Virus record (IMG/VR): IMGVR_UViG_3300043205_000005
Coordinates: 2,532 to 66,531 of that record
Length of the DNA: 64,000 bases
Direction: 5' to 3' (one strand)
Origin: a virus
Taxonomy: Duplodnaviria > Caudoviricetes
A model generated the notes under the pieces. That model was not told the DNA's origin. It was given only the letters and a program-made list of their open reading frames with translations, and did no database searches. The position numbers were made by a program, and so were the translations under genes. Below are positions 1 through 64,000 of this stretch, piece after piece. Numbering within the stretch: the first letter of the stretch is position 1; the number at the start of each line of letters is the position of its first letter.

Positions 1-14
1 GAAAGAGCAAACAC

Positions 15-947
15 GTGCAGTCGCCGCAGCAGGCACTCGCAATATCTTACGACATCAAAAGGCGAGCGAAGCGCGAACGTGGCGGCAAAGTCAAAGGTTA
101 CGACGCGGGCGGCGCGGCCGATGCCGTGAACCAGGTCATCACGGCGCTACAAAGCGGATCGAACCAAGGTACAAGCGCAGGAAGCAATCCGGGCATGAAC
201 AATTCCGCGCCGACACCAGCATCTTTTGCCGCAACACCGGCCGCAACTTCGTCCACATTGCCTCCACCAAACACCGGCTTGGGGACAAGTAATCCGTTGG
301 CCAATCAAATACAGCCGGTAGGGAGTGCCTCCATCGCCCCACCGCCCGTTACAGCCGGCCTTGCGCCGCAACAGCTACCACAACGCGGCCTAGGGGGGAT
401 GAAGCGCGGCGGCGTTCCTCATTTGGCGATGGGTGGGATTGGGCAGGCCCCGCCTTGGTATGTTCGTAACGAGGCGCATTCGCTGAATCACAGTGGCCCT
501 ATCATGTCGGCGGTGCCTGGCCGAACGGATCGCCACAATCTCAGTGTTCCCGGTGGCTCTTATATTTTTCCCGCAGACATGGTGAGCCACCTAGGTCAGA
601 ATAATAGTCAAGCGGGAATGAAGATTCTTTCAAACATGGGATTTGGTTCGGGTGGTCCTTTTGGTGGTGCGGGGCCTAAGATGGCGCGCGGCATGGGGCT
701 TCCTAAACCGCCGCGCCCGATGGGTATTCCGGGGGACAAAGGTGGTGCGCGTGGTGACGGGACCGGAACGCCCGTTCCTATTGTAGTTGCCGGCGGGGAA
801 TTTGCAGCGCCTCCCGAGGCAATCATGAAGGTTCTAAAAACAACCGACCTGAAACATGCTCACAAAACATTGGACGCTTGGGTGATGCAAGTGCGTAAGG
901 ACCACATCAAAACCTTACGCGGCCTCCCGCCGCCGGCAAAATCATGA
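15..947 (+). CDS. Probable internal virion protein (GG-motif protein)
   Basis: 310-aa ORF; RGGKV/KRGGV/AMGG motifs and a GRTDRHNLSVPGGSYIFPADMVS segment resembling proteins of podoviral injection modules; start may lie upstream of the window. Confidence 0.5.
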   Translation: MQSPQQALAISYDIKRRAKRERGGKVKGYDAGGAADAVNQVITALQSGSNQGTSAGSNPGMNNSAPTPASFAATPAATSSTLPPPNTGLGTSNPLANQIQPVGSASIAPPPVTAGLAPQQLPQRGLGGMKRGGVPHLAMGGIGQAPPWYVRNEAHSLNHSGPIMSAVPGRTDRHNLSVPGGSYIFPADMVSHLGQNNSQAGMKILSNMGFGSGGPFGGAGPKMARGMGLPKPPRPMGIPGDKGGARGDGTGTPVPIVVAGGEFAAPPEAIMKVLKTTDLKHAHKTLDAWVMQVRKDHIKTLRGLPPPAKS

Positions 948-1552
948 ACGAGAATCCAACAGTTATCGGAGCGACGCTCGCGGACTTGCCGGAGTTCATG
1001 CGGCTGTTCAAGATCATGCATCATGAGAATGGGATGTTTGACCTTGATGAAGATTGTGTGCGCGAGACATTCAACCGCGCGGTCAAGAATAAGGAAGGCG
1101 TGATCGGTCTAATAAAGGGACCCCTCGGCGATCTTCGCGCGATGCTCTATTTGTTGATAACGAGATATTATTATACCCAGCAATTTCATTTGGAAGAGTT
1201 ATTCAATTTTATCGCGCCGGAATTCAGAAAAACAAATTACGCTGATACATTGCTGCGCTATGCTATCCATTGTCAGCAACAATTGAACATTCCTCTCGTG
1301 ATCGGTGTACTGACCGGGAGCAGAATGGAAGCCAAGGTGAGGCTCTATCGTCGCCGTCTTGGGATGCCGTCAGGCGCATTTTTTGTCCACGGTGCTCCGC
1401 CTGAATATTTTGAACGCGCGCAGAGCATGGACCTGTGGCGTATTCATACGCGCGGTCGCGAATCTAAAAAAGAAAACGGCCTTGCGGCGCAATTGGCGAC
1501 TGCCGTTGCGACCACGATGATGATGCCGTTACAGATGGCGGGTAACGCATGA
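944..1552 (+). CDS. GNAT-like acetyltransferase
   Basis: EELFNFIAPEFRKTNYADTLL resembles the GNAT acetyl-CoA motif; ATGA coupling on both sides; typical position before ejection proteins. Confidence 0.55.
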   Translation: MNENPTVIGATLADLPEFMRLFKIMHHENGMFDLDEDCVRETFNRAVKNKEGVIGLIKGPLGDLRAMLYLLITRYYYTQQFHLEELFNFIAPEFRKTNYADTLLRYAIHCQQQLNIPLVIGVLTGSRMEAKVRLYRRRLGMPSGAFFVHGAPPEYFERAQSMDLWRIHTRGRESKKENGLAAQLATAVATTMMMPLQMAGNA

Positions 1553-4500
1553 GCAAGGGCAGTAATACTACTTCAACCTCAACCGCGCCAAACCCGCAGG
1601 CGGCGGCGGCCTATTCCAACATCCTGAATCAAGCACAGCAGGTTGCGGCGACACCTTACAATCCCTATGGGGGACAACTTGTTGCTCCCGTCAATCAGCA
1701 GCAACAAACCGGCATTGGGACGGTCAACCAATACGCGACGGCCGGCGTTCCTTATTTGCAGACTGCGGAGGGATTGCAGCAGGGAGCGGCGAATCCGCTC
1801 ACGGCGGCGCAGATTCAACAATATTATAGTCCTTATCAAGCGAACGTCGTTAATGCGACGGAACAGCAGTTCAATAATCAGAACGCGATGCAGCAGCAGC
1901 AGGTTTTGGGCAACGCCGCCGCGCAGGGGGCGCTTGGTGGTGACCGAACGGCGGTCGCTCAATCTGTTCTTGCGGGACAACAGCAAGCACAGGAAGCACC
2001 CGTTATAGCTGGTTTGGAAAATCAGGGCTACGCGCAAGCTCTACAAACGGCGGGGCAGCAGTTCCAACAGAATCCGGAACAGGCTGCTTATGGAATCGCC
2101 AGCACGGGAAATGCTATCGAGAATGCCGGACTGACCGGAGCAAACGCGCAAGTCGGTGCCGGTACGCTCGAACAACAAACACAACAAGCTCAGGATACGG
2201 CGGCCTATCAGCAATATATGCAGGCGATGCAGTATCCGTTTGCGACGCTTGGATGGGAAGCTGGCTTGGCGAGCGGAGTTGGTTCTCAGATGGGAGGCAC
2301 GAGTCAAACGACCGCGCCCGCACCGAATCAGACGGCGCAATATGCCGGTCTCGCATTGGCTGGCGCGGGAATGTTTTTGAAAGAGGGTGGTCGCGTCAAA
2401 AGTTACGATGGCGGCGGTGCAGCGTTGCCCTATGGCTCGGCGGGAATTGGGTGGGTGCCACAAGTATCAATCACGGGAGGAAGTGGACCTCCCAAGCCTC
2501 CTGGAACCGCCGGAGCACAAAGCGGCGTGCAATCTCCATTGCAGATGGCAGCACAGGCGTCAAATCTCGCGGGTGGATTACAAGGCAAAGGAAAATCCGT
2601 GCTCGGCAATTTGATGCCTGGAAGCCCAAGCTATGGAGGCGGCAACGCGCTCAGCGGCGATGCTTGGGGAGGCAGTGCATCAAGTCCTTTGCCCGGTTTG
2701 GACGCGAGCGATTATGGTGTTTCGGGTTTAGCCGATGCTGGCGCGGGGGCTGCGGATGCAGGTGCTGCAGGTGTGGCAAGTGCCGGGGCCGATGTCGCCG
2801 AAATGTTGCCGATGCTGGCACTCGCAAATCGTGGGGGAAGGATTCATCTGCGGCGCGGCGGCGCTCCCGTGCGTGCCGGTTTAGGCATGGCGTCGTTCAT
2901 GCCACGTCGAAAGTTTGCCTCTGGTGGTGGCGATGACAGCGACGGCGACGTGGTAAATTTTCCGTCCGACCGTTTTGTGCAGCCGCCGGTTCCTGCGGGG
3001 CTTTATAATAATAGTTCCGGTGAAGCGAATCCGCTTGAAAATATTGTAAAGTTTCAGACGTATGGACTTAATTCTCCGTATGTGCCCCAACACTCGTCGT
3101 CTTCGACAGCGAGTGGAACGGCGACGGATCAGGCTGATAACGATAGTGTGCCGCCGCAGATAACCGGAAGGCCACAGCAACAGGCTGGACTTGGAACGTC
3201 GGCGATGGCCTTTCAAGATGATGGGTCACGCAACGCTTCTGTTGCTGCACCACCGGACTCGGTCAACGCTGCGCAAGCGGCGCGGAGCGCTGGGGATGAG
3301 GAAAAGAGTGGAATACATTTTGGCTTGGGGCTGATGTCGCCCGACGCCAAGAGTGCGTTGCTTGCGGCTGGGCTTGGCATGATGGCTTCGCGCTCGCCGT
3401 TTCTCGGGACGGCGATTGGTGAAGGTGGGCTGGCTGGATTATCTGCTTATAGTGGTCTCAAGAACAAAGAACAAGACGTTGACCTGAAAGTTAAGCAGTT
3501 GAATCAGGCGGCGAAGGCGGAGCAGGATCGGATTGCGTTGGAGACGAAGCGCGAGTCCGATTTGTATTCGAAGATGACGCCAGCACAACAGGCCGAAGTT
3601 GAATTCCGGCAGCGCAACTTGGAGCGTGAAAACTTACAGCCCGTCAAAGTTGGCACCGATATGTCCACGGGCACGGATATTTATGCCGTCCGCGATCCGA
3701 CCGCGCCAGGAGGGTTCCGGCGTATCGATCCAGCCTCATATGGTGCGCCTCATGGCACGCCGATGGGGACCGGCGCGCCTGTCAGTTCGGCCGCGCCCAC
3801 GGCGCCCGCTGTGCCGAATAGCGATGATGCAAGCCTGCCGGCTAAATCGACGCCCGTCAGCGGAGATATTCCCGACAACGTGAAGCCGGAAATTCTGGCG
3901 GCGCTCGATCCGAACGTAGCCTCACAGGTCAAGGCACTTGACGAAGGCCGTATGGCGTTTCCGACCGGCTTTGCTTTGTCGAAGCCCTATTGGCAAAACA
4001 TGCTGCGGCTTGTCTCTCAGTACGATCCGTCGTTCGATGCCGTGAACTACAATGCGCGGGCGAAGACGCGGTCAGATTTTGTTGCGGGAAAGTCGGCTCA
4101 AAATATCACATCGTTCAATACCGCCATCGGTCATCTTGATACGCTCGATAAGACGATTGACGATCTTGGTAATACGCGGTTTGGCTGGCTTAATCCCACA
4201 TTACAGTCCGCCAAGTTCGCGATGGGCGATCAATCTTTCCAGGAATCGCAAAAGCGGTTCATGGCGGCTAAACAAGCCGTAACCGATGAATTGACTCGCG
4301 CCTTCCGTGGATCGGGTGGCAACGTTCACGACATTGTCGGGTGGGAGCAAACAATCAATCAGGCAGATTCGCCTGCGGCGCTTCATGCCGCAACGAAGGC
4401 GGCTGTCGATTTGCTACGCAGCCGTATCGAATCCGTGGGGGATCAATACAATCGTGGCATGGGGACGACGCGCGATCCGTTGACGATGCTTTCGCCTCAT

Positions 4501-4686
4501 GCGCAGGCTACGATTGCTCGATTGAGTGGAGAGGCACCGGCACAAAAGGGGACGCCCTCTACTACATCGGTTGACCCGCGCGATGCCGCTGCACTTAAAG
4601 CCAATGCTGCCAATCCTGCGGCTGCGGCGGCGATTGATCGGAAATACGGCGCCGGCACTGCGGCGCGGTTGCTTGGGGCACAGTGA
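1549..4686 (+). CDS. DNA ejection / internal virion protein (pilot-like)
   Basis: 1045 aa; Gln/Ala/Gly-rich N-terminus, GG motifs, helical C-terminus; context. Confidence 0.55.
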   Translation: MSKGSNTTSTSTAPNPQAAAAYSNILNQAQQVAATPYNPYGGQLVAPVNQQQQTGIGTVNQYATAGVPYLQTAEGLQQGAANPLTAAQIQQYYSPYQANVVNATEQQFNNQNAMQQQQVLGNAAAQGALGGDRTAVAQSVLAGQQQAQEAPVIAGLENQGYAQALQTAGQQFQQNPEQAAYGIASTGNAIENAGLTGANAQVGAGTLEQQTQQAQDTAAYQQYMQAMQYPFATLGWEAGLASGVGSQMGGTSQTTAPAPNQTAQYAGLALAGAGMFLKEGGRVKSYDGGGAALPYGSAGIGWVPQVSITGGSGPPKPPGTAGAQSGVQSPLQMAAQASNLAGGLQGKGKSVLGNLMPGSPSYGGGNALSGDAWGGSASSPLPGLDASDYGVSGLADAGAGAADAGAAGVASAGADVAEMLPMLALANRGGRIHLRRGGAPVRAGLGMASFMPRRKFASGGGDDSDGDVVNFPSDRFVQPPVPAGLYNNSSGEANPLENIVKFQTYGLNSPYVPQHSSSSTASGTATDQADNDSVPPQITGRPQQQAGLGTSAMAFQDDGSRNASVAAPPDSVNAAQAARSAGDEEKSGIHFGLGLMSPDAKSALLAAGLGMMASRSPFLGTAIGEGGLAGLSAYSGLKNKEQDVDLKVKQLNQAAKAEQDRIALETKRESDLYSKMTPAQQAEVEFRQRNLERENLQPVKVGTDMSTGTDIYAVRDPTAPGGFRRIDPASYGAPHGTPMGTGAPVSSAAPTAPAVPNSDDASLPAKSTPVSGDIPDNVKPEILAALDPNVASQVKALDEGRMAFPTGFALSKPYWQNMLRLVSQYDPSFDAVNYNARAKTRSDFVAGKSAQNITSFNTAIGHLDTLDKTIDDLGNTRFGWLNPTLQSAKFAMGDQSFQESQKRFMAAKQAVTDELTRAFRGSGGNVHDIVGWEQTINQADSPAALHAATKAAVDLLRSRIESVGDQYNRGMGTTRDPLTMLSPHAQATIARLSGEAPAQKGTPSTTSVDPRDAAALKANAANPAAAAAIDRKYGAGTAARLLGAQ

Positions 4687-7049
4687 TGGCCGATGATTTT
4701 ACTTTGCCGAGTGATGCTCCCGCGCCCTTTGCGTTGCCCAGTGAAGCATCGGCGCCTCCGGCTCCGCAAGGTGGTGGAGTAGAATCGCCGGGTACGTTGG
4801 AATCGGCGGCGTCCGGTATTCTTCACGGCATGTCGGCTGGATGGAGTGATCAATTAGGGGCGGCGGGGGAAGCGTCGGGACTTCCTAAATTTTCTGCCCC
4901 CTTGGCTCGTGGGGCCATTGGTGCGGCGCGTCTGGCTTACGAACATCTTACCGGCCAACCGGGACCGGCAAGCGCCGAATATGACCGTGCGATTGCCGAG
5001 ATTCAGAAGCGACAACAAGCCATGCAAGTTGCTCATCCCTTTGCTTATGGTGCGGGGGATTTGGCCGGTGCTGGGGCTTCGATGTTTATGCTGGGGCCGG
5101 AAGCTGTAGCGGGTGCGGCGTTGCCCGCGCGCTTGGGACAGGCCGCGAAGGTAGGCGCTGGATATGGAGCGGCGAGCGGGGCGTCACAGGGTGCGGAGCA
5201 AAATGGTTTGACGGGTGCGGTCGGCGGTGCCGGCGTTGGCGCGGTCGAAGGCGCGTTAGGTGGCGCGGGCGGCGAGCTAGGCGGCACGGCTTTGGGGCGC
5301 CTTGGGTCTGCGGCTTATGGTTATATTGGAAAACCCATTGCGTCGGCTGTTCGTGGATGGACTGATCCTGCGCAGGAAGCCGCGCGGCGCGTTGCTGGCG
5401 CTCTTTTTACAGATTACCCGCAAGTCGCGGCCGGCAAGAGTTTAGGTTTGACACCGACACAATGGGCCGAGCGTAAGGCAGCGGGCGATCCCGTGATGCT
5501 CGCCGACATGGGCGGGGAGACGACTCGTGCCCTCATGCGTTCAGCCGCAAACACTTCTCCGGAAGGGCGCGCGGAACTGAACAGTGTCATTGCCCAACGC
5601 TATGCGGATCAGAATGATCGCGCGGGCATGACGATTCGCAGCCTCGTTGATGGTGGGGCGAATACAGCAAAAACGAAGGCGCAGTTGGAGGCCGAATACG
5701 ATCTTGAGCGTGGTGGCGCGTATAGCACGGCTTATAACGCCGGGGATCGTCCTATCTGGTCACCTGAGTTGGAGAGATTGTCGTCGGCGCCTAGTGTTGC
5801 TGGCGCGATTCGCGGCGCAGTGAATCGCTGGCAGGATTTTCAGGTGAAGGATGGATTCGGGGCTATGAATCCTCCCGTCAATGTCACACCTGACGGGCAA
5901 CTGAAATTTCTGCCAGGTAAGGGAATGCTGCCCTACCCCAATTTGCAGTTCTGGGATTATGCGTCGCGCAATCTCGCGGGCATGGCTGCGCAGGCGCGGC
6001 GCGCAGGCAACAATACCGACGCGGCGCTGTACGGCGGACTCGAAGCGCAGTTGAAGGCCGAGCTTGATAAGCAAGTCCCTCAATTCGCCGATGCTCGCGG
6101 CATCGCTTCTCAGTATTTCGGGGGCAATAACGCTATCGAAGCCGGACAGCAGGCGATCAATTTCAAAGGCGACGTGCGCGATTTACAGCGCACCATGGCA
6201 CAGATGAAGCCTGCCGAGCGTGAAATGTTCCAAGAGTCCTACGCGGACGCCCTAGCTCGCAAAGCCGAAAATCTGGGGGATAGTCAGAACGTCACAGGGA
6301 GGATTTTCAATTCGCCGCAGGAACGCGCGAGGGTGGGTGCCGTGCTGGGGCCACAGGCCGTGGATACGATGGGGGCCTTTGTCCTGCGGGAGAAGATTTA
6401 CGATGCAGCGCGGCAGGCTTTGGGAAATTCGACAACCGTTCGGCAAATGATGGAGGCGGGGCTTGCCGGCGGCGTGGGTGGGCTGGCGCTGACGGGTGAC
6501 CCTAAGCAAGCCCTCGAATACGGCACACTGGCGGCGGGCGCTGGGGCCGGTGCAGGGGCATCCGGATTGGTCCGGCACGGGCTATTGACGGGGGCCAAGA
6601 CGGCGCTGGGCTATGTGGACCGGAATACCGCGGCTCGGGTCGCGGGGCTTTTGGCTTCCGACGATCCGAATGAGCTTATGCGGGGGCTGCAAATCGCCGC
6701 CAAGAACCAACGGGTAGCCGATGGGCTGCGGCAGTTGGGTTCCAGGGTTGCCGCCAGAATAGGCGCCCAGCGCGCTCCCAATGTGCCGCCGATGCAGCTT
6801 CCAGGCAATTTGGGCGCCGAGCCACAGCAGCAAAACGTTCCAGGGCCAGAACAGAAAGAAAATACAGGCGGTCGCATAGACCAACAGCGCGCCACGGGCG
6901 GTCAGGTGGGGGGTGAATCGGGGCATAAAGGACTATTAAATAGGGGAAATCCCGGCTTGGCAAGGCGGGCAAATGATGGAAGGCTCTATATCCACGACCC
7001 TCACAGGCCGGGAAAGTTCCTTATGGTCGTACCTAGAGTCGTACATTAA
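4683..7049 (+). CDS. DNA ejection / internal virion protein
   Basis: 788 aa, Ala/Gly-rich, coupled to upstream gene. Confidence 0.5.
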   Translation: MMADDFTLPSDAPAPFALPSEASAPPAPQGGGVESPGTLESAASGILHGMSAGWSDQLGAAGEASGLPKFSAPLARGAIGAARLAYEHLTGQPGPASAEYDRAIAEIQKRQQAMQVAHPFAYGAGDLAGAGASMFMLGPEAVAGAALPARLGQAAKVGAGYGAASGASQGAEQNGLTGAVGGAGVGAVEGALGGAGGELGGTALGRLGSAAYGYIGKPIASAVRGWTDPAQEAARRVAGALFTDYPQVAAGKSLGLTPTQWAERKAAGDPVMLADMGGETTRALMRSAANTSPEGRAELNSVIAQRYADQNDRAGMTIRSLVDGGANTAKTKAQLEAEYDLERGGAYSTAYNAGDRPIWSPELERLSSAPSVAGAIRGAVNRWQDFQVKDGFGAMNPPVNVTPDGQLKFLPGKGMLPYPNLQFWDYASRNLAGMAAQARRAGNNTDAALYGGLEAQLKAELDKQVPQFADARGIASQYFGGNNAIEAGQQAINFKGDVRDLQRTMAQMKPAEREMFQESYADALARKAENLGDSQNVTGRIFNSPQERARVGAVLGPQAVDTMGAFVLREKIYDAARQALGNSTTVRQMMEAGLAGGVGGLALTGDPKQALEYGTLAAGAGAGAGASGLVRHGLLTGAKTALGYVDRNTAARVAGLLASDDPNELMRGLQIAAKNQRVADGLRQLGSRVAARIGAQRAPNVPPMQLPGNLGAEPQQQNVPGPEQKENTGGRIDQQRATGGQVGGESGHKGLLNRGNPGLARRANDGRLYIHDPHRPGKFLMVVPRVVH

Positions 7050-7057
7050 GGATTTGC

Positions 7058-7099
7058 GTCACGAGAGGGCCTTCGGGCTGACAGACCGGACTCGGTCAA
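7058..7099 (+). repeat. Bipartite element, long form
   Basis: GTCACGAGAGGGCCTTCGGGCTGACAGACCGGACTCGGTCAA; spacing between the two GTCA = 37. Confidence 0.9.
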
Positions 7100-7141
7100 C
7101 TATCCTCTGAGATTGGGTGACTAGACTGAGGGTTTGGGTGC

Positions 7142-8875
7142 ATGGCCGACGATGATGCAAATCTTCCTGCCGCTTACGACCTAGTCCCGGTCGATCACCA
7201 GCCGCAATTTGCCGACGCGCCTGTCCCCAAGGCCGGACAGACCGTGCAACAGCCCAACGTCATGGGCGATATTTCGGCAATGCCGGGGAAGGTCGCAAGT
7301 GCAGTCGGCGACGTAACCGGAGTCACGGAGGCAGTCAAAGCGGCACGCGGACAAATGACCCCAGAGGAAGCGCAGATGTTCGCGCTTGGGGCGTTGCCGA
7401 TGCTTGCGGGTGGACCGGAGGCGAAGGTTGCGAGCGAAGTCGCTTCCGATATTGCGCCAGCGGCAACAAAAGCTATTCGTGCTTTTCACGGTTCCCCCTA
7501 CGACTTCAACCAATTCGACCTGTCCAAGATAGGAACCGGAGAGGGTGCACAGGCTTACGGGCATGGGTTGTATTTTGCGGAGAATCCGGCAACCGCTCAG
7601 GACTATAAGAGCAAACTGTCTACGCTTGCCAATGTAAACGATAGTCCCGAGGCCAAGACGGCGCTGTACTATTTGCAGCAAAACAACTTCGACAAGGCGG
7701 CGGCGCGTGCCGACTTGGAAGGACAATTGAAACAAAAGCTGCCGGACAGTCATCCGCAAGTGCAGGCGATCAATAATTACGATCCCGGCAAAATGTACGA
7801 AGTCAACATCAACGCCGACCCCGAACATTTCCTCGATTGGGATAAGCCGCTGAGTGAGCATCCGCCTGAAATTCAAGACAAAGTTAAGCAGGCGATGGGG
7901 ATTGACTATTATGGCAAATACGATCCGCAGAAAGCAGAACGAGTGTGGAATCAGTTTGGTAAGGCGCAGGCGGGAACGGCAGTTAAGAACGGATTCATAG
8001 CGTTTAACGATGAGACTGTTGCGCAGCGTCTACGCGATGCCGGCATCCCCGGCATCAAATACCTGGATCAAGGATCGCGGGCAAATGCAGGTTGGCGGAT
8101 GCTGCCCCCTAGCGATAGCGTAAGCGGCAAATGGGTGGTTGGTCATGCGCCAAACGGGCCAAACCAATTTTTTGAAAACGAAGCCGAGGCGAAGGCGGCA
8201 TACGAGGCTGGACTACCCGCAACACAGACCCGCAACTACGTCGTATTCAACGACAAGCTAATCGACATCGTGAAGAAATACGGCTTGGCTGGTCTGGTCG
8301 CAGGCGGGGCTTCGCATTTTTCGACGGTGCCGGTGGACCATCAACCGGACTTCGGGGATAACCAGCAAGGCATGGCAACGGGTGGCAGGATCGACGGCGC
8401 CACAAGCATCAACCGCAGTTACGACGTGCCCTATCTCGCCGGATCATCGAACGACGACAAAACTGTTTACATCGACCGCCGCGTTCCCAAGCGAATAGCC
8501 GTCAAACGCGCGAACGGGAAAGGTTACGAGTCGATAGACCCTGCGGAATTTCTTGCGGAGCACGAGCGCGAAGAACACAAAGCCATGCGCGCCGGCAAGC
8601 CTTACGAGAAAGCGCATGTCGAGAATGGTACAGCAGCGGAGCGGGCAAAGGTCAAGGCGCATGGATTGGATTGGGACCATTACGAGGAAGTAATGGACGG
8701 TCTGTTGTCGCATATTGAACACGAACATCCCAAGCGACCTCCGCCGGACCTCTACAAAAAACCCTATCCTCACAACGAGGCTGTTTTGTTGAAGAGACTG
8801 GGTGACCGCGCTGAGTCTAAAAATATTCCGCGCGAGAATGAGTCAAACAAAAACGCAAAGGAACACCATGCCTAG
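7142..8875 (+). CDS. Polyvalent protein: ADP-ribosyltransferase-like domain plus HExxE/H metallopeptidase-like C-terminus
   Basis: AFHGSPYDFNQFDLSKIGTGEGAQAYGHGLYFAEN ... GIPGIKY ... RNYVVF (ART-PolyVal-like); C-terminal VYID...LAEHEREEH. Confidence 0.55.
   Translation: MADDDANLPAAYDLVPVDHQPQFADAPVPKAGQTVQQPNVMGDISAMPGKVASAVGDVTGVTEAVKAARGQMTPEEAQMFALGALPMLAGGPEAKVASEVASDIAPAATKAIRAFHGSPYDFNQFDLSKIGTGEGAQAYGHGLYFAENPATAQDYKSKLSTLANVNDSPEAKTALYYLQQNNFDKAAARADLEGQLKQKLPDSHPQVQAINNYDPGKMYEVNINADPEHFLDWDKPLSEHPPEIQDKVKQAMGIDYYGKYDPQKAERVWNQFGKAQAGTAVKNGFIAFNDETVAQRLRDAGIPGIKYLDQGSRANAGWRMLPPSDSVSGKWVVGHAPNGPNQFFENEAEAKAAYEAGLPATQTRNYVVFNDKLIDIVKKYGLAGLVAGGASHFSTVPVDHQPDFGDNQQGMATGGRIDGATSINRSYDVPYLAGSSNDDKTVYIDRRVPKRIAVKRANGKGYESIDPAEFLAEHEREEHKAMRAGKPYEKAHVENGTAAERAKVKAHGLDWDHYEEVMDGLLSHIEHEHPKRPPPDLYKKPYPHNEAVLLKRLGDRAESKNIPRENESNKNAKEHHA
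8802..8838 (-). repeat. Bipartite element, divergent variant
   Basis: GGTGACCGCGCTGAG shared exactly (15 bp) with the 37521 copy. Confidence 0.5.
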
Positions 8876-9116
8876 ACCAGAACTTTCAGGTGATCTATCG
8901 CGCGTCAAATCCATCGAGGCCGACGAAACGTGGCCATCACTTATCGAAATTGTCTGTTACTGGGGACCAAAAGACGCCCCGCGCAAAGGCCGCAGGCGCT
9001 CAACTGAAATCGACGCAGACCAATTCTTCGGCCGTGGCCGTTTTGGGGCTCCGATGTCCGGCGATCAACTTGTGGGAATCGTCAATAATCTGCGCAAACA
9101 GGGGCCGAAGTCTTGA
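8868..9116 (+). CDS. Hypothetical protein
   Basis: ATG at 8868 after AAAGGAAC, in frame with ORF 8802..9116. Confidence 0.5.
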   Translation: MPRPELSGDLSRVKSIEADETWPSLIEIVCYWGPKDAPRKGRRRSTEIDADQFFGRGRFGAPMSGDQLVGIVNNLRKQGPKS

Positions 9117-9171
9117 CGAAAGGTTAGGTGCGGAGTCAGGGTTTCTTACATCAAAGAATCAGGACCATCCC

Positions 9172-9438
9172 ATGACCCTCTCTGTCCTCTCGCTGTGGGT
9201 AGGCTTCGACAAATCGGTTGACGGCGCGGTTTTGGTGATAGCCAATAAGGGATTGCCTACAGAACAGCGGTGGGCGTTGGGGCCGTGGTGTGGGATTGAA
9301 GGTGCTCCCGAGATAGGCAGACGTGCAGCAAAGTTGTTACGGCGGGAATTGTTTGTTGATGACGTGCCCAGTCAGATTGAGGAAGGCGCGGAGCAGCTTG
9401 TCGAGTCCAGAACCAAAACGCAAAGATTCAATTCATGA
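9172..9438 (+). CDS. Hypothetical protein
   Basis: ATG at 9172 after CAGGA, in frame with ORF 8890..9438. Confidence 0.45.
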   Translation: MTLSVLSLWVGFDKSVDGAVLVIANKGLPTEQRWALGPWCGIEGAPEIGRRAAKLLRRELFVDDVPSQIEEGAEQLVESRTKTQRFNS

Positions 9439-9447
9439 GGCATTTTG

Positions 9448-9490
9448 GTCACGCGAGTCATCCGCGAACTGGAAGACCGGACTCGGTCAA
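9448..9490 (+). repeat. Bipartite element, long form
   Basis: GTCACGCGAG...GACCGGACTCGGTCAA; spacing 38. Confidence 0.9.
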
Positions 9491-9627
9491 CGATCCGCTT
9501 GAGGGAAAGTTGACGGGGTTTCAGCGGTTCATTTTGCTTGTTGGATGCGCGGCGAGTTTGGTTCTGAGTGTGTCGGTTGCTCATGGGTATTATGTTTGGT
9601 TTTTGAAGCCGTGAGTGTGGAGCAAAA

Positions 9628-10380
9628 ATGAATAACCCGTACATCGCACAGCGGCGCCAACAATTCGCGGCGGAAGTGGCCGATTCGGCTATTCACGACG
9701 AAGTGTGCGCCATGATGATTACGGAAGATGAAACTAATCCTGTGCCGTGCCTGGAAAGCCTGTTCAACCGGACGGATTACGTCAAATCCAGCGGACACAC
9801 CCAGACAATTCGGGGGATGCTGCACAGCGGATTCTACGGTCCATACAATCGCGGAATGTATCCGCGGACCATCGCGCGACTCCACGCCGATCCGCCCTTG
9901 CAGGCAAGGATGGAAGCGGCGATCACCACCGTTTTTGCTGGCAGCAATATGATACAGGGTTTCACCGACCAGGGGTTACCGACCGATCCCAATGGACGGC
10001 GATTGCCTCACCTTGTCATTGGCGGCAACGTTTTCAACGATTGGGGTGGGGGTCCTGGCGGCCATGACGGCGCCGAGGCGTGGCGGCAGGTCTTTGAGAC
10101 GGAAGCCGCCAAGCAAGAGCCCCCGCCGCCACCCCCTCCCGTTCCTGTTGTCGGATTGCATACGACCGAAAATCTGCAACTCGCGCTGAACCATTTTGGC
10201 TACACCCCGCCGCTCGATGTTGACGGTCAATACGGCGACCTCACTAAAGCTGCCATCAAATGGTTCCAAGCAAAGATATTCCACGCGATAAACGTCGATC
10301 CCGACAGTCCGCCGCTTACCGTCGATGGTATTCCTGGTCCCGCGACATGGGCCGCGATTGATAAGGAGCTTACGGCATGA
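9628..10380 (+). CDS. Endolysin with C-terminal peptidoglycan-binding domain
   Basis: C-terminal LQLALNHFGY..LDVDGQYGDLTKAAIKWFQ..LTVDGIPGPATW (PG_binding_1); Pro linker; N-terminal E...NR hydrolase-like domain. Confidence 0.75.
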   Translation: MNNPYIAQRRQQFAAEVADSAIHDEVCAMMITEDETNPVPCLESLFNRTDYVKSSGHTQTIRGMLHSGFYGPYNRGMYPRTIARLHADPPLQARMEAAITTVFAGSNMIQGFTDQGLPTDPNGRRLPHLVIGGNVFNDWGGGPGGHDGAEAWRQVFETEAAKQEPPPPPPPVPVVGLHTTENLQLALNHFGYTPPLDVDGQYGDLTKAAIKWFQAKIFHAINVDPDSPPLTVDGIPGPATWAAIDKELTA

Positions 10381-10409
10381 CCGGCCGTTGGTTCGACGAT
10401 CCCGGCGTG

Positions 10410-10443
10410 GTCATCGCCATTGTGACCATCGAGGTTCGGTCAT
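10410..10443 (+). repeat. Bipartite element, degenerate short form
   Basis: GTCATCGCCATTGTGACCATCGAGGTTCGGTCAT; spacing 29. Confidence 0.35.
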
Positions 10444-10625
10444 GAACATCAGCCTCGGCTACAGAATAGCAATCGCCATCGCTGCGGCGGCTATCGTGCT
10501 TGGGTTACTGTGGCTAACATGATCCGCAGCACATACGGTCAAGCGGCATTCGGCGGTGTTATGGTGGCCGTCGCAATCGCTGTGTTCTGCGCTGTTGCAT
10601 ATTCATTCTAACCTAGGAGAAACAC

Positions 10626-10967
10626 ATGCCCCACGTCGATCCGACAGTTCGCTTCTGGATCAGTATTGTCGTGACTATCGCTATCGGGGTGAGCAGCGGT
10701 TCGCTTGTGCTCACCAACGCCATCCCTGCCGATTACATCAAGGAGGTTACGGCTTGGTGCGGCATCATCGCATTTGTTGGTTCGGCCATCATGAGCACCT
10801 TGAGCGGCATGGGCATGACCACGCAGAGCCGTTTGGCGAGCGCGGCGGCTGATCCTTCCGTCAAAGCCATTGTGACCACGGCGGCAGAGGCGTCGGCTGC
10901 ACCGAGCGATAAAGTGGTCCCTACGATCCAAGCCGCTCAGGCCGTGGCGGCGAAGGTGGCAGCATGA
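10626..10967 (+). CDS. Holin-like membrane protein
   Basis: Two hydrophobic segments, GGAG RBS, next to endolysin. Confidence 0.5.
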   Translation: MPHVDPTVRFWISIVVTIAIGVSSGSLVLTNAIPADYIKEVTAWCGIIAFVGSAIMSTLSGMGMTTQSRLASAAADPSVKAIVTTAAEASAAPSDKVVPTIQAAQAVAAKVAA

Positions 10968-11122
10968 CGCCAGAACTCATGGCCGAAATAGCCTCGAATA
11001 ATGGTCCCGATGTGGAGGCCATTATCGCCAAGATCGGAATCGCAACGCTGCTTGCGCTCGTGCCGAACTTCATGGCCATCGCAAAGACGGTGCAGGCACA
11101 TCAACCAACAAAGACCGTGTGA
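10964..11122 (+). CDS. Small hypothetical protein (52 aa)
   Basis: ATGA coupling to previous gene; stop TGA lies in a degenerate repeat element. Confidence 0.4.
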   Translation: MTPELMAEIASNNGPDVEAIIAKIGIATLLALVPNFMAIAKTVQAHQPTKTV

Positions 11123-11161
11123 CTTTCCGTGAGGCCAAGGACTTCTCCTATCTGGAATGAC
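11119..11161 (-). repeat. Bipartite element, degenerate variant
   Basis: CCGTGTGACTTTCCGT shared (16 bp) with the 28853 copy; ATGACACAAA at spacing 38. Confidence 0.5.
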
Positions 11162-11255
11162 ACAAACAAGACTCAATCTTAATCTGTGGTGTTGCAGGCA
11201 GGACACAACTTTATCTGTTAGGCGTATGGCGTAAACTTCAAACAAGGAGAACACC

Positions 11256-12083
11256 ATGCGCAAGATGTTTGGAATCCTCGGGGCGCTTGCGCTCCTGAGT
11301 TCTACGGCGGTGATGGCGGCCGATATGCCGTTGAAGGCGCCCCCCGTGTCTGACCAGGAGCTTTACAACTGGTCGGCGTCGGGCTGGATTATTGAACTCG
11401 GCACTTATGCCGGCGTTGATAACGCCAGTACGAACGGGAACACGTTGCTCGTTCCCGCCCTCATTAGTTCGAACGTCAATGCGTCCGGTGGCGGCGTCGA
11501 AGTTGGCGGCGGTTACATCCACGGCAACACCAATGTCCTTGGTTTCGGCAATTGGTATTTGCTCGAAGCAAAGGCCGCGTACCAGAATATCCAAGGCGGA
11601 ACGAGTGTTCCTGGTGGTAGCTCCAGCTTTTGGAGCCGCTGGTCTGTGACGGAAGATGCCTGCGTCGGCGCCGACGTGGTTACCGCGCTCACATCCGTCA
11701 TCGGCAATCTCGGTATCTCTTGGCCGACTTGGACGCCTTCGCTTCCGGCCAACGTGCAGGTCGGCGTCCCGAAGCAGTGTCTCGGTGTGCAAGTCCGCGA
11801 GTTTGGGCTCGGCGGTCAGTTCGGCGGCGCTGGTGGCACAACTACCGCTGTTGCTCCGGGGCTGATTACGCAGTTCATTTACCCCACTCTCACCGCTACC
11901 GGAAAGCCGAACGGCGGCGCGATCAAACTATGGGCGTCGGCTGACTTCACGACGAAAGACCTGGAATTTACCAACCTGTTCGGCAAGAGCGGCCCTGTCG
12001 GCATCAACCCCAGCATCAGCCAGAACAAGACGTATCTGGCCGGTGTCGATTTTGCGCTGCCGGTCACGGCGGCGTTGAAGTGA
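11256..12083 (+). CDS. Outer-membrane beta-barrel protein (Omp25/RopB-like)
   Basis: Signal peptide followed by AADMPLKAPP, the N-terminus typical of rhizobial OMPs; Gly/aromatic-rich strands; AAGGAGA RBS. Confidence 0.7.
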   Translation: MRKMFGILGALALLSSTAVMAADMPLKAPPVSDQELYNWSASGWIIELGTYAGVDNASTNGNTLLVPALISSNVNASGGGVEVGGGYIHGNTNVLGFGNWYLLEAKAAYQNIQGGTSVPGGSSSFWSRWSVTEDACVGADVVTALTSVIGNLGISWPTWTPSLPANVQVGVPKQCLGVQVREFGLGGQFGGAGGTTTAVAPGLITQFIYPTLTATGKPNGGAIKLWASADFTTKDLEFTNLFGKSGPVGINPSISQNKTYLAGVDFALPVTAALK

Positions 12084-12115
12084 TGTAACCGTGCGTTTGA
12101 ACTTCCTCCCAGACT

Positions 12116-12144
12116 TATGGGGCGAGCGCCAATGCTCCCCCATA
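12116..12144 (+). terminator. Hairpin, probable intrinsic terminator
   Basis: TATGGGG-C-GAGC-GCCAAT-GCTC-CCCCATA followed by CTTT, downstream of the OMP gene. Confidence 0.5.
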
Positions 12145-12252
12145 CTTTCGTACTGTGCAAGACTCCCCTACAGGTACTTATGGATAACCGGAACAGACTT
12201 AAGTCATGGTACTTTCAGGCGTCTAGAAACTCTCAACCGATACTGAGGCACC

Positions 12253-12612
12253 ATGAATCAGTTTTGGATAACGATTTGGGGGACCAATCTCCGCAAAACT
12301 CTGACCTCTTTTCTCGCGCTGATTACAGCGACAGCAACCGCCATCGTAGCCGTGCCGCCAGCGTGGCAGGCTATGGGCTTGCCGGAAGCCGCGAGCAAGT
12401 CCTACGTTCATGAGCAGGTCGATCCGGTCAAATTGATTCAGGCCGATACGAGTAAGGCGATTAATATCCTGACGCTCAATCAGCTTCAAAGTTCGCTCTA
12501 CGCCGCACAACAGGATATGGCGAAGGCTCCGAGCGCGACTGTGCAACAACGCATTGACGATTTGCAGAGACAGATTGCCGACATGCAAGCGAAGATCAAC
12601 GCGGGGCATTGA
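12253..12612 (+). CDS. Membrane-anchored coiled-coil protein (spanin-like?)
   Basis: N-terminal hydrophobic segment plus coiled coil; lysis-region context. Confidence 0.4.
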   Translation: MNQFWITIWGTNLRKTLTSFLALITATATAIVAVPPAWQAMGLPEAASKSYVHEQVDPVKLIQADTSKAINILTLNQLQSSLYAAQQDMAKAPSATVQQRIDDLQRQIADMQAKINAGH

Positions 12613-12845
12613 TGCGCGCGATCATTCTTTTACTCGCTGCGCAGACGTACTTGTGGCCGTGGCAGCACCATCCGCAACATTTACATCGTCATGTGCCTGA
12701 CCACTCCCCAGCTTCGATGGTGCCGGATTGCGAAGAAATAAACGCATGGGTAAAATCCCATTCGCCGGAAAGATATGAGCGCGCGTTTCGGTCTGCCAGC
12801 AAAGAACAACAAAAAATCATCACGGATTGCGAGGTAAAACCGTGA
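12609..12845 (+). CDS. Small secreted hypothetical protein
   Basis: Signal-like N-terminus; overlaps both neighbours by 4 nt. Confidence 0.4.
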   Translation: MMRAIILLLAAQTYLWPWQHHPQHLHRHVPDHSPASMVPDCEEINAWVKSHSPERYERAFRSASKEQQKIITDCEVKP

Positions 12846-13132
12846 TCGATGTTGGATCAACAACAAACGGCGGTCGCCGATCCTACCGCATAAACGCAGC
12901 CACGATTGCGGCTGTAGCTTCTGTCCTTGGGATAGTAGTTTATTTGGGCGGCTTTATCAGTGGCTATATGTTAATGAGACAAAATTTGACCGACTTGCAA
13001 GCGAGCAACATCGAAATAAAGGCTGAACTCGCCATAGTGGTTGCCCGGCTAACCCACGTCGAAGATGATTCTCACTATGCCGCACAAGGTATTGCCGATC
13101 TGAAAGCCTTGACGGCTGGAACGAAACGCTAA
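12842..13132 (+). CDS. Membrane protein with coiled coil
   Basis: GTG at 12842 overlapping the previous stop; one TM segment. Confidence 0.4.
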   Translation: MIDVGSTTNGGRRSYRINAATIAAVASVLGIVVYLGGFISGYMLMRQNLTDLQASNIEIKAELAIVVARLTHVEDDSHYAAQGIADLKALTAGTKR

Positions 13133-13150
13133 ACCCGGAAAGGAAATAGC

Positions 13151-13315
13151 ATGTCTCTCGGAACGATTCTGCTCATTATTTTGGTCATCGCCTTGTTGGG
13201 TGGATTCAGCGGCGTTGGTGGCGGCCCATTCTACGGCACCGGCTACTACGGCGGTGGCGGGTTGGGCTTGATCGTCGTCATCATCTTGATTCTGGTTTTG
13301 GCGGGAAGGCTCTAA
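13151..13315 (+). CDS. DUF3309-like small Gly-rich membrane protein (54 aa)
   Basis: MSLGTILLIILVIALLGGFSG...GGGGLGLIVVIILILVLAGRL; AAAGGA RBS. Confidence 0.7.
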   Translation: MSLGTILLIILVIALLGGFSGVGGGPFYGTGYYGGGGLGLIVVIILILVLAGRL

Positions 13316-13498
13316 AAGTAAGAGCGCCGTTCCTTCCTAGAAACGACGCCCCTTCGTATCGAAATAGTCTTCTCACAAGTTCGGGATTGTTTGCTGTTGA
13401 GTGATCCTACATGCAGATACCCCGCGTTGGTTGCGTGAAAGCAACTTGACTTCACCCGCCAAGTCTGAATCTATATGTGCAGCTTGTCAACAGGTTGT

Positions 13499-13540
13499 TT
13501 CACGATAGGTCCTTCGGGCTGAGGGACCGGACTCGGTCAC
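13499..13540 (+). repeat. Bipartite element, long form
   Basis: TTCACGATAGGTCCTTCGGGCTGAGGGACCGGACTCGGTCAC; spacing 37. Confidence 0.9.
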
Positions 13541-13559
13541 CTTTCCATCGGGAGCAAAC

Positions 13560-14423
13560 ATGAAACCGCTTTGCATCTATCACGGCGCTTGCGACGATGG
13601 CTTTGCGGCGGCATGGGTCGTGCGCAAGAGATTCCGCGATAGCGTCGAATTCTATCCTGGCGTTTATCAGAAAGAGCCGCCGCCGCATGAAGGTCGCGAC
13701 GTTGTGTTTGTCGATTTCAGTTACAAACGCCCCATACTTGACGCGATGGCCAGGTCAGCCAATTCGATTTTGATCCTGGACCATCACAAGACAGCGGCCG
13801 AAGATTTGGCGGATATCGCGCCCGCGCCGGATTTCATCGACTGGCGCGGCGCGGCGGCGATTGATGGCTCGGGAAACAATATGTTTGCGCTGTTCGACAT
13901 GAACCGCAGCGGTGCGGCAATGGCGTGGGATTATTTCATCGGTGGTTCGCGCCCCGACTTCATCGAATATGTGCAAGACCGCGATCTATGGCGCAAGGCG
14001 CTCCCGTGTGGCGATGAATTCACGATTGCGCTGCGTTCCTATCCGCAAGACTTTTTGATCTGGGACAAACTCGTTGACTCAGGTGCTCAATCTTTGATCG
14101 CGGAAGGCGGCGCGATACAGCGCTACTATCGTTTGCGCGTCGAAGAATTGAAGAAGAGTGCATATGCTGCCACACTCGACGGGCAAAATATCTGGATCGC
14201 GAACGCTCCATATTTTGCGGCAAGCGAAGTTGCGGGCGAACTGACTGAGCGCGACGGTACTTTCGGGGCTTGCTACTTCGAGGCCGAAGGCGGCCGTTGG
14301 CAATACTCGCTACGCTCTCGCGGCGATTTCGACGTAAGCGCCGTGGCGCGGAAATTTGGTGGCGGCGGCCACAAGGCCGCTGCCGGGTTTTCTGTCGATC
14401 AGCCCGCGCATACGAAACGGTGA
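13560..14423 (+). CDS. DHH/DHHA1 phosphoesterase (NrnB/nanoRNase-like)
   Basis: YHGACDDG, VDFS, LDHH, DRDLW, YSLRS, GGGGHKAAAG motifs. Confidence 0.85.
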   Translation: MKPLCIYHGACDDGFAAAWVVRKRFRDSVEFYPGVYQKEPPPHEGRDVVFVDFSYKRPILDAMARSANSILILDHHKTAAEDLADIAPAPDFIDWRGAAAIDGSGNNMFALFDMNRSGAAMAWDYFIGGSRPDFIEYVQDRDLWRKALPCGDEFTIALRSYPQDFLIWDKLVDSGAQSLIAEGGAIQRYYRLRVEELKKSAYAATLDGQNIWIANAPYFAASEVAGELTERDGTFGACYFEAEGGRWQYSLRSRGDFDVSAVARKFGGGGHKAAAGFSVDQPAHTKR

Positions 14424-14464
14424 CCGACATCCGGTCTTCTCAACCGGCACCTAGAGACCGTGAC
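14420..14464 (-). repeat. Bipartite element, variant C
   Basis: GTGACCGACATCCGGTCTTCTCAACCGGCACCTAGAGACCGTGAC; close to 31088-31131. Confidence 0.8.
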
Positions 14465-14529
14465 CCGGATAACCTTGCCTACCTTCTTTCCTTCGCCTAT
14501 GATTCCAACTCAACAGGAGGGCTAAGATA

Positions 14530-14838
14530 ATGAGCACGGCAAACATCCAATACGACCAGGAAGTTCTCGACATGGCCCAAGGCATGGCCAATGTCCGCAA
14601 GGAACGCGATGCACTGGCCAAAGAAGTTGAAGTGCTGAAAGCCGATGCTGCAATTATGAACACGAGACTCAGCGAGCGTCAGGACCAAATTAACCGTCTC
14701 GAAAACCAACTCCTGATCGCCACCATGCGTAACGGCCAACAGGTTTCGATCATCGAACAGATCAACCATCTGACTGCAAGCTACGAGAATTCCGTTCACG
14801 CCGCCGGCAGTGGGGTGGACAATACGACGCGGCAGTAA
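14530..14838 (+). CDS. Coiled-coil hypothetical protein
   Basis: AGGAGG RBS; heptad pattern. Confidence 0.5.
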   Translation: MSTANIQYDQEVLDMAQGMANVRKERDALAKEVEVLKADAAIMNTRLSERQDQINRLENQLLIATMRNGQQVSIIEQINHLTASYENSVHAAGSGVDNTTRQ

Positions 14839-15167
14839 TGGACAGGGTAACGGCCTTCCTAACCGCCGCTTTCGCGGCTTTCACACCTATCAAGGACCAT
14901 CGCCCCCACCAATGGTGCGGCTGGCAAATGCGCCATGAGGTCGCAATCGATCCTGGCCCAGGGTTCAACTTGGCTAGGGCCTGGACGCGCTGGGGAAGCC
15001 CTACGCACGCGCATGTCGGCGCGGTGGTAGTGTGGCCGCACCACGTCGGCAAGATCGTCAGCGGCGATTGTGAGGGCGGGGCGTGGATGGTCAGGTCGGG
15101 AAACGATGGAGGGACGGTACGGACGCGATGCCTGTCCGTGCGCGGGGCGATTGCGTTTCGGGAGTAG
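14838..15167 (+). CDS. TIGR02594/CHAP-like cell-wall hydrolase
   Basis: WCG...ARAW..WG...GAVVVW..HVG...GND pattern. Confidence 0.55.
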   Translation: MDRVTAFLTAAFAAFTPIKDHRPHQWCGWQMRHEVAIDPGPGFNLARAWTRWGSPTHAHVGAVVVWPHHVGKIVSGDCEGGAWMVRSGNDGGTVRTRCLSVRGAIAFRE

Positions 15168-15185
15168 GCGGCGGCTAATCTTGCT

Positions 15186-15509
15186 TTAGTCGACCAGTTC
15201 GCGAATGCGTTTCGGTGCCAGCATTTCCTTGAAGATCGAAATATCAGTCTTGCGCTGTACGGCCGGCCGGAAACGCCTTCGATCGAACGGTGTTTCGGTG
15301 CCATCGTAATCAAGCGGCCTAACGATTTCATTTAGGAATAATCCGGGACGCTGCGTGTCCCAGCAGATACCAAATCCACGGATGGTATAAACTGCGCCGT
15401 TCTTTAGACCATCCATTTCGTTGATAACGGTGTAGCCGTTGATGACCTCCCCGCAGCGCGAGGGCGGCCCATCATTCACGCAAACCACCTTTTGCCCTAT
15501 CTGGAACAT
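15186..15509 (-). CDS. Hypothetical SH3-like protein (paralog A1)
   Basis: FQIGQKVVCVND...RKTDISIFKEML; paralog of 24217..24537. Confidence 0.65.
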   Translation of the reverse strand: MFQIGQKVVCVNDGPPSRCGEVINGYTVINEMDGLKNGAVYTIRGFGICWDTQRPGLFLNEIVRPLDYDGTETPFDRRRFRPAVQRKTDISIFKEMLAPKRIRELVD

Positions 15510-15523
15510 AGGCTAGCCTCCTG

Positions 15524-18500
15524 CTAACTTGTCTTTAATGCGCCCTTGGCGATGTCGCGAATGCCCTTGAGGCAATGCCTCCCCATGCTCGCACTAAAGG
15601 CGTCCAGTGTCATTCCGTTGGCCGTGAGTAGCTGGTGCGCCCGGTGGCATTCTTCTGGCGAAGGCTCATGAAAAACGTCCATAGGATAAGCATCGGCCCA
15701 TTGGACAATGCGCTGTAGGGCTTCGATTAGTTCTTCGCAGCGTTCGCACATCCTACTAACTCTTGTTTAATCCCCGGATTGCTTCCGCGTGCTTATCGCT
15801 ACCTTGAGCAACGCGACGATGTGGCACCTTCTTATTGCCGCGCATGGCTGTCAATTCCATCGTCGTGTATTCAATGTCAGCCGCCGCGATCTTGGCTGCT
15901 TCCTCTATCGCTGCATTCCATCCGGCATCAAACCCGGCTATTGCTGTTTGATTGTCCATGGTATTCTCCCGACAGTTCTCTTGTTAACCGGCCTTCGCTT
16001 CCGGTTCATACTTTGCCTTGAGGCGCGCTAAATCGTCTCGTTCCTGTCGCTCAATCTCAGCGTTACGCTGATCTTCAGCATCCCACTCAGCTTCATACCA
16101 AAGGCTCATTGCCTTTCCGTGCTGGTCCTCAATCCATTTTGCGAAGCGTTCGGGGATGCTGTCGCTCCAATTAAGATTGCAATCGTGCTTTACCTCATGG
16201 CCGTGCATCGAAAATTCAATCTTGATGCTGACCCGGTGGTCGCCCATCATCATTCCCCTGCATATTGGCCATTAGTCGTCTTGTGTGGGCGCCATTCTCC
16301 GCGATTTTCAACGACGCCATCGTGAGCGTCAGATATAACCCAAAAGTCATATAGACGTAGTTCCCAATGACCCGGCGAAAAATAATGACGGAGTTTCACT
16401 GGGGCGGCTGGACACATAACTTCGGTGATGATGTGCTCGCTCATGGGTATAATCGGCTAATCGCTTATTTCTCGGCAAACGCACCGGATCGTTTGATTAT
16501 CTTAATGGCCTCGTCCATGAGTGCCTTCTCCTGTTTGTCGTCAAGGAAGCGCATTGCGTGGCGAAACCACTTCCTCTTGCATAGAGCGGCGTGGAGCTTA
16601 ATCCATAGTTCTATTTCTTTAGCGTCGCTCATTTGCCGCTCCCGACATCCTGCTCATTAACAGTTTTTTTCCACCGCTCGTGTTCGGCTACGATCAACGC
16701 CTGTTCTGCCATCTGGCAATATTTTTCGTGAAGCTCGGCATCGAGTGGCAGTTCGTGCGGGGCAAACATGAACTGCTCCATGCAGTCCACAGCAGCCCAT
16801 ATTTCTTCTCTGCTCGGCATGTTCTTCCTGCTGTTCAGGGAACAGTCGCCACCCGCAGCGAAGCGGGGAAGTCGTCAAGGTCGAGCGTTTCCTTCGAGCG
16901 CAACACTTGCCGCGCACCATCAAGAGTGAGCCAGAAAAGATCATCGCCGCCTAGGCCCTTCGGTTTCTCGCGCCGCACAGCGTCGCCAAGGGCAACCATG
17001 GCCGTCCATTCGTCATAGTCGTTGTGGCCAGGACCGGCAGTGAAATAGTTGCGGTACGAACGATTCCGCTTATTTGGAAGGCCGAGCGCGTGCCGGGCTA
17101 GATCGATCTGTTTTTGGTTCATGAATTTCTCCCGCCTATCTCGGCGTATGTCGTTTTCAAAACGGACCAGCATTGTTCACAAGGCTAATGATTAAGTCAG
17201 CCGCCGCCTCTTTCTCGACAGCCTTGCCCCATATGGCCGCTATCTTGCGCCCCGTCGCATCGGTCAAATAAATGTCGCCGCCGCCGGAAGCGTTAGTGCC
17301 CACCCATGTCCAATCCCAAGGGCGCGGATGGGCATCGCGGATCAAGTCTTCTTCGCTTCTCGACATAGTCATCGTCAGTCGCCTATTGCTGGAAGTGATT
17401 TATCGAGCTTCCTGATTTCGGCGGCGCAAATTCGCGTGGCTGCCTGACCGCTTTCACTTGGGACCAACTTTGTTTCAGCACCGAGCACATAATAGAACGC
17501 ACTGTGTTCAAGCGTCGTAGCTGCCGCTTCGAGGGCGGCGTTCCACCCTCTGGATTCCGCGTGTGCGATGGCGAGTTCTTCGGCGGTCATGTTCTGCCTG
17601 CTGTTGGGGGTTTAGTCGTCCAATTCCGAGCAAATATCTTGTACGGTCACGCGGCTGCGCCAAAGGTCTTTTGCCCATTTCTCAATCATCGGCCATTTTT
17701 GCTGTGGGTGTCCCGCTCCTATTGCCCACGTATTGTGTTGTCGTTCCGCAACGATTTCGACGGTCTGCATAATCTTTTTGATCGCGGCTTGATTGGTCAT
17801 GGCTGTTGATGTGATGTTTGTGCCTATGCGACGCCAATCCAGATGATTCCAGCCCCGAAGAAAATACCGGAGGCTAGGTCGCGCGCACCAAAGAGCATCG
17901 CAATGCCACCGGCAAGTAGAACGAAACCAAAAGATACCTTGTGTCCGGTTGTCGGGAAATGTCTTTGGAGATACGTCATAGCTGCTCTCTACTGATCACT
18001 CTGGATTTTCACAAAGGGCGGCGCGCTCGGTAGCGCGAATGGCAGCACGCGCATAGTGTTCGCAGCGGCATCTGCCGTCCAGTGCAGGACAGCCATCGCT
18101 CAGATCGCAACTGCGTTCCTTTGCTATCGCCTGGGCCGCCATTTCGAGTTGGGCGCTGGTCATCGTGATTGTTCCTGCATTGGACGGGTTAATCGGCCGC
18201 TTTCTTTAGCGCGCGGATCGAAATATTGTAGCGGTGACCTTCAAGTTCGATGTCGATGTCGGCTTGTCCAAAGCCGATGCCGCCGCCCACCATCTTCGCG
18301 CCCTTGGCTTCACAGGCGCTTTGTACCCAAGCGCGCATATTGAAGGCCGGTTCGATTTCATCGGCACTGTCGAAGCCGAGGGGCTGTTCGCCAGAAATCA
18401 TCGGGACACCCTCTGGCATATTGATCGGGATAGTCGCGGTGCTGCCATTTTCAAGCACTTCGATAGCTTCACGCATAAGCTCCGCTGCCGCCCCGTAGTT

Positions 18501-19569
18501 ATCGTCGCCAGCGCGCTCCGCGTTTGCGATCCAAGCCTTCATGTCGGTGACGATTGCCATCTAAATCTCCATGCTGTTCGGCGGTTAGTCGGGCACGCAA
18601 TTGCTGTGTACGTCATAACCGGGCGGTTCGCCGTAATTGGCGAAATGGCCCTCTCCGTCCTTGATTGGTTCGCCGCACCTTTCACAGGTCACTATGAAAT
18701 GGGTGTCTATCCGGCGGCACCCCGCATGGCGAAGTGCTCCAATAATGAGGTCGCGGTCGGCGACGCTCAAATACGCAGGGCGGCAGATGTCTGTGAGGCC
18801 ACCCTGAGGGTAGTGATGCTGACTGACGGGCGCGCTCTCCAAGAACGCAATTAAAGTCTCAAGGTGTTTTGTGCTGATCTTTGCCATGCTAACGTCCTGT
18901 TAACCGCCGGTTTCCAATTCGTCCTTAATCCAAAGGACGATTTTGATTAACTCCGCATCCGACACTTTCCCGAACAGAAGAACGAATCCGAGATTGTGTA
19001 TAAGACGGCGGCGGTATCGTTCGCGCTCGGTCATGTCGTCTCCGCTGTCTCGCAAAACAGATCGGGCACAGGCTGCTTTTCCTTTTTGCGTCGCGGTTCC
19101 TTCCGCGTCCTTGGCAATCCCGGCGGCTTTGCTTCCGGCACTAAATGCGAGGGCAGTTGGCGACGGTAGCGCCACGCTAGAATTTCCAGATAGTGACGCT
19201 GGCGCAAGCTGATTTCATGCTGCGGAAGCAAGTCGGCGGTCGCGGCGGCGTCGGTGATAAACCGCGCGCCCACCCAGCCCGAGCAGCGATTGAGCGCCTT
19301 CGCAAGTTCAATTTCGTGCGGTGTCATGCTTTTGGCTTTCCGCTTCCACCTTGCAGCACTTCCAAATCGCGCCGAACGTGGACGCCACGATAGGTACGCA
19401 CGTAAAAATCGCTGTCCTTTGCCGCTAAGATTGCTTCCGCGTCTCTCTTCATCAATTCGGCTCGGTCCCGAAGTAGGGCAATCATTTCCGGGACTGTCTT
19501 GCGTCCCCAATCTGCATAGCCGGACCCAAAGCGGCCGGGCAGGTTGATGGCAGTCATCCTCTCGCTCAT
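15524..19569 (-). other. Run of small leftward hypothetical phage CDSs
   Basis: Tightly packed ORFs with RBSs: 15524-15751, 15756-15959, 15984-16253, 16250-16444, 16629-16820, 16835-17122, 17157-17372, 17375-17590, 17612-17800, 18189-18560, 18585-18887, 19031-19327, 19324-19569. Confidence 0.55.
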
Positions 19570-19753
19570 AATCCTAATCCTCGGCACGCAGCACGTAAGT
19601 ATCCCGCGCGCATGATCGAAACCGGGCGTATCGGGCACGGACCTTTTGTTCGGCCTCGGCTTGTGATGTCGCATGAGTAGCGGCCGCTTCCGCAAGCGGC
19701 TGGCCGTCACGAAAACGATCAAAGGTCCATTCTCTCATCGCACGTTTCCCCGA

Positions 19754-20371
19754 TTAACCCCGTGTATGTGCCTGTTTGGCGATCTCGATCAGCAAATTCC
19801 GAAACTCAATCGGCGTTCCCGCGCGCTGGTTCTTCGATAGGCGCTGACACGCGCCGGTCTTGATCGCTCGAGCGCGTTCCTCGGCCGAGTGAAAGCCGTC
19901 ATCGAGGCGCACGAAATCTCCCGGCGCCGAACCCCAGCGCAGCGACGGTAACTCGACGCCGTTGGCATAGAGCCATGTGGCTTTGCGAGCTCGGTGGCCA
20001 TACCAGCCTTGCTCGACACAGCAAGTCCAACCGCCTTCCCAATCTGCCATGACCCAGCCGCCGGCTCGAGGCGGCACATTGAGATTGAACGCGCGCCAGG
20101 CGTGGCTTCCTTCCGGGTGCTCGAGCACGCCGCCCCAGCGCCGCACAGAGGCCAGCGCCGCGGCAAAGCAGCCGTCGTCGTCGCCCAACTTCAACCGCGG
20201 CCATGTGCTCGGCGCACCGCCCCAATAGCGTCCCCAGCGTTCGCACGGGGGATGTGCCACAACGGGGTGTGCGCCGGGATAGGCTCGAGCGTCGCGCGCC
20301 TTGTCCCATGGTTCTACGTCCGGCAGCCCGGCATAGACACCCTTGGGTTCAACGAATAGCGCGGCGATCAT
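19754..20371 (-). CDS. C5-cytosine methyltransferase-like protein (short/divergent)
   Basis: AHPPC (PC catalytic motif), VLEHP (ENV-like), GHRARKATWLY; ATG at 20371. Confidence 0.45.
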   Translation of the reverse strand: MIAALFVEPKGVYAGLPDVEPWDKARDARAYPGAHPVVAHPPCERWGRYWGGAPSTWPRLKLGDDDGCFAAALASVRRWGGVLEHPEGSHAWRAFNLNVPPRAGGWVMADWEGGWTCCVEQGWYGHRARKATWLYANGVELPSLRWGSAPGDFVRLDDGFHSAEERARAIKTGACQRLSKNQRAGTPIEFRNLLIEIAKQAHTRG

Positions 20372-20396
20372 TGTGTAAATCCCGACATACGACGCA

Positions 20397-20609
20397 TCAG
20401 CGTCTACGTTCTCGATCACTGATTTCTCGCGCCGCATCCCGCACAACGTCGGTAGAAACCTCGGGGTGAAAGATCGCCATGAAGCCCTGAAAGGCTAGGG
20501 CCTCCGAACCAGCGCGACTGTGAAGAATCGCGCGAGCCGCGCGTACCCGTTCCATCTGCGACGTGCCCGGTAGTTTCTTGGCTAATGCAAATTCTGGTTT
20601 TTGTTTCAT
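20397..20609 (-). CDS. Hypothetical protein
   Basis: TGATG-coupled start inside the 44-bp repeat copy. Confidence 0.45.
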   Translation of the reverse strand: MKQKPEFALAKKLPGTSQMERVRAARAILHSRAGSEALAFQGFMAIFHPEVSTDVVRDAAREISDRERRR

Positions 20610-20649
20610 CACGCCACCTTCTCGCTGCTCTTTTCCATCCGCATCCGCT
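20606..20649. repeat. 44-bp direct repeat, copy 1
   Basis: TCATCACGCCACCTTCTCGCTGCTCTTTTCCATCCGCATCCGCT, identical to 20851-20894. Confidence 0.95.
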
Positions 20650-20857
20650 ACCAAACGCGCTTGATCTTGCCGTAAGGCGTTCCGTCGGATTGACAGTAGC
20701 CAATCCATTGGAGTACCCGAATGATCTCATCGCCTTCGATGCCGAGCATCCGGCAGGCTTTCACAGATCGCTTTGCGGCTGTATCGGAGCACTTATTGCG
20801 CTGGCTTTCGCGCATAAGCTCAATCATCGCGTCGGCCTTGTTTGCTATCGTCATCAC
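20648..20857 (-). CDS. Hypothetical 69-aa protein between the direct repeats
   Basis: ORF exactly spans the interval between the two 44-bp copies. Confidence 0.55.
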   Translation of the reverse strand: MMTIANKADAMIELMRESQRNKCSDTAAKRSVKACRMLGIEGDEIIRVLQWIGYCQSDGTPYGKIKRVW

Positions 20858-20894
20858 GCCACCTTCTCGCTGCTCTTTTCCATCCGCATCCGCT
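20851..20894. repeat. 44-bp direct repeat, copy 2 (3' end of recombinase gene)
   Basis: Identical to 20606-20649. Confidence 0.95.
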
Positions 20895-21876
20895 GCACGG
20901 TATGGGTGTTCTCCCGGCTGGCGCGGCTGTAGTCCATGGTCTGTGAAACGTCGGAATGGGTTGCGGCGTCGCGAACGTGTGCAGCTTGGGCACCCATGGT
21001 GATGGCCTCACTGATTGCACCGGCCCGCGCATCGCGGTTCTGCACGTTCAATGGCACGCCGCACTCGGTCGCGATGATCCGCCATTCCTCGCGGAAGTCG
21101 TCGGCCTTGTAGGGGAATCCGGTATATTCATCGATGATGACGGGGCCGCTCGCCGGCAACACATCGCGGCGAACAATGATCTTATCGTCGCGACGTTCAA
21201 TGCAGCCCGGCCATTGATGTTCCAGTTCAGCCATAACTAGCGGCGCCAATTTCAGGTCCGGTTCACTCAGTTTCTTGCGCTTGCTAGTCACATGGTGAAC
21301 AACAAGGTCCGCACCGATTTCTTCCCAGCGCAGCCCCTTGAGCCACTTCATCGGCCCTTTTCGCGGGTGCATCGAACAAACGTCTGACAATCCCGGCTCG
21401 CCAATCGGCAGCCATTCTCCGATTGTATCTTTTTGCCGCCAAGTGCAATCAAACGCGATGGCCTGTGCGAGCCCGATCATCGGTAGGCGCTGGCGCGCGG
21501 CATTGCAAATCGCGGTCGCTTGCTCGCGCGTAATGTGGACCGTCCGCGGCTTGCCATTGGCGAAGCGGCCTTTGCTCAGCAACAGCCCGAGGCGCTGGCA
21601 GGCTTCGTCATCGAGCGCGAAGAAACCGAAGTTGGCGAGCGTGCGCAGCATCCCGACCAAGGCGTGGCCCATGGAGACCTTCCGGCCGCCGTCGCTCCAT
21701 TGCTGATGCCACTCGTAGATCGTGCGGCCCTTGATGGCCGACACGTCCACGTCGCCGTGGTCGCGCTCGATCTGCGCCATGAGCCGGACGTAGTATCGCC
21801 GCGTGCAGTATTCGAGCTTGGCGAAGTTCGACACCGGGTCGGTGCGGTAGGATTCCATCAATGCGGAGAGGTTCAT
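20854..21876 (-). CDS. Tyrosine recombinase / integrase
   Basis: WRQKD (R), TSKR (K), NRDAR (HxxR-like), THS (H/W), MDYSR (Y); N-terminal core-binding-like domain. Confidence 0.75.
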   Translation of the reverse strand: MNLSALMESYRTDPVSNFAKLEYCTRRYYVRLMAQIERDHGDVDVSAIKGRTIYEWHQQWSDGGRKVSMGHALVGMLRTLANFGFFALDDEACQRLGLLLSKGRFANGKPRTVHITREQATAICNAARQRLPMIGLAQAIAFDCTWRQKDTIGEWLPIGEPGLSDVCSMHPRKGPMKWLKGLRWEEIGADLVVHHVTSKRKKLSEPDLKLAPLVMAELEHQWPGCIERRDDKIIVRRDVLPASGPVIIDEYTGFPYKADDFREEWRIIATECGVPLNVQNRDARAGAISEAITMGAQAAHVRDAATHSDVSQTMDYSRASRENTHTVQRMRMEKSSEKVA

Positions 21877-22058
21877 GACTCAGCACTCGTTCGGACGTTG
21901 AGAAGCTCTTGCAGCTTGTGGGCGATGTTGTCGGGGACTTTCAGTTCCCCGAGCGCCCAGCGCCGTGACGTGCGCTCGTTGACGTTGAATAGACGTGCCG
22001 CGCCACGTTGCGACAATTCGAGTTTTGCGAGCGTTGCGCGGAATTTCTTGGCGGTCAT
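21873..22058 (-). CDS. HTH DNA-binding protein (regulator or directionality factor)
   Basis: LSQRGAARLFNVNERTSRRW; coupled to the recombinase gene. Confidence 0.7.
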   Translation of the reverse strand: MTAKKFRATLAKLELSQRGAARLFNVNERTSRRWALGELKVPDNIAHKLQELLNVRTSAES

Positions 22059-22060
22059 GT

Positions 22061-22975
22061 TCAATCCCCCGAAAACGCGCGCTTGTAGGTATTCCATTCA
22101 GGGTAGGATTTGCCACCCGTATTGCGGCCATTGTCAGCGGCCTCGTTGGCTTCATCCTCAGTGCGCGGGCGCCCAATACGGTAATAGGGAACGGCTTCAA
22201 TCGGCTCGCCTTTGAGCGCGAGTACCGTCTGATAAGCGAGGCAGCCCGTAAATTGACGATTTGGATGTCTACCCATGAGACAGGCGCGCGTCGAACAGAA
22301 GCCGTAGTCGAAAAAGCTGCATTCCTGCTTTTGTTCGGCAATAATTTCATCGCGGGTGCGGATTTTGCCGGGCATGGCTCAAGCCCTTCGCGACGGCGGC
22401 AGGTAAGCTGCCGGTTTTTGATCAAGCGGGCGAGCATCGCCGGTCGATTTTTGAGGTTTCCTCATCGCCTGCTTTCGTTCCTGACGACGCAACCTTTCCA
22501 TGTAGAGGCCATGTTCGTTAAGATCGAAAATTCCATTGTCGGGCGGTGCCATGCGCCCGATGTAGCTCATCATCCACTCTATGATCCTGTCGGCGCGCTC
22601 AAGGGCAACGCGGTGGGTTGTTTTGGTCATAACTCAATAGTCCACGTTGCAATAAGGCTCTTCGACGGGGTGCTGAGCGATAAACCGCACCGCCCGAACA
22701 ATCGCCTTGCGAGCGCCGCCGCAAGAAAACATCACGTTTTTGCAGCAACCATCCTTATCGAGCCGGCGTTTGAAGGTGACCGAGATATAGGTGCCCATTT
22801 CAACGTCATCGTACCCAACGTGAATCTGGTAATCGTCGGTTTCGGCCTTGAAAAGCTCTTGGTAGATGTCGCCATGATTGGCACGGAAGCGGCGGGCTTC
22901 CTGCTCGCCTTCGCGGTAAGCGGCGATTTCGCGCTCATTGTAGCGGTCATAAATGCTGGTCATCTGTCTCTCCAT
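22061..22975 (-). other. Three small leftward hypothetical CDSs (22061-22375, 22379-22630, 22634-22975)
   Basis: Contiguous ORFs downstream of the 23005-23058 promoter. Confidence 0.5.
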
Positions 22976-23004
22976 CCGGGCCTGATTGCCCTTGACTTGA
23001 GGCT

Positions 23005-23058
23005 AAGGTACGCCCTAGGGCGGCAAAGTCAATAGCCCTAGGGCGCCCTATTATCACG
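23005..23058 (-). promoter_or_regulatory. Leftward sigma70-type promoter with two GCCCTAGGGC palindromes
   Basis: Minus strand TTGACT (23027-32)-N16-TACCTT (23005-10); CGCCCTAGGGCG 23011-22 and GCCCTAGGGC 23035-44. Confidence 0.6.
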
Positions 23059-23425
23059 AATTGTTACAGCCGGAAATGCCTGTTAAACCTCAGTTAGTCG
23101 CCGTAACTTGGCAGATATATTCCTCTGCTCGCGCGCCCCGGCGTACTTGCAAGATTTGCCGATAGCAAATCTTGATCGTGGTAATGGCATGGGTCGCTCG
23201 CCAATGGCCAAAAGCGTGGCGATCACCAATTAGCACCTGCGTTATGTCTAATAGGCAAAGACGATAATACGGTTTGAATCCATAGATTCGCCAGTATCGG
23301 AAATGCGGGTGTCGTACCAAATCCTCCCGAGGGCAGATTTGGAAATGGGGCCATCGATGCCAGAGCCATATGCCTAGTGGCGTCAAAGTTGTGGGGTTTC
23401 TGATAAGGTGCATTGGAAAGCCCTG

Positions 23426-24178
23426 TTAAGCAGAAGTATGTGGGGAACTGTTCGGAAATTCCCGCACCATCAGGTCGTTCGGTATCGGCGCCTTCGCGGT
23501 CATTTGTTTCATAAAAAACGATACGCCAGCCTTTGCGCAATCGTCGCGCATGTAGCGCGCCCAATCGGGGTGCATATAGCGCGGCTCGCGTCCACTCTCG
23601 CCACCAACGATTACCCAATCGGGAAATTGTTTCGGCCTTATGCGCTCCAACATCGGCTCGACGCTGGCAAAGGTGAAGCGCGCACCAAGCACGCGGCCTG
23701 CCTCAATCAGCTTTGGAAGATCGCGGTCCCATTCTTCTTGAGTGACCATCGTCGAGCCGATGGCGGCATTGTCAGGCAACGGGCTGTTGGCCGATAACGG
23801 GTCGCACATCTTGATCGCGTTGCCGATGCGCTTCGAGAGAATGAGATAAAGCAAGTGCGGCGTGGCTTGCATCGTGGTCTTTGCCTCCCGCCGCCAAATC
23901 GGATTTACCTCATTGTCCCAAAAATCGCCGAGCGAGAGACAGAATACGGTATCGATGCGTCCCGCAGCCGCAGCGGCTTTGTCCCAACGCAGTGGCATTT
24001 TCCAATTCTGCTCCGACGTTCGCGAGCGATCTTCCCCAGCTCCCCAGGTCACGCGACCGTAGCGCTGGTCCATCATGACCATGGCGTAGCAGCGATCACA
24101 CGCCGGGCCGACCTGAGTGCATCCAATCCATGGATTCCAGGTGTGGACAGTCCACTCTATTTTGCTGTTCTCGCCCAC
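23426..24178 (-). CDS. Phage Gp37/Gp68 (DUF5131) radical-SAM-like protein
   Basis: SKIEWTVHTWNPWIGCTQVGPACDRCYA; WVIVGGESG. Confidence 0.85.
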   Translation of the reverse strand: MGENSKIEWTVHTWNPWIGCTQVGPACDRCYAMVMMDQRYGRVTWGAGEDRSRTSEQNWKMPLRWDKAAAAAGRIDTVFCLSLGDFWDNEVNPIWRREAKTTMQATPHLLYLILSKRIGNAIKMCDPLSANSPLPDNAAIGSTMVTQEEWDRDLPKLIEAGRVLGARFTFASVEPMLERIRPKQFPDWVIVGGESGREPRYMHPDWARYMRDDCAKAGVSFFMKQMTAKAPIPNDLMVREFPNSSPHTSA

Positions 24179-24216
24179 GGTGTTTTTCTACCTCCAAAAC
24201 AGGCACATATCTGTCA

Positions 24217-24537
24217 TTACTCGGCTAGTTCACTCTGGCGTTTCGGTGCCAACATTTTCTTGAAGATCGCAATGTCGGTCTTACGCTCAGCAGCGAGCCT
24301 AAATCGCTGAGGGGCGTAGCCGCTTTCGCCGTAACGGCGCCCTATGTTCCCTTCAATTGGCCGCGTAATTTCGCAAAGCCACACGTTCGGCTGTCCAGCG
24401 TAGTCGCCGATGGCGCGCACCGTATAAATTGTGCCCTTCTTCAAGCCATTGAGTGACGCCCCGGCAACAATCGCCCAAGGCGCAAAGTTGCCCGTATCAT
24501 TTATGCAGACTATTTTTTGGCCGGCGCGAAAAGCCAT
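24217..24537 (-). CDS. Hypothetical SH3-like protein (paralog A2)
   Basis: FRAGQKIVCIND...RKTDIAIFKKML. Confidence 0.65.
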   Translation of the reverse strand: MAFRAGQKIVCINDTGNFAPWAIVAGASLNGLKKGTIYTVRAIGDYAGQPNVWLCEITRPIEGNIGRRYGESGYAPQRFRLAAERKTDIAIFKKMLAPKRQSELAE

Positions 24538-24573
24538 TTCATGTTCTCCGTGTTAATTCCGTATCAGCCGCCG

Positions 24574-24843
24574 TTAGCTCGGCTCGAAGTTGGATCGATA
24601 AAACCTGGACTCGCTGGCCGTTCTTTTCTTCGGCTTTTGAGCGGGCGTTCTGTGTCTTACAGGTGTCTCACAACGGTATAGGCCGTAGTGCGTATGGATG
24701 ACGCGCGTTGAGCATTGAAGCTCCCTAGCCACGTCCTTGGCCGGGCGACCATCAAAAAATCCCTTGCGGATGACTTCACGTTCGGCATCTGTAAAATGCT
24801 GTCCGTGATGTCGCTTGATTGACCAATCGTCACCTTGTGCCAT
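24574..24843 (-). CDS. HTH protein
   Basis: PAKDVARELQCSTRVIHTHY. Confidence 0.55.
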   Translation of the reverse strand: MAQGDDWSIKRHHGQHFTDAEREVIRKGFFDGRPAKDVARELQCSTRVIHTHYGLYRCETPVRHRTPAQKPKKRTASESRFYRSNFEPS

Positions 24844-24866
24844 TTCAGTTCCCGACTATCTTGTTG

Positions 24867-25196
24867 TTATTCGCCAAACTTTTCCATCAAAGCCTTGATT
24901 GCCTGTTTTTGTTTTTTCGTTGGCTCGCCCTTTGTCCATGCTCCTTGCATTCCGTCCGACGGGATTGAGCACTCGATAACATCGAAGTCCATTATCGTTT
25001 GGACTTTCTTCATGAACTTGCGCGCGTTCTCATGACTTGTGAACCGACATGGAAACCGCAGACCAGTTTTGCGGTGTGTTACATCCCAACGATCTTCGTA
25101 CCAGCCAGAAGCCGGCCGATGAATAAGGAAGGGTCCATATGCCGACCCTTTTAAGGTGGTCGTATTTCCGCCGCGTAGTGGCACCGTGATTTCCAT
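24867..25196 (-). CDS. Hypothetical protein
   Basis: ORF in the leftward run. Confidence 0.5.
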   Translation of the reverse strand: MEITVPLRGGNTTTLKGSAYGPFLIHRPASGWYEDRWDVTHRKTGLRFPCRFTSHENARKFMKKVQTIMDFDVIECSIPSDGMQGAWTKGEPTKKQKQAIKALMEKFGE

Positions 25197-25208
25197 CGTC
25201 GTTCCCTG

Positions 25209-25685
25209 CTAACCTGTCGAATGTCGTGACGCAATTGCGACTAAAACAACCGCGCGCATTGTAACCAAATTTCCGCGCGCCGCATAGAGTCTTTCTGCGA
25301 CCAAAAGCGGATTTAAGCCGAGCATATTCCAGAACGCGCGCTCCATCATATTGTGCTGGGCGTCTCGATCGGTCAGATGGCAGGCGCGGCAGAGCGGCAC
25401 TGCGAATTTGTCGGGCGGCGTCTTGCCGGTGCCGCTGCGCTTGTGGAAAGAGGCGCTGGCGAATCGGATGTGAGCGGCTTCGCCGCAGGGCTCCATGCCA
25501 CATTTCAGGCATGGCATTTCGCGAACCAATTTCAGATAGGTCTCGTCTCGTTCTCCTACCTCTTTCAGTTTTATTTTCTTTGTTGTGTTGAAGGCGCGTT
25601 TGAGTAATTCGCCGGGGTGCGAGTCTTTGGTGGGGATGCGTTGAGGGCGAGTGTTCATGGCTTTATCAGATAATGTTTGCGTCAC
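25209..25685 (-). CDS. DUF968/NinG-like HNH-type protein
   Basis: YLKLVREMPCLKCG..AAHIR..VPLCRACH..QH; GTG start inside a repeat element (alternative ATG at 25658). Confidence 0.65.
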   Translation of the reverse strand: MTQTLSDKAMNTRPQRIPTKDSHPGELLKRAFNTTKKIKLKEVGERDETYLKLVREMPCLKCGMEPCGEAAHIRFASASFHKRSGTGKTPPDKFAVPLCRACHLTDRDAQHNMMERAFWNMLGLNPLLVAERLYAARGNLVTMRAVVLVAIASRHSTG

Positions 25686-25721
25686 GCGAGTTTGTTAGTT
25701 GGCAACACCGGACTCGGTCAA
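25681..25721 (+). repeat. Bipartite element, long form
   Basis: GTCACGCGAG...ACCGGACTCGGTCAA; spacing 36. Confidence 0.9.
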
Positions 25722-26333
25722 CGACGGGCTTACCGGACGTTCCTTCGCAAAGTTCACGGCTGGCGCCGGGCAGCGGCCAAGTTCTTTCAGCTTGCGGAAA
25801 AGTTCAAGCGCAGATCGCGCGTCGCCGCCGGCAGAGTGGGCGCCGTGCTGTTCGATCTGAAAATATGCCATCGCCTCGGAGAGTTTCGGAAATTTGAAGC
25901 CCTTCCCGCTGGCCTTCGGAATCTGACAAATCTCAGTCAGGGCGCGCATGGTGCAGATATTCGGCGTGCGCTCGAAACGGTCATCCATGCCCGCGCGGCG
26001 CAGTTCGCCTCGCATGATTTTCGTATCGTATTGGCTGTTATGGCAGACGATGATCCGGCCACAATCCACAGCATCCGTATAGGCTTGCAGCACGTGCGCG
26101 ACCGGCAATCCCTTCTCCAACAAAAGTTCATTCGGAAGATGATTGATCGCGGCAACGTCGGGAGGCATCGTCCAGCCCTCTGGCTTGACTAGAAGATCGA
26201 TAACGCTTTCCTCTTTCAGGTCCGCGTCAACGAGGATCATCCCCAAGTGTGCGAGGCGCGGCTGGCCTTCGGCGTCGGCGGGTTTTGAGAAATCGAACAA
26301 CCCGGATGTTTCTGTGTCCACTATCGCGTACAT
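25695..26333 (-). CDS. DEDDh 3'-5' exonuclease (Pol III epsilon-like)
   Basis: VDTETSG, CHNSQYD, CTM, HSAGGDA. Confidence 0.85.
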   Translation of the reverse strand: MYAIVDTETSGLFDFSKPADAEGQPRLAHLGMILVDADLKEESVIDLLVKPEGWTMPPDVAAINHLPNELLLEKGLPVAHVLQAYTDAVDCGRIIVCHNSQYDTKIMRGELRRAGMDDRFERTPNICTMRALTEICQIPKASGKGFKFPKLSEAMAYFQIEQHGAHSAGGDARSALELFRKLKELGRCPAPAVNFAKERPVSPSLTESGVAN

Positions 26334-26493
26334 GGTCTATGCCTTCTCAGGTATCGGATGATTAAGCACAAGATCGTCAATCGCGGCTTGCTCAGTAGGA
26401 CCGTAGCCGGCGGCATCTTCGATACCGTCGTAATAAGCGCACCAATCGAATGCACGCGACGGGATCGGTGGGAAGATATTTTCCGTCACGATC

Positions 26494-27003
26494 TTAAGCA
26501 TCGTCTTGCCCGTAGGTTTTCTGATACACCGCGCGCAACAGATTGACGGCGTGGATCATGGCTTCCTCGTTCAACTCGACGGCGCCGCGGTCGATGATGT
26601 GGCCGAGGATGGCGCAGGTCCACATGCGCTCGCTGTCCTTCGGTGCCGTGGGACGATAGTAGCCGTTCTGCGGCGCTTGTGTTTTGGGCTGGGGCGCCGC
26701 CGTGGTCAGTGTCGCGCCATTGCGCTGAGGCTCCCGGATTTCCACACCCTCGGTGCGCCCCGCCGGCCGCTGCGTATAGTTGATAGGCTCAGCCTGCGGC
26801 ACAACGCGCTTGACCCCGATTATAGTCTTGAAGCCGTTGGGCGCCTCAGTGTACGCAATCTCATAGGTGTTATCGGCTTGGAAGTCGCGGATGCGATCTT
26901 CCTTCACGGGCCAAGTTGTTTTGTCGGCACATGCGATGAAGCCATACTGTTTGCCCTCTTTCGGCTTACCCACGTAAGTTACATCAACGGTTGCGGTTTC
27001 CAT
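26494..27003 (-). CDS. Hypothetical protein, possible OB-fold ssDNA-binding
   Basis: Beta-rich N-terminus, low-complexity linker; recombination-module context. Confidence 0.35.
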   Translation of the reverse strand: METATVDVTYVGKPKEGKQYGFIACADKTTWPVKEDRIRDFQADNTYEIAYTEAPNGFKTIIGVKRVVPQAEPINYTQRPAGRTEGVEIREPQRNGATLTTAAPQPKTQAPQNGYYRPTAPKDSERMWTCAILGHIIDRGAVELNEEAMIHAVNLLRAVYQKTYGQDDA

Positions 27004-27004
27004 G

Positions 27005-27904
27005 TCAGATGCTCCTGTCTTTCGTAGCTGTGATGCCGTCCGGCCACTCGCCGGTATTCTTGAAAAATGCCCGCGCGTCGGTTCGCAGACTGTCGGCGGT
27101 CCTCTCACTCAGACCCATTGCCGCGATAAGCAGGGCGGGATCATCGATAGTGAGAATGGTTTCCGACCGGGGGGCAAGAGCGCGTCCGCCGAATTGACTG
27201 GCGACGCGGACTTTGGTTTCACGTTCGGCGCGGTTCGCTGTACGATCCAGAACATTTGCGTCGCGCATTGCGGCTTTGGCGTCGATAACCATTCCGCCAA
27301 CGTCAACATCACATTCGCCAACGTCGGCGCGGGCGATACCCTCGTTCGCTTGGTCAATCAGTGCTTGCGCGACGCGGGCGGCTTCTTCGGCTTCAAGCCG
27401 TGCGGCCTCGGCAATCTCTTCCCGGCGCTTGCGCTCGGCTTTCTCGCCAGCGTTCCATCGATCAACGAGGATGCCGAGCAATCCCGGTAGTTTTTTGGTG
27501 CCCTCAATTTCTTGCCGCACCACGCGGTAAGGCTCATTGATGGCATCGGTTGCGGCATTAAGCGGAGCGACCTTTGCTAGTCTCTCGTCCTCAAGCACCG
27601 CAACTGTCCTGCGGGCGCTTTCGATCCAAACGCCGGCTTTCTGCAATTCTTCGGCGCCCTGGATCACGGGATTGTCGGCAATGTATGCTTTGAGTAGGGG
27701 GATGGAGTCCTTCGCGGATGTGATGGCCGATGTTTTGGCCATAACCGCGATGGCGTAAGCATTGACCGTTGCCGCGTCGGCCACGGGTTCGGGCGGATTG
27801 TTGTCGTTGCGCTCGACCTGTCGATCCGTAGCCGGGATGTACTTGTCGGCAATGCGCCGTGTCGTTTCCGCCGCAAGGCGCTGATGGTCTGTTCGATCAA
27901 GCAT
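27005..27904 (-). CDS. Coiled-coil phage protein (NNPP type)
   Basis: DNNPPEP followed by a long helical region. Confidence 0.5.
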   Translation of the reverse strand: MLDRTDHQRLAAETTRRIADKYIPATDRQVERNDNNPPEPVADAATVNAYAIAVMAKTSAITSAKDSIPLLKAYIADNPVIQGAEELQKAGVWIESARRTVAVLEDERLAKVAPLNAATDAINEPYRVVRQEIEGTKKLPGLLGILVDRWNAGEKAERKRREEIAEAARLEAEEAARVAQALIDQANEGIARADVGECDVDVGGMVIDAKAAMRDANVLDRTANRAERETKVRVASQFGGRALAPRSETILTIDDPALLIAAMGLSERTADSLRTDARAFFKNTGEWPDGITATKDRSI

Positions 27905-28385
27905 GGTGTTCCTCGTATTCGTCATCGGCATACGCGGCGTCCATCGCTTCCTCTTCGGCTTCGACGGCTTGTGCACAGCGTTCAAGTTCAAACAGTGCTT
28001 GCCCCTCGATACCGCCAAGGAATGGACCATCGAACACGCGCTTATCCAAAGTCTCAGCCGTGTTGGACTGTGCGACTTCGCCGATGATCTTTGCCAGCCT
28101 ATCGCCAAGTGCAGCCCAATTCCTGAGAAAGTCGGCGACGTTTCGAAACTGATCTTTCGACGGCGAAGGCGAGATATGGGGCACATACATTCTCGCGGCA
28201 GCCTGGACGACTTCACGATGCACGGTCGCAATCGGATTGTGCCGGCCATTGTTTGCTCGGCTGAGAACGTCGATCAAGGTCTGGCGGTCATTGCTCAATG
28301 GCTCGGTGATAACCGTGAAGTCGCCTCTGAGAGTGTCATCGCTCATTGTAAGCCCCTGTTGGTTTTTAGATACGATATGGGTCAC
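27897..28385 (-). CDS. Hypothetical protein
   Basis: GTG start in a repeat element or ATG a few codons downstream (MSDDTL). Confidence 0.5.
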   Translation of the reverse strand: MTHIVSKNQQGLTMSDDTLRGDFTVITEPLSNDRQTLIDVLSRANNGRHNPIATVHREVVQAAARMYVPHISPSPSKDQFRNVADFLRNWAALGDRLAKIIGEVAQSNTAETLDKRVFDGPFLGGIEGQALFELERCAQAVEAEEEAMDAAYADDEYEEHHA

Positions 28386-28413
28386 GGGTACTCTGTGGTT
28401 ACGGTGCGGTCAC
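28381..28413 (+). repeat. Bipartite element, short form
   Basis: GTCACGGGTACTCTGTGGTTACGGTGCGGTCAC; spacing 28. Confidence 0.75.
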
Positions 28414-28836
28414 CTGATTCCAATACCCATAAACACAGCGCGTGCCGCCGCGATCATCCTGATAGGTGTCGTGCAGCACACCGTCGATCACGGCGGCGTA
28501 GTGCTTGGAGAGAGAAAGAACGAGGCGTCCCGCTGGTAATTCCTCAGACCGCAGATGCACCTTGCATCCGCTGCCGATGGTCATGCACGGCGTCCAATTC
28601 CAGCCGAGTGATTTCATGAAGCGCCGCATGGTTGTGTGATGCACACCAGTTCGCGCGTGGCTTCTCTTGCGCCGACGATGCGACACGCGCTCGGTCTGGC
28701 ACAGTTCGTTGATGGCAGCGTACACCTGATCGTAGGGAAGGCCCGTCGCGATGGCGACGGCGCGCGTTCCACAATCGCCGGCAGCGCCTTTGAAGCCCGC
28801 TGCCTTCCGACCGCCATCGTCATATTTGAATTTCAT
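28399..28836 (-). CDS. Conserved-looking hypothetical phage protein (GDCGTRAVAIATG type)
   Basis: GDC..RA.AIA...Y motif and HY.AVIDG..HD; GGGAGAG RBS; bracketed by inverted elements. Confidence 0.6.
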   Translation of the reverse strand: MKFKYDDGGRKAAGFKGAAGDCGTRAVAIATGLPYDQVYAAINELCQTERVSHRRRKRSHARTGVHHTTMRRFMKSLGWNWTPCMTIGSGCKVHLRSEELPAGRLVLSLSKHYAAVIDGVLHDTYQDDRGGTRCVYGYWNQVTAP

Positions 28837-28856
28837 TTCACTCTCCCAAAGCCCGT

Positions 28857-28888
28857 GTGACTTTCCGTTTAGCGCGCGAACCCGTGAT
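28857..28888 (-). repeat. Bipartite element, degenerate variant
   Basis: GTGACTTTCCG...CCCGTGAT; spacing 27. Confidence 0.5.
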
Positions 28889-29123
28889 CCAGAATGACGC
28901 AAACCCCTTGCTCGTTGAGCCAGAACCAAACAATCACCCCGACGCTGATCGCCAAGAGAGAGGCTAGCGCCAAGACGATATGCTCGTAACTGCGTTCCAG
29001 TTGTTCCCTCCGAAGCTCCGCGCCTAACAGTTTAGCGTGGTTGAACATCGGATCGGAGTGATGTGCGATGGCAGCGGCGTTGAGGCCGGTTGTGTTGGTG
29101 ATTTTTGTTGGTTGGGAAAGCAT
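28869..29123 (-). CDS. Small membrane protein
   Basis: One TM segment. Confidence 0.45.
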   Translation of the reverse strand: MLSQPTKITNTTGLNAAAIAHHSDPMFNHAKLLGAELRREQLERSYEHIVLALASLLAISVGVIVWFWLNEQGVCVILDHGFAR

Positions 29124-29129
29124 GGCTGT

Positions 29130-29172
29130 CTCACGAGAGGTTGGAGTGTTCTTTGCTGCCGGACTCGGTCAC
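29130..29172 (+). repeat. Bipartite element, long form
   Basis: CTCACGAGAG...GCCGGACTCGGTCAC; spacing 38. Confidence 0.85.
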
Positions 29173-29173
29173 C

Positions 29174-29677
29174 TTATGCCGCGCGACCGCGACGCAGGTA
29201 TGAGTTAAAATCGGTCTCCCATTGTTCCTTGCTGGTAGCGGCTATCAACAGATGGTCCGCATTGAAGCGGCGAGCGGTGCTAACCAGTTCAAATTTCCAA
29301 GCATCGGCGCCCGTGTGCGCGATTTTGTAGGGGCTTCCGGCGGTCAAGTCTGCGTCGGCCTCGGCAACTGCAACGTCACAATCGCGAGGCGTAATGCTGA
29401 GTGTGGCGCCGCGACCCTGCCGCGCTAACTCGCGTTTGCCAGCATCAAGCGCAACGGCAAAATCTGTCGTGCGGCACAGGACCACGCGCTCGCCGTAATA
29501 GTATTCGAGAACGTAGTAGCGGCGATAATCATTCCAGCAAAGCGTGAGAGCGTGGCCGTTGTAGTCGGCGCTGCTCGCGGCCATCGCGTATCCCATGGAG
29601 CCGGTGGCCGCCGCATAGCGATTGATGGCGTCGATAAGAGAAAGCGGCTTGCCGAGAATGTAGAATTGAGCGGTCAT
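29174..29677 (-). CDS. Hypothetical protein (first leftward early gene)
   Basis: AGGGG RBS; directly downstream of the leftward promoter; no HTH or S24 motif. Confidence 0.6.
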   Translation of the reverse strand: MTAQFYILGKPLSLIDAINRYAAATGSMGYAMAASSADYNGHALTLCWNDYRRYYVLEYYYGERVVLCRTTDFAVALDAGKRELARQGRGATLSITPRDCDVAVAEADADLTAGSPYKIAHTGADAWKFELVSTARRFNADHLLIAATSKEQWETDFNSYLRRGRAA

Positions 29678-29704
29678 GTCCAGTCCCCTGTGTTCGATAA
29701 TGTG

Positions 29705-29757
29705 AGTGTAGTCCTCTGACTACGATAGTCAAGGGCCTAACGAGAATTATTATCACG
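29705..29757 (-). promoter_or_regulatory. Leftward promoter with palindromic operator
   Basis: Minus strand TTGACT (29727-32)-N16-TACACT (29705-10); GTAGTC-N4-GACTAC 29708-23. Confidence 0.6.
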
Positions 29758-29777
29758 TTTCCGTGATCTATAGTCAC

Positions 29778-29807
29778 TTGACAATTCAGAACCGACGCGC
29801 CTAGGCT
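29778..29807 (+). promoter_or_regulatory. Rightward promoter
   Basis: TTGACA-N18-TAGGCT just upstream of the cro-like ATG (leaderless-like). Confidence 0.5.
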
Positions 29808-29813
29808 TGTGTC

Positions 29814-30020
29814 ATGTCTGTCTCAATGGAACTCCTGCAAGAAATCAAGGACGGCGCCAAGCTGCTCGGCATCGCCCCCAGCACGCTTTGTCAGCGTGCG
29901 GTAAGAAACGGGGCCATTGTCAAGAGGTTAGAGGGTGGTGATGCCACGGTGACCTTGGATACGGCCCAGCGGATTAGGGCCTATATCGAAGCCAATCGGC
30001 CGAAAGAGGCCGCCGAATGA
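29814..30020 (+). CDS. Cro-like HTH regulator
   Basis: GAKLLGIAPSTLCQRAVRNG; first gene after divergent promoters. Confidence 0.6.
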   Translation: MSVSMELLQEIKDGAKLLGIAPSTLCQRAVRNGAIVKRLEGGDATVTLDTAQRIRAYIEANRPKEAAE

Positions 30021-30502
30021 CTCCCTCCCCCCGCGAACGCTTGGCCGTGGCCCTCGACGCAATCGGGGACATAGCGCGCTACGCCGTAATTGCGGGGGTC
30101 TCACCGCGCCAGTTCGCCAATGCTCAATCCGCCCGGCCATGCTCGACAGTGGCCTTCCTGCGCATCTGTGTGGCTGTACGGCATGATCCTTTGCCGATTC
30201 TCCCCCATAAAATGCCCTTTAAGCCGTCAGACTTCGATTTTGAGTTCTTTTCAATAGGTTTCCGCATGAAGCGGATAGAGCGTGGCGAAAACGACCGCCA
30301 AGCCGCTGTAGCGCTTGGGTTTTCACCTGCGACAGTATGCCGCATAGAGAAGCCTGACGCCATGCAAATCGGGGTTATTCTCCGCGCTTGCGAGTACATC
30401 GGGTGTCATCCTTTCGGATATTTGGCGATTGATCCACCAATCGTCGCTCATTTGCAAAATGCAAATGTTTCACGTGGAAAACAAGCAACATCAACGGGGT
30501 AG
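30017..30502 (+). CDS. HTH-containing regulator
   Basis: RQAAVALGFSPATVCRIE. Confidence 0.55.
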   Translation: MTPSPRERLAVALDAIGDIARYAVIAGVSPRQFANAQSARPCSTVAFLRICVAVRHDPLPILPHKMPFKPSDFDFEFFSIGFRMKRIERGENDRQAAVALGFSPATVCRIEKPDAMQIGVILRACEYIGCHPFGYLAIDPPIVAHLQNANVSRGKQATSTG

Positions 30503-30505
30503 AGT

Positions 30506-31105
30506 ATGGTCAAGCAAAATCAAGTCGGAATCGTCGAATGGAAAGGGTTGACGGCATCGCAGCGGGCGCTTGCCCGCGCCACAGTAAATACCTACGCGGC
30601 GCGGGGCCACTTTCCCCCTAAGCCGTGTGCTGTCTGCGGTGCCGGTAACGCGGTTAAGCATCATCCGGACTATTCTAAGCCTTTGGAAATCATATGGCTT
30701 TGCCACGTTCACCACGTCCAGGTCCATCGCGGTGTCCTCAGTACTGACGGCCTGCCAATCACGACGCTCGATTACAGGCCGTGGCCGCGAAAGAAAAAGG
30801 CCGAGAAGCCGGCGGCGCCCATTATCCTCAAGGAGAACGTTATGGCCGAAAGACAACACTTTTCTTTAACCTCCCAGGAATACGATGAATTTTTGCATTT
30901 GCGGCCTATCCCGGGAGAGGCTTTCGACTTCTGGCGCAAGGTGGCACACAGCCGCAAGGTCGATCCCGGCTCAATCCTTTCCGAGTTCGGGCGCTTCACG
31001 GCATTGCCGCTTGGGCACCGGGACCATTGGTGCCATCCGGCACCCTTGCATTTCACTTCGCGGCCTCGCATCGCGCAAAACGAATCGTTGACCGGCATCC
31101 GGTGA
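30506..31105 (+). CDS. HNH-like protein
   Basis: CAVCG..KHHPDYSKPLEIIWLCHVHH. Confidence 0.6.
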   Translation: MVKQNQVGIVEWKGLTASQRALARATVNTYAARGHFPPKPCAVCGAGNAVKHHPDYSKPLEIIWLCHVHHVQVHRGVLSTDGLPITTLDYRPWPRKKKAEKPAAPIILKENVMAERQHFSLTSQEYDEFLHLRPIPGEAFDFWRKVAHSRKVDPGSILSEFGRFTALPLGHRDHWCHPAPLHFTSRPRIAQNESLTGIR

Positions 31106-31131
31106 TGCAACCGGCACTGAGGAACCGTGAC
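31088..31131 (-). repeat. Bipartite element, variant C
   Basis: TTGACCGGCATCCGGTGATGCAACCGGCACTGAGGAACCGTGAC; spacing 39. Confidence 0.8.
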
Positions 31132-31575
31132 CCGAACCACTCCCATAACCACCCTCACCCGCAAGCGTGCTTGGGCCTTCCGCAGGGCCGAAACGGTCGG
31201 CAAAGCCTTAGAGCGACTCGAAGGCAAAAAGGAATGGCTCAACGTCTATAATAGGTGGAGGATGTATCTACAGACCGCCGCTCAACTGACGCTGGCGATT
31301 GACGCTGTGAGACGGGAGGAAGAAAAAGAAACGCGAGTGCTGCGAGTATGAGCAATCATCTAGCTTACAAAACCGATCAACAAATAACAGCATTCGTAAT
31401 GGAAACGATGCAAACATTCAGCGCACTATCTTCCTCGGAACGAAGAGACTTGCGCGATGCCCACAGAAGGCGTTTTGTGGATGAGAGTTTGACGGCGAGG
31501 CGGCCCTATGTGTGGCCTTCCTCTTGTCACGAAGCGGAAACGCTGTTTGATAATCTCGATTTTCAAGGGGGATGA
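31127..31575 (+). other. Two small hypothetical CDSs (31127-31351, 31348-31575)
   Basis: Coupled ORFs; the first starts at the GTG of a repeat element. Confidence 0.45.
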
Positions 31576-31578
31576 AAA

Positions 31579-32154
31579 GTGGCTGAAACACTGCGGTATC
31601 TTGCTTCTCCGTACACTCACTATCCCGCCGGCATGGAGCAAGCCTTTATCGACGTAGCAATTCTTGCCGGACGTTTATTTGCTATCGGCATCCCGACATT
31701 CTCGCCAATCGCGCACGCTTATCCCTACGTCAAATACGGCAACCTCGATCCGCTGGATTATCCGGCATGGAAGCCGGTCCAGGAGCGTTTGATGGACGCT
31801 TGTGATTCGTTGATTGTCGCTCATATGGACGGCTGGGAGAAAAGCGTTGGCATCGCGCATGAGGTCGCTTACTTCGAGCGAACAGAAAAACCAATCTTTG
31901 ATCTTGATCCTGTAACTCTCGTTCTTACGCGGCGTGGCGATCTTTTAGGAGAAGCCCGCTCCAAATTGTTAGAGGAAGTTCTGACCTTGCGCGGCAGTTG
32001 GAAGCCCGGCGCTCCTATATCCGAAAACAGAACTCCAAATCCAGCAACACATTTCGACGAGCGAATGCATTTGACATTGGAGGATACAAAGCCATTCTCA
32101 GGCGGGCGTCGTGAGTTGCCGCCGTTGGCGATGCCGGATTCAAAGGGGCAGTGA
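31579..32154 (+). CDS. DUF1937 / nucleoside deoxyribosyltransferase-like protein
   Basis: YLASPY..FSPIAH..CDSLIV..GWEKSVG..HEV. Confidence 0.7.
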   Translation: MAETLRYLASPYTHYPAGMEQAFIDVAILAGRLFAIGIPTFSPIAHAYPYVKYGNLDPLDYPAWKPVQERLMDACDSLIVAHMDGWEKSVGIAHEVAYFERTEKPIFDLDPVTLVLTRRGDLLGEARSKLLEEVLTLRGSWKPGAPISENRTPNPATHFDERMHLTLEDTKPFSGGRRELPPLAMPDSKGQ

Positions 32155-32155
32155 C

Positions 32156-33484
32156 GTGACCAGTCTCGCCCAATATGACCGCGTGTGCGCTGCTCTCGCC
32201 GAGGCCAGCCAAGTTGAAGATATCATCCCGCTTTTGGATGAATTCGAATTGGCCAAGGTGCGCGCCAAACAAATCAAGGACCACGCGCTGCTTGCCGACG
32301 CCACGGAATTCGAATTGCGGGCCGAACGCCGACTCGGCGAGATTATCGAAGCCGCGAAAGAGGCGGGACTGTTTCGGCAGGGGCGCCAATCGAAAAAAAA
32401 GCCAGAAGAGGATTTTTTGGACCGGCCAACGCTCACCGACGCCGGCATAGACAGAAAACTCTCCCAGCGCGCCCAAGCGCGGGCCGACATGGCGCCGGAA
32501 CTTTTCGAAACTCTCGTTACTTCGACACGCGAGCGAATCGCCGGAAGCGGAGCCAAAACCCTTGAAACTTCTGATCTTAATGGCGCCCGCGCCTTAATGG
32601 GATCGCGAATCGAATCATCTAAAAGCAGGGATTTTTTCCCAACTCCGCCATGGGCAACGCGGGCTCTCGTCGAGGTCGTATTAGGCGCGGAACTGCATTC
32701 GATATGGGAACCTGCCTGTGGCGCCGGGCATATGGCCGAAGTGTTGCGAGAATATTGCCCGAAAGTCATAGCCTCCGACATTTTCGATTACGGCTACGGC
32801 AAAGCGCCGGTCGATTTTACGAAATTCTCCGGGCCTGGCGCCGATTGGATAATCACAAATCCGCCGTTCAAAAAACTAACTGAGCAATTCGTTCTGAAAG
32901 CTATTGAACTCGCGAACATCGGCGTCGCCATGTTCGTTCGCCTGCAATGGCTCGAATCAGTCGGGCGCTACGAAACGATCTTCAAGGATCATCCACCAAC
33001 TTGCATCGCGTTCTTCGCCGAGCGCGTGCCGTTGTGCAAAGGCGAGTGGAAGCCCGATGGCACAACGGCCACGGCGTACATTTGGTTGGTCTGGATAAAA
33101 GGCCAGGAGCCGCGGCCGCCGTTTTGGATACCGCCCGGCCAACGCGAGCGATTGACAAAGCCTGACGATGCAGAGCGATTCACGGTCCATCCGGTGATTC
33201 GCAAAGGCGAACGAATCGCTGACGACTCAGGAACGAATCACCAACCCGAATCTGTTCATGATTCGGTTGACACTGGCGGCCGCCCCCCAGCTAAGGCGTC
33301 AGTGTCCGAACCCGCGTCTGACCATCAACCGAAAGCCCCTCATGTGCCAATGGCGGACGCGGGTTCACCTTCTTTTTCTGAATCTGATCTTCCTGAGATA
33401 ATCCTACCGGGGAAGTGGGCTACGTTTGAGCATGTTGCGGGGTTTGTTGATCTTACTTCGGAAGTTGCGGGGCGGGCGTCATGA
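32156..33484 (+). CDS. N6-adenine DNA methyltransferase-like protein with N-terminal helical domain
   Basis: DFFPTPPW, WEPACGAG (motif I), IITNPPF (motif IV). Confidence 0.75.
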   Translation: MTSLAQYDRVCAALAEASQVEDIIPLLDEFELAKVRAKQIKDHALLADATEFELRAERRLGEIIEAAKEAGLFRQGRQSKKKPEEDFLDRPTLTDAGIDRKLSQRAQARADMAPELFETLVTSTRERIAGSGAKTLETSDLNGARALMGSRIESSKSRDFFPTPPWATRALVEVVLGAELHSIWEPACGAGHMAEVLREYCPKVIASDIFDYGYGKAPVDFTKFSGPGADWIITNPPFKKLTEQFVLKAIELANIGVAMFVRLQWLESVGRYETIFKDHPPTCIAFFAERVPLCKGEWKPDGTTATAYIWLVWIKGQEPRPPFWIPPGQRERLTKPDDAERFTVHPVIRKGERIADDSGTNHQPESVHDSVDTGGRPPAKASVSEPASDHQPKAPHVPMADAGSPSFSESDLPEIILPGKWATFEHVAGFVDLTSEVAGRAS

Positions 33485-33807
33485 CTTTTGCTGTGATGGT
33501 CGAGACGCATGAGGGCAAGGTGATGGCCCTTAGGCGTAAAATGATTTCGCGCGAAATAGCCGAAGATCATCCCGTTGTCGCTTCTCTTTGGAAACGTGTT
33601 TGGGTCGAAGAGGAAGAAATTAAGCCCGTTGTTATTCCAACATTGCCGCCGCGCCCCTGGTCCATTGTGCCGTCCTATAATCACGCGGGGCACATTTGGA
33701 TTTGTGATGCCACTGGCAAAAAGATCGCGACGATTTGGGGTAGCATCGGCGAGCGTAAGCTAACGTCTGAGCATATCATCGACTTGGTAAACAGAGTGGC
33801 GTCTTAG
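33481..33807 (+). CDS. Hypothetical protein; C-terminus paralogous to 17157..17372
   Basis: PRPW...ICDATGKKIATIWG. Confidence 0.55.
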   Translation: MTFAVMVETHEGKVMALRRKMISREIAEDHPVVASLWKRVWVEEEEIKPVVIPTLPPRPWSIVPSYNHAGHIWICDATGKKIATIWGSIGERKLTSEHIIDLVNRVAS

Positions 33808-33874
33808 TTGTTTGTTTGTTAGACTGGCTACCTTGGCGTGCGATTGTTCTGTGAGATTCTTACGGCCATAGAGG

Positions 33875-34234
33875 GTGGAGAAAATGAGGCATTGGCCGCG
33901 CAAAGTTTCGGCATGGGACGGCATCGCTACGGCGCCGGGCGCAACTCGCAGCGGCAACGACCCGATCAATCCTTTGCGCATTTTGCGTTTGCGCAATCGC
34001 GGCCTGACCTATGCAGCGATTGGTATTCAAATTGCCTATGAGGATGGAAGGCAAATGCCATATGTCGGTGCCGCGGTCTACCGCGCGTTGAGGGAGTTTC
34101 AATGTGGCTTGCGTGATGAGGATGGTGGGCGCGAATTTCGACCAGCCACCAATAAAAGGTGCGAGCGCTGCGGTATCAGCTTGGGAACAGGGATCGGCGC
34201 GGTAATGCGAGGCTGGCGTGTGAACGCGCTTTAG
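33875..34234 (+). CDS. HTH plus Zn-ribbon hypothetical protein
   Basis: RGLTYAAIG..; CERCG. Confidence 0.4.
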   Translation: MEKMRHWPRKVSAWDGIATAPGATRSGNDPINPLRILRLRNRGLTYAAIGIQIAYEDGRQMPYVGAAVYRALREFQCGLRDEDGGREFRPATNKRCERCGISLGTGIGAVMRGWRVNAL

Positions 34235-34662
34235 TCGCAAGCCTCTATGGCAGTAAAACCCAAGCAGAACAATCGACAGCCAAGGTAGCCAAGCTAACAA
34301 AAAAACCTTCCTGATCTTCTTTAACTAAAAACGGGGCCGACACAATGACCATCCCACGACCGGACGAGCCGATAGACTCATCGCTCGGTTTCTTTGATCG
34401 CCAAGAATGTATCTCCATGAATCTCGCATTCTTCAAAGCCATGAAAGCCGCAGTCCAAAGTGGCGGCGAATCAAAACGCAATTTCACTTACGGCCCCAGA
34501 GTCGATCACACACCATTGGTCGGTGCACATTTCGACAGACAACTCCAACACTCGCCGATGTCGTCTAGCGCGGGAACGTGTACCAATGCGGCGGTACGTT
34601 GGAGTATCCCAGACAAAACGATACCTACTACTCCACCTTGGCCGCGCAAAGGTGGAAAATAA

Positions 34663-35418
34663 ATGAGCCATCTTCCCTACCGCCCAGAGCACGTCAACGA
34701 CGCCAGCGCCAACAGCGAAGAACTGACGAACGAGGAACTAGGCGCATTCGTGAGGCTACAGCGGGCCTTGTGGCGCTCGGGCGGCTACCTACCCGACGAT
34801 CAGAAAAAACTCGCCAGATACGCTCGGGCAGGCAGCAGATGGGGAATCATCGCGCCGGCCATCATGGGCAAGCTTAACGCCATCGGCGGCAAAGTCTCAT
34901 GCCCAACAATCCTCATGACGATTTTTCTCGTTGAACAGCGCCGCGCCAAGGCCGCGAAAGCTGCCGCGCACAGGTATGGCAAACCTGACCCCGCTCTGAC
35001 TTCGCGTAACCCATTGGACTCGTTAGAGTCTAACATTACCGGAGCATCAACCGAGCATATGCTTGGTCGTTCCAATCAAAATCAAAACAAGAATCTAGAT
35101 TCTAAGACTCTTAGTGCGCGCGGCGCGGCTACAAGTGGTCTGGCAAATAAGTTTTACGAGCAAAGCGCGGACTTTCTCATGAAGCGCGTCGGCGTGCGCG
35201 GCCTCGCAGCCCGATCCCAAGTCGCCAAATGGCTCGCCGCCCTCGACGGGAACGAATCGGACCTGCAAACGATTATGGATGCAGCCGGCGCCGAAAATCT
35301 CCAAGGCGCCCGACTGATAGCCGTCATTGATCAGCGCGTGGGGAACCGTAAGACCGAAAGAAAGCAAGGCCCTCCCCTTCCCTTTCCACCGAACCTTGTG
35401 ATAAACAGCGGCAAATGA
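34663..35418 (+). CDS. DUF1376/YdaU-like replication protein
   Basis: LTNEELGAFVRL..LW..GG.LPDDQKKLAR. Confidence 0.7.
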   Translation: MSHLPYRPEHVNDASANSEELTNEELGAFVRLQRALWRSGGYLPDDQKKLARYARAGSRWGIIAPAIMGKLNAIGGKVSCPTILMTIFLVEQRRAKAAKAAAHRYGKPDPALTSRNPLDSLESNITGASTEHMLGRSNQNQNKNLDSKTLSARGAATSGLANKFYEQSADFLMKRVGVRGLAARSQVAKWLAALDGNESDLQTIMDAAGAENLQGARLIAVIDQRVGNRKTERKQGPPLPFPPNLVINSGK

Positions 35419-35761
35419 CCCGATACGCTTCAGCCCAGCCCTACACGGAAGCGGAACGAGACCGCGACGACGCCTTGCGTCACGACGCCCAAAAAACTAT
35501 CCACAACCGCCGCAAAGCCACGCCGAGCGGTCAAAACTACAATGTTCCCGGCGATAAAGCGTCGAAGGCGAAGGATTTGCGGGTGTTGGGGGAACGTTAG
35601 CGTCTTGACGGAATGCGAGTGTGCGAGGATGATGATGTTGCGTTGGTCCTATGGCTCCTTGGATCAAACGTCGTGTGTTGCAGCCCCCTCCAAGGGAACG
35701 GCCACTCGGGGCAACTCGGGTGGTCGTTTTCATTTGTGGCAATAGTGATTCTAGGTGATTC

Positions 35762-36028
35762 GTGACCGATACCGCAGTGCAGCAATTGGTGTCACGAGAG
35801 GGCCTTCGGACTGAATCACCGGATTCGGTCAACGATTCGTTCGCGAAGCGATGGATGCACAGAGAATTTTCGTGGTCTTTTCGGGTGCGCCCCGAAACAA
35901 TTGCCACTGTCGATCATTATTTGGCATGGCAAAAGGACCGGATTTATCAGGACCTTAACAACAATCTGTGGGACAACAATCCCGGCGAATTGGAACGCTG
36001 GGCCGATGATGGTGGAGCGGTTTGGTGA
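35762..36028 (+). CDS. Hypothetical ORF spanning an inverted-element cassette
   Basis: GTG start after AGGTGA; reads through the long element; stops in the short element. Confidence 0.4.
   Translation: MTDTAVQQLVSREGLRTESPDSVNDSFAKRWMHREFSWSFRVRPETIATVDHYLAWQKDRIYQDLNNNLWDNNPGELERWADDGGAVW
35791..35832 (+). repeat. Bipartite element, long form
   Basis: GTCACGAGAGGGCCTTCGGACTGAATCACCGGATTCGGTCAA; spacing 37. Confidence 0.9.
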
Positions 36029-36738
36029 CCGAACCGGAATCACAGCCTCTCGTGACACAAACCGAAGGCATCGGAACCTCAATCGTTCCGGCGCAGTCGT
36101 TTGACGTTGCGGGTTTTAAGCCGCTGCGCGACCCGAAGAAAGAGCGATTCTGTCGTCTCCGCGCTGTCTTGCGCCCCAAAGCCGACGCTTATCGCCAGTC
36201 CGGCCATAAATCCGAATCGGACCACGCCGCCGCTGGTAACGCCTCTCGGCTTGAGCGTCGGCAGGATATTTCGAATCGAATTGCCTATCTGTCGCGGCAA
36301 GAGGATGAAATTCTGCAAATTAAGCGGCAGCGGCTTGAGGAATTGCTTTGGACGATCCACGAGTCGAACGTCGCCGATATGTGGACGATGGTTGAGATTC
36401 CGGCTTACGACCGCCAGGGAAAACCAATTCTTGATGGGGAAGGAAACCCGACCACGAAAATGGTGCAGCGACCTAGAAATATTCACGACATGCCCGACGA
36501 TGTGCAGCGGTCGATTGAGGTTGTGACTATCAACGAGGCTGGTTTTGTCGTGCCTAAGCCATATTCGAAGCTGCAAGCGAATCAGGAGCTTCGAAAACTG
36601 TTGGGGATTGGAACCCCGACGCGCGATGATGGGGAACTGTCACGGTTGTCGGATGCTGAGCTAGTCGCGCAACTCGCGAGCCAGGCGAGGGAACTTGGCG
36701 TCGAGATAGATTTAAGCTATAGATTCAGCGGCAATTGA
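36022..36738 (+). CDS. terS: Terminase small subunit
   Basis: KERFC..AYRQSG..GNASRL..I..RI..L pattern; upstream of TerL. Confidence 0.6.
   Translation: MVTEPESQPLVTQTEGIGTSIVPAQSFDVAGFKPLRDPKKERFCRLRAVLRPKADAYRQSGHKSESDHAAAGNASRLERRQDISNRIAYLSRQEDEILQIKRQRLEELLWTIHESNVADMWTMVEIPAYDRQGKPILDGEGNPTTKMVQRPRNIHDMPDDVQRSIEVVTINEAGFVVPKPYSKLQANQELRKLLGIGTPTRDDGELSRLSDAELVAQLASQARELGVEIDLSYRFSGN
36025..36056 (-). repeat. Bipartite element, short form
   Basis: GTGACCGAACCGGAATCACAGCCTCTCGTGAC; spacing 27. Confidence 0.9.
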
Positions 36739-36750
36739 CGGGAGAAAACC

Positions 36751-38135
36751 ATGAAATTCTTTGTGATGGACCAGACAGGCCATTCGACGATTGAATTCGA
36801 TAAAAGCGATGCCGCAGTGAGCGAGGCGATGGCAAAATTCACCGGCCTTGTTGGTGCTGGCCATGTGGCGGCAACGCGGAAGGAAGGCGCGACGGATTAT
36901 ACCGTCACCAAAACCTTTGATCCGACTGCCGATGAAACACTGTTTGTGCCGCAGATGAAGGGCGGTTGATGCCGATCTCGGTTGCAGAGATTCGTAATGA
37001 GTTTATGCCCGGATTGGTAGTCCGGGCATATGAACGATATAGCTTTGGATACTCCGACTGGAGTTCGGTATTTGGCAGCGCAGTTGGCGTGGTCCGTGAT
37101 CTTGCGGCCGACAAGCGCAGCGTTGAATTATTGAAGGCGTGGCTTTCTCCCGACCAGCTTGAACGATTTAATCAGGATGGAAAATTCGCCGTCGTCGGTA
37201 GCAAAAGCAAAAATAAATATTGGATTACTGACGGTGGTACTTCACATAACGTTGTTCGAATAAATCCGAAAACAAATCGGAGTGCAGAGCGGCTTTGCTT
37301 TGTGCCTGTGGATGCCAGTGCGCGAGGGGACGTGATGCTGGCGCAGAAAATCATGCTGGAAACCGACGAGCCGCAAGCATTGAAGATTGCAAATCGCTAC
37401 GCCGTCACTGCGGAGGCTTAAATGTCGGCTTATCAAACCACAAAAGCAATTATCGGACTTGCACTATTCGGCGCGATGCTGGCCGTTGTGGCTCATGCTT
37501 GGGGCTACCATCTGTGATGGGGTGACCGCGCTGAGATTTAGAATGCGCAGGCCGTGAATGACCCAACAAATAATTCCGACAAAATCTCCGCAACTTCAAC
37601 AATCCAAATGGTTGCGTGAATATTGTGAGATTCGGAACGAAACACTTTATGGCGAATACAAGATTGAGAACGTTCATTTTGTTCCGCCAGATCATTGGAT
37701 GGCGCGAGTGGTCAGTGTGCAGCGCGCAGGTGATTTTAGTCGCAATGTCATCAAAGGATCATTCCAACCTTATGTGTCAATTGTTGGGGCCGTTGAAGAT
37801 TTGATTTTTTGGACGTGGTTCGATTTGGTCAATCCAAACCGCCGCGACAATTATCGTCCGAAATCACTTCCACCGAAATTGGCGCTGACATGAACACGCG
37901 CCATAAGCAGACATTCGAACGCAAGCGCGTAGCGATGAAGATGCCGCCTCGCATTGTGCAATGTTTGCACTGCGGAGCCTCGATGGAATTTTGTTTAGGC
38001 GCCACGGCGGAAGTACCAGTGGAATCGTTCTATGCTATTTGTAGAAGACTAGATTTACCATCAACAAAGGATGTACCGAATACAATTTATCCGCAGAGAT
38101 GCGGCGAAATGTGCATCAGGAATATTCCGAAATGA
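36751..38135 (+). other. Small hypothetical CDSs between terS and terL (36751-36969, 36966-37421, 37558-37893, about 37890-38135)
   Basis: Coupled ORFs with RBSs. Confidence 0.45.
37522..37558 (-). repeat. Bipartite element, divergent variant
   Basis: GTGACCGCGCTGAG...GCCGTGAA; spacing 32. Confidence 0.55.
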
Positions 38136-39937
38136 ACGGCCCTTTCGCCCGCACCAAACTCGAACAATTCGGCAAACTCCTGACCGAATATCAGCGGCGC
38201 AAGGCCAAAGCCGAACAATCGCAACGCGGATGGTACGACGGGAATGGTGTTCGTCAGGGTGGGTTGATCGCGTTCGTGCGGTATTTCTGGTCGGTGCTGG
38301 AACCGAAGACGCCGTTTGTTGACGGGTGGCCGCTATGGGCTATGTGCGAACATTTGGAGGCTGTTACTTTTGGGGAGATCACGCGGCTGCTGATGAACGT
38401 TCCGCCCGGCTTTATGAAGTCGATGCTGGTCGATGTGTTCTGGCCGGCGTGGGAGTGGGGGCCGATGAAGAAAACCCACTACCGTTATATCGCCTTTTCG
38501 TATTCGGCTTCACTGACTGAGCGCGACAACGACAGATTTCGCACGCTGATTACGCACGAATCTTATCAGCGGCTTTACGGGCCGATGAAGACGAAGGTTA
38601 AGACCGAAACGATGGCGTTTGAGGAACGCGATGAGTCCGGGCAAGTGACGCTGCGCAATAAGACGACGATCAAGGTGATTAATACGCATACGGGTTGGAA
38701 GTTGGCGTCGTCTGTTGGCGGTGTGGCGACCGGCGAGCGTGGTGATCGGATTATCATTGACGATCCGCACAGCGTGCAGGAAGCGGAATCCGAACGAGTT
38801 AGAGAAGAAACTGTGCGATGGTTTCGGGAATCTATTTCGTCGCGGTTTAATGATCTTTCGACCGGCGCAATGATTATCATCATGCAGCGCGTTCACGAGG
38901 CGGACGTGTCGGGCGTCGCGCTTGGTGCTGAGTTCGATTATTGCCATTTGATGATTCCATGGGAATTTGATTCGGCGCGGCAGACTGACGAACAGGGCGA
39001 ACCCATTCCGACAACAATCGGATGGACTGATCCTCGCGAGGAAGACGGCGAAGTGGCTTGGGATGCTCGATTTGCCGAAGGTTCGATGGAGCGCACCAAA
39101 CGGGAAATAGGCCCCTACGGCTGGGCCAGCCAATACGCGCAGTCGCCTCAACCGCGCGGCGGCGGCCTCTTCAAACGCGAGTGGTGGCAATTATGGGAGC
39201 CTGACGACGGCAAATTCCCAATTTTTGATCTAGTCGTCGCTTCACTCGACGGAGCGTTTACGGAAGACGAAGAGAACGACCCGTCCGCTCTCTCGGTGTG
39301 GGGAACTTTTGTCCATCCGGATACCAAAAAGAATTCGATAATGCTTATTCATGCATGGCGCAAGCATTTGGGGTTTTCGGCGGCGCGCTTTGAGCGATTG
39401 CAATTGGAATCCGTGATCGACGGGCAACGATGGCTTCCGGAAATTATTGTGCCTGGCATGGACGAGACCGAAGTCAAGCGTCGCAATGTTCGATTTAAGC
39501 GGCGGACCCAAAGCAAGTGGGGTCTCGTGGAGTGGGTCCAAAATACATGCGCGACGTATAAGGCCGATCTGTTGCTAATTGAAAACAAAGCAACCGGGCG
39601 CCCGGCGGCACAAGAGATTGCGAATCGGTACGGACTACAGCGGTTTGGAATCCAGATGTGCGAGCCGAAAGGTGACAAAGTAGCGCGTGCGTTGTCTGTG
39701 CAGCCGACGTTTGCGCAGGGCTTGGTTTACGCCCCAGAACGCGAGTGGTCGGAACTCGTGATTGCCGAAATGGAGGTTTTCCCGAAAGGCGCGCGTGATG
39801 ACCTGACCGACACGGCCACTCAAGTGATGAAATATTTCCGCGATGCTGGCTTGGCGATGACCGACGAAGAAGCCGCCCACGAGGAATACGAGCGCGGTTT
39901 GCACAAGCCGCAGCGGAAGGCGTTGTATCCGGTCTAG
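38099..39937 (+). CDS. terL: Terminase large subunit
   Basis: NVPPGFMKS (Walker A-like), IIIDDPH (Walker B), RNase-H-like C-terminal DGA..D..D..DD. Confidence 0.9.
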   Translation: MRRNVHQEYSEMNGPFARTKLEQFGKLLTEYQRRKAKAEQSQRGWYDGNGVRQGGLIAFVRYFWSVLEPKTPFVDGWPLWAMCEHLEAVTFGEITRLLMNVPPGFMKSMLVDVFWPAWEWGPMKKTHYRYIAFSYSASLTERDNDRFRTLITHESYQRLYGPMKTKVKTETMAFEERDESGQVTLRNKTTIKVINTHTGWKLASSVGGVATGERGDRIIIDDPHSVQEAESERVREETVRWFRESISSRFNDLSTGAMIIIMQRVHEADVSGVALGAEFDYCHLMIPWEFDSARQTDEQGEPIPTTIGWTDPREEDGEVAWDARFAEGSMERTKREIGPYGWASQYAQSPQPRGGGLFKREWWQLWEPDDGKFPIFDLVVASLDGAFTEDEENDPSALSVWGTFVHPDTKKNSIMLIHAWRKHLGFSAARFERLQLESVIDGQRWLPEIIVPGMDETEVKRRNVRFKRRTQSKWGLVEWVQNTCATYKADLLLIENKATGRPAAQEIANRYGLQRFGIQMCEPKGDKVARALSVQPTFAQGLVYAPEREWSELVIAEMEVFPKGARDDLTDTATQVMKYFRDAGLAMTDEEAAHEEYERGLHKPQRKALYPV

Positions 39938-39943
39938 GGTTGT

Positions 39944-39976
39944 GTCACGATAGCGGAGCGACAGCGGTGTGGTCAC
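39944..39976 (+). repeat. Bipartite element, short form
   Basis: GTCACGATAGCGGAGCGACAGCGGTGTGGTCAC; spacing 28; 6 nt after the terL stop. Confidence 0.8.
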
Positions 39977-40657
39977 CTAATGTGCGATGATCTTTTGCGT
40001 GTGACAATCGTCCGATACGACAAAGACTTGCTCGGTCTGTCGGGGCTTGTTCACGACGATGGAACGGTGGAAGTATTCTGCGATAATCCAACGGAACGTT
40101 TGAAATTACCACCGGGCACTTTCGCAATCATTCAAGACATTCGAGCGCGACGGGCAGTCGCATGAACCCCGAATTCCCCCAAAAACCCATCCTCCTATCC
40201 CCAACTTCGCTGTCGGACCAGCAATTGGACTGTATTGATAAGTTGGCGCAGTGCTTGGAAGAAGCCAAGAAAGGCAATGTGTTTACGGTGGGAATCATCG
40301 TGTGTATGAAAATGGGGTTTGCGACGACCATCGGTGGAACGGATGCCGGGTCGCTGAATCTAGGGTGCGATGCGTTGAAACAGCGTATCTTGGAAAACGT
40401 TGTGGATGAAGGTAGGGTGAAGCCGGGTCATGTTTCGATTATCAGGGGTAGATAATGACCGATTTGGTTCAGCGGCTGCGGGATGCTCATTCGATGGCGC
40501 TACAAGCCGACTTTGCGCCAGATAAGGCTGGGCTATATCGCGAGGCTGCGGAAGAAATTGATCGGTTACAGTCTCTTCTTGGTGCTGTTTCTTCCGGTCA
40601 ATCTGTGGCTGATATCAAAGAACATTTGCGGGGTCTCAAAAAGGAAAAACCAGATGC

Positions 40658-40700
40658 GTCACGAGAGTCCACAACGGGTTGATGGACCGGACTCGGTCAA
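40658..40700 (+). repeat. Bipartite element, long form
   Basis: GTCACGAGAG...TGATGGACCGGACTCGGTCAA; spacing 38. Confidence 0.9.
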
Positions 40701-40832
40701 CCTTCGGCACGAGCCATGAAATTCAGTGACGAAGTTGCGCCCGGCATTCGGATGGAATATGGTCCTGACGTTTGGAAACGCGGCCACGATATTACCATCG
40801 TTTTGGTGAACGAACTGAAACACAAGAATCAG

Positions 40833-40865
40833 GTGACCGTCCCCGAATCACAAGCCCCTCGTGAC
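40833..40865 (-). repeat. Bipartite element, short form
   Basis: GTGACCGTCCCCGAATCACAAGCCCCTCGTGAC; spacing 28. Confidence 0.85.
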
Positions 40866-41023
40866 CCAAATGGCCGCTGATCTTCGCGCAGATTTACACA
40901 TTTGGTTCGCCGGGTGGATGGACACCTGTACCGCCGCTGGCATGTCGGAAGCCGAAGCGAAGGTGTGGATAGCGCGCCATTGGGGGTCTGTGAAATTACG
41001 CGCGGCTTATGAAAGTGCTGTTA

Positions 41024-43252
41024 ATGGCTGACCCCGCCGCCCAAACCGTGGAAGGAATCTCAATTGTCATTGAAGACGAAACGGGAAAAGTCACGACCGA
41101 CCCGGTGACCGGAACTGTTTCCACGCCACAGTCTGACGGCGGCGTAGTGGTACAATTAGACGCACATAGGCCGAGGAAAGACGGCGAAGACGACGGCAAT
41201 AAATTTTATCGCAATTTGGCGGATGATATTCAACCGAATGACCTGTCTCTCATTGCCAATGAATTACACGACCAGATATCCGCCGACGATAGATCGCGCG
41301 GCAACCACCTTGAAATCCGCGCCAGAGGCTTAGGACTTTTGGGGCTCGAACTGAAAGAACCCCGAGCTACAGTCGGCGATACATCCGCCGCGGTCGAAGG
41401 CCAATCCACGGTCACGAATCCTCTCCTACTCGAAGCCTGCCTCAAAGGCTGGGCCAATGCGCAAGCTGAATTGCTTCCATCCGATGGTCCGGTGAAAGTA
41501 GCAAACAAAGACGACAAGGCGATTGAGGCCGAAGACAATCTCGCCGACGCCTTTGAGCGCGACATCAACCACTATTTGACGAAAACCGCGACCGAATATT
41601 ATCCCGACACGTCGCATATGCTGCTGTGGGGCACGTATTTTGGCGGATCGGGTTTCAAAAAAATCTATCGCTGTCCGATGAAGCGTCGGCCGGTTTCGGA
41701 AAGCGTCGATGAAAAAGATTTGATCGTTTCGGACACAACGAAAGACCTCCGATCCTGCGCGCGAATCACCCACCAGATTCCCATGCGACCTTCGGTGATG
41801 AAGCGTATGGAGTTAAGCGGTTTTTATCGGCGCGGGCCGGTAACGACGCCATCGCCCCCATCACCAAATGCCGTTGATGCGAAGATTGCGGGGATTCAGG
41901 GCACTGACCCGACGCCTCAGCAAGCGCGGCCGGAAGATCAGCCCTACACAATTTGGGAATCTCAATGCGAGCTTAATCTCCCTGAATACGCTCCAGGCAA
42001 GTTCAAGAATGAAGGAATTCCGCTTCCCTATCTCGTGACGATGGATAAGGAATCCCGCGAGATAAAAGCTATCCGACGTGATTGGAAAGAGGACGACGAC
42101 GACTGCCAGCGGCGACGGATGTATGTGAAATATCCGTATGTGCCGGGGCCTGGGTTTTACGGGACTGGCCTTCTGAATATTTTGGGTAATGCGTCCTCTG
42201 CCCTGACTGCGGCGTGGCGGCTTGCGCTAGATTCGGCGATGTTTGCTACGTTCCCGTCGTTCCTGGTGGCGAAACTTGGTGGAAGGCAGAACACGTCCGA
42301 CTTTCGTGTAGGTCCTGGAACCGGCGTTCCTATCGAAACGAACAATCAACCCATCGCAAATATCATTTCTCCGATGCCTTACAAGGACGTGGGGCCGGGA
42401 ATGCTCGCACTGATAGACAAGGTGCAGCAGCAGACGGCGGCTCTATCTGCAGCGGGTGATATTCCGACTGCGGAGGGCGTAGCAAACGTCCCGGTCGGCA
42501 CGATGCTCGCGCAAATCGAACAAGCAACCAAAGTCGAGTCCGCCGCCCATAAGGGAATGCACCAAGCGCAGGCCGAAGAGATAGAATTGATCGTCGATTT
42601 ATTCCGCGAGAATCCCGAAGATTTTTGGAAATCCAACAAGGTCTGTCCGAAGGATTATTGGACCGAAGAAAAGTTCATTCAGGCTTTGAATAATTGTAAT
42701 CTTGAACCGGCGTCCGATCCCAATACGCCGTCGCATATTCATCGGGTGGCCAAGGGTGTGGCGCTTTCGCAGTTGATTGCGGTTCCGGCGTTCACGCCGA
42801 TTATGGATGCGCGCGGAACGCTGAATACCATTCTAGGGGTGATTCGGCAGGACCCGACAAATATCGTATTGCCACCGCAAGGACCGGCACCGCCCGCTCC
42901 CGATCCGCAGATGATCGTTGCGCAAGCCAAGGTAACGCAAGCCAATACCGCGCAGGTCAAGGCGCAGACCGATGCCCAGACCAGCGCGGCGGAACTCGAT
43001 ATCAAGCGCCAGCAGCTTGTGGCCGACCAGAATATAGCCTCGGTCGATCTGGCCAAGGAACTCGTGATCCATAAGGATGATGCGGTGCATGACGCCAAGG
43101 TGGCTTCGCAGCAGCATGGGTTAGGGGTGGCTCAACACGGGCTGGCTTCTCAACAGGCTGTGCATGACGCTAATATGGACGTTGCGCAACATGCCTTGGA
43201 TGTGCATCAAGTGTTGAATCCGCCGCAGAAGACAGATTCGGGGACGGAATAA
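41024..43252 (+). CDS. Portal protein
   Basis: About 740 aa after terL; FYRNLAD..DDRSR..GLGLLG..YVPGPGFYGTGL; coiled-coil C-terminal barrel. Confidence 0.8.
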   Translation: MADPAAQTVEGISIVIEDETGKVTTDPVTGTVSTPQSDGGVVVQLDAHRPRKDGEDDGNKFYRNLADDIQPNDLSLIANELHDQISADDRSRGNHLEIRARGLGLLGLELKEPRATVGDTSAAVEGQSTVTNPLLLEACLKGWANAQAELLPSDGPVKVANKDDKAIEAEDNLADAFERDINHYLTKTATEYYPDTSHMLLWGTYFGGSGFKKIYRCPMKRRPVSESVDEKDLIVSDTTKDLRSCARITHQIPMRPSVMKRMELSGFYRRGPVTTPSPPSPNAVDAKIAGIQGTDPTPQQARPEDQPYTIWESQCELNLPEYAPGKFKNEGIPLPYLVTMDKESREIKAIRRDWKEDDDDCQRRRMYVKYPYVPGPGFYGTGLLNILGNASSALTAAWRLALDSAMFATFPSFLVAKLGGRQNTSDFRVGPGTGVPIETNNQPIANIISPMPYKDVGPGMLALIDKVQQQTAALSAAGDIPTAEGVANVPVGTMLAQIEQATKVESAAHKGMHQAQAEEIELIVDLFRENPEDFWKSNKVCPKDYWTEEKFIQALNNCNLEPASDPNTPSHIHRVAKGVALSQLIAVPAFTPIMDARGTLNTILGVIRQDPTNIVLPPQGPAPPAPDPQMIVAQAKVTQANTAQVKAQTDAQTSAAELDIKRQQLVADQNIASVDLAKELVIHKDDAVHDAKVASQQHGLGVAQHGLASQQAVHDANMDVAQHALDVHQVLNPPQKTDSGTE

Positions 43253-43253
43253 G

Positions 43254-43598
43254 ATGAAAGATTTGGGTCATTCACGCGGATTGCGAGTTTCAGCGCGGCG
43301 CAGTCACCCAATCGTTGGCGACGGAGTATCTTTGAATTCGAGCGAACATCCCTACACCGTTCGCGGCTGGGATGCTTTCGGTAAACCAATGGTGGAAATT
43401 ATTGAAATTGCTCCATCGCGGCCCAAACACCCGATCCTCTATTTTCTCATGCGCCTTACGCCGTGGTGGGCGTGGAATGTCTGGTATCGTCTCGGCTTCA
43501 CCAAAATGCGCATGATTACCAAAATTGTGCCGCTTAGCGCCGACAGTTTGGTGACCGAACAGTTATCACTTCCCTCTCGTGACACAACCGGAGCCTGA
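43254..43598 (+). CDS. Hypothetical ORF spanning an inverted-element pair
   Basis: Contains a degenerate + element at its start and a short - element at its end. Confidence 0.4.
   Translation: MKDLGHSRGLRVSARRSHPIVGDGVSLNSSEHPYTVRGWDAFGKPMVEIIEIAPSRPKHPILYFLMRLTPWWAWNVWYRLGFTKMRMITKIVPLSADSLVTEQLSLPSRDTTGA
43271..43307 (+). repeat. Bipartite element, divergent variant
   Basis: TTCACGCGG...TCAGCGCGG..AGTCAC; reverse complement shares CCGCGCTGA with the 8802 and 37522 copies. Confidence 0.45.
43551..43583 (-). repeat. Bipartite element, short form
   Basis: GTGACCGAACAGTTATCACTTCCCTCTCGTGAC; spacing 28. Confidence 0.9.
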
Positions 43599-43599
43599 C

Positions 43600-44439
43600 A
43601 TGGGCCACCCCTTCCAAGAGCACAAACAGCACAAAGTCGAGCGCCAGCGCGTTGCTCACATCACCAAGGGCTACGCTACGGGTGGTGGTGTCCATTCCGA
43701 CGAAGCCGCCGATGTGAAACTCATCAAGGCCAAGGTCAAGAAAACCGCGCTGCGGATGGATGGTGGGGCGGTCAAGCATCGCGCCGACAAACGCGCGCGC
43801 GGTGGGCGAACGAAGGCGAAAAAGGGAACGACCGTCAATATCATCAATAGCCCGCAGCATCCCCCGGTGCCTCCGATGATGCCGCCGCCGGGAATGGGTG
43901 CAGGAATGCCACCCCGCCCACCGATGGCTGGCCCTCCCATGCCACCGCCTGGGGTGCCGCCCATGCCGCCTGGTGGCGCTATGCCTCCCGGTGGTCCAAT
44001 GATGCCGCCGCGTCCAGGAATGCCGCCTCCCGGTATGCCGATGCGAGCGCGGGGTGGGCGAATCAAGGATGGGTCGGCTTGGAAAGAAGGGCTTAATGCT
44101 GGAACGCAGGTCCAGCACGCCGATGGCAAGAGCGACGGCAAAGACATCGGCCGCGGCAAGATCGTGACATTCAGAACTGGCGGCGGCGTGGTCAAGACGT
44201 TCCGTGCGGGCGGCGGCGTCGGTCAGACTTCCGGTTCCGCTGGTCCCGGCAGTTCGTACAAGCCGACATACGCTCGAACGAAGGAACCTTTGGCCCCCGA
44301 AGTGAAACGTGCGATGGGTGGTCGAGCTGAAGCTCCAAAGGGTGTGGAAAGCGCGAGTAAACTGCCGGGTGGTGCTGGTGGTGGCGAAGCGCGGCTTGCC
44401 AAAGAGCACCGCGCGGAGAAGAATTACAAGCGCGCGTAG
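43600..44439 (+). CDS. Pro/Gly/Met-rich GG-motif protein (probable internal head protein)
   Basis: Seven xxGG[R/G/A] motifs; PPM-rich tract. Confidence 0.6.
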   Translation: MGHPFQEHKQHKVERQRVAHITKGYATGGGVHSDEAADVKLIKAKVKKTALRMDGGAVKHRADKRARGGRTKAKKGTTVNIINSPQHPPVPPMMPPPGMGAGMPPRPPMAGPPMPPPGVPPMPPGGAMPPGGPMMPPRPGMPPPGMPMRARGGRIKDGSAWKEGLNAGTQVQHADGKSDGKDIGRGKIVTFRTGGGVVKTFRAGGGVGQTSGSAGPGSSYKPTYARTKEPLAPEVKRAMGGRAEAPKGVESASKLPGGAGGGEARLAKEHRAEKNYKRA

Positions 44440-44459
44440 CTTTAAGTCGGTGCGGATTG

Positions 44460-44491
44460 TTGACCGCACCGTAGTCCCTGTCTCTCGTGAC
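44460..44491 (-). repeat. Bipartite element, short form
   Basis: TTGACCGCACCGTAGTCCCTGTCTCTCGTGAC; spacing 27. Confidence 0.85.
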
Positions 44492-44526
44492 CCAAATCTG
44501 AACTGTTCAACTTCGCGTGTTTTAGG

Positions 44527-44760
44527 ATGGCAACCCAGCAACCCTCTGCGGTACGCTTTTTCGCGGTCGATCACCCTGCGGTGGCGGGGACGGTTCGTGA
44601 GCGGCTTGAGAAACGACGTAAGGATTTGGTTGAAGAACTAGCCTTTGCGAAAGACTGGGGTGACTATTCGCGCCGCGCTGGTCGTCTGGAAGGCATCGAC
44701 AACGCTATTCAGCATTGCATTGACGTTGAAACCGAATCGCAGGAAAGAAACAGAGAATGA
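44527..44760 (+). CDS. Hypothetical protein
   Basis: DWGDYSRRAGRLEGI; typical small gene before GroES-like genes. Confidence 0.55.
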   Translation: MATQQPSAVRFFAVDHPAVAGTVRERLEKRRKDLVEELAFAKDWGDYSRRAGRLEGIDNAIQHCIDVETESQERNRE

Positions 44761-45209
44761 GCGTTACTTCCGTCCGCAAACTCTCCGACATCGCCGAAGC
44801 CATCGGCAAAGGCAAAGACGCTAGGACCGTTCTGGTTGATGCGATCGGCAAGGACAATATCGAAAGTTTCGAGCCTTTTCACAATCTGATTCTGATCGCA
44901 ACTTACGTGCGTTCCGACATGACGAAGGGCGGCATTATCATCGGTGGTGACCGAACGCGCGCCGAAGATCGTTTCCAAGGTAAGATCGGGATGGTTCTCA
45001 AGGTTGGTCCCACGGCGTTCAAAGGCAAGACGCCGGAGAGTTTTGGCGGCGTCACGGTCAAAGCCGGCGACTGGATCATGTATAAAGCGTCGGATGCTCA
45101 TGAGTTTTTTTTCGTGGATGAAAAGTCCGCGCTCGATGGCAGCTCGTGCCGACTGATCGAGGATACGCTGGTGATGGGGCGGGTGGCTGATCCGGAGAGT
45201 ATTTTCTGA
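44757..45209 (+). CDS. GroES/Cpn10-like co-chaperonin
   Basis: TKGGIII...GMVLKVGP..VKAGDWIMY. Confidence 0.75.
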   Translation: MSVTSVRKLSDIAEAIGKGKDARTVLVDAIGKDNIESFEPFHNLILIATYVRSDMTKGGIIIGGDRTRAEDRFQGKIGMVLKVGPTAFKGKTPESFGGVTVKAGDWIMYKASDAHEFFFVDEKSALDGSSCRLIEDTLVMGRVADPESIF

Positions 45210-45586
45210 TGGCTGATTCGGGTCACGATAGTCCTGCGGTTGTTGATAGACCGGACTCGGTCAACAATCCTTATACAGACCGGCTTATTGCGCTCGGTCG
45301 AAGCGTGGATAAGGATATGGCTAAGGCGTCCATCGACAAATGCAACTGCATGATCCGTTACGCTCATATGGATACGCAGTTGCCCGCGATCCGAAAGGGG
45401 AAGGAGTTCTTTACGCCCGAAGGCTATGCGATAATTCCGCCGAACAGCTTTGAGGATATGGACTATCGCGCGATTCATAATCTCATGAAATCACGCGGGG
45501 ATGAGTATATTGGGCATATGTTTGCGCCGCTGCCGGCGGTGACCGCCCCGGAATCACCAACCTCTCGTGACACAAAAACTTCCTGA
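45209..45586 (+). CDS. Hypothetical ORF spanning an inverted-element cassette
   Basis: TGATG-coupled; both elements read in frame (HDS..RPDSVN; VTAPESPTSRD). Confidence 0.5.
   Translation: MADSGHDSPAVVDRPDSVNNPYTDRLIALGRSVDKDMAKASIDKCNCMIRYAHMDTQLPAIRKGKEFFTPEGYAIIPPNSFEDMDYRAIHNLMKSRGDEYIGHMFAPLPAVTAPESPTSRDTKTS
45222..45264 (+). repeat. Bipartite element, long form
   Basis: GTCACGATAG...TGATAGACCGGACTCGGTCAA; spacing 38. Confidence 0.9.
45539..45571 (-). repeat. Bipartite element, short form
   Basis: GTGACCGCCCCGGAATCACCAACCTCTCGTGAC; spacing 28. Confidence 0.9.
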
Positions 45587-45589
45587 CGG

Positions 45590-46579
45590 ATGGCACCAAT
45601 GGCTGACGACGAAATCGTAGTCGAAATCGAAAAAGAGGAACCGGAAAAGAAAGCCGGCGAGCAAACAACCGACGTTGCCGATGCACTCAAGGTGCAGTTG
45701 ACGGAACTGCAAGCGGAAACGGCGCGGGAAAAATCCGACAGGCTTGCCGCACAACAGAGGGAAACCGCGGCAACGCAGCGGGCGGAAGCCGCACAACGTG
45801 AAGTCGCGGAGACGCGCACGGAAATTACCGAAACACGCCTTGGGACAGTCGAACAAGGTTTGTCCGCCGCTCAATCTGCCTCCGATGCTGCAAAGACCGA
45901 ATACAAAGCCGCAATGGAGGCTGGCGATTGGAACAAGGCGGCAGAAGCACAGGAAAAACTCGCCGATGCCCGCTCAACTCTTGGGCGCCTCACGGAAGCC
46001 AAAGCTGATCTTGAAGTCCAGAAAAACCAACCGCAGCGGCGTGAGCAGAGAACCGAAGCGTCGCAGACTCAAGCTGATCCGGTCGAAGCATTTATCCAAG
46101 GTCGCGATCCCGGAACGCAGGCGTGGTTGCGCGAACATGCCGACGACGCAAGGGCGCTTGCGCTTGATCCGCAAGGCCGCCGGGCCGCAAAACTCAATGC
46201 CGCCGATTCGGACGCGCGAGCGGAAGGGCTTAAGCCTGGCAGCGGTGAATACTTCGACCACGTCAACAAATTCTTGGACGTTACAAAACCCAACGGCAAA
46301 ACCGCAAACGGCAACGGACAGACTCAACGCCGCGCTGCATCGGCACCTGTGGCGCCCGTCGCAAGTTCTGCCGGCGGGGTGAGTGGAGGGACGGAAGTGA
46401 GATTGTCAGCGCGTGAAGCGCGGTCGGCCACGGATGGCACCTTGATTTGGAATTATGATGATCCGTCCGGACAAAAGCGATTCAAGAAAGGCGATCCGAT
46501 TGGCGTCCAGGAAATGGCGCGGCGGAAATTGGCGCTGAAAGAAAGTGGGCAGTACGACAAGTCATTGACTGAGCAGTAG
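45590..46579 (+). CDS. Scaffold-like coiled-coil head protein
   Basis: Acidic N-terminus, long coiled coil; position between portal and capsid. Confidence 0.55.
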   Translation: MAPMADDEIVVEIEKEEPEKKAGEQTTDVADALKVQLTELQAETAREKSDRLAAQQRETAATQRAEAAQREVAETRTEITETRLGTVEQGLSAAQSASDAAKTEYKAAMEAGDWNKAAEAQEKLADARSTLGRLTEAKADLEVQKNQPQRREQRTEASQTQADPVEAFIQGRDPGTQAWLREHADDARALALDPQGRRAAKLNAADSDARAEGLKPGSGEYFDHVNKFLDVTKPNGKTANGNGQTQRRAASAPVAPVASSAGGVSGGTEVRLSAREARSATDGTLIWNYDDPSGQKRFKKGDPIGVQEMARRKLALKESGQYDKSLTEQ

Positions 46580-46581
46580 TC

Positions 46582-47100
46582 ATGACCCCGACTCCCGTCA
46601 AACGAACTGATCCGTTCGAGTTTCCGAAGCATATGGTGCCGCTCGGGTTGACCTATCAATGGTCGGCTGAAAAGGTAGTGGGCGAACCCAATACTTTTCA
46701 CAAGGCACTCCTCGACGCTGGTTGGATGCCGGTCCCGGCACAGTGGCACGCTCCCTATCCGGTGAGGGTGAAGGGAAATGTCCTACTTTGTCACGCCCAG
46801 GCGCGCGATGAGGAAGCCGAACGAATTGCCGGTACGGAAAAGAACGTCGAAAACTGGCGACAGAATTTTGGTGAATTCTCTGGCGGTGTGAGGATGCAAC
46901 AGCAGACCGCAGACGCCGTGAGCGAAGTCAAAACGATTCCGATGGGCGATCCCGGCTTGGCAAAAAAGATTATGCCACCATTCGTTCCGGAACTGCCGCC
47001 CACTCCGCGCGAACTGATGCCGCCGCCGCCCAAGGTTATTGTCCAGACGAAATCATGGTTGCAACGCCTTCATAATTTTTTTTCAGGAGAATACCGATGA
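46582..47100 (+). CDS. Head-module hypothetical protein (paralog B1)
   Basis: DPFEFPKHMVPLGLTYQW..GWMPVPA. Confidence 0.55.
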   Translation: MTPTPVKRTDPFEFPKHMVPLGLTYQWSAEKVVGEPNTFHKALLDAGWMPVPAQWHAPYPVRVKGNVLLCHAQARDEEAERIAGTEKNVENWRQNFGEFSGGVRMQQQTADAVSEVKTIPMGDPGLAKKIMPPFVPELPPTPRELMPPPPKVIVQTKSWLQRLHNFFSGEYR

Positions 47101-47714
47101 ATGAAGAACCGGAAACCGATATGCTGGACGACAGTGCGCCCGCGCGCCGAGGCCGCCCCCGCGGTAGCCGCAATCAACCGCGCGATCCGGTGCGCAGCGG
47201 TCCGCGCGTCTATCAAGGCCGCGACGGCGAAGAACTTTCGCGCCCGCGCAAGAGCGGCCTAGACCCGTTCTTCGTCCCGAAGAACTTTCCGCCCGAAGGT
47301 TGGGAATATCAGTGGTGCGCAACCGCCGCTGTGGGAAACAAGGAAGTCGTTCGCTCGCAGAATATCGAGTTTTTTCAAAACGGATGGCGTCCTGTTCCAG
47401 CAAAGCGCCATGACGGTTTCTTCCTGCCGAAAGGCGAAGATGGTCCGGTCATTGTGCGCGATCAAATGCTCATGGAGCGCCCCTCCGAAATGTGCCAAGA
47501 CGCACGCAACGAGGATCAGCGCAACGCGATCCAGCAAATGCGCGACCGTGACGAATCGTTGATGGGCGGCAAAGCCAATCTGAAAAACTCGATGCGCGAT
47601 GGCATTGAAATGGGTGGGAAATATCGCGGGACAGGCGGTAACTTGCGGATGTCGATCGATCCGGCGCTGGATGTTCCGATGCCGTCTCACAAGCTGGCCG
47701 AACCGGGCGAATGA
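47097..47714 (+). CDS. Head-module hypothetical protein (paralog B2)
   Basis: DPFFVPKNFPPEGWEYQW..GWRPVPA. Confidence 0.6.
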   Translation: MNEEPETDMLDDSAPARRGRPRGSRNQPRDPVRSGPRVYQGRDGEELSRPRKSGLDPFFVPKNFPPEGWEYQWCATAAVGNKEVVRSQNIEFFQNGWRPVPAKRHDGFFLPKGEDGPVIVRDQMLMERPSEMCQDARNEDQRNAIQQMRDRDESLMGGKANLKNSMRDGIEMGGKYRGTGGNLRMSIDPALDVPMPSHKLAEPGE

Positions 47715-47874
47715 GAATGAGGGAAGGTTATGAATGGTGTGATATTTTATTGGATGTTCCCCGTTGGATTATTGTTACTGTGTTTTCGAAATATGTTGCT
47801 GGGGAAATACGGGAAATATTTCGACGCGAGGAACCTGCGACCAAGAACAAAATTCTTTCTTACCGAAAACTCCG

Positions 47875-47907
47875 TTGATCTCACCGCAATCACCAACCTC
47901 TCGTGAC
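47875..47907 (-). repeat. Bipartite element, short form
   Basis: TTGATCTCACCGCAATCACCAACCTCTCGTGAC; shares AATCACCAACCTCTCGTGAC (20 bp) with the 45539 copy. Confidence 0.85.
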
Positions 47908-47911
47908 CTAA

Positions 47912-48829
47912 ATGAAACTGCTTATCTCTCTCGCCACGCGCAACCGCCCGCAAAAACTCCTGTCCACAATCCGGCAGTCCATCGCCAATTGGACTCATCC
48001 GAACACGGAAATGATTCTCCAAGTGGACGCGGACGATTACGCGACGCTCGGCATTTTGACCGAAACCAAACTCGATCCGCGCGTAAAGGTGAACATCAAC
48101 AAACGCGAAGACACCATCGCGGAAAAGTGGAATCGCGCGATGAAAGAACCGGCGGACGTTTACATGATTGGCGGCGATGACGATCCGGTGGTGACGCAGG
48201 GTTACGATTCAAAAATCCTTGACGCTGAGCAGTTGTTTCCTGACGGAATTGGCATGGTCTACGGCCATATGTCGAATGCCTCTTTTTCATCGATCATGTG
48301 CCCCACGCGAAAGTGGGTGGAAAAACTCGGCTACATCCTTCCGGAGTATTTTCCGTATTGGTTCTGCGATCATTGGATTGATGATATTGGGCATATGACG
48401 GGGAGAATCGTTCATGCCGATGTTCGGAGCGATCAGCGCAAGGTTGGTCAGACGCAGGAAATGCGCGAGCCGGCTTGGTGGGCCACATGGTTTGATGCCG
48501 CGGTGATGTTGCGGCGGCAAGAGGCTATTGGTGTCATCGATCATCTTGGCGAAGATGCCCTGCACAAAGCTCGGCTACAAACCAATTATCTCCGCGTCGA
48601 ATATCGTTCGAAATGGATCAACGATAATGTCCGCGCGCAAGCGCGCGGGCTTGAGGCGATGGCGTCGGCAAACTCTCTCAAGGATGAAAGGTATTTGCGC
48701 GTGAAGGAAAAGGCCGTGGCGTTAATTCCGAAGATGCTTGAGGGGATGGAGCCGCAGCAGGCCAAGGTGTTTCACGATTTGTTGGTTGTGCCGGATAAGA
48801 TTTTGTCGTTTCCGCGGGCGTTTGGGTGA
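47912..48829 (+). CDS. Glycosyltransferase (GT-A/GT2-like)
   Basis: LISLATRNR..QVDADD..GGDDD..WFCD. Confidence 0.7.
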   Translation: MKLLISLATRNRPQKLLSTIRQSIANWTHPNTEMILQVDADDYATLGILTETKLDPRVKVNINKREDTIAEKWNRAMKEPADVYMIGGDDDPVVTQGYDSKILDAEQLFPDGIGMVYGHMSNASFSSIMCPTRKWVEKLGYILPEYFPYWFCDHWIDDIGHMTGRIVHADVRSDQRKVGQTQEMREPAWWATWFDAAVMLRRQEAIGVIDHLGEDALHKARLQTNYLRVEYRSKWINDNVRAQARGLEAMASANSLKDERYLRVKEKAVALIPKMLEGMEPQQAKVFHDLLVVPDKILSFPRAFG

Positions 48830-49068
48830 TGTTTGGTTTGTCTCTATTATTTGCCGGTGCAACGCCGATTAAGCCGCCGAACCATTGGCAGTTTTTTGGC
48901 TTTAACAAACCGACAAATCAGCACAATTTGGATTCTATGTACCGACAGAGATTGAATGAATTGCCGTTAGGAGGTCGCAATGTCGATTACGGATGGTCCT
49001 ATTATGTGAACTACAAATATTTGGAGTGCTGTCACGACTTAGACGCCGCAAAGAAAGTCTGAAAAATC

Positions 49069-50034
49069 ATGCGCAAAGTCTTCATGTTCGTCCCCGGTTT
49101 CGGCCAAATCATTTCGGCCGCAACCTTCATGACCACACACGCTCTGCAACAGGCATTTGCGCAGAAGTCTATTGCAGGGTCGGTCTCGACTCTCTCGTTT
49201 CCGGACATCGCTGAACTTCGCTCGATGGCAACGACTATCTGGTACGATACGATGCCGGATAATCAGTATTTGCTGTTCATAGATTCCGACATGGGTTTTT
49301 CTCCCGAAATGGTCCTCGATATGTTCCATTTCGATGAGCCTGTCGTGGGTGCGATCTATCCGCAGCGAAACCTTCCGACTTCGTGGGCTGGATCAGGAAC
49401 CGGCGAAAGAGAAACACAACGGCGCGGCAATTTCATGGAGGTTGAGGGTGTGGGTATGGGCGTCACGCTGATTCGGCGCGACGTGATAACCGCGATGCTG
49501 CAAAAGTTTCCTGAACTGATTGACACTAAAATTGGTCTACAGCCCTACGCCAAGATTCTGCAATCGGCTGGCGCGAATCGCCTTCTTCGGGTCTTCGACA
49601 AGATGACCATTCCGGACCGCGGGGTGGTCAGCGAAGACCTGTCGTTCTGTATTCGCTGGCGGCAATGCGGAGGCCAGGTGTGGGCGGCGGTCGGCTACCG
49701 AATCTCGCACGTGGGGCCTTACGATTATGGCGCGTGCTATCTGGAACACGTCACCCAACAAGAGGCGTTAGCGCAGCAGCAGGCGGCGATGCAGAAGGCG
49801 ATTGAGGACCAGCAGATTGCGGCGGCAGAACAGGCGCGACAGCAGCCGTTGCCGTCACCTGTTAGTATTCCTATTATTCAGACAACTGACAGTTCCTCGC
49901 CGCATTTGCCATCGGCATTGCAAATGCACATGCACGATGAAGACGTGGCCCCCAAGGAATTCATCGCCCGCGCGGCTGCGGTAACCAAGCGGAATCAAAA
50001 GAAACGCGGCAACGGGCGCGCGGCGCGACGGTGA
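49069..50034 (+). CDS. Glycosyltransferase-like protein (GT-A)
   Basis: LLFIDSDM, VVGAIYP, GMGVTLIRR, SEDLSFC. Confidence 0.7.
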   Translation: MRKVFMFVPGFGQIISAATFMTTHALQQAFAQKSIAGSVSTLSFPDIAELRSMATTIWYDTMPDNQYLLFIDSDMGFSPEMVLDMFHFDEPVVGAIYPQRNLPTSWAGSGTGERETQRRGNFMEVEGVGMGVTLIRRDVITAMLQKFPELIDTKIGLQPYAKILQSAGANRLLRVFDKMTIPDRGVVSEDLSFCIRWRQCGGQVWAAVGYRISHVGPYDYGACYLEHVTQQEALAQQQAAMQKAIEDQQIAAAEQARQQPLPSPVSIPIIQTTDSSSPHLPSALQMHMHDEDVAPKEFIARAAAVTKRNQKKRGNGRAARR

Positions 50035-50070
50035 CCGATGATCGAAAGGACCACCATCAGCGACCGTGAA
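50031..50070 (-). repeat. Bipartite element, degenerate
   Basis: GTGACCGATG...GACCGTGAA; spacing 35; contains the stop of the upstream gene. Confidence 0.45.
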
Positions 50071-51216
50071 TATCAGTCCGGGATTTTTCCGATGTATGAC
50101 ATCAACGAAGGATTGAATAAAAACAAAATTATCGACGTGCCGTTCCTAGACTTATGCGTTCCAGAATCAGGACGCGCCGAACTCCTACGCGCAACAGAGA
50201 ACGTCCTGAAACACGGCCGCCTCGTCAACGGTCCCGAAGTCCACGCCTTCGAAATGGCCTTCGCCGCAAGACTAGGCCGCAAATATGCCATCGGCGTAAG
50301 TTCCGGCACAGACGCCCTCGTACTGGCGCTCCGCGCGCTCCACATTGGCAAAGGCGACGAGGTTATAGTCCCGGCCCTCTCGTTCGTCGCAACCGCCAAC
50401 GCCATCCGCATGGTCGGCGCGGAGCCGGTCTTCTGCGACATAGGTGACGACCTCAACATCGACCCGACAGAAATCAAACACCTCATTACCCCAAAAACCA
50501 AAGCCATCATGCCGGTCCACTGGGCTGGGCGCATGTGTGCCGTCGATCACATCGCAATGATCGCAAACACCTATAATCTGAAAGTCATCGAAGATGCCTC
50601 GCAAGCGTTCGGTGCAACGTTCAATGACACAACGCCCGGATTCCGCGCCGACGTGGCGTGTTTCAGCATGAATCCGATGAAGATGCTAGGTGCGCTCGGC
50701 GAAGCTGGAATTATCGCAACAGACAACAAAGAGATTTACAAACGTCTCGACCCACTGCGCTATCAAGGTGTTTGGAACAAGGAAGTCTGCCACGAACTGT
50801 CCGGCAATCATCGCCTCGATACGATCCAAGCCGCGATGTTGCTTGTCCGATTGGCTAATTTCAATAAACTGCTCGATACTCGGCGCAAGATCGCACATTT
50901 CTACGACGAACGACTAAAGGGGGTCGTCTCTACCCCGAAGGAATGGGCACATGAAAAACTGGCTTATTATACCTACACAATTCAGGCAGACCAGCGCGAC
51001 AAATTGAAAGACTATCTCGCGATCAAGGGAATCGAGACTAAGATTCAACATCCTATCTTGATGCCGCAGCAGCCGCTTTACAAAGGGAATGCGCGTGGAA
51101 CTTGGGCAAACGCGGGTGCTTTGATGAAGCGAGTTCTCTGCATCCCGTGCCACGAAAAAATGTCAGACGAGCAGATTTGGCATGTGGTCAATAGCATCGC
51201 GGAGTTTTACCGATGA
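50038..51216 (+). CDS. DegT/DnrJ/EryC1/StrS PLP sugar aminotransferase
   Basis: SSGTDAL, IMPVHWAG, IEDASQA, FSMNPMKMLGALGEAG, NHRLDTIQAA. Confidence 0.92.
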   Translation: MIERTTISDREYQSGIFPMYDINEGLNKNKIIDVPFLDLCVPESGRAELLRATENVLKHGRLVNGPEVHAFEMAFAARLGRKYAIGVSSGTDALVLALRALHIGKGDEVIVPALSFVATANAIRMVGAEPVFCDIGDDLNIDPTEIKHLITPKTKAIMPVHWAGRMCAVDHIAMIANTYNLKVIEDASQAFGATFNDTTPGFRADVACFSMNPMKMLGALGEAGIIATDNKEIYKRLDPLRYQGVWNKEVCHELSGNHRLDTIQAAMLLVRLANFNKLLDTRRKIAHFYDERLKGVVSTPKEWAHEKLAYYTYTIQADQRDKLKDYLAIKGIETKIQHPILMPQQPLYKGNARGTWANAGALMKRVLCIPCHEKMSDEQIWHVVNSIAEFYR

Positions 51217-51361
51217 ATCAATTTTGTGAACAACTCTCGTCTGCATTTCAGTTGCCATGCGGCAATGCGTTTGGACTTACCGTTCTCTTTGTGTTGGCGT
51301 TTTTCGGAGTTGGATTGTGTTGGTGGTTTGTTCTGACGAATGATTATGAACGGGACCGCCG

Positions 51362-51865
51362 ATGACTGCCGTATTTCGCAACATCGGCCCGCTCATCGAA
51401 GTGGACGACGCTACAATCGACATGCTCATTGAAGCTGCGGGCACAGAGCCCAAGCGCCGCGCTAGGCTCAACTTGCACAATTCGGACGATGATCTGTTGC
51501 ACGAAATGATCATCGCTTTCCGCAAGGATTCGCTGAACATGCCGCATCGGCATGTGGGTAAGAGCGAGTCGATGCACGTGATTCGAGGGCGTGTCGTTGT
51601 GATTTGCTTCGATGATGCCGGCAGTCCCACGCGGCGAGTAACGCTTGGCCGCGATCCCCTTCAAACAAAATGGGGACCGCAGGCGCCGATAGTCTTCCGC
51701 ATGGCCGCACCAATCTGGCATACCGTGATTCCGCTTGATGACGTGGTCGTGGTTCACGAAACCACCAACGGCCCGTTCGTGCCTGGACATAATATGGAGA
51801 TTCCGCCATGGGCGCCGCAGGAGAATGAACTTGCGGCGTGGGTGGAAGCGTTGAGGGCTGTATGA
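51362..51865 (+). CDS. WbuC-like cupin-fold metalloprotein
   Basis: RARLNLH..LHEMIIAF..PHRH..ESMHVIRG..WHTVI..ETTNGPF. Confidence 0.8.
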   Translation: MTAVFRNIGPLIEVDDATIDMLIEAAGTEPKRRARLNLHNSDDDLLHEMIIAFRKDSLNMPHRHVGKSESMHVIRGRVVVICFDDAGSPTRRVTLGRDPLQTKWGPQAPIVFRMAAPIWHTVIPLDDVVVVHETTNGPFVPGHNMEIPPWAPQENELAAWVEALRAV

Positions 51866-52110
51866 GCCAGTTCAGCGAACGCCAAAAGGAACTGATAGAA
51901 AGTTATTTTGCCCTTCGACAAAAGTCCAGTTTGAAGTATCAAGCCGCGCGCTTCGAGGGGAAGAAATGGCATTCCGTAGGCAAGACCATGGTTCGCCGCA
52001 GCGACGATGATTGGAAACTTGTTGTCGGAAAAGTGGGAAACGACGTGGAGGTCTGTATTGTTGATCCAAAAGGAACTGAAAAGACTTTCGCGCAGCCGGT
52101 GAAAATATGA
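51862..52110 (+). CDS. Hypothetical protein
   Basis: ATGA-coupled ORF. Confidence 0.4.
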   Translation: MSQFSERQKELIESYFALRQKSSLKYQAARFEGKKWHSVGKTMVRRSDDDWKLVVGKVGNDVEVCIVDPKGTEKTFAQPVKI

Positions 52111-52189
52111 CAATCAGCAAAAAATCTCTCGAAATCCTCAAACAAACCGCCGAGGAATTTAAGGTGGCCTTAGAGAGGCTTGCCAAGCG

Positions 52190-52849
52190 ATGAAAATATT
52201 CACAGTAGGTGCCAAATGCCACGCTCGCATTCTGCGCCGAATCATCATGGCCGAACCGCACGTCGGAGTTCTGCACGAATTTCCCGTAGTTTACGACGCC
52301 GATAAAACAACCGAAGCGCCGTGGTTAAATTGTTTCTTATTTTATGAATTGGATAATGCCATCACCGCCGCCAAGCAGTCGTGTTCTCATTTTATTGTCG
52401 CCATAGGGTCAAACGGCAAGCGCCGCGCCGAACTCTCTGAGCAACTGGTTCGGTTAGGGTTAGAACCCGTTTCCGTCATCCACCAAACCGCCCATATCGG
52501 CGAAGAAACAAAAATCGGCCGCGGCGCGCAAATTCTGACGAACGTGAACGTCGGCGACGAAGTGACGATAGGCGATTGGTGCATGATGCACGCCACAAGC
52601 TCGGTGGAGCATCAAAGTGAAATTGGAAACGGTGTGACGATCATGGCTGGAGCTTCGCTGATGGGCGAAGTGACCGTGAAGGACTATGCGATTATCGGCG
52701 GCCATTCCACCGTCATGAAATCGACGATCGGCGAAGGTGCTACGGTCGGCGCTGGGGCTGTAGTGACGAAAGACGTTCCGCCCGGTCAAACAGTCGTCGG
52801 CGTTCCTGCGGAAAGACATTGGCCGCAGCAGCAAAGGCAGATGGCATGA
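52190..52849 (+). CDS. NeuD/PglD-like sugar O/N-acetyltransferase (hexapeptide repeat)
   Basis: IVAIG..R, SVIHQTA, hexapeptide repeats, GAGAVVTKDVP..VGVPA. Confidence 0.85.
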   Translation: MKIFTVGAKCHARILRRIIMAEPHVGVLHEFPVVYDADKTTEAPWLNCFLFYELDNAITAAKQSCSHFIVAIGSNGKRRAELSEQLVRLGLEPVSVIHQTAHIGEETKIGRGAQILTNVNVGDEVTIGDWCMMHATSSVEHQSEIGNGVTIMAGASLMGEVTVKDYAIIGGHSTVMKSTIGEGATVGAGAVVTKDVPPGQTVVGVPAERHWPQQQRQMA

Positions 52850-53292
52850 TGGGTCATCGTCTTCTCGCGCGTACTCAGTCTCAGTGCGGTCACCCAATCG
52901 CTCGTAATTGGTCGATTTGCGATAGCATCCTCCATCAGTGTTTCGATACTTTGATGTTGGTGGGGCTGCGTGACCGCCTAAGGTGCCCGAACTGTGAAGC
53001 AGTCGGGACATGGAAACCACATGGTGGATGGTGCGATTTGCTGAGCGATTGTCTGCCGAACGAAAAAACCAAAAAATTCTTTGCGCTCTTGGCCAAGACT
53101 GGCGCGCGCTATGCGACAGAGCGGCGATGGGTCTGCAAATACTGCGGCTTTACCCACGATATAAGCGGCACCCACATGGGTGCTCCGAACGGCAAGACGA
53201 AAGTGTGGGATGGCATTTGCGCCGATAGTCTGCCTACGCCTAAAGAAGCCGTTGAAAAACTTTGCGGTTCGGCTTGGCCATGGAGAGGATGA
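52846..53292 (+). CDS. Cys-rich hypothetical protein
   Basis: CPNC and CKYC pairs. Confidence 0.45.
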   Translation: MMGHRLLARTQSQCGHPIARNWSICDSILHQCFDTLMLVGLRDRLRCPNCEAVGTWKPHGGWCDLLSDCLPNEKTKKFFALLAKTGARYATERRWVCKYCGFTHDISGTHMGAPNGKTKVWDGICADSLPTPKEAVEKLCGSAWPWRG

Positions 53293-53428
53293 TGTCAGAC
53301 CGCCGCACCAGATACCGAAACGGCGCCTGCTGGCGCCGGGCTCAATTCTTTCGTGCGACATACGTCAGTTTGTGGATGGAACAAGATTGGGTGTGGCGCG
53401 TTGCCCCTTAGCATTAGGAGATTTGGTC

Positions 53429-53608
53429 ATGTCACGCGGTTTACTTTTTTGGGTTATATGGGTCATCTGCGTTTTGATTTGGGCCGGCGTTAATTTCGGC
53501 GGCATGGGCGGTCAGTACGCCGCACACATGGCCGGCGGCGGCGTCATCGAGTTCGTTTTGTTTGGACTGCTCGGCTGGCAGGTATTTGGTCCCGTTGTCC
53601 ACGGTTAG
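53429..53608 (+). CDS. Small two-TM membrane protein
   Basis: AGGAG RBS; hydrophobic ends. Confidence 0.6.
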   Translation: MSRGLLFWVIWVICVLIWAGVNFGGMGGQYAAHMAGGGVIEFVLFGLLGWQVFGPVVHG

Positions 53609-53727
53609 GATAAACTGGCCGCTCATTGGCGTCATCGGCGCCGGCGTCGTTTTGGCCTGTTTACTGACTTGGATAACGTCGCTGATCTGGCCGCCACCAC
53701 ATCCGTTTTTCTGGTAAACGACGATGG

Positions 53728-53770
53728 GTGACCGAGTCCGGCGCCAATCCCACGAAGGCCCTCTCGTGAC
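53728..53770 (-). repeat. Bipartite element, long form (reverse)
   Basis: GTGACCGAGTCCGG...GAAGGCCCTCTCGTGAC; spacing 38. Confidence 0.9.
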
Positions 53771-53857
53771 CCAAACACTTGTCCACACCTTCCTCAAAAA
53801 GAATCTCTTGACGGCTTTCAAAAAATAGATTCAACATACGAGACATTCAAAGAGGCT

Positions 53858-53955
53858 TCCCCCGCGCCGGGGGATTGACCCTCTCCATCTGACCAAGCCG
53901 CGCCGGTTTGGTTCCACCCTCCCACACTCTGGCAGCGCCTGCCGGGTCGGGTCAA
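53858..53955 (+). ncRNA. Structured leader with three GCGCC-loop hairpins
   Basis: TCCCCC-GCGCC-GGGGGA; ACCAAGCC-GCGCC-GGTTTGGT; GGCA-GCGCC-TGCC; closing helix TTGACCC/GGGTCAA. Confidence 0.6.
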
Positions 53956-53977
53956 AAACCCCGCTCGGAGTCCTGCC

Positions 53978-54583
53978 GTGGCAAACACGCAAGCGACATT
54001 TGGTTTCAAGCACCAGGGCTATCTGTCCGGGGGTGCTCCCGATTATCAACTTTCCAGCTATGCCATCCAATCCACGAACGCTTCGACGATTGGTTTTGGT
54101 GATGCTGTTATTGCCGCAAACGCTACCTCGGCCTTCATCGTCCAGGCCACGGGTGCCCTTTCAACTACCACTCCGCTTATCGGCATATTCCAGGGCTGCG
54201 AATATATCCCGTCAGGTGGAGGCGCCCCGCAGTGGTCGCCGTACTATCCCGGCAATACGGCCCAGAACGCCACGGCCTACGTCATCGACGCGCCGAACGC
54301 CAAATTCCTTGTAGCTGCGCTTAATACCGCAATCGTGTCCACCAACATCGGCAACGTCATCAACTTCACGACCGGCGCCTGCGCCACGGTCGGCGGCGGC
54401 TTCGCGGTCGCGACCATCGATCAATCGACCGCAACGACGACGGGCACAACGGCGTCTTTCCTTCCATTCCGAATCCTCGGACTCTACCCCGGCGTCGGAA
54501 ACGGTTCCGATCCGACCACCCCATACAACTGGGCCATCGTCGGCTTCAACTTCCAGATTCACCGCAGCAACGTCGGCAACTAA
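53978..54583 (+). CDS. Capsid decoration / minor capsid protein
   Basis: MANTQATFGF..GDAV; directly upstream of the MCP region. Confidence 0.6.
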   Translation: MANTQATFGFKHQGYLSGGAPDYQLSSYAIQSTNASTIGFGDAVIAANATSAFIVQATGALSTTTPLIGIFQGCEYIPSGGGAPQWSPYYPGNTAQNATAYVIDAPNAKFLVAALNTAIVSTNIGNVINFTTGACATVGGGFAVATIDQSTATTTGTTASFLPFRILGLYPGVGNGSDPTTPYNWAIVGFNFQIHRSNVGN

Positions 54584-54594
54584 GGGGAACGACA

Positions 54595-55158
54595 ATGGCT
54601 GATCCAATCGTTGACCCGCTCGCACCGCCGTCCCCTCCTGCGCCGGGAACCGTCGGGCCTGTCGTTACTCCGGCCACCCCGTCGATTTTTTCGCAACCGA
54701 CAGCGCCTCCGGCTGTTCCATCGGCGCCGATTACTCCCCCTGCTCCTGTCGAACCAACAAAACCAAAGGCGGCTTATTTGATCGTTGAGCCTCTGGAAAC
54801 TCCGACATCGGAAATCCCTGTCGCTGACGGCAAAACCATCCCACCCGGCAAGGAACAAATCGTCGCAACAGGCGACCTCACTGTCGTCATGGTCAAGACG
54901 ACTGGTTCGGTGAGGGTGCATCGGTGGAATGGTGTCAAGCTACCAAAAGACGCGGCCGATCTTTCGGTCGTCGAAGTTCATCGCGACCCGGCCTCAACTG
55001 GTCCGGATGTCGCGGTGTTTCCGAACAAAGACGAGCGAATCGGAACGCTCCCGGTCAACGACGGCAAAAACTCCAGCGCATGTGCAGTCGGAGTCGGATC
55101 AAACAAACCCGTTTCATTCCGAAAAATGTCAAAGACCCTTTGGGTCGTTATCTCATAA
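54595..55158 (+). CDS. Pro-rich hypothetical protein
   Basis: GGGAA RBS; Pro/Thr-rich N-terminus. Confidence 0.5.
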   Translation: MADPIVDPLAPPSPPAPGTVGPVVTPATPSIFSQPTAPPAVPSAPITPPAPVEPTKPKAAYLIVEPLETPTSEIPVADGKTIPPGKEQIVATGDLTVVMVKTTGSVRVHRWNGVKLPKDAADLSVVEVHRDPASTGPDVAVFPNKDERIGTLPVNDGKNSSACAVGVGSNKPVSFRKMSKTLWVVIS

Positions 55159-55169
55159 GGAGCAGATAA

Positions 55170-56084
55170 ATGCCCGTCGCACTTGCTAATATCCGCTCCG
55201 AACTCCTGCCTGGCCTGTTCGATGTCAGGGGTTCCTATGACATGATCCCGCGACAGTGGGACAAGGTCTTCACCACGCACAAATCGAACATGGCGGTCGA
55301 ACGCTCCACGCAGATGGCCTTTGTAGCTCTGCCGTATCTGAAAGACGAGGGCGCAGCGACTCAGTTCGACAACAACGCTGGTGAAAGATTTACTTGGGCA
55401 TTCGTGCATCTGGAAGTCGCGCTCGGCTACGCCATCACCCGCAAAGCCATCGACGACAATCTTTACAAGGCGCAATTCAACCCAACGAATCTGAAACTGC
55501 AAGAAGCCTTCGCGCAGTTCAAGGAAATACAGGGCGCCAACATTCTCAATCTTGGTACCACGTACCAGAATTCCATCATCGGTGATGGCCAGGCTTTGTT
55601 CTCTGCGTTGCATCCCTACGACGGTGGCACGTGGGCCAATACTTCAACTACGCCCAAGAGCTTGAACGAATCGACGCTGCTTGCCGATATGACGAATGTC
55701 AGAACGCAGTTCGTCAACGAACGCGGCCTGCGTATTCTATCTCGTGCAAGGCGCCTTGTCGTTCCACCGAACCTCGAACCCATCGCGATCCGCCTCACCA
55801 AGACGGAATTGCGCCCCGGCACCGCCGACAACGATGTGAATGCCATCCTGACATTGTCGGGCGGTCTGCCGGAGGGGTTCATTGTGTTGGACTTCCTTAC
55901 GTCCAATTTTGCGTGGTTCCTCACGACGAATATTGAGGGGCTGATTCACATGCTCCGGATTCCTTACGAGAGCGATATGTGGGTTGATAATGTGACCGAC
56001 AATCTTCTCGTCAAGGCCTATGAACGTTACAGTTTTGGCTATAATGATCCTCGGGCAGCCTGGGGCGAATTTCCAACTTCATAA
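55170..56084 (+). CDS. Major capsid protein (Mu gpT-like, HK97 fold)
   Basis: IRSELLPGL..KDEGAATQFDN..ALGYAITRKAIDDNLY..ERYSFGYNDPR; AAGGAG RBS. Confidence 0.85.
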   Translation: MPVALANIRSELLPGLFDVRGSYDMIPRQWDKVFTTHKSNMAVERSTQMAFVALPYLKDEGAATQFDNNAGERFTWAFVHLEVALGYAITRKAIDDNLYKAQFNPTNLKLQEAFAQFKEIQGANILNLGTTYQNSIIGDGQALFSALHPYDGGTWANTSTTPKSLNESTLLADMTNVRTQFVNERGLRILSRARRLVVPPNLEPIAIRLTKTELRPGTADNDVNAILTLSGGLPEGFIVLDFLTSNFAWFLTTNIEGLIHMLRIPYESDMWVDNVTDNLLVKAYERYSFGYNDPRAAWGEFPTS

Positions 56085-56121
56085 TTGAACAGCGCAACAC
56101 AACGAGGCTTCGGAGAATCCG

Positions 56122-57408
56122 ATGGCTGAAACCAACTTCCGAGGCCCCCTGAACGCGATAGGTTCTCTTGAAGTCGAAGCGGGCACCGCCGCGACGATTG
56201 AGCCTTTTGACGGGCCCAGCGGCTTCTATCAGACAATAGCGATGCTCGATCCGCGTTCGGCACCCTTTGCGAAGGATGGTACGAGTCCAGGCCGGGCGCC
56301 AGCCTTTCTCGCCAATCCGGATTTTTGGGCATGTGATAACAAGCCGCAAGCTACGAACGCGACCTGTCTTGCGGCTTCGGCTGTACAGACGAGCTTGGTT
56401 GCGATGCCATTGGCGACGACTCAGGTCTCGAATCCGAACGCGGGTTCTCCGTTTATCGCGGTTGGTGTTCCGATTCTTCCTCAAGGGACCACGACTATCG
56501 TCAACGTGATTGCGTTGGATTTTGGGTTTTCTACCGGGACCACGACGGCAAATTCTTCGACGGTTGCGGTTTACGATTCGACCAAATTCACGCAAGGTCA
56601 GTGGATTTGCATTGGCGGCGCTGGAGCGGCGAACCAAGCGAGTTTCTTCACGCAGGTTCAGTCGATCGGGACGTCGAATACCACGACGATCACAGTTGCT
56701 CCGCTTCCGCCTGCCGCTTCCTCTTCGGCGCCGATTGGGCAGGCCAATATCTTCGGTGCGGGATTGTATCCGCCTGCGACGCAGTTTGGGCCATCGGCGG
56801 TTGCGGCGACTTATCACAGTCCGAATATCCAAGCTGGGCTGTTGAGGGTGCATAATTCCGCCGAGACCTTGGCGCGGAACGTTTCGGTTACGCTCGCGAC
56901 GGGTGGTGTTGCGACGGTCGTGACGTTCCTTGTGTCGGGTTACGACGTGTGGCGCGCGCCCATGACTGAGCTTATCTCGGTTCCGGCCACGACTTCCGCG
57001 ACCACGGCATATGGACAGAAGGCGTTCAAGTATATTGCCTCTGTCACGCCGCAGAGTGCTTCGACGGGTGGAAATTCCTACGCTGTCGGTATCGGTGATA
57101 CGTTCGGATTTCCGTTCCGTGCCGATGAATGGGAACAAACCAATAGTTTCTGGGCGGGTACTGCTTCGGCAAATTCTACCGGATTCACGGCTTGTGCGAC
57201 TGCGGTCCCTGCTACCAATACGACTGGTGACGTTCGGGGTACGATTCAGGTTGGTGCTGCCGGCAAAGGTTCGGCTGTTACTGGCACCCTGTCTGCTAAT
57301 GGAACGTCGCGGCTTGCGCTGATCCAGAATCTTGGAATTTGGAACGTTGTGTTCGGGACTCCCAACAATACGGTGCCGATGTTCGGCGTCGCACAATCCA
57401 CGACTTGA
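56122..57408 (+). CDS. Virion structural protein
   Basis: MAETNFRGP start typical of post-MCP genes; Thr/Ser/Ala-rich. Confidence 0.55.
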   Translation: MAETNFRGPLNAIGSLEVEAGTAATIEPFDGPSGFYQTIAMLDPRSAPFAKDGTSPGRAPAFLANPDFWACDNKPQATNATCLAASAVQTSLVAMPLATTQVSNPNAGSPFIAVGVPILPQGTTTIVNVIALDFGFSTGTTTANSSTVAVYDSTKFTQGQWICIGGAGAANQASFFTQVQSIGTSNTTTITVAPLPPAASSSAPIGQANIFGAGLYPPATQFGPSAVAATYHSPNIQAGLLRVHNSAETLARNVSVTLATGGVATVVTFLVSGYDVWRAPMTELISVPATTSATTAYGQKAFKYIASVTPQSASTGGNSYAVGIGDTFGFPFRADEWEQTNSFWAGTASANSTGFTACATAVPATNTTGDVRGTIQVGAAGKGSAVTGTLSANGTSRLALIQNLGIWNVVFGTPNNTVPMFGVAQSTT

Positions 57409-57423
57409 TAGGAGGCCGTTATC

Positions 57424-57750
57424 ATGAGCGGAAAATCTCGTTTACAGCGCGCCAAAGGTGGCCGCACTGGTTTGGTTGCATCTGGGAATCCGGATGTGAT
57501 CAAGGAGGCCGAAGGCAAAGAAGAATACGCCAAGGGAGATGAAAGAAAGCGCGGCGGTCGTGCCAAGAAAAAGAACGGTGGTAAGGTCATTGGGCTCATG
57601 ACTGGCGGTGGTGTGAAACCTCGGCTGGATCGTCCTGGTCGCAAGCGTGGTGGGGCTGTGGGAGCGGATAGGTCTCCGCTGTCGAGTGCTCATTCTCATG
57701 CGAAGGCTGGGTCGGCTCCTGCGGAGGAAGAAGGCGGAATGCCGGATTAG
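57424..57750 (+). CDS. Basic GG-motif protein
   Basis: Five xxGG motifs; stop TAG overlaps a repeat element. Confidence 0.55.
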   Translation: MSGKSRLQRAKGGRTGLVASGNPDVIKEAEGKEEYAKGDERKRGGRAKKKNGGKVIGLMTGGGVKPRLDRPGRKRGGAVGADRSPLSSAHSHAKAGSAPAEEEGGMPD

Positions 57751-57791
57751 TCACGAGGCGTCCTTTGGGCTGTGAGACCGGACTCGGTCAC
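57750..57791 (+). repeat. Bipartite element, long form
   Basis: GTCACGAGGCGTCCTTTGGGCTGTGAGACCGGACTCGGTCAC; spacing 37. Confidence 0.9.
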
Positions 57792-57814
57792 CATTCTGCC
57801 GAGAGTGAAAGAAG

Positions 57815-58078
57815 ATGAAGCTGACAGCAAAGAAACGAAACTCGCTGCCAGCTTCTGATTTTGCGGGGCCGGGAAGGTCTTATCCGGTGAATAATCTGAG
57901 TCACGCTCGTAACGCCTTGGCTCGTGCGAGTGGCAACGCCGGACCTGGACTAAAAGCAAAAATTCGCGCCAAAGTGCATAAAAAATTTCCCGGCATCAAA
58001 CAGCACGACGAATCGCGGATGAAAATGGACGGCGGCGCGGTCAGGCACCGTATGGATCGAGCGCCGCGCAAACACTAG
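57815..58078 (+). CDS. Basic hypothetical protein
   Basis: RSYPVNNLSHARNALARA; MDGGAV motif. Confidence 0.55.
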   Translation: MKLTAKKRNSLPASDFAGPGRSYPVNNLSHARNALARASGNAGPGLKAKIRAKVHKKFPGIKQHDESRMKMDGGAVRHRMDRAPRKH

Positions 58079-58090
58079 AAGGGCGCGAGG

Positions 58091-58744
58091 ATGCAGCCGG
58101 TCGTCGTCAATAATTACAATCTCGTTGCCGGCAACGCGACAAGCCTTATCAACGCTGCGGCGGCGACGACGAGTGCACTATTGCTCGCAACAACTCTGGT
58201 GCCTGGCGTCTGGCAGCGGCGGGTTCTTGTCACATCGAGCGGTAATGATTCCGCGATTTATTTTCATATCATCGGAACCAATCAAGCTGGGTTTGGCGCT
58301 GCGGAATATCTTGGTGGCGCGAATGCAACTTCGATTCAATCCAATCTCGATTATCTGACCGTCGCTTCGGTTACGCCCTCCAATTCGTCGGTCGCGCAGA
58401 CCGTTGCGAGTACCGCGGCTACGGTATCGGTTGGCGTGAATGGTGTGGGATCGTCTCTCTGGAATATCGTGAATTGGTATACGACGCCTTCAAATATTGC
58501 GTATAGCTGTGTTCTCGCGTCCGGCGCGGCTACATTCTCTATCCAGTACACCTATGATGATCCAAATAATCTGCCTGCTGGCGTATTCTATCCGCAACCG
58601 TTCAACCATCCGACAATCGTGAATGCAACGGCGTCGATCGATGGGGCCTCCAACGATCCTCTGACCGCGTGGCGTTTGCAAATTCTCGCTGGCACGGGAT
58701 CGGTGCGCGCTACCGGGATTCAATCCGGACTTGGGAGTCCGTAA
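58091..58744 (+). CDS. Virion structural protein
   Basis: Beta-rich, Ser/Thr/Ala-rich. Confidence 0.5.
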   Translation: MQPVVVNNYNLVAGNATSLINAAAATTSALLLATTLVPGVWQRRVLVTSSGNDSAIYFHIIGTNQAGFGAAEYLGGANATSIQSNLDYLTVASVTPSNSSVAQTVASTAATVSVGVNGVGSSLWNIVNWYTTPSNIAYSCVLASGAATFSIQYTYDDPNNLPAGVFYPQPFNHPTIVNATASIDGASNDPLTAWRLQILAGTGSVRATGIQSGLGSP

Positions 58745-59334
58745 TGGCTGATCCGGGAGGCAACAACTCAGGAAATGCAGGCGGGGCGGCTGGTGCGGCT
58801 GGTGGAGATTTGTCGGGGACGTTTCCAAATCCGACTGTTGCCAAGAGCAATGGCGTCGCTATTGGGCCTGCCGGAACTGCCTTGGCTGGGCAGATACCTG
58901 GCAGCGCGACAAACGACGCGGCGTCCGCAGGGAATATCGGAGAATTTACGAGTATTTCGCTGGCGTCAGGATCGGCTATCGTGCTTGCGACTGGAACGGC
59001 AACCTCAATTCTGGCACTCCCTCTCACGGCAGGCGATTGGGATGTTTGGGGTTCGGGTGTTGTTCACGCAGGGGCCGCGATCACGGTGTTCACATCGCTC
59101 ACTGTTGGCATCAGTACAGCTTCGAATACCGCCCTTCCAGGGCTTGTCTCCGGGGCGCAGACGCAGGTTGGGTTGGGTGCTGGGCTTACCGGCATAGCTG
59201 ACACCGCAGTGAATGTGGGGCCTGCCAGGGTGAGCTTAGCGGCCTCTGGGACAGCGTTTCTTAATGGGTCTTTTGCCTTTGCAACATCCACGGCGGCTGT
59301 CTACGGAGTGATGCAAGCTCGGCGGCGGCGATGA
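58744..59334 (+). CDS. Tail-fibre-like structural protein
   Basis: GGDLSGTFPNPTV; SLTAGDWDVWG. Confidence 0.5.
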   Translation: MADPGGNNSGNAGGAAGAAGGDLSGTFPNPTVAKSNGVAIGPAGTALAGQIPGSATNDAASAGNIGEFTSISLASGSAIVLATGTATSILALPLTAGDWDVWGSGVVHAGAAITVFTSLTVGISTASNTALPGLVSGAQTQVGLGAGLTGIADTAVNVGPARVSLAASGTAFLNGSFAFATSTAAVYGVMQARRRR

Positions 59335-60149
59335 CCGATCCGAACGGTACAAACACGGCGGCAATCGGGGGGCCGTTCAGTCCCGCCAATGGGGTTCCTA
59401 CGGGATCGAATACATCGACAAGTTCGTCTAGTCCTCCGGTGGTGACTGGTAATTCGCTGATCTTCACGTCAGCGTCGTCGCAATATCTAACCAACACAGG
59501 TAAGGTGACGGCCAGCCAACAAAAATTCACATTCTCGCTCTGGATAAAGCGAGCAAGTATAGGCAATGTTCAGCAATTTCTGTCCTTTGGGGACGGCACC
59601 AATAACATATTCTCGGCACGCTTTACAGCCGGTAATGTGCTGATAATTTCTGGCACTGTCGGCGGCTCAACTGTATCGACGCTGAGTACGACCGCCACTT
59701 TTACAGACACGTCTAATTGGCATCACTTCCTTATTGCTGTGGACACCACGCAGGTCACCGCAGCCAACAGCGTGCAACTTTTTTTTGATGGCACGCTGGT
59801 GGCTGCTTTTAGCACAGCCACATATCCGGCGCAGAACACAAACTTTGGCAACAATAGCGCATCGACGTTTTTCATTGGCGCGAACTTTACGCCAGCCAAT
59901 TTCTTCAACGGCAAGCTGGCGCAGGTCTATTATATCGACGGACAGCAACTCACCCCAACTTCTTTTATCAGTGGAACGCCTGGACTTCCCATCAGCTATA
60001 CCGGAACGTATAGTGGTACGTTCGACTTTTTTCTGTCATTCTCAAATGGTGCTTCAACAGTTACGCTTGGGGCCGATGGGTCGGGTGAGGGGAATAACTG
60101 GACCTTGAATAACATGACGACGGCGAATCAGAGTACGGATTATCCGTGA
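59331..60149 (+). CDS. LamG/ConA-like lectin-domain protein
   Basis: FTFSLWIKR..WHHFLIAVD..FNGKLAQVYYIDG. Confidence 0.7.
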   Translation: MTDPNGTNTAAIGGPFSPANGVPTGSNTSTSSSSPPVVTGNSLIFTSASSQYLTNTGKVTASQQKFTFSLWIKRASIGNVQQFLSFGDGTNNIFSARFTAGNVLIISGTVGGSTVSTLSTTATFTDTSNWHHFLIAVDTTQVTAANSVQLFFDGTLVAAFSTATYPAQNTNFGNNSASTFFIGANFTPANFFNGKLAQVYYIDGQQLTPTSFISGTPGLPISYTGTYSGTFDFFLSFSNGASTVTLGADGSGEGNNWTLNNMTTANQSTDYP

Positions 60150-60844
60150 TGGCTTCGAGTGGCACCTACGGGTTTTCTCCCTCGAACGGTGAGCTTGTGC
60201 TTGCCGCTTACGAGCGCGTGCAGATTCGCGCGCCGGAGTTGCGCCAAGAGCACATGGCGTCGGCGCGGCGTGAATTGAACTTTCTTTTCTCTGGTTGGTC
60301 GAATTTTACCCCCAATTTGTGGACCGTGATTCGCACGCAAACCGTGCTGGTGCCCGGCACGGCGACATATTCTATCCCGGCGCAGACGATCATGATCTTG
60401 GACGCTTCGATTGTTTTGAACTTTGGCACTGCGCAGGAATCGCGTCGCTACATCACGCCGATCTCGCGCACGGAATATCTTAGCTACGCTAATCAGCAAA
60501 CACCTGGCCCCGCTTCGGTCTATTGGTTTGATCGCGTGATTGCTCCGACCATTACGTTCTATCCCGTGCCGGATTCGAATGGGCCTTACACGTTCGACTA
60601 CTTTTCGTGTTTGCAGATTCAGGATGCAAACTTACCGGCGGGGGAAACGCCGAACGTTCCCTACAGGTGGTTCGACGCAATCGTAGCCGGAATGGCTCAT
60701 AGGCTTTCACGGATTTACGCGCCGACACTTGAGCCGATTCGCAAAGCCGACGCGGAGGATGCGTGGAGAATAGCGGCCACGCAAGACACCGAAAACGTAC
60801 CGCTCGTTCTGGCGCCGAGCCTCAGTTCGTATTATAGGAATTGA
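60146..60844 (+). CDS. Head-tail adaptor protein
   Basis: MASSGTY..AYER..SARRELNFLFSGWSN..NLWT. Confidence 0.6.
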   Translation: MMASSGTYGFSPSNGELVLAAYERVQIRAPELRQEHMASARRELNFLFSGWSNFTPNLWTVIRTQTVLVPGTATYSIPAQTIMILDASIVLNFGTAQESRRYITPISRTEYLSYANQQTPGPASVYWFDRVIAPTITFYPVPDSNGPYTFDYFSCLQIQDANLPAGETPNVPYRWFDAIVAGMAHRLSRIYAPTLEPIRKADAEDAWRIAATQDTENVPLVLAPSLSSYYRN

Positions 60845-61260
60845 CCATGCGCCCTCACCCACGACGCGCCAGAACGAATGCAACATCACCCGACGCCTGG
60901 GCGACAGATGACAAATCGGGCTTCGTCGGCAATCAAAAAGACCTGTGCTGGCAATACGAATGGGCTGGCACAAAACTTATCAATAAGCGAATACTGTGCT
61001 TTCCGGATCAGTTGGACATTCCGAACCGCCAACTCGGTAGCATCATCCTCCCTCCCGATCCGGTCTCAATCCCCAACGCGCGCCCCGAACCCTATCCGAT
61101 CGACGAGGTATGGGAACGCATGATGGAGTCTTCTACCGAGCCCGGTGGAAATAACGCTTTACCGCGCTACTTGGAAACCACGACAACGGGGAGAAATCCT
61201 CCGATGATGTCGCGTTCGCTGGAAACCTCGACGATTTATATGCAGGCGCCGACCTCGTAA
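60841..61260 (+). CDS. Conserved head-tail module hypothetical protein
   Basis: DDKSGF..WQYEWAG..DIPNRQL..PDP..NARPE. Confidence 0.5.
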   Translation: MTMRPHPRRARTNATSPDAWATDDKSGFVGNQKDLCWQYEWAGTKLINKRILCFPDQLDIPNRQLGSIILPPDPVSIPNARPEPYPIDEVWERMMESSTEPGGNNALPRYLETTTTGRNPPMMSRSLETSTIYMQAPTS

Positions 61261-63413
61261 TGGCGAACCCTCCAACATATCCGAGCGATGGGCGTCTCAC
61301 GACGCTGCAAAACTTTACCGGATCGTTTACCGGCGGCGAATTGTTTGAAGTTGTGTCTCCAGGAAATGCGTCGCTGGGGGTAAATTACAATATCACGACG
61401 CAACTACTCGCCAATCAATTGGCGGGACTGTCCACGACGATTCTCACAGTGCCGAAAGGTGGAACGAACACATCTGTCCTCGGCACTGGCTTGCTGCTCG
61501 GCAACGGGACGGCGGCGGTGAGTTTTGTTCCTGCGACCACGGCAAATCTTCTTCTCACGAGTCAGGGCAGCACGTCCCCGCCGGCATGGGCGGCGTTCAC
61601 CACGGCGGATTTTGCTGCGCAGAGCCCGAACACAGTGCTTGCGGGGCCGGCGTCTGGGGTGGCGACCGCTGCCCCTGCGTTTCGCGCGCTGGTACCTTTG
61701 GACCTGCCAGGGCTGGTCCGAAACGCAGTAGCGTCTTCGTACACTGTCGCTACGACGGATATAAATAAACTTATCGGCTTGAGTGTTGCTTCGACCGGAT
61801 TGCCGTTTGTTCTGTCCCTTACCGCTGCGAGTAATTATACATCGAGTTTTATAACGACTGTCTATAACGAAAGTACCACGCGCGGCTGGGCAATTGCCCC
61901 GAACGGCGTAGCAACGTTTATATTATGGCCGTTGCAGACCGTGCAGATTTTCAATGACAATAATAATTGGAAACTATCACCTAATACACAGCAATGGGTT
62001 ATTCCAAATAACACAACTTTCAACGTCGATAATGTGAATGGTACGAACAGCGTGGCCAACGATGGGCTTGGCGCTCAAGGAACAAACGGATGTTTTGTAA
62101 CCGCGCAAAATGCTATAAGCGTGCTGCAAACAATGGCTGGCGCACAATATGGCGGCGTCGTCAATATTCAAATGCCGCCAGTTACTTCGACTGCAATTGT
62201 TGAACAGCTTCTTTTTAATGGAGCGATGCCTCCGGGTGTATCGTCTTTGAACTTTTTGGGGAATACTTCCACCGCAAGCAATTGTCAGTGGCAATTGACC
62301 AACGGGGCCACCGCCATAAGTTTAACTGATTATCAATCGGTAACTGTTAATGGATTTGGGTTCAGTTGTGCAGGTACAGGTAGCGCAACGTTTATTGGTT
62401 CCGGGCAATATTGCATTGTAGATATTAGGAACAATAATTTCGGCGCGAATGGGTCCGGTGTTGCTATAAAGGGCGATGTTGGAGCGAAGATAAATGTTTT
62501 ACCGGGAAACACCATTAGCGGCGGTTGCGGCCAATTTTTACAATTACTACGACGGGCCAACGTTGCCGCAAACTCCCCGATCAACGTCGTGGGTACGTCT
62601 AATATTGGTATTTTTGCTAATATCAACATAGGTGCATTGCTTGACGTGACAAATCTGAGCTTTACCGGGAACACAACGGGGCTCAGTGGTCAGCAATTTC
62701 TGGTGAGGGATGGTGGAATTATCACTGGCGACAGTGGGGTATCCTGGCCTGTCGGTATGTCCGCTGGCACGACTTCAACGGGTGGCCTCTCCGACGCGGG
62801 ACTAACCAATTCCGCGCTGGCGCAGATGAACGCCAGCACGCTCAAGGGCAATAATACGAATGCCTTGGGTGCGCCAATTGATCTGACCGGAAGTCAAGTT
62901 GCGGGGATTACCGAACAGGGTCTTACACTGTTAAATGTTGTGCAAGCCAACGGCAGTATCTCGATGCAGGACACATCGAGTTTTAGTGCTGCATACAATA
63001 GCTATCTGGTTATAGTCGATAACATTCTTCCAAACACCAGCAGTGTCAGTGTGCAAGGTCTATTCCAACTTGCAGGAGCCTTTCAGACCGCAACTTATGT
63101 GAATTCCGCGGGAGGCGCGACCACTTACATGGATTTGATTGGAGGGGGTCTTACAAATATTGCCACCACCGCCGGCTACGGCTATAGTGCGCAATTCTCT
63201 ATTCCCAATGTCAATTCAACTGCTTCGTTCAAATATCTTTACGCACGAATGAATGTTTATTTCAATAGTGCTGGGGCAATCGAGTCGGGAAATAATATTG
63301 GTGGGGTTTGGAACGGCACAACAAACGTTGCAGTTACTGGATTAAAAATTCAACTTTCCTCGGGAACGATGACGGGAGATATGTTGATCTATGGCTATCG
63401 AACGGCACTTTAG
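61260..63413 (+). CDS. Tail fibre / tailspike
   Basis: 717 aa; VPKGGTNT, PAFRALVPLDLP, beta-helix-like low-GC C-terminal half. Confidence 0.7.
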   Translation: MANPPTYPSDGRLTTLQNFTGSFTGGELFEVVSPGNASLGVNYNITTQLLANQLAGLSTTILTVPKGGTNTSVLGTGLLLGNGTAAVSFVPATTANLLLTSQGSTSPPAWAAFTTADFAAQSPNTVLAGPASGVATAAPAFRALVPLDLPGLVRNAVASSYTVATTDINKLIGLSVASTGLPFVLSLTAASNYTSSFITTVYNESTTRGWAIAPNGVATFILWPLQTVQIFNDNNNWKLSPNTQQWVIPNNTTFNVDNVNGTNSVANDGLGAQGTNGCFVTAQNAISVLQTMAGAQYGGVVNIQMPPVTSTAIVEQLLFNGAMPPGVSSLNFLGNTSTASNCQWQLTNGATAISLTDYQSVTVNGFGFSCAGTGSATFIGSGQYCIVDIRNNNFGANGSGVAIKGDVGAKINVLPGNTISGGCGQFLQLLRRANVAANSPINVVGTSNIGIFANINIGALLDVTNLSFTGNTTGLSGQQFLVRDGGIITGDSGVSWPVGMSAGTTSTGGLSDAGLTNSALAQMNASTLKGNNTNALGAPIDLTGSQVAGITEQGLTLLNVVQANGSISMQDTSSFSAAYNSYLVIVDNILPNTSSVSVQGLFQLAGAFQTATYVNSAGGATTYMDLIGGGLTNIATTAGYGYSAQFSIPNVNSTASFKYLYARMNVYFNSAGAIESGNNIGGVWNGTTNVAVTGLKIQLSSGTMTGDMLIYGYRTAL

Positions 63414-64000
63414 ATGCTCAACTACACCCAATTCGTAAATTCACTCTCCAACCTTCTCGTGGTGCCAGCGAGTGATTCCGGATTCCAGTTGGCTCTTCCA
63501 AATATCATCGACGACGCGGAGCAGAGGCTTTATCGCGAACTGCAATTACTCAATACAACCGTGCGGGACTCGTCCATCACCTTCACGACAAATACGCGCA
63601 CGTTCAATCTGCCGTCCGCGCAAGGCACGTTCTATGTGGTGGATTCGATCTATGCTATCACCCCTGCCGGTGTGTCCAATCCCGATCTAGGGACTCATAA
63701 TTATCTCACTCCCGCGTCGCGGTCGTTTATCGACGCGCTGTTTCCAAGTTCTGTCGGGTCGGGTGTGCCGGCATACTTCGCACCAACAACGCAGAATGCT
63801 TACATCGTCGGGCCATGGCCGGATCAGGCTTATCAGGCGGAAGTGGTGGGGACGATTCGTCCGCCAGCGCTCTCAACGACGAATGTGACGACGCTCCTAT
63901 CGTGGTATTTTCCTGACCTGTGGATAGCCGCGTCGATGGTTTTCGGAACGGGCTACCAACAAAACTTTGGGGCATCCGGCGCGGTCGATAATCCGGCGAT
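63414..64000 (+). CDS. Tail tubular/adaptor protein (partial, runs off the window)
   Basis: ATG at 63414; MLNYTQFVNSL..IIDDAEQRLYRELQL; no stop before window end. Confidence 0.55.
   Translation, partial: MLNYTQFVNSLSNLLVVPASDSGFQLALPNIIDDAEQRLYRELQLLNTTVRDSSITFTTNTRTFNLPSAQGTFYVVDSIYAITPAGVSNPDLGTHNYLTPASRSFIDALFPSSVGSGVPAYFAPTTQNAYIVGPWPDQAYQAEVVGTIRPPALSTTNVTTLLSWYFPDLWIAASMVFGTGYQQNFGASGAVDNPA

Follow-up and report, generated by a model that had tools for sequence, protein, structure and literature searches.

Two-box repeats at the gene boundaries of soil phages: candidate arms for exchangeable accessory-gene cassettes

The question raised by this locus is why a short two-part sequence recurs at so many gene boundaries of a 66.5-kb soil phage genome. 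The window, by which we mean the whole stretch of 64,000 nucleotides that was analysed, covers this genome nearly whole and carries 22–26 copies of TTTGnGTCACGAGAG...CGGTCAmC, compared with about 0.25 in shuffled sequences. The repeats are 45–60 bp in length and polar, with one box, TTTGnGTCACGAGAG, at the outer end and the other, CGGTCAmC, at the inner end, and the boxes are spaced by either 20–21 nt (S) or 29–33 nt (L), the gap between these classes being empty. Diverged types, denoted L', v1 and v2, occur beside L and S. All ten long and eight short copies of the initial annotation were recovered, in position and in strand, and further copies were added. They are listed below in window coordinates.

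Position 1990 of the genome, a little before the window begins: L copy, absent from the initial annotation.
3225..3265, plus strand: L copy inside the 1045-aa DNA-ejection-protein ORF (1549-4686), also newly added; counterparts in L060 (mapped near 3240) and, as an unmapped probable orthologue judged from sequence, in G008 (51347-51386).
7058..7098, plus strand: L copy; left arm, partner 8802-8851, preceding the ART-like gene 7142-8875.
8802..8851, minus strand: variant v1 copy (TTTGTTTGACTCATTC..CAGCGCGGTCACC); right arm.
9448..9489, plus strand: L copy; left arm, partner 11119-11166; orthologues in L005, L008, L015 and L035.
11119..11166, minus strand: variant v2 copy (TTTGTGTCATTC..GGAAAGTCACAC); right arm.
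13499..13539, plus strand: L copy; left arm, with the DHH phosphoesterase gene 13560-14423 beginning 20 nt downstream.
14421..14464, minus strand: L' copy, spacing 33; right arm, partner 13499-13539 (DHH cassette).
25681..25720, plus strand: L copy between the minus-strand genes HNH 25209-25658 and DnaQ-like 25695-26333.
28381..28412, plus strand: S copy; left arm of the 28.4-kb cassette.
28857..28903, minus strand: variant v2 copy; right arm, partner 28381-28412.
29130..29171, plus strand: L copy; left arm of a 2-kb variable block.
31089..31131, minus strand: L' copy, spacing 32; right arm, in overlap with the endonuclease-like ORF 30506-31105 at its stop codon.
35791..35831, plus strand: L copy at the terS 5' end; its orthologue in L030, L053 and L031 is translated within the terS N-terminus.
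36026..36056, minus strand: S copy; right arm of the 266-bp terS cassette, read as a new terS N-terminus (VTEPESQPLVT).
37522..37570, minus strand: variant v1 copy; similar copies in G008 and G016.
39944..39975, plus strand: S copy abutting the terL stop codon; a cargo ORF begins 2 nt past its inner end.
40658..40699, plus strand: L copy; left arm of a 208-bp cassette with ORF 40716-40880.
40834..40865, minus strand: S copy; right arm, partner 40658-40699, its outer end followed by the ATG of the next gene (40870).
43262..43309, plus strand: variant v1 copy; left arm of the 43.3-kb cassette.
43552..43583, minus strand: S copy; right arm, partner 43262-43309.
44461..44491, minus strand: solo S copy; orthologues in L019, L037, L052 and L053.
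45222..45263, plus strand: L copy; left arm of a 350-bp cassette with ORF 45209-45586.
45540..45571, minus strand: S copy; right arm, partner 45222-45263.
47875..47906, minus strand: S copy with a weak right box (GAGATCA), its outer end followed by the ATG of gene 47912.
53729..53770, minus strand: L copy.
57750..57790, plus strand: L copy; gene 57815-58078 begins 25 nt downstream.

The two quantised lengths reported initially were confirmed. Scanning the window for GTCACG-N-GGTCA over spacings of 8–49 yielded seven copies at N=20-21 and 12 at N=29-33, the rest of the range giving just one-off matches at N=24 and N=44, and among 153 copies of relatives the PWM gap was 10–12 or 18–23, apart from three isolated odd-gap matches. 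That the two GTCA boxes retain one helical phase, as put forward initially, is an argument from geometry only. Nor does the family arise by chance: CCGGAYTCGGTCA, allowing at most one mismatch, has 11 matches against 0.25 expected, a number reached in 0 of 100 shuffles, and a two-box PWM with free spacing found 25 matches in the window as against 0–1 in 20 shuffles. At orthologous sites the boxes are near-invariant despite drift of the adjoining genes to 65–85% identity, in agreement with the earlier view that the repeat is not a decaying relic. The subfamilies suggested at 14421/31089, 8802/37522/43262 and 11119/28857 are diverged relatives which share a TTTG..TCA outer end and a GTCAC inner end. 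The middle had been considered variable, and this proved incorrect: 100 non-orthologous L pairs show at most four differences over 17–19 middle positions, whereas shuffles gave 0.1 pairs. The middles sort into a few subfamilies recurring at unrelated positions and the copies are, therefore, homologous repeats. The original proposal of a two-site signal for protein binding or recombination survives as the best class of explanation at the DNA level, but the copies are not merely independent sites; they are dispersed repeats which spread between unrelated phages.

The repeat family is phage-specific. Sixty loci in about 30 IMG/VR soil contigs carry it, and the same soil runs hold related phages together. 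It is essentially absent from 185,579 prokaryote genomes, occurring there in five MAG contigs, and is not a host repeat. A Hyphomicrobiales host, as presumed earlier, is unsupported since the five contigs represent five mutually inconsistent taxa, one of which is an alphaproteobacterium (Pseudolabrys). Complete or near-complete phage genomes carry 0, 0, 1, 3, 5, 6, 13, 14, 17, 23 and 28 copies, and a further 24 are present in the G016 record (61% complete). Four relatives, G008, G011, G012 and G016, belong to one structural lineage with the window phage and share its structural genes. The repeats are also found in unrelated backbones; G009 has 17 copies, yet only three weak protein matches to the window phage. 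The recombinase-like ORF (20854-21876), the only such gene and one lacking an integrase-family match in Pfam or NCBIfam, had been put forward as a partner of the repeats. It is missing from G009, G013 and G014 and, given the 17 copies in G009, cannot be an obligatory partner.

Near-invariant short boxes at just two spacings point to protein recognition. One form this could take is a set of dispersed operator or roadblock sites, with a phage- or host-encoded protein binding the boxes at two helically equivalent spacings and silencing or insulating accessory genes or transcription units; inward-facing paired sites would then permit looping around a cassette. The Cluster A mycobacteriophage stoperators and the P1 C1 operators offer a likeness, being at least 20 asymmetric sites scattered at phage gene boundaries. 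Conserved boxes within diverging flanks and the 10-bp quantum between the spacing classes favour such sites, as do the strictly intergenic or gene-end positions, often adjoining start codons, the bias of S copies against transcription (24 anti-oriented, seven co-oriented) and the placement of almost all copies of the minus-strand early block on the plus strand. The absence of a conserved fold (see below) also favours recognition of duplex DNA. However, copy number varies from 0 to 28 among phages alike in size and layout, L copies follow no orientation rule (47 co-oriented with genes, 38 anti-oriented), and a binding site does not need the middles that non-orthologous copies share. No shared candidate binder was found among the element-bearing phages, and the strict L pattern is absent from the chromosomes of the 185,579 prokaryote genomes, contrary to expectation for a host regulator with its own sites. 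Moreover, stoperators and P1 C1 operators measure 13–17 bp, show just one spacing and are linked to transcription direction and a known repressor, whereas the window sites extend to 45–60 bp, with two spacing classes, inward-facing pairs and homologous middles. Overall, we consider dispersed operators unlikely, though a serious alternative.

The preferred arrangement of the copies is in inward-facing pairs, with the CGGTCA ends inside. Among neighbours in 12 genomes, 28 of 40 inward-facing pairs lie within 1 kb and five within 100 bp, as against 13 of 40 and none, respectively, for outward-facing pairs (chi-square about 11); the loci show the same pattern. Pair interiors range from empty S/L head-to-head composites of about 100 bp to 0.1–1.7 kb of variable non-core ORFs. 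Relatives lack the ORFs of all nine paired intervals of the window, have others in their place or carry them only sporadically, and at one and the same junction relatives can retain the arms with different or missing cargo. At terS, an orthologous L copy is common to five phages, three of which carry no cargo, while in the window phage and L023 it precedes ORFs unrelated to each other, with a near-identical S copy behind them. The junction after terL exists with no element, with S alone or with S and one of two unrelated ORFs; the 45.2-kb junction shows four states, and L033 lacks the 28.4-kb cassette and retains its v2 arm. An empty site is provided by a contig from the source soil, in which an L inner end is joined to the inner end of the 43552 S copy with 15 nt between them. 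Homology blocks that end near an inner end extend through the arm and stop at the inner end in 24 of 25 cases, although all arms are alike and BLAST blocks pass through them regardless of owner, such that the 24:1 polarity is weaker evidence than it appears.

We tentatively propose, at a probability a little short of even, that the repeats are DNA-level boundary or docking arms for accessory-gene cassettes which are exchanged by recombination between co-infecting phages. Cargo would be swapped by recombination within the 40–60 bp arms when related or unrelated phages coinfect one host. The arms could act as short stretches of homology used by recombination functions of phage or host or, alternatively, as split halves of a pseudo-palindromic site for a putative sequence-specific nuclease or recombinase. 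Arms that are inverted and non-identical (L versus S, differing by 10 bp) would allow one cargo to take the place of another with no looping out of the kind that direct repeats permit. The arms also suit tight gene packing: an SD motif and start codon lie about 20 nt past the inner end of a co-oriented L copy, the inner box in reverse (GGTGACC) gives a TGA stop or GTG start, and the outer CAAA is often abutted by ATG. Several results count against cassette arms. Plain homologous recombination leaves the box invariance and the two spacings unexplained, and the plus-strand bias in the minus-strand early block is not predicted. ORF gain and loss occur also at element-free junctions, the frequency of homology-block ends at inner ends exceeds that at ordinary gene boundaries by a factor of only about 1.7, and about half of all copies are solo. 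The scans brought up no arm-specific nuclease, recombinase or transposase, and all element-bearing genomes have in common no phage protein other than a nucleotide-metabolism enzyme.

Two known systems resemble exchangeable cassettes of this kind. In T4-type phages, conserved motifs of the PeSL (promoter-early stem-loop) cassettes flank small optional ORFs in plastic regions, and recombinational modular shuffling has been proposed for them. The window repeats likewise flank small optional ORFs in variable regions. PeSLs, however, combine a sigma-70 early promoter with a stem-loop in direct orientation, whereas the window arms lack a promoter match or conserved stem-loop, are inverted, and occur genome-wide, including the late operon. 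With integron attC sites the composites share an imperfectly palindromic form, conserved outer and inner boxes, unpaired asymmetry, a variable centre and an association with promoterless gene cassettes. Integron cargo, in contrast, lies between successive attC sites of the same orientation, while here it lies inside the palindrome, between inverted half-sites, and no IntI-type integrase was found.

The inward-facing pairs and the 100-bp composites could also be products of a non-autonomous transposon with terminal inverted repeats, similar to MITEs or mobile insertion cassettes (MICs, transposon ends enclosing passenger genes), in which L, S and v copies are the ends, composites are the MITEs, ORF-bearing pairs are cargo versions and a transposase acts in trans. 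Terminal inverted repeats are indeed present, and inward pairs, including the head-to-head composites, are enriched at short range. As in MITEs and MICs, inverted arms surround either nothing or passenger genes, in many copies and several subfamilies and with no transposase found inside. The variable copy number and the spread into unrelated phages fit a transposon, as do the bipartite 40–50 bp ends, since the inverted repeats of some transposon families have two domains. On the other hand, there is no target-site duplication in 37 pairs, where no combination of offset (0–15) and length (3–9) recurred in three or more, and the inverted repeat ends about 6 nt outside the outer box. With Pfam, PHROGs and NCBIfam, no transposase was detected in the phage ORFs scanned, about 45 from the window and 10 from cargo, small ORFs aside. 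Furthermore, the arms stay fixed at orthologous junctions as the cargo changes, the interiors are mutually unrelated, many solo copies are well conserved, and, in contrast to MITEs, the arms are unequal (L versus S) and confined to phage genomes. A transposon origin appears improbable, although it too is a serious alternative.

Another possibility is that the repeats act in RNA, with L/S pairs forming stems, local or long-range, in polycistronic mRNA for processing, protection or translational coupling and single copies being bound by an RNA-binding protein. Consistent with this, the composites are imperfect palindromes and start codons adjoin the element ends. SD-like motifs in two S copies, described below, also favour it. 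However, the only conserved structure that RNAalifold detected in S and L, from 10–61 aligned copies per class and on both strands, is a CCG/CGG mini-hairpin of 3–4 bp (0 to -4 kcal/mol) with an invariant stem; arms within one composite are complementary at the boxes only, L orientation to transcription is not fixed, and cmscan of the whole window, on both strands, gave no Rfam match reaching a family's gathering threshold. We regard an RNA-level role as decidedly improbable. Similarity to REP, BIME and REPIN elements extends to the intergenic location, both orientations, frequent inverted doublets and length classes, comparable to the Z1 and Z2 types of BIMEs. A single REP, in contrast, forms a hairpin, whereas S and L units do not fold, and the window family is not one of host chromosomes, nor was a RAYT-like gene found among the ORFs scanned.

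A role as promoters, read by an RNA polymerase or sigma factor of the host or of a phage, is suggested by 43 of 107 L copies examined (about 40%), which lie some 18–27 nt upstream of a co-oriented SD motif and start codon. Nearly half of L copies, most S copies and nearly all early-block copies nevertheless oppose their flanking genes, and the 10-bp change in spacing is incompatible with -35/-10 geometry. There was no predicted sigma-70 promoter, taken as -35 and -10 hexamers 16–18 nt apart, or intrinsic terminator, taken as a GC hairpin with a T-run behind it, at any of the 16 copies in 28000-47999, predicted sites being as numerous in shuffles, and no RNA polymerase or sigma gene among the approximately 45 window ORFs scanned. 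Promoters are highly improbable, and the initial impression that the repeat belongs to no known promoter family holds for sigma-70 promoters.

Two S copies show individual features at the adjoining gene start. In L031, a co-oriented S copy is flush with the next start codon and contains, by eye, an SD-like GGAG and a short GTG-started ORF whose TGA overlaps the ATG. In an S variant, a flipped GAGAGG segment reads as an SD-like GAGGGAG ahead of the next ATG.

All copies of the two-box repeat listed in the initial annotation were found, on the strands it had assigned, together with two long copies that it had overlooked, one at 3225-3265 and the other immediately before the start of the window. 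For the 13-mer CCGGAYTCGGTCA, 11 occurrences were counted where 0.25 would be expected, and a two-box PWM with free spacing gave 25 matches against 0-1 in shuffled sequences. Each element has an outer end on its GTCACG side and an inner end, CGGTCA, and the spacing from GTCACG to GGTCA is either 20-21 (short class, S) or 29-33 (long class, L, including the L-like copies, L', at 32-33), with two stray single matches at other spacings. The 153 copies detected in related phages show the same two spacing classes, with three isolated matches elsewhere. The conserved unit is larger than had been described, bounded by about (A)AGATTTTGG ahead of the left box and by ACGnTC behind the right one, approximately 45-60 bp in all.

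The middle of the element had been considered variable; in fact the middles belong to a small number of sequence types, such as GGGCCTTCGGGCTGA, GGACAACGCGAACTGAGAGA, TTTGTTTGTTCTTTGCCG and TTTGTTAGTTTGC, and these turn up again at unrelated positions, in a single genome as well as across genomes. Allowing up to four differences over 17-19 middle positions, 100 non-orthologous pairs were obtained against 0.1 in shuffled controls. Shared middle types are expected from duplication, transfer or gene conversion of whole units, whereas independent binding sites need none, and the element copies are, judged by their sequences, homologous to one another. In one S variant (loci L051:240-420, L051:3325-3505 and L022:5260-5440 of related phages) a GAGAGG segment is flipped to CTCCCTC and, in the anti-orientation, presents an SD-like GAGGGAG about 11 nt ahead of a downstream ATG. 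The searchable literature yielded no description of the element sequences, the box sequences matching unrelated primers only, and no relevant paper was retrieved on intergenic repeats flanking accessory genes in phages.

Of the 66,531 bases in the virus record, a single contig from soil metagenomes, the window covers 64,000; the record is complete in two sequencing runs that also contain related phages. DNA comparison with the phage collection revealed no close annotated relative, only short terminase matches. The layout is as follows, all assignments being based on the ORF model and family scans.

Main features of the phage genome
1549-7049, ejection proteins
15186-29677, minus strand, early block with an HNH gene, a DnaQ-like exonuclease, an exonuclease-like gene and a recombinase-like gene
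20854-21876, minus strand, the very divergent recombinase-like gene of the early block
36022-36738, terS
38132-39937, terL
41009-43252, portal, followed by the plus-strand late operon

The fit of the copies to gene boundaries is tight at the codon level. Next to the outer end, a co-oriented upstream gene usually ends 1-12 nt ahead of GTCACG; the alternative arrangement is an opposite-strand gene beginning within 0-35 nt. Past the inner end, an SD sequence and start codon follow 43 of the 107 L copies examined (about 40%), most often some 18-27 nt away; at other copies an opposite-strand gene terminates in the TGA of TGACC. That the elements are promoters, as their placement ahead of starts might suggest, is hardly credible; neither a sigma-70-like promoter nor an intrinsic terminator was found at any of the 16 copies in 28000-47999. 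The copy at 3225-3265 sits within a 1045-aa ejection-protein ORF, and copies at the matching position in locus L060 and in phage genome G008 (the latter by sequence) indicate that this in-gene copy is tolerated and apparently conserved.

There is no orientation rule for L relative to gene direction (47 co-oriented, 38 anti-oriented), and S runs against transcription in a ratio of 24:7. Within the minus-strand early block (window 15000-29700, and relatives), 15 of 16 L and all eight S copies lie on the plus strand, a bias left unexplained by any model considered. Across 12 genomes, inward-facing neighbours, with their CGGTCA ends inside, lie within 1 kb of one another in 28 of 40 cases and within 100 bp in five of 40; the corresponding figures for outward-facing neighbours are 13 and none of 40 (chi-square about 11 for the 1-kb counts), and tandem neighbours within 100 bp are absent. 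The set of loci behaves likewise. The tightest pairs are head-to-head S/L composites of about 100 bp with inner boxes 4-17 nt apart. Nine inward pairs occur in the window, enclosing 134-1917 bp.

Inward-facing element pairs in the window
7058/8851
9448/11166
13499/14464
28381/28903
29130/31131
35791/36056
40658/40865
43262/43583
45222/45571

The cargo between these arms includes an ART-like protein, a peptidoglycan-binding protein, a DHH phosphoesterase, an endonuclease-like protein and several small unknown proteins, and all of the enclosed ORFs are missing, swapped or sporadic among relatives. By contrast, the structural genes are shared with the four relatives (G008, G011, G012 and G016) that belong to the same structural lineage.

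Several junctions carry the same arms with different cargo. At the terS junction an orthologous L is present in five phages, with locus-specific variants such as GGATTCGG. In loci L030, L053 and L031 translation of terS runs through this L, which makes up part of the N-terminus; in the window and L023, unrelated ORFs come next after L, and behind them stands a near-identical S in anti-orientation that forms a new N-terminus for terS. After terL, L030 lacks the element, S in L031 fits exactly between the stop codon and the start codon that follows, S and one ORF family occur in the window and L053, and L041 carries S and an ORF unrelated to that family; each of these cargo ORFs starts 2 nt past the S inner end. 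The cassette at 28.4 kb, consisting of S and one gene, is missing in L033, which keeps the arm of the diverged variant class v2. The junction at 45.2 kb exists in four states (nothing, ORF only, ORF with anti-oriented L, and L with ORF and S), and its three ORFs are mutually unrelated. An empty site, with an L inner end joined to the S inner end of 43552 and 15 nt between them, was seen in source-soil contigs, whose placements on the window are mostly cross-mapping at repeats and contigs of related phages.

Homology blocks ending within 12 bp of an inner end number 25, of which 24 enter the arm from outside and terminate at the inner end and one extends from the cargo through the arm; this polarity is supportive and not decisive because the arms are alike and BLAST extends an alignment through them whichever side owns them. 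Mobility of cargo tied to its arms is unsupported: a homologue of the ORF at 40716-40880 occupies another junction in L024, and L066 carries an inserted small ORF, with no extra arm, between L and the DHH gene. The L024 homologue of this cassette ORF, which begins MKFSDEVAPGIRMEYGPDVWKRGHDITIV, lies at L024:740-1150, before the capsid leader, with no arms recognisable by eye. A NusG-like ORF (L017:8114-8767, minus strand) is cargo between two L arms and lacks a counterpart in the window and the other loci.

A strict L pattern matched 60 loci on about 30 contigs in IMG/VR and, among prokaryotes (one genome for each of 185,579 species), only five contigs. All five are MAG contigs with mutually inconsistent taxa and are probably mis-binned phage DNA; on this distribution the element is best described as a phage repeat and not a host repeat. 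PWM copy numbers are zero in G002 and G004, 1 in G013, 3 in G014, 5 in G007, 6 in G001, 13 in G011, 14 in G008, 17 in G009, 23 in the genome of the window and 28 in G012, with 24 in G016, which is only 61% complete. G009 shares merely three weak protein matches with the window phage, and G001 shares part of the early region and no structural genes, its six copies all lying inside or directly beside the part of the record with the shared early-region genes. The element family therefore crosses phage backbones.

In its working the family most resembles PeSL cassettes, mobile insertion cassettes (MICs) or BIME-type doublets. It falls outside these groups and outside attC sites because their defining features fail when tested, namely the promoter and stem-loop of PeSL, the hairpin units in host chromosomes of BIME/REP, the attC array with IntI of integrons and the target duplication of mobile insertion cassettes. 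A MITE- or MIC-like transposon is distinctly unlikely: target-site duplications were absent at any offset, and no transposase was detected in the scanned ORFs or sampled cargo. A role at the RNA level, to which the proximity to starts might point, is quite improbable; an Rfam scan gave zero matches, neither S nor L showed a conserved fold on either strand except an invariant 3-4 bp hairpin, and complementarity between composite arms is confined to the boxes. A coding explanation was also rejected: L is translated at terS, yet with lengths of 40-42 nt L changes frame from one box to the next, and stop codons occur in several copies, so that conservation must act at the nucleotide level. The right box contains GAnTC with N free, and a CcrM/GANTC connection was discarded, the genome having 252 GANTC sites against 244 expected, with neither depletion nor any other irregularity.

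We favour, tentatively and at a little below an even chance, the view that the elements act at the DNA level as arms that bound or dock accessory-gene cassettes. Shown directly are their polar build and pairing, the homology of copies, their spread over backbones and the replacement of cargo while the arms stay conserved. Cargo would be exchanged by recombination within the arms during co-infection; arms of 40-60 bp are in the range usable by phage single-strand-annealing systems, and with arms inverted and unequal, cargo could be replaced without being deleted by looping out. Since two short boxes are near-invariant and the spacing is strictly of two classes, we argue that a protein reads the arms, and an attractive version is therefore a split pseudo-palindromic site for a trans-acting nuclease or recombinase. 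In its fullest and unlikely form, this would be a phage-specific cassette-exchange system, in which unequal inverted half-sites (L and S) constitute pseudo-palindromic docking sites for a dedicated putative enzyme and any ORF between them is copied or moved among co-infecting phages, unrelated ones included. If true, it would be homing- or integron-like, with cargo inside a split site, and a new class of mobile-DNA mechanism shaping the accessory genomes of soil phages. Protein binding is equally what operator or roadblock sites would involve, a doubtful reading which would imply a genome-wide regulatory scheme common to several phages and which the shared middle types speak against. The various readings are not fully exclusive, as a regulatory motif can double as a recombination linker; PeSL motifs of T4-type phages have reportedly been proposed to act in both capacities.

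No nuclease or recombinase reading the arms was found. The recombinase-like gene at 20854-21876, suggested as partner in the initial annotation, proved a poor candidate: G009, G013 and G014 lack it, and in G007, G010 and G015 it is truncated, with only the first and last 25-30 codons matching, 0.5-1.5 kb apart; in the latter three genomes it appears to have kept its ends with the interior replaced. The ORF itself (minus strand) has a weak PHROG integrase match and none in Pfam, NCBIfam or PDB. Also rejected were the HNH gene at 25209-25658, present in the element-free G002 and missing from G009, and the NusG-like cargo gene, found in L017 only. One protein only, a nucleoside 2-deoxyribosyltransferase-like enzyme (window 31579-32154, plus strand), is common to all genomes with at least six copies, the otherwise unrelated G009 among them. 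Its gene lies about 1 kb or less from a copy in the genomes checked, and for this reason it looks like cargo and not a partner.

To our knowledge, sequence signals for the entry and exit of accessory genes in mosaic phage genomes are known for very few lineages. The present family is clearly defined and easily searchable, marks variable junctions of an uncultured soil phage group, and is common to phages with otherwise unrelated gene sets; its polar build, two lengths and inward-facing pairs are unusual. It is a phage junction repeat, and there is a modest chance of its reflecting a new mechanism. Should the arms prove to be recombination signals, modular exchange in environmental phages could be tested through them in a concrete way, and they might also serve as short portable arms in engineering these phages.

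Another dispersed repeat (TTGTTAG..TGGCTACCTTGGC..CGATTGTTCTG..GCCATAGAGG), about 70 nt long and unrelated to the first, showed no folding signal. It forms an inverted pair around the ORF at 33875-34234, and more copies are present in G001, G007, G008, G010, G011 and G015.

Copies of the second repeat in the window
33806-33880, plus strand
34236-34320, minus strand

Follow-up and report, generated by a model that had tools for sequence, protein, structure and literature searches.

Bipartite repeats at gene junctions of a soil podophage

The window analysed here is a stretch of 64,000 nucleotides from a 66.5-kb soil podophage genome (G000) that carries about 27 copies of a bipartite repeat. Each copy, or arm, is composed of an outer box A (GTCACGAGAG), which adjoins conserved backbone, and an inner box B (CGGTCAMC), which adjoins variable cargo. 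At least four types of arm can be recognised: long, short, and two further types named C-type and D-type. By a single hand count the spacer between box A and box B is 27 bp in the short type and 37 bp in the long type, a difference of about one helical turn. That this is a genuine repeat is shown by the box A decamer, which, allowing at most one mismatch, occurs 18 times against 2.9 expected, a count reached by none of 100 shuffles. In profile scans the window yielded 19 strong copies, and the whole genome 25 when C-type arms were counted as well. Read antisense, an arm contains stop codons in two frames and an overlapping stop/start, while in the sense direction all three frames are open; several genes begin or finish within arms.

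When neighbours within 600 bp were tabulated over all loci, 22 were oriented +-, five -+, two ++ and none --. The same tabulation for neighbours less than 600 bp apart in five whole genomes gave 21, 4, 0 and 2, respectively, for +-, -+, ++ and --, with 21 of 27 facing inward. This excess of inward pairs is far above chance. Partner arms often differ in type and are similar at 11.1 of 20 positions compared with 11.6 of 20 for non-partners (p about 0.8), nor did the comparison of partners with non-partners find complementarity specific to the former. Some slots have a single recognisable arm only, and many arms are conserved as solos.

Arms and cargo along the window

A long-type arm-like sequence with a perfect box B and a weak box A (3221..3267, +; nhmmer E 3e-8) lies in frame inside the gene for a 1045-aa ejection protein, which shows no length change relative to its orthologue in G003. 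The ART slot is bordered by a long arm (7052..7102, +) and a C-type arm (8795..8853, -), with a 577-aa protein bearing an ART-PolyVal-like domain as its cargo (7142..8875, +); the larger pair that the first-pass annotation had thought possible at 7058/8838 is a long(+)/C-type(-) pair and does enclose the ART gene. Positions 6934-8402 are missing from G001, and the missing stretch begins right at arm 7052..7102. The long arm at 9441..9492 (+) is partnerless. Further along, a DHH phosphoesterase gene (13560..14423, +; phrog_4771 at 2e-84, DHHA1 domain) follows a long arm (13492..13542, +) and ends at a degenerate long arm (14418..14467, -), whose box B provides the DHH stop codon.

This DHH slot is one of three proposed pairs with a degenerate right arm. 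At 13499/14464 the left long(+) arm is clear and the right long(-) arm is the degenerate copy just described. At 28381/28888 the left end is a short arm (28374..28417, +; nhmmer E 1.6e-9) located 3' of gene 28399-28929, which is on the minus strand, and the right end is only a degenerate C-like copy recognised by eye. At 29130/31131, said to enclose a regulatory switch, a long arm (29124..29174, +) marks the edge of the divergent early region, and its possible partner is a weak, degenerate long arm (31085..31137, -; nhmmer E 0.18, by-eye alignment). Another long arm stands between an exonuclease gene and an HNH gene (25674..25724, +). An inward pair of D-type arms of about 70 nt (33810..33881, +, and 34235..34306, -; inverted repeat I1) had been overlooked. 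It encloses 353 bp here and 872 bp in G001, and both G001 and G003 have further D-type copies elsewhere in their genomes.

The terS slot consists of a long arm translated within the terS N-terminus (35785..35834, +), its cargo (35835..36020, +) and a short arm (36021..36063, -) in which box B supplies the split terS gene with overlapping stop and restart signals. In L001 the cargo is missing and in L004 it is replaced by unrelated sequence; the long arm is a solo in L001, L003 and L005. A C-type arm (37515..37570, -) borders a 556-bp segment missing from G001, and after terL a short arm (39938..39980, +) precedes a 61-aa gene that is missing in L001 and L003. The next slot has a long arm that is translated as the C-terminal tail of the preceding gene (40652..40702, +), a 54-aa gene (40716..40880, +) with a homologue in another slot in G003, and a short arm (40829..40872, -). 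A C-type arm (43262..43320, +) is partnered with a short arm (43548..43590, -) around cargo that is different in every relative examined, and the slot at 45.2 kb comprises a long arm (45216..45266, +), cargo (45267..45536, +) and a short arm (45537..45576, -). The pairs previously described at 35791/36056, 40658/40865 and 45222/45571 are accordingly each long(+)/short(-), as had been stated, and that at 43271/43583 is an inward pair of C-type(+) with short(-).

Solo arms include a short arm conserved in six of six relatives (44457..44498, -), a long arm before the capsid module (53725..53777, -) and a further long arm (57744..57793, +). A short arm lies at 47872..47914 (-), and a C-type arm (52850..52905, +) forms the left edge of a 448-bp segment missing from G001. 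The copies at 44460, 47875, 53728, 57750, 25681 and 39944, for which no partner had been seen, are indeed unpaired in this phage, and the one at 47875 has an orthologue that is partnered in L003.

Comparison of slots among related phages

Among relatives the framed genes are present, absent, replaced or relocated, and the reading of these genes as cassettes is therefore supported. The opposite outcome, in which relatives keep the same genes without the flanking elements, was checked for and the cassette reading passed. Variable segments lie between box B ends, with conserved genes next to box A. In the terS slot, 35840-36070 of the window corresponds to 16 bp in L001, and both arms, including their site-specific spacers, are common to the window and L004 around the replaced cargo. 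Positions 45214-45587 correspond to 13 bp in L005, where the slot is empty; L004 has unrelated cargo at this site and L003 the right arm only. Likewise, 47699-47926 is reduced to 36 bp in L001 and 23 bp in L004, while L003 has a full arm pair. The converse is found at a back-to-back empty pair in G000, with 10 bp between the arms, that is a filled 2.4-kb slot in the closest relative, G001. Three more empty pairs were located in other contigs. In empty pairs the inverted box B copies are 10-15 bp apart with box A on the outsides, giving compact, cargo-free units of about 100-110 bp.

By our own count G000 and G001 differ by 11 clean presence/absence indels, 7 of them with an arm at the boundary, an association that is partly a shared-location effect because arms and indels are both restricted to gene junctions. 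Cargo is diverse, with one homologous pair among the 23 cargoes compared. Of the few break points that could be mapped, that at 45.2 kb falls in the spacer and that at 35.8 kb at the inner edge of box B. In L005 the cargo following the 39938-type arm ends with a second, direct box-B-like copy. Taken from these comparisons, the view that the repeats are conserved arms that would delimit exchangeable gene slots is supported.

Arms in unrelated phages and units at new sites

The arms are not confined to close relatives. The genomes of G004 and G005 are 100% complete and contain 20 and 17 arms, respectively; the boxes of G004 are near-identical to those of G000, yet only three detectable proteins are common to the two phages (E<=1e-5). 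Boxes change hardly at all between genomes in which the shared core proteins have only ~45-65% identity, and spacer subfamilies are common to several lineages. G005 contains two methyltransferase units in which homology starts and stops at the outer arm tips and the flanks are unrelated; the methyltransferase together with its 5' arm is also present in G000-type phages. A truncated DHH unit in G005 has the same arm, leader and DHH N-terminus with different flanks. The repeats thus appear to mark exchangeable slots for small accessory genes in related and even unrelated phages.

Candidate mechanisms of exchange

The explanation we favour, tentatively and with a probability of about 40%, is that the arms are recombination substrates by which gene slots are exchanged between co-infecting phages. 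Recombination between such phages within or at the arms would produce the gene turnover; a double crossover in both arms, as in recombineering with 35-60-bp homology arms, would swap, add or remove whatever stands between them, and arms would sometimes travel with their cargo to a new site. Pairs would be inverted rather than direct because direct repeats would delete the gene and inverted ones would not. We infer that this turnover is caused by recombination at the arms, that homology drives the process, and that the boxes are preserved by a sequence-specific factor. Such a factor is suggested by the conservation of the boxes between phages dissimilar at the DNA level; plain homologous recombination has no need of it, which counts against the explanation. 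A search for a phage single-strand-annealing recombinase identified none, only a weak Ref/HNH-like nuclease.

The near-invariance of the boxes despite the divergence of the core proteins would also be expected if the arms were sites of a dedicated site-specific recombinase, host-encoded like XerC/XerD for pdif or an unrecognised phage protein, that exchanges and sometimes inverts modules. The architecture is pdif-like, with inversely oriented sites and an alternation of box-B-internal (cargo) and box-A-internal (backbone) segments (PMC13141974). That the same boxes occur in unrelated phages with no common recombinase fits a host enzyme; target duplication was not found, empty pairs resemble a core site with accessory sites, and the second box-B-like copy in L005 points the same way. 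We nonetheless consider such a recombinase unlikely, as the arms do not have the 11-6-11 Xer layout, inverted box B copies stand too far apart to form a tyrosine-recombinase core, each end of integrated cargo has a single arm rather than a hybrid full site, and the mapped break points are not all at the same position. A scan of ~185,000 species genomes with a strict pattern for a matching single-copy site gave one match, no more than expected by chance, and among 61 Tepidisphaeraceae genomes there were only weak partial matches.

Discrete units whose homology stops at the arm tips, one of them present twice in one genome between unrelated flanks, could alternatively be non-autonomous transposons mobilised by a transposase in trans, in the form of mobile insertion cassettes or of long MITE-like elements, with terminal inverted repeats (TIRs) of ~45 bp. 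The compact cargo-free units, the arm-like sequence inside coding regions and the IS1595-type DDE transposases of G001 and G005 are in line with this, as is an 8-bp string that the left edge of the 45209 unit has in common with the downstream gene start. That match is not symmetrical on the arm tips, however, and no consistent target duplication was seen. The dissimilarity of partner arms, the near-uniform difference of cargoes and the many conserved solos also argue against transposition, and the IS in G005 is bounded by terminal repeats of its own that are unrelated to the arms. No transposase was detected in G000, G003 or G004, and rve-type transposases are absent from all five genomes; the latter finding weakens the analogy to the asymmetric ends of Mu and Tn7 drawn in the first-pass annotation, as does the long/short asymmetry, which tended to run with the cargo gene where its direction was readable. 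Overall we regard transposition as improbable.

In our own reading of the cargo ORFs that are readable, the long arm precedes the cargo gene (5') and the short arm follows it (3'), suggesting that the asymmetry may belong to the expression signals of the cargo rather than to transposon ends. If the arms were purely expression signals at gene junctions (regulator binding, translation coupling or RNA processing), ordinary moron turnover would account for the variable genes nearby. The antisense stops and stop/start, the open sense frames, the genes that start or end inside arms and the solo arms kept over long distances are compatible with this, and repeats at gene starts are present in other phages as SAS/ESAS and cluster O 17-mers (PMC3203893, PMC4351075). 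Yet the arms do not coincide with any sigma-70-like promoter or intrinsic terminator, an Rfam search of the arms gave no match, and the covariation analysis of 38 long copies predicted only a 4-bp hairpin, invariant and lacking compensatory changes; partner-specific complementarity is lacking as noted above. Orientation relative to transcription is variable (21 long arms sense, 13 antisense), and regulation alone cannot explain a duplicated whole unit with homology ending at the arm tips. A purely regulatory role is hence given a low probability.

The capture or inversion of genes between paired sites by the phage's own tyrosine recombinase, shufflon- or integron-like, is very improbable. Inverted sites are what an invertase requires, a tyrosine-recombinase-like gene is found in G000, G001 and G003, and the inner boxes have the sequences GGTCAAC and GTTGACC, both agreeing at 6 of 7 positions with the integron core-site consensus, a loose resemblance only. 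The G000 gene (20854..21876, -), proposed as the enzyme in the first-pass annotation, is not linked to arms and has a weak family match below the Pfam cut-off, and the proposal is already weakened by the phyletic pattern, the family being missing from the complete, arm-rich G004 and G005. Cargo lies between two arms here, while an integron has a cassette and then one folded site. As for the inversion that had been suggested, the only cargo common to relatives in the same slot keeps its orientation, none was found flipped among relatives, and contigs of four soil runs, in which rare forms would be invisible, show only 'skip' joints and no strand change.

Comparison with known systems

The closest analogues appear to be PeSL cassettes and pdif modules. 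PeSL (promoter-early stem-loop) cassettes of T4-type phages combine a sigma-70 promoter with a terminator hairpin (Arbiol et al. 2010, PMC2839356; PMC4122927), and nearby PeSLs recombine to release mini-circles (PMC2839356; PMC4122927). In both cases short conserved repeats border small, mostly orphan phage genes, the repeats are where relatives differ by insertion, deletion or replacement, and recombination between repeats is proposed to drive modular shuffling. However, the arms have no promoter, terminator or covarying structure, are bipartite and of at least four types, and form inverted pairs around cargo. In Acinetobacter plasmids, pdif are 28-bp XerC-6-XerD sites used by host Xer recombinases (PMC13141974, PMC6449649, PMC7399989), and inversions and deletions at them have been detected experimentally (PMC13141974). 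Here too accessory genes lie in modules that are bounded by inversely oriented asymmetric sites, lack their own recombinase and are found in different contexts, with two kinds of segment alternating by inward-facing half-site. The arms differ in being 35-70 bp long with a different layout and in their location in phage genomes, some with direct terminal repeats.

Like MITEs, mobile insertion cassettes and mycobacteriophage mobile elements (MPME), the arms are TIRs around a short transposase-free segment with presence/absence polymorphism, and here one arm unit is duplicated within a genome. MPME copies share one common internal 123-codon ORF and a characteristic short gap at the insertion site (PMC4351075), whereas arm cargo is almost always different, partner types can differ and target duplication was not found. 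Integron cassettes are likewise promoterless, single-gene cassettes with conserved imperfect inverted repeats, and the inner boxes are loosely core- and inverse-core-like; unlike integrons, the phages have no IntI-type integrase, cargo lies between two arms rather than upstream of one folded attC, and slots are scattered among core genes instead of being arrayed behind attI. Cluster K mycobacteriophages have start-associated sequences (SAS) and ESAS, the latter forming imperfect inverted repeats around a variable spacer, and SAS/ESAS and the cluster O 17-bp repeats are located upstream of conserved genes, SAS in one orientation with a rare exception (PMC3203893, PMC4351075). Unlike the arms these are not reported as framing variable cargo or as common to unrelated phages; they are similar to the arms in being many copies of a conserved motif at phage gene junctions that is presumed to be protein-bound.

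Structure and pairing of the arms

The inverted elements are bipartite arms, in which an outer box A is followed by a spacer of roughly 17–27 bp and then by an inner box B. In element orientation box A is outermost in every copy and is preceded by a TTTG-like tip, and box B (CGGTCAMC) is innermost in every copy, being lengthened to ACCGGACTCGGTCAAC in long copies. With at most one mismatch, the decamer GTCACGAGAG occurs 18 times against 2.9 expected. Long arms measure ~45 nt and short arms ~35 nt; the distance between box cores is 37 bp in the former and 27 bp in the latter, a difference of one helical turn by a single hand count. Two further arm types, C and D (D being ~70 nt), have in common with the others the tip, box B or a spacer subfamily. 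Iterated profile scans gave 25 copies in G000, the window's own genome, and 16, 18, 20 and 17 copies in four other complete phage genomes.

An inverted pair of the D type is located at 33810-33881 and 34235-34306, its arms of ~70 nt each enclosing 353 bp, compared with 872 bp in the related genome G001. Further D-type copies are found at several loci in G001 and in a second complete genome, G003, one of them forming the left border of a 2.4-kb slot (the site between facing arms) in G001. The long arms of a more distant genome, G005, found at loci L125-L128, are almost identical to each other, spacer included, while those of G000 split into several spacer subfamilies. The near-identity of the G005 copies suggests that in this genome they have either spread recently or been homogenised. 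The ejection-protein gene contains, at 3221-3267, a translated arm-like stretch whose box B is perfect, and the same stretch is found in G001. Simple insertion is not supported for this site because G003 has an unrelated linker of equal length there, which suggests a conversion patch instead.

The majority of pairs face inward, with box B directed towards the framed gene or genes (the cargo) and box A towards the backbone of conserved core genes. Among adjacent copies less than 600 bp apart in all fetched loci, 22 were arranged +-, 5 were -+, 2 were ++ and none were --; in the five whole genomes the corresponding counts were 21, 4, 0 and 2. Every pair listed in the first-pass annotation was found, with degenerate right arms at 14464, 31131 and, most of all, 28888. 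Some arm pairs are separated by just 10–15 bp, forming 'empty' palindromic units of ~100–110 bp. Partner arms show no greater likeness to each other than non-partner arms.

Variable gene content between paired arms

When the relatives are aligned, core genes match up to box A and the variable segments are those between the box B ends. Slot-by-slot comparison supports the earlier proposal that the framed genes behave as cassettes, as they are absent, swapped or relocated between relatives. The 45.2-kb slot is empty in locus L005 (a 13-bp intergenic gap), holds unrelated cargo between both arms in L004 and retains the right arm alone in L003. The cargo at 35.8 kb is missing in L001 and substituted in L004, where both arms are orthologous to those of the window, including their spacers. 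The segment at 47699-47926 is missing in L001 and L004, leaving gaps of a few tens of bp, and L003 contains a complete pair. Immediately left of the window a back-to-back pair corresponds to the filled 2.4-kb slot of G001. G000 and G001 differ by 11 clean presence/absence indels, of which 7 are bordered by an arm by our count. Nearly all cargoes differ, with one homologous pair among 23 cargo units, and the majority of window cargoes have no homologue in the four other genomes. The cargo seen so far comprises methyltransferases, a phosphoesterase, an ADP-ribosyltransferase-like protein and many orphans.

Units are also found in different contexts. Two methyltransferase units of G005 lie 48 kb apart and share homology that starts and stops at the outer arm tips, with unrelated flanks and no duplication visible at either unit; the methyltransferase and its 5' arm are found in G000-type phages too. 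Another G005 unit carries the arm, the leader and the first 25 codons of the DHH gene of a window unit in a different context, and a homologue of the 54-aa cargo at 40716 occupies a different slot in G003.

Occurrence of arms in phages and bacteria

The IMG/VR record containing the window is 66.5 kb long and rated 98% complete; its bases 2532-66531 make up the window, whose genes include a large terminase, an SU10-like portal, ejection proteins and a DHH phosphoesterase. When 20 kb was compared by Megablast with 50,697 phage records, no close relative emerged among deposited phages; relatives were found through terL homologues, with identities of 95 to 59%. The public runs with this region, four in number and searched as contigs, are soil metagenomes, none of them RNA. 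Some of the arm-bearing phages have terminal-repeat genomes and are probably lytic. G000 has only three proteins in common with the complete genome G004 (E<=1e-5) and about fourteen with G005. Despite so few shared proteins the boxes are near-identical in G004 and G005, and spacer subfamilies cross lineages.

A strict two-box pattern matched once in ~185,000 species genomes, which is chance level, the match being located in a Tepidisphaeraceae MAG. With a sequence profile the MAG yielded a single weak copy, and 17 of 61 Tepidisphaeraceae genomes gave weak partial matches only. These matches do not allow a host to be named, and a host or bacterial origin of the arms was rejected on their basis. 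The single pattern match (L110:234-273) is immediately upstream of an AbrB/antitoxin-like ORF, which begins at the GTG of box A.

Arms as proposed substrates for gene exchange

The best fit to these data is that the arms are recombination substrates delimiting exchangeable gene slots. Homology-driven double crossovers between co-infecting phages would exchange the slot contents, and the inverted orientation of the arms would guard the cargo against repeat-mediated deletion. Homology-driven crossover is favoured because arm length suits recombineering, the mapped break points are not at a fixed position within them and arm types are mixed. The PeSL (promoter-early stem-loop) cassettes of T4-type phages are comparable in that the repeats mark the places where close relatives differ by indels and replacements. 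However, PeSL elements carry a strong sigma-70 promoter and a terminator stem-loop, while no consensus form of either was found at the arms, which have no conserved stem beyond four invariant pairs.

Phage genomes are mosaic, yet the entry and exit of single accessory genes among tightly packed core genes, which stay intact, is mostly unexplained. Here the joints are visible, as a defined two-box boundary that encloses each variable gene on either side and is common to phages sharing almost no genes. As recombination substrates, the arms would be a common currency with which unrelated phages of a single host community exchange genes, and moron movement becomes directly testable through them. 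The arms can serve as markers in metagenomic phages for genes with accessory or anti-defence roles and could be natural landing pads in phage engineering.

Alternative explanations

The main rival to homology-driven exchange would be a dedicated site-specific system of the kind formed by the pdif (Xer) modules of Acinetobacter plasmids. In those plasmids inversely oriented asymmetric sites likewise bound modules, and two module kinds alternate. However, a pdif site spans 28 bp, its two Xer arms of 11 bp each being separated by 6 bp, and is similar to the host dif; the arms here have a different layout, and no host dif-like counterpart was found in the ~185,000 species genomes searched by pattern or the 61 Tepidisphaeraceae genomes searched by profile. 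In its full form this explanation would make the arms the sites of an undescribed dedicated Xer/pdif-like system in tailed soil phages, with an enzyme from the host or from an unrecognised phage gene, which would carry modules of one gene each from slot to slot and across unrelated lineages infecting the same host, as a phage-to-phage cassette exchange network. We consider this extended version rather unlikely.

Several genes were considered as possible trans factors. Apart from the ART-domain protein, G000 has in common with the otherwise unrelated G004 only a DUF5131 protein (23426-24178, minus strand; listed in a radical-SAM resource) and a DUF1937 protein (31579-32154, plus strand). Both of these families are present in 8 of 8 complete multi-arm genomes and absent from one complete genome with a single chance-level arm match. 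Although they co-occur with arms, they were set aside as trans factors and remain a lead, since they belong to enzyme-like families without evidence of DNA binding. A small HNH nuclease encoded at 25209-25685 (minus strand) has weak similarity to DUF968 and to the RecA-dependent nuclease Ref; its gene is found in G000, G001, G003 and G005 and not in G004, and its start abuts an arm box A in G000 and G005.

A TIR element mobilised in trans ranks after the pdif-type explanation. The arms resemble the ends of TIR transposons or MITEs in being discrete, with homology of the G005 units stopping at the outer arm tips, but no transposase with matching ends was found among the rve, Y1_Tnp and IS1595-type families in the five phage genomes. 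Target-site duplications of fixed length were not seen at the sites compared, where flanks are 75–85% identical and duplications of 2–3 bp could escape notice. An 8-bp repeat flanking the unit at 45209 was rejected as a target duplication, being asymmetric about the arm tips and absent from other sites, and is more likely a duplicated start-codon context. Searches for rve and Y1_Tnp transposases were negative in all five phage genomes. IS1595/ISXO2-type DDE transposase genes are located within an arm-bounded slot of G001 (L115:16279-17220) and in G005 (L125:17460-18503), the latter with its own inverted repeats of ~19–35 bp at G005 16871-16889 and 18532-18550. These were rejected as the arm enzyme because they are confined to two of the five genomes and the terminal repeats of the G005 IS are unrelated to the arms.

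Purely regulatory arms likewise rank after the pdif-type explanation. The arms may serve expression as well: among units with a readable cargo ORF we read the long arm as 5' and the short arm as 3' of the cargo gene, and in our reading the consensus arm is open in all three sense frames, with TGA in two antisense frames. Several genes read through arms, such as the terS ORF of L001, which crosses its solo arm, and the gene upstream of 40652 terminates within an arm. At 35762-36738 the cassette splits the small-terminase gene (terS) into an 88-aa ORF, which retains the original start and 26 codons before entering the cargo, and a remainder of 238 aa, which restarts in the right-arm box B with overlapping stop and start codons. 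However, relocated units are not accounted for by an expression role on its own, and arm orientation is not fixed with respect to transcription. Scans for the sigma-70 consensus and intrinsic terminators were at or below shuffle expectation and did not coincide with arms, so that promoters and terminators were rejected, although the promoter type of the host may differ. An RNA element was also rejected: Rfam gave no match to the arms at the gathering threshold, RNAalifold of 38 long copies recovered an invariant 4-bp hairpin alone, with no compensatory pair and no covariation, and partner arms lack pair-specific complementarity.

Least supported is capture or inversion by the tyrosine recombinase encoded in the window (20854-21876, minus strand), as put forward in the first-pass annotation, because the gene is missing from the arm-bearing G004 and G005, the one cargo that relatives share at an equivalent slot is not flipped, and no strand-change joint was seen in contigs of the four runs, which cannot show rare forms. 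PF00589 matches exceed the cut-off only in G003, fall below it in G000 and G001, and do not occur in G004 or G005. In a shufflon or invertible switch the recombinase should accompany the sites, and a second orientation would be expected; none was seen in the relatives. Joints in the soil contigs were element-to-element repeats or came from diverged co-resident relatives, as with a skip of 35834-36157 at a depth of 7 versus 45. Integrons differ in having an IntI-type integrase next to a co-oriented array of ORFs, each with one folded attC, while the tyrosine-recombinase-like gene does not adjoin the slots, and the cargo sits between two separate arms in slots dispersed among core genes. The proposed likeness to Mu and Tn7 ends was not upheld, since those elements encode a DDE (rve) transposase that binds an array of sites at either end, while no rve domain was found in the five genomes and each end here is a single two-box unit. 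Just downstream of the minus-strand recombinase-like gene there is a perfect 44-bp direct repeat, with copies at 20606-20649 and 20851-20894, 245 bp apart.

Follow-up and report, generated by a model that had tools for sequence, protein, structure and literature searches.

Control of late genes in double-stranded DNA phages is known mostly at the level of transcription, and to our knowledge RNA-level operators for structural genes are rare, being known from a few model phages only. In phage Mu, translation of the mom gene is activated by Com, a zinc-finger protein, with a single hairpin as its site. In lambda, the boxB hairpin is a protein recognition site that recruits N, and the N leader combines boxB with a downstream helix which limits translation; the put RNA of HK022 acts on RNA polymerase directly. 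The leader of T7 gene 10 precedes a capsid gene. Translational operators have been described for structural and replication genes of several phages, such as the coat-replicase operators of MS2 and PP7, those of T4 gp32, RegA and gp43, and scaffold autoregulation in P22 is a related case (PMC3014915). A survey of IMG/VR has further listed thousands of unnamed candidate RNAs, some of them upstream of phage genes, and five of these candidates lie upstream of a major capsid protein family (PMC10690425).

The leader that we analyse here is well supported as a new RNA motif, a family of this familiar general kind. We found no description of its motif in the literature, and it may be among the candidates of the IMG/VR survey (PMC10690425). 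The window, by which we mean the whole stretch of DNA that was analysed (64,000 nucleotides), makes up most of a 66.5 kb IMG/VR record with an estimated completeness of 98%. Terminase and portal genes lie at 38-43 kb of the window. The leader hairpins sit further 3', inside a 370-nt gap that has a sugar cassette on its 5' side and head genes on its 3' side. The features of the gap and its 5' border are as follows.

5' of the gap: amino-sugar cassette, including genes for a DegT-type aminotransferase and for a hexapeptide acetyltransferase.
53626..53654, plus strand: putative terminator-like hairpin with a T-rich tail, from a consensus scan only.
53808..53837, plus strand: putative sigma-70-type promoter, with -35 box TTGACG (53808-13), an 18-nt spacer and a weak -10 box CAACAT (53832-37).
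53851-55/53880-84, plus strand: outer helix of hairpin 1 (P1), the whole of P1 being 53851..53884.
53858-63/53869-74, plus strand: inner stem of P1, 6 bp, with loop GCGCC at 53864-68.
53891-99/53905-13, plus strand: hairpin 2 (P3), 9 bp including 2 G-U pairs, with loop GCGCC at 53900-04.
53914..53928, plus strand: C/U-rich, G-free linker, read from the sequence and resembling an anti-Shine-Dalgarno segment.
53929-34/53940-45, plus strand: hairpin 3 (P4), up to 7 bp including 2 G-U pairs, with core GGCA/UGCC and loop GCGCC at 53935-39.

The terminator-like hairpin follows the last gene of the sugar cassette and would part the upstream operon from the leader's promoter. A basic ORF of 142 aa, also upstream (53180-53608), is retained in the closest relatives only. 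The leader is about 135 nt long, spanning the stretch from the sigma-70-like promoter to the GTG at 53978; it is probably transcribed from this promoter of its own, with a predicted start near 53844. A stricter promoter scan made no call at 53808-53837.

A repeat also occurs here. It consists of a GTCACG-type end, about 27 nt, and then an invariant 13-mer, and it is found genome-wide: one copy at 53698-53771 (minus strand) lies 37-110 nt 5' of the -35 box of the leader and faces away from it, and further copies on the plus strand are at 3253, 7086, 9477, 13527, 25708, 29159, 35819, 40687, 45251 and 57778. The 13-mer has 11 matches against 0.25 expected, and most copies stand 20-60 nt before genes. 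The closest relative (L002/L018) has the same repeat copy in the same place.

The three hairpins were first pointed out in an earlier note on this DNA, which read them as identical GCGCC loops on different stems. Both the positions and the loops are confirmed by our analysis, hairpin 2 extending somewhat further (53891-53913), and the distance of 22 nt between the end of the structure (53955) and the GTG start (53978) is correct as well. The note had also proposed that TTGACCC (53875-81) pairs with GGGTCAA (53949-55) and so encloses hairpins 2 and 3. The two segments are indeed complementary, but a conserved enclosing helix had to be rejected, as 55% of its cells are paired in the window's clade, the same as in shuffled alignments; its 3' half belongs to a small hairpin instead, which shows a compensatory change from U-A to C-G.

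The clustering of such hairpins is easy to illustrate. The plus strand has 177 GCGCC words, 5 of them in a hairpin of at least 4 bp, and 3 of these 5 are in the leader, which means 3 GCGCC-loop hairpins in 90 nt versus 2 in the rest of the 64 kb. For the wider loop class R-N-G-C-Y on stems of at least 5 bp, the leader accounts for 3 of the 7 plus-strand cases in 64 kb. RNAfold forms P1 and P3, pairing the loop G with C so that a CGC triloop is left; P4 is missing from the minimum-energy fold of the window and a longer helix takes its place. The z-score of the whole leader is modest (-2.06).

Relatives were gathered with the 201-aa protein of the first head gene as a query and then with a protein alignment as a query, which gave 16 and then 80 viral loci, together with 23 metagenome loci; their identity to the 201-aa protein is 30-86%. 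A large protein collection holds 423 homologues of this protein, none of which is named. Since a search of 185,579 prokaryote genomes returned no copy, and thus no prophage, the relatives look like uncultured lytic phages of about 65-72 kb. A phage database returned one capsid match, a distant one. In about 40 distinct related phage contigs the homologous gene is preceded by a leader built in the same way. The phage group that carries it is often met in metagenomes from soil and freshwater, and it includes no cultured phage.

The layout of the leader is shared among these phages. Nearly all relatives have a non-coding stretch of 125-190 nt before the decoration-like gene. Of 33 distinct relatives, 29 have a TTGAC box placed 158-221 nt ahead of the start codon, and a varied TA-rich hexamer follows this box after 17-19 nt. 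After the box and the hexamer come P1 with conserved flanks and an optional second hairpin, then P3, a pyrimidine-rich linker, P4 and finally a helix containing the Shine-Dalgarno sequence. The P3 loop is 70-84 nt and P4 about 43 nt before the start codon, and the number of hairpins of the leader type varies from 2 to 4. The linker, which corresponds to 53914-53928 in the window, is retained too as a pyrimidine-rich segment, and it may have a role.

The stems show covariation. RNAalifold, run on a plain MAFFT alignment of 21 sequences covering P3 to the start codon, predicts P3 and P4 independently, with two-sided changes in 10 of their 12 pairs. In this alignment 87.7% of cells are paired versus 67.3% after shuffling, and the covariation is 0.565 versus 0.19; none of 500 shuffles is as high, and sliding the partners by 1-3 columns lowers the value to 0.15 or less. 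A covariance model built from the same alignment finds 27 leaders, 7 of them outside the seed, and all 27 are on the sense strand, directly 5' of a decoration-like gene. The alignment of these 27 sequences is 88.8% paired with a covariation of 0.628 (taken together, 0.57-0.63 for the real alignments against a range of 0.18-0.19 for shuffles). Two-sided changes occur at 7 of 7 pairs of P3 in the 27 sequences and at 4 of 5 pairs of P4, where 89-93% of cells are paired. P1, aligned with MAFFT in 21 relatives and folded with RNAalifold, has 6 pairs, 5 of them with compensatory changes.

The same tendency is visible within the window's own clade, where the outer helix of P1 co-varies, the stem of hairpin 1 alternates between a C/G-rich version and a C-U/A-G version, and one member (L021) has a wholly different stem in hairpin 2 with an identical loop. 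The covariance model has a single match in the window and one in each of 4 related genomes that are near-complete, and every one of these matches precedes the decoration gene. The excess of G-U over A-C pairs is slight (15 to 10 and 6 to 4), so the strand is assigned mainly from the context. The original suggestion of a structured leader ahead of the capsid genes is supported, with the leader on their sense strand. It was also suggested that no known Rfam family could be assigned, and the searches bear this out: no match reached the gathering score in the whole window, no relevant match appeared at E up to 10 in 52500-55500, and in 16 related loci Rfam 15 had nothing up to an E of 0.1.

The stems vary, and the loops keep a common pattern. 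According to the model-based alignment, the P3 loop reads R in 27 of 27 sequences, then N, G in 27 of 27, C in 24 of 27 and Y in 25 of 27; for P4 it is R in 24 of 26, N, G in 27 of 27, C in 25 of 25, and N. The loop G of P1 is nearly invariant among 21 relatives. Of the perfect pentaloop hairpins, 50 of 84 in the leaders read xxGCx, versus 60 of 781 in the DNA on either side of these leaders, that is, 60% versus 7.7%. Many relatives have loops of the A-A-G-C-C or A-C-G-C-C types, whose first and last bases cannot pair, and hence these are true five-base loops. The earlier idea of identical loops on unrelated stems holds in the form of a class, R-N-G-C-Y, which is kept on co-varying stems in about 40 relatives, as one would expect of repeated recognition sites. 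A mutual-information scan of the alignment revealed no column that co-varies with the variable loop positions, so that nothing points to an RNA partner of the loops. Whether the loops pair with the start codon and Ala codon was inspected by eye, and the idea was set aside, as there is no co-variation.

Some distant loci deserve a mention. In L076, which has 32% protein identity, three hairpins of the UCCC-GCGCC-GGGA type with loops GCGCC or GCGCU occur at 1426-1509. In two other clades, among the loci L062-L064 and L065-L084, the last 125 nt before the gene contain a repeated 8-nt loop with GGCG in it, and in these clades the Shine-Dalgarno sequence and start codon lie inside a long GGCA...UGCC hairpin.

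We turn to the region of translation initiation, for which two further features are needed.

53931-47/53963-77, plus strand: alternative closed helix predicted by RNAfold, with an inner hairpin at 53949-52/53958-61.
53967-70 and 53978-80, plus strand: Shine-Dalgarno GGAG and GTG start codon; homologues share the N-terminus M-A-N-T.

The closed helix is an imperfect duplex of 18 bp, which pairs the GGAG and excludes P4. RNAfold gives it -28.1 kcal/mol versus -23.0 kcal/mol with P4 enforced, so that the closed form is better by 5 kcal/mol. In the clade of 9 sequences 94% of its cells are paired; variation in the clade is small, and 10 of 500 shuffles reach this figure too. The changes seen are G-C to A-U, G-U to A-U and U-A to C-G; they are two-sided at 2 pairs only, and the covariation for this helix is thin.

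The ribosome-binding site of the decoration gene has a mean unpaired probability of 0.17, the second lowest of 54 sites in the window, and the sites of the next two genes have 0.53 and 0.43. In 43 relatives the median is 0.28 versus 0.39 for the next gene (Mann-Whitney p 6e-5, the sequences not being independent). In every relative examined, 8-16 of the 17 bases of the site are paired in the lowest-energy fold. In all members of the window's clade 9-11 nucleotides of the site pair into the P4 segment; few relatives do this outside the clade, where a separate local hairpin covers the site. As predicted by folding, occlusion of the site is general across the family and the P4 switch is clade-specific. 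Because the competition between P4 and the Shine-Dalgarno sequence is confined to the window's clade, such a switch cannot be the mechanism of the whole family. As for the start codons, those of the homologues are GTG, TTG or ATG. In many clades the start codon of the decoration gene is GTG or TTG (at 53978 in the window, and in L006-L014 and L043-L056), and the next genes start with ATG and have strong, open Shine-Dalgarno sites.

The head operon itself consists of a decoration gene, an optional cement-like gene and the major capsid gene.

53978..54583, plus strand: decoration/cement-like gene, the first of the operon, 201 aa.
54595..55158, plus strand: gene of 187 aa, weakly cement-like by structure.
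55170..56084, plus strand: major capsid protein gene, with a weak match to Mu gpT and to the PHROG 'major head protein'.

The first product had been labelled a decoration protein, and the label holds at the level of the fold. Pfam has no family for this protein. An AlphaFold2 model based on an alignment of 60 sequences (pLDDT 85) has phage decoration, cement or head-fibre base proteins as its top 18 structural matches, with Z of 6.4-8.4 over 120-148 aligned residues for the best eight and a best Foldseek E-value of 3e-3. These Z values are moderate, for which reason we take the decoration/cement identity as fold-level support and nothing beyond it. The gene of 187 aa is missing from L018, L021 and L023, in which the decoration and capsid genes are adjacent, and the N-terminal 60 residues of its product are unmatched in closer relatives. 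The major capsid protein is 92-98% identical in relatives whose decoration protein is 55-86% identical (L003, L018, L021, L023, L032 and L055), a striking difference in rate for adjacent genes. At its end the head block encodes two small, very basic proteins on the plus strand, at 57424-57750 (pI 10.4) and 57815-58078 (pI 11.7).

In our opinion there is about an even chance that the head operon has, in this element, a structured 5' leader RNA which acts in cis and carries repeated loop sites for a trans-acting factor. Stems that co-vary, a loop G-C that is invariant on three hairpins and single-copy synteny together point to repeated RNA recognition sites, and a covered ribosome-binding site together with frequent weak start codons points to translational control of the first cistron. 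The translational operator proposed in the earlier note fits the occluded ribosome-binding site. The packaging or assembly RNA proposed there as an alternative has nothing in its favour, this being a double-stranded DNA phage with terminase genes.

The proposed mechanism can be put as follows. The repeated loops would be recognition sites for one trans-acting factor, most likely a dimeric or oligomeric RNA-binding protein encoded by the phage or its host, and its binding would alter the expression of the first head gene or genes post-transcriptionally. In the window's clade a natural route would be a switch between P4 and the helix that buries the Shine-Dalgarno sequence: the two are mutually exclusive, and so the site would become accessible once a factor holds P4. 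The first hairpin, close to the 5' end, would probably stabilise the message as well. One may go further and speculate, by analogy with Com, that the R-N-G-C-Y loops form a multivalent operator on which a new class of RNA-binding protein activates translation of the decoration gene late in infection by holding P4. We regard this more specific version as tentative and rather doubtful; if true, it would mean a Com-like circuit of translational activation for structural genes in hundreds of uncultured soil and freshwater phages.

As to what the factor might be, one candidate considered was the decoration protein itself, since such proteins mostly form trimers and the leader has three loops. This autoregulation was set aside: the protein is acidic (pI 5.3), it is unlikely to bind the RNA because it has only 4 Lys+Arg in 201 residues, and relatives have anything from 2 to 4 hairpins. 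Pfam found no RNA-binding family in 20 early or regulatory genes, and Pfam with PHROG found no RNA-binding regulator among the neighbouring genes and these 20. A Com-like zinc-finger protein was not found by Pfam among the 30 proteins scanned, nor was a CsrA-like gene among the genes scanned. A basic ORF of 74 aa at 31127-31351 (plus strand, pI 10.9) encodes a product rich in Arg near its N-terminus, with a Trp in the same stretch, which bears a loose resemblance to the arm that binds RNA in lambdoid N proteins.

It is possible to explain much of the leader without any dedicated factor, namely as an element that stabilises or processes the mRNA, its 5' hairpins blocking decay that depends on the 5' end, or as an RNase III site, where cutting of the long 3' helix would free the ribosome-binding site as in the lambda N leader. 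We consider this unlikely. Such a role would be in keeping with the start of P1 only 0-10 nt past the predicted transcription start in most relatives (the 5' end being a predicted one), with G+C-rich, stable hairpins, with an operon that encodes the most abundant virion proteins and, as regards cleavage, with the imperfect 18-bp duplex of the closed helix. It leaves unexplained, however, why an invariant G and a near-invariant C are kept in the loops of three hairpins while all stem positions vary, and why the loop bias is 60% versus 7.7%. An occluded ribosome-binding site and a GTG start also oppose maximal expression.

Another explanation is that the hairpins serve processive antitermination, in the manner of a nut or put site, and either recruit an antiterminator or act on RNA polymerase, so that terminators in the long late operon are read through. 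The element stands just 3' of a promoter and heads a long operon on the same strand, its pentaloop hairpins recall boxB, many relatives have a short U-rich run 3' of P3, and the Arg-rich ORF mentioned above could be seen as an N-like candidate. In spite of this we find antitermination quite improbable. Each genome has one site, with none at other operons; there is no conserved boxA-like element, and the loops differ from the GNRA-like type of boxB. Downstream, terminator-like sites number 12 versus 12.7 in shuffled sequence, and the Arg-rich ORF has a homologue in only 1 of 5 related genomes.

It could also be that RNA alone is at work. GC is self-complementary, and loop-loop contacts could therefore conserve GC in the loops, with no visible covariation and no protein involved; contacts through GC or GCGC would compact the leader, which might act, for example, as a sensor of temperature, a metabolite or the ribosome. 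In the window GCGC would offer four potential kissing pairs between any two loops, and the ribosome-binding site is structured. Nevertheless, we hold this to be very improbable, since five-nucleotide loops are small for stable kissing, and the A-A-G-C-C and A-C-G-C-C types of many relatives share just two self-complementary bases. Moreover, no co-varying long-range pair was detected, nor was there any sign of a conserved pocket of unpaired bases such as ligand-binding RNAs typically have. Finally, although each hairpin is an inverted repeat near a promoter, operators or cruciforms in the DNA bound by a transcription factor at the head promoter are extremely improbable, because the arms differ among sites and relatives with complementarity kept, the reverse of what a sequence-specific binder needs, because the sites lie 50-130 bp downstream of the -35 box, and because the G-U pairs of the window's stems are mismatches on the opposite strand.

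Given the reading that we prefer, a leader with repeated recognition sites for a trans-acting factor, the motif deserves attention for several reasons. It precedes the most highly expressed genes of this phage group. If a cognate protein exists, the two would make a compact orthogonal RNA-protein module and would show how these phages time or balance the synthesis of capsid proteins. If there is no protein, the motif is still useful as an annotation marker for the start of head operons.

A comparison with the known systems makes the position of this leader clearer. With the ompA 5' UTR and the T7 gene 10 leader it shares the general arrangement of a long structured leader, with a hairpin near the predicted 5' end, in front of a very highly expressed gene, but these stabilisers do not depend on a conserved loop sequence, and the ribosome-binding site stays open in them. 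Lambda N-boxB resembles it in that a hairpin with a pentaloop stands in the leader RNA of a phage, not far past a promoter. The loop is nevertheless of another type, R-N-G-C-Y with an invariant G3 and a near-invariant C4 as opposed to the GNRA-like G-A-A-A-A; unlike in lambda nut, no conserved single-stranded element precedes P1, P3 or P4 except for the pyrimidine-rich linker, and there is one site per genome, with three tandem hairpins, at the head operon and not at early operons.

The operators of MS2, T4 and P22 likewise exert post-transcriptional control via a specific site on the RNA, at or close to where translation is initiated. Those are single sites which usually overlap the start codon, and for most of them the binding protein is encoded by the regulated gene itself or by a neighbour, whereas the sites of this leader are 35-115 nt upstream and the product of the first gene looks unsuited to RNA binding. 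The leaders regulated by CsrA/RsmA resemble it in having several hairpins with the same loop motif near a covered ribosome-binding site, an arrangement that would fit bridging by a dimer; their loops contain GGA, which is absent here, the invariant bases being G-C. Mu Com-mom differs in that there are three same-loop hairpins in our leader, and no protein like Com was recognised. What the two have in common is a hairpin just 5' of a helix that buries the ribosome-binding site of a late phage gene and, in the window's clade only, a predicted mutual exclusion of this hairpin (P4) and the Shine-Dalgarno helix.
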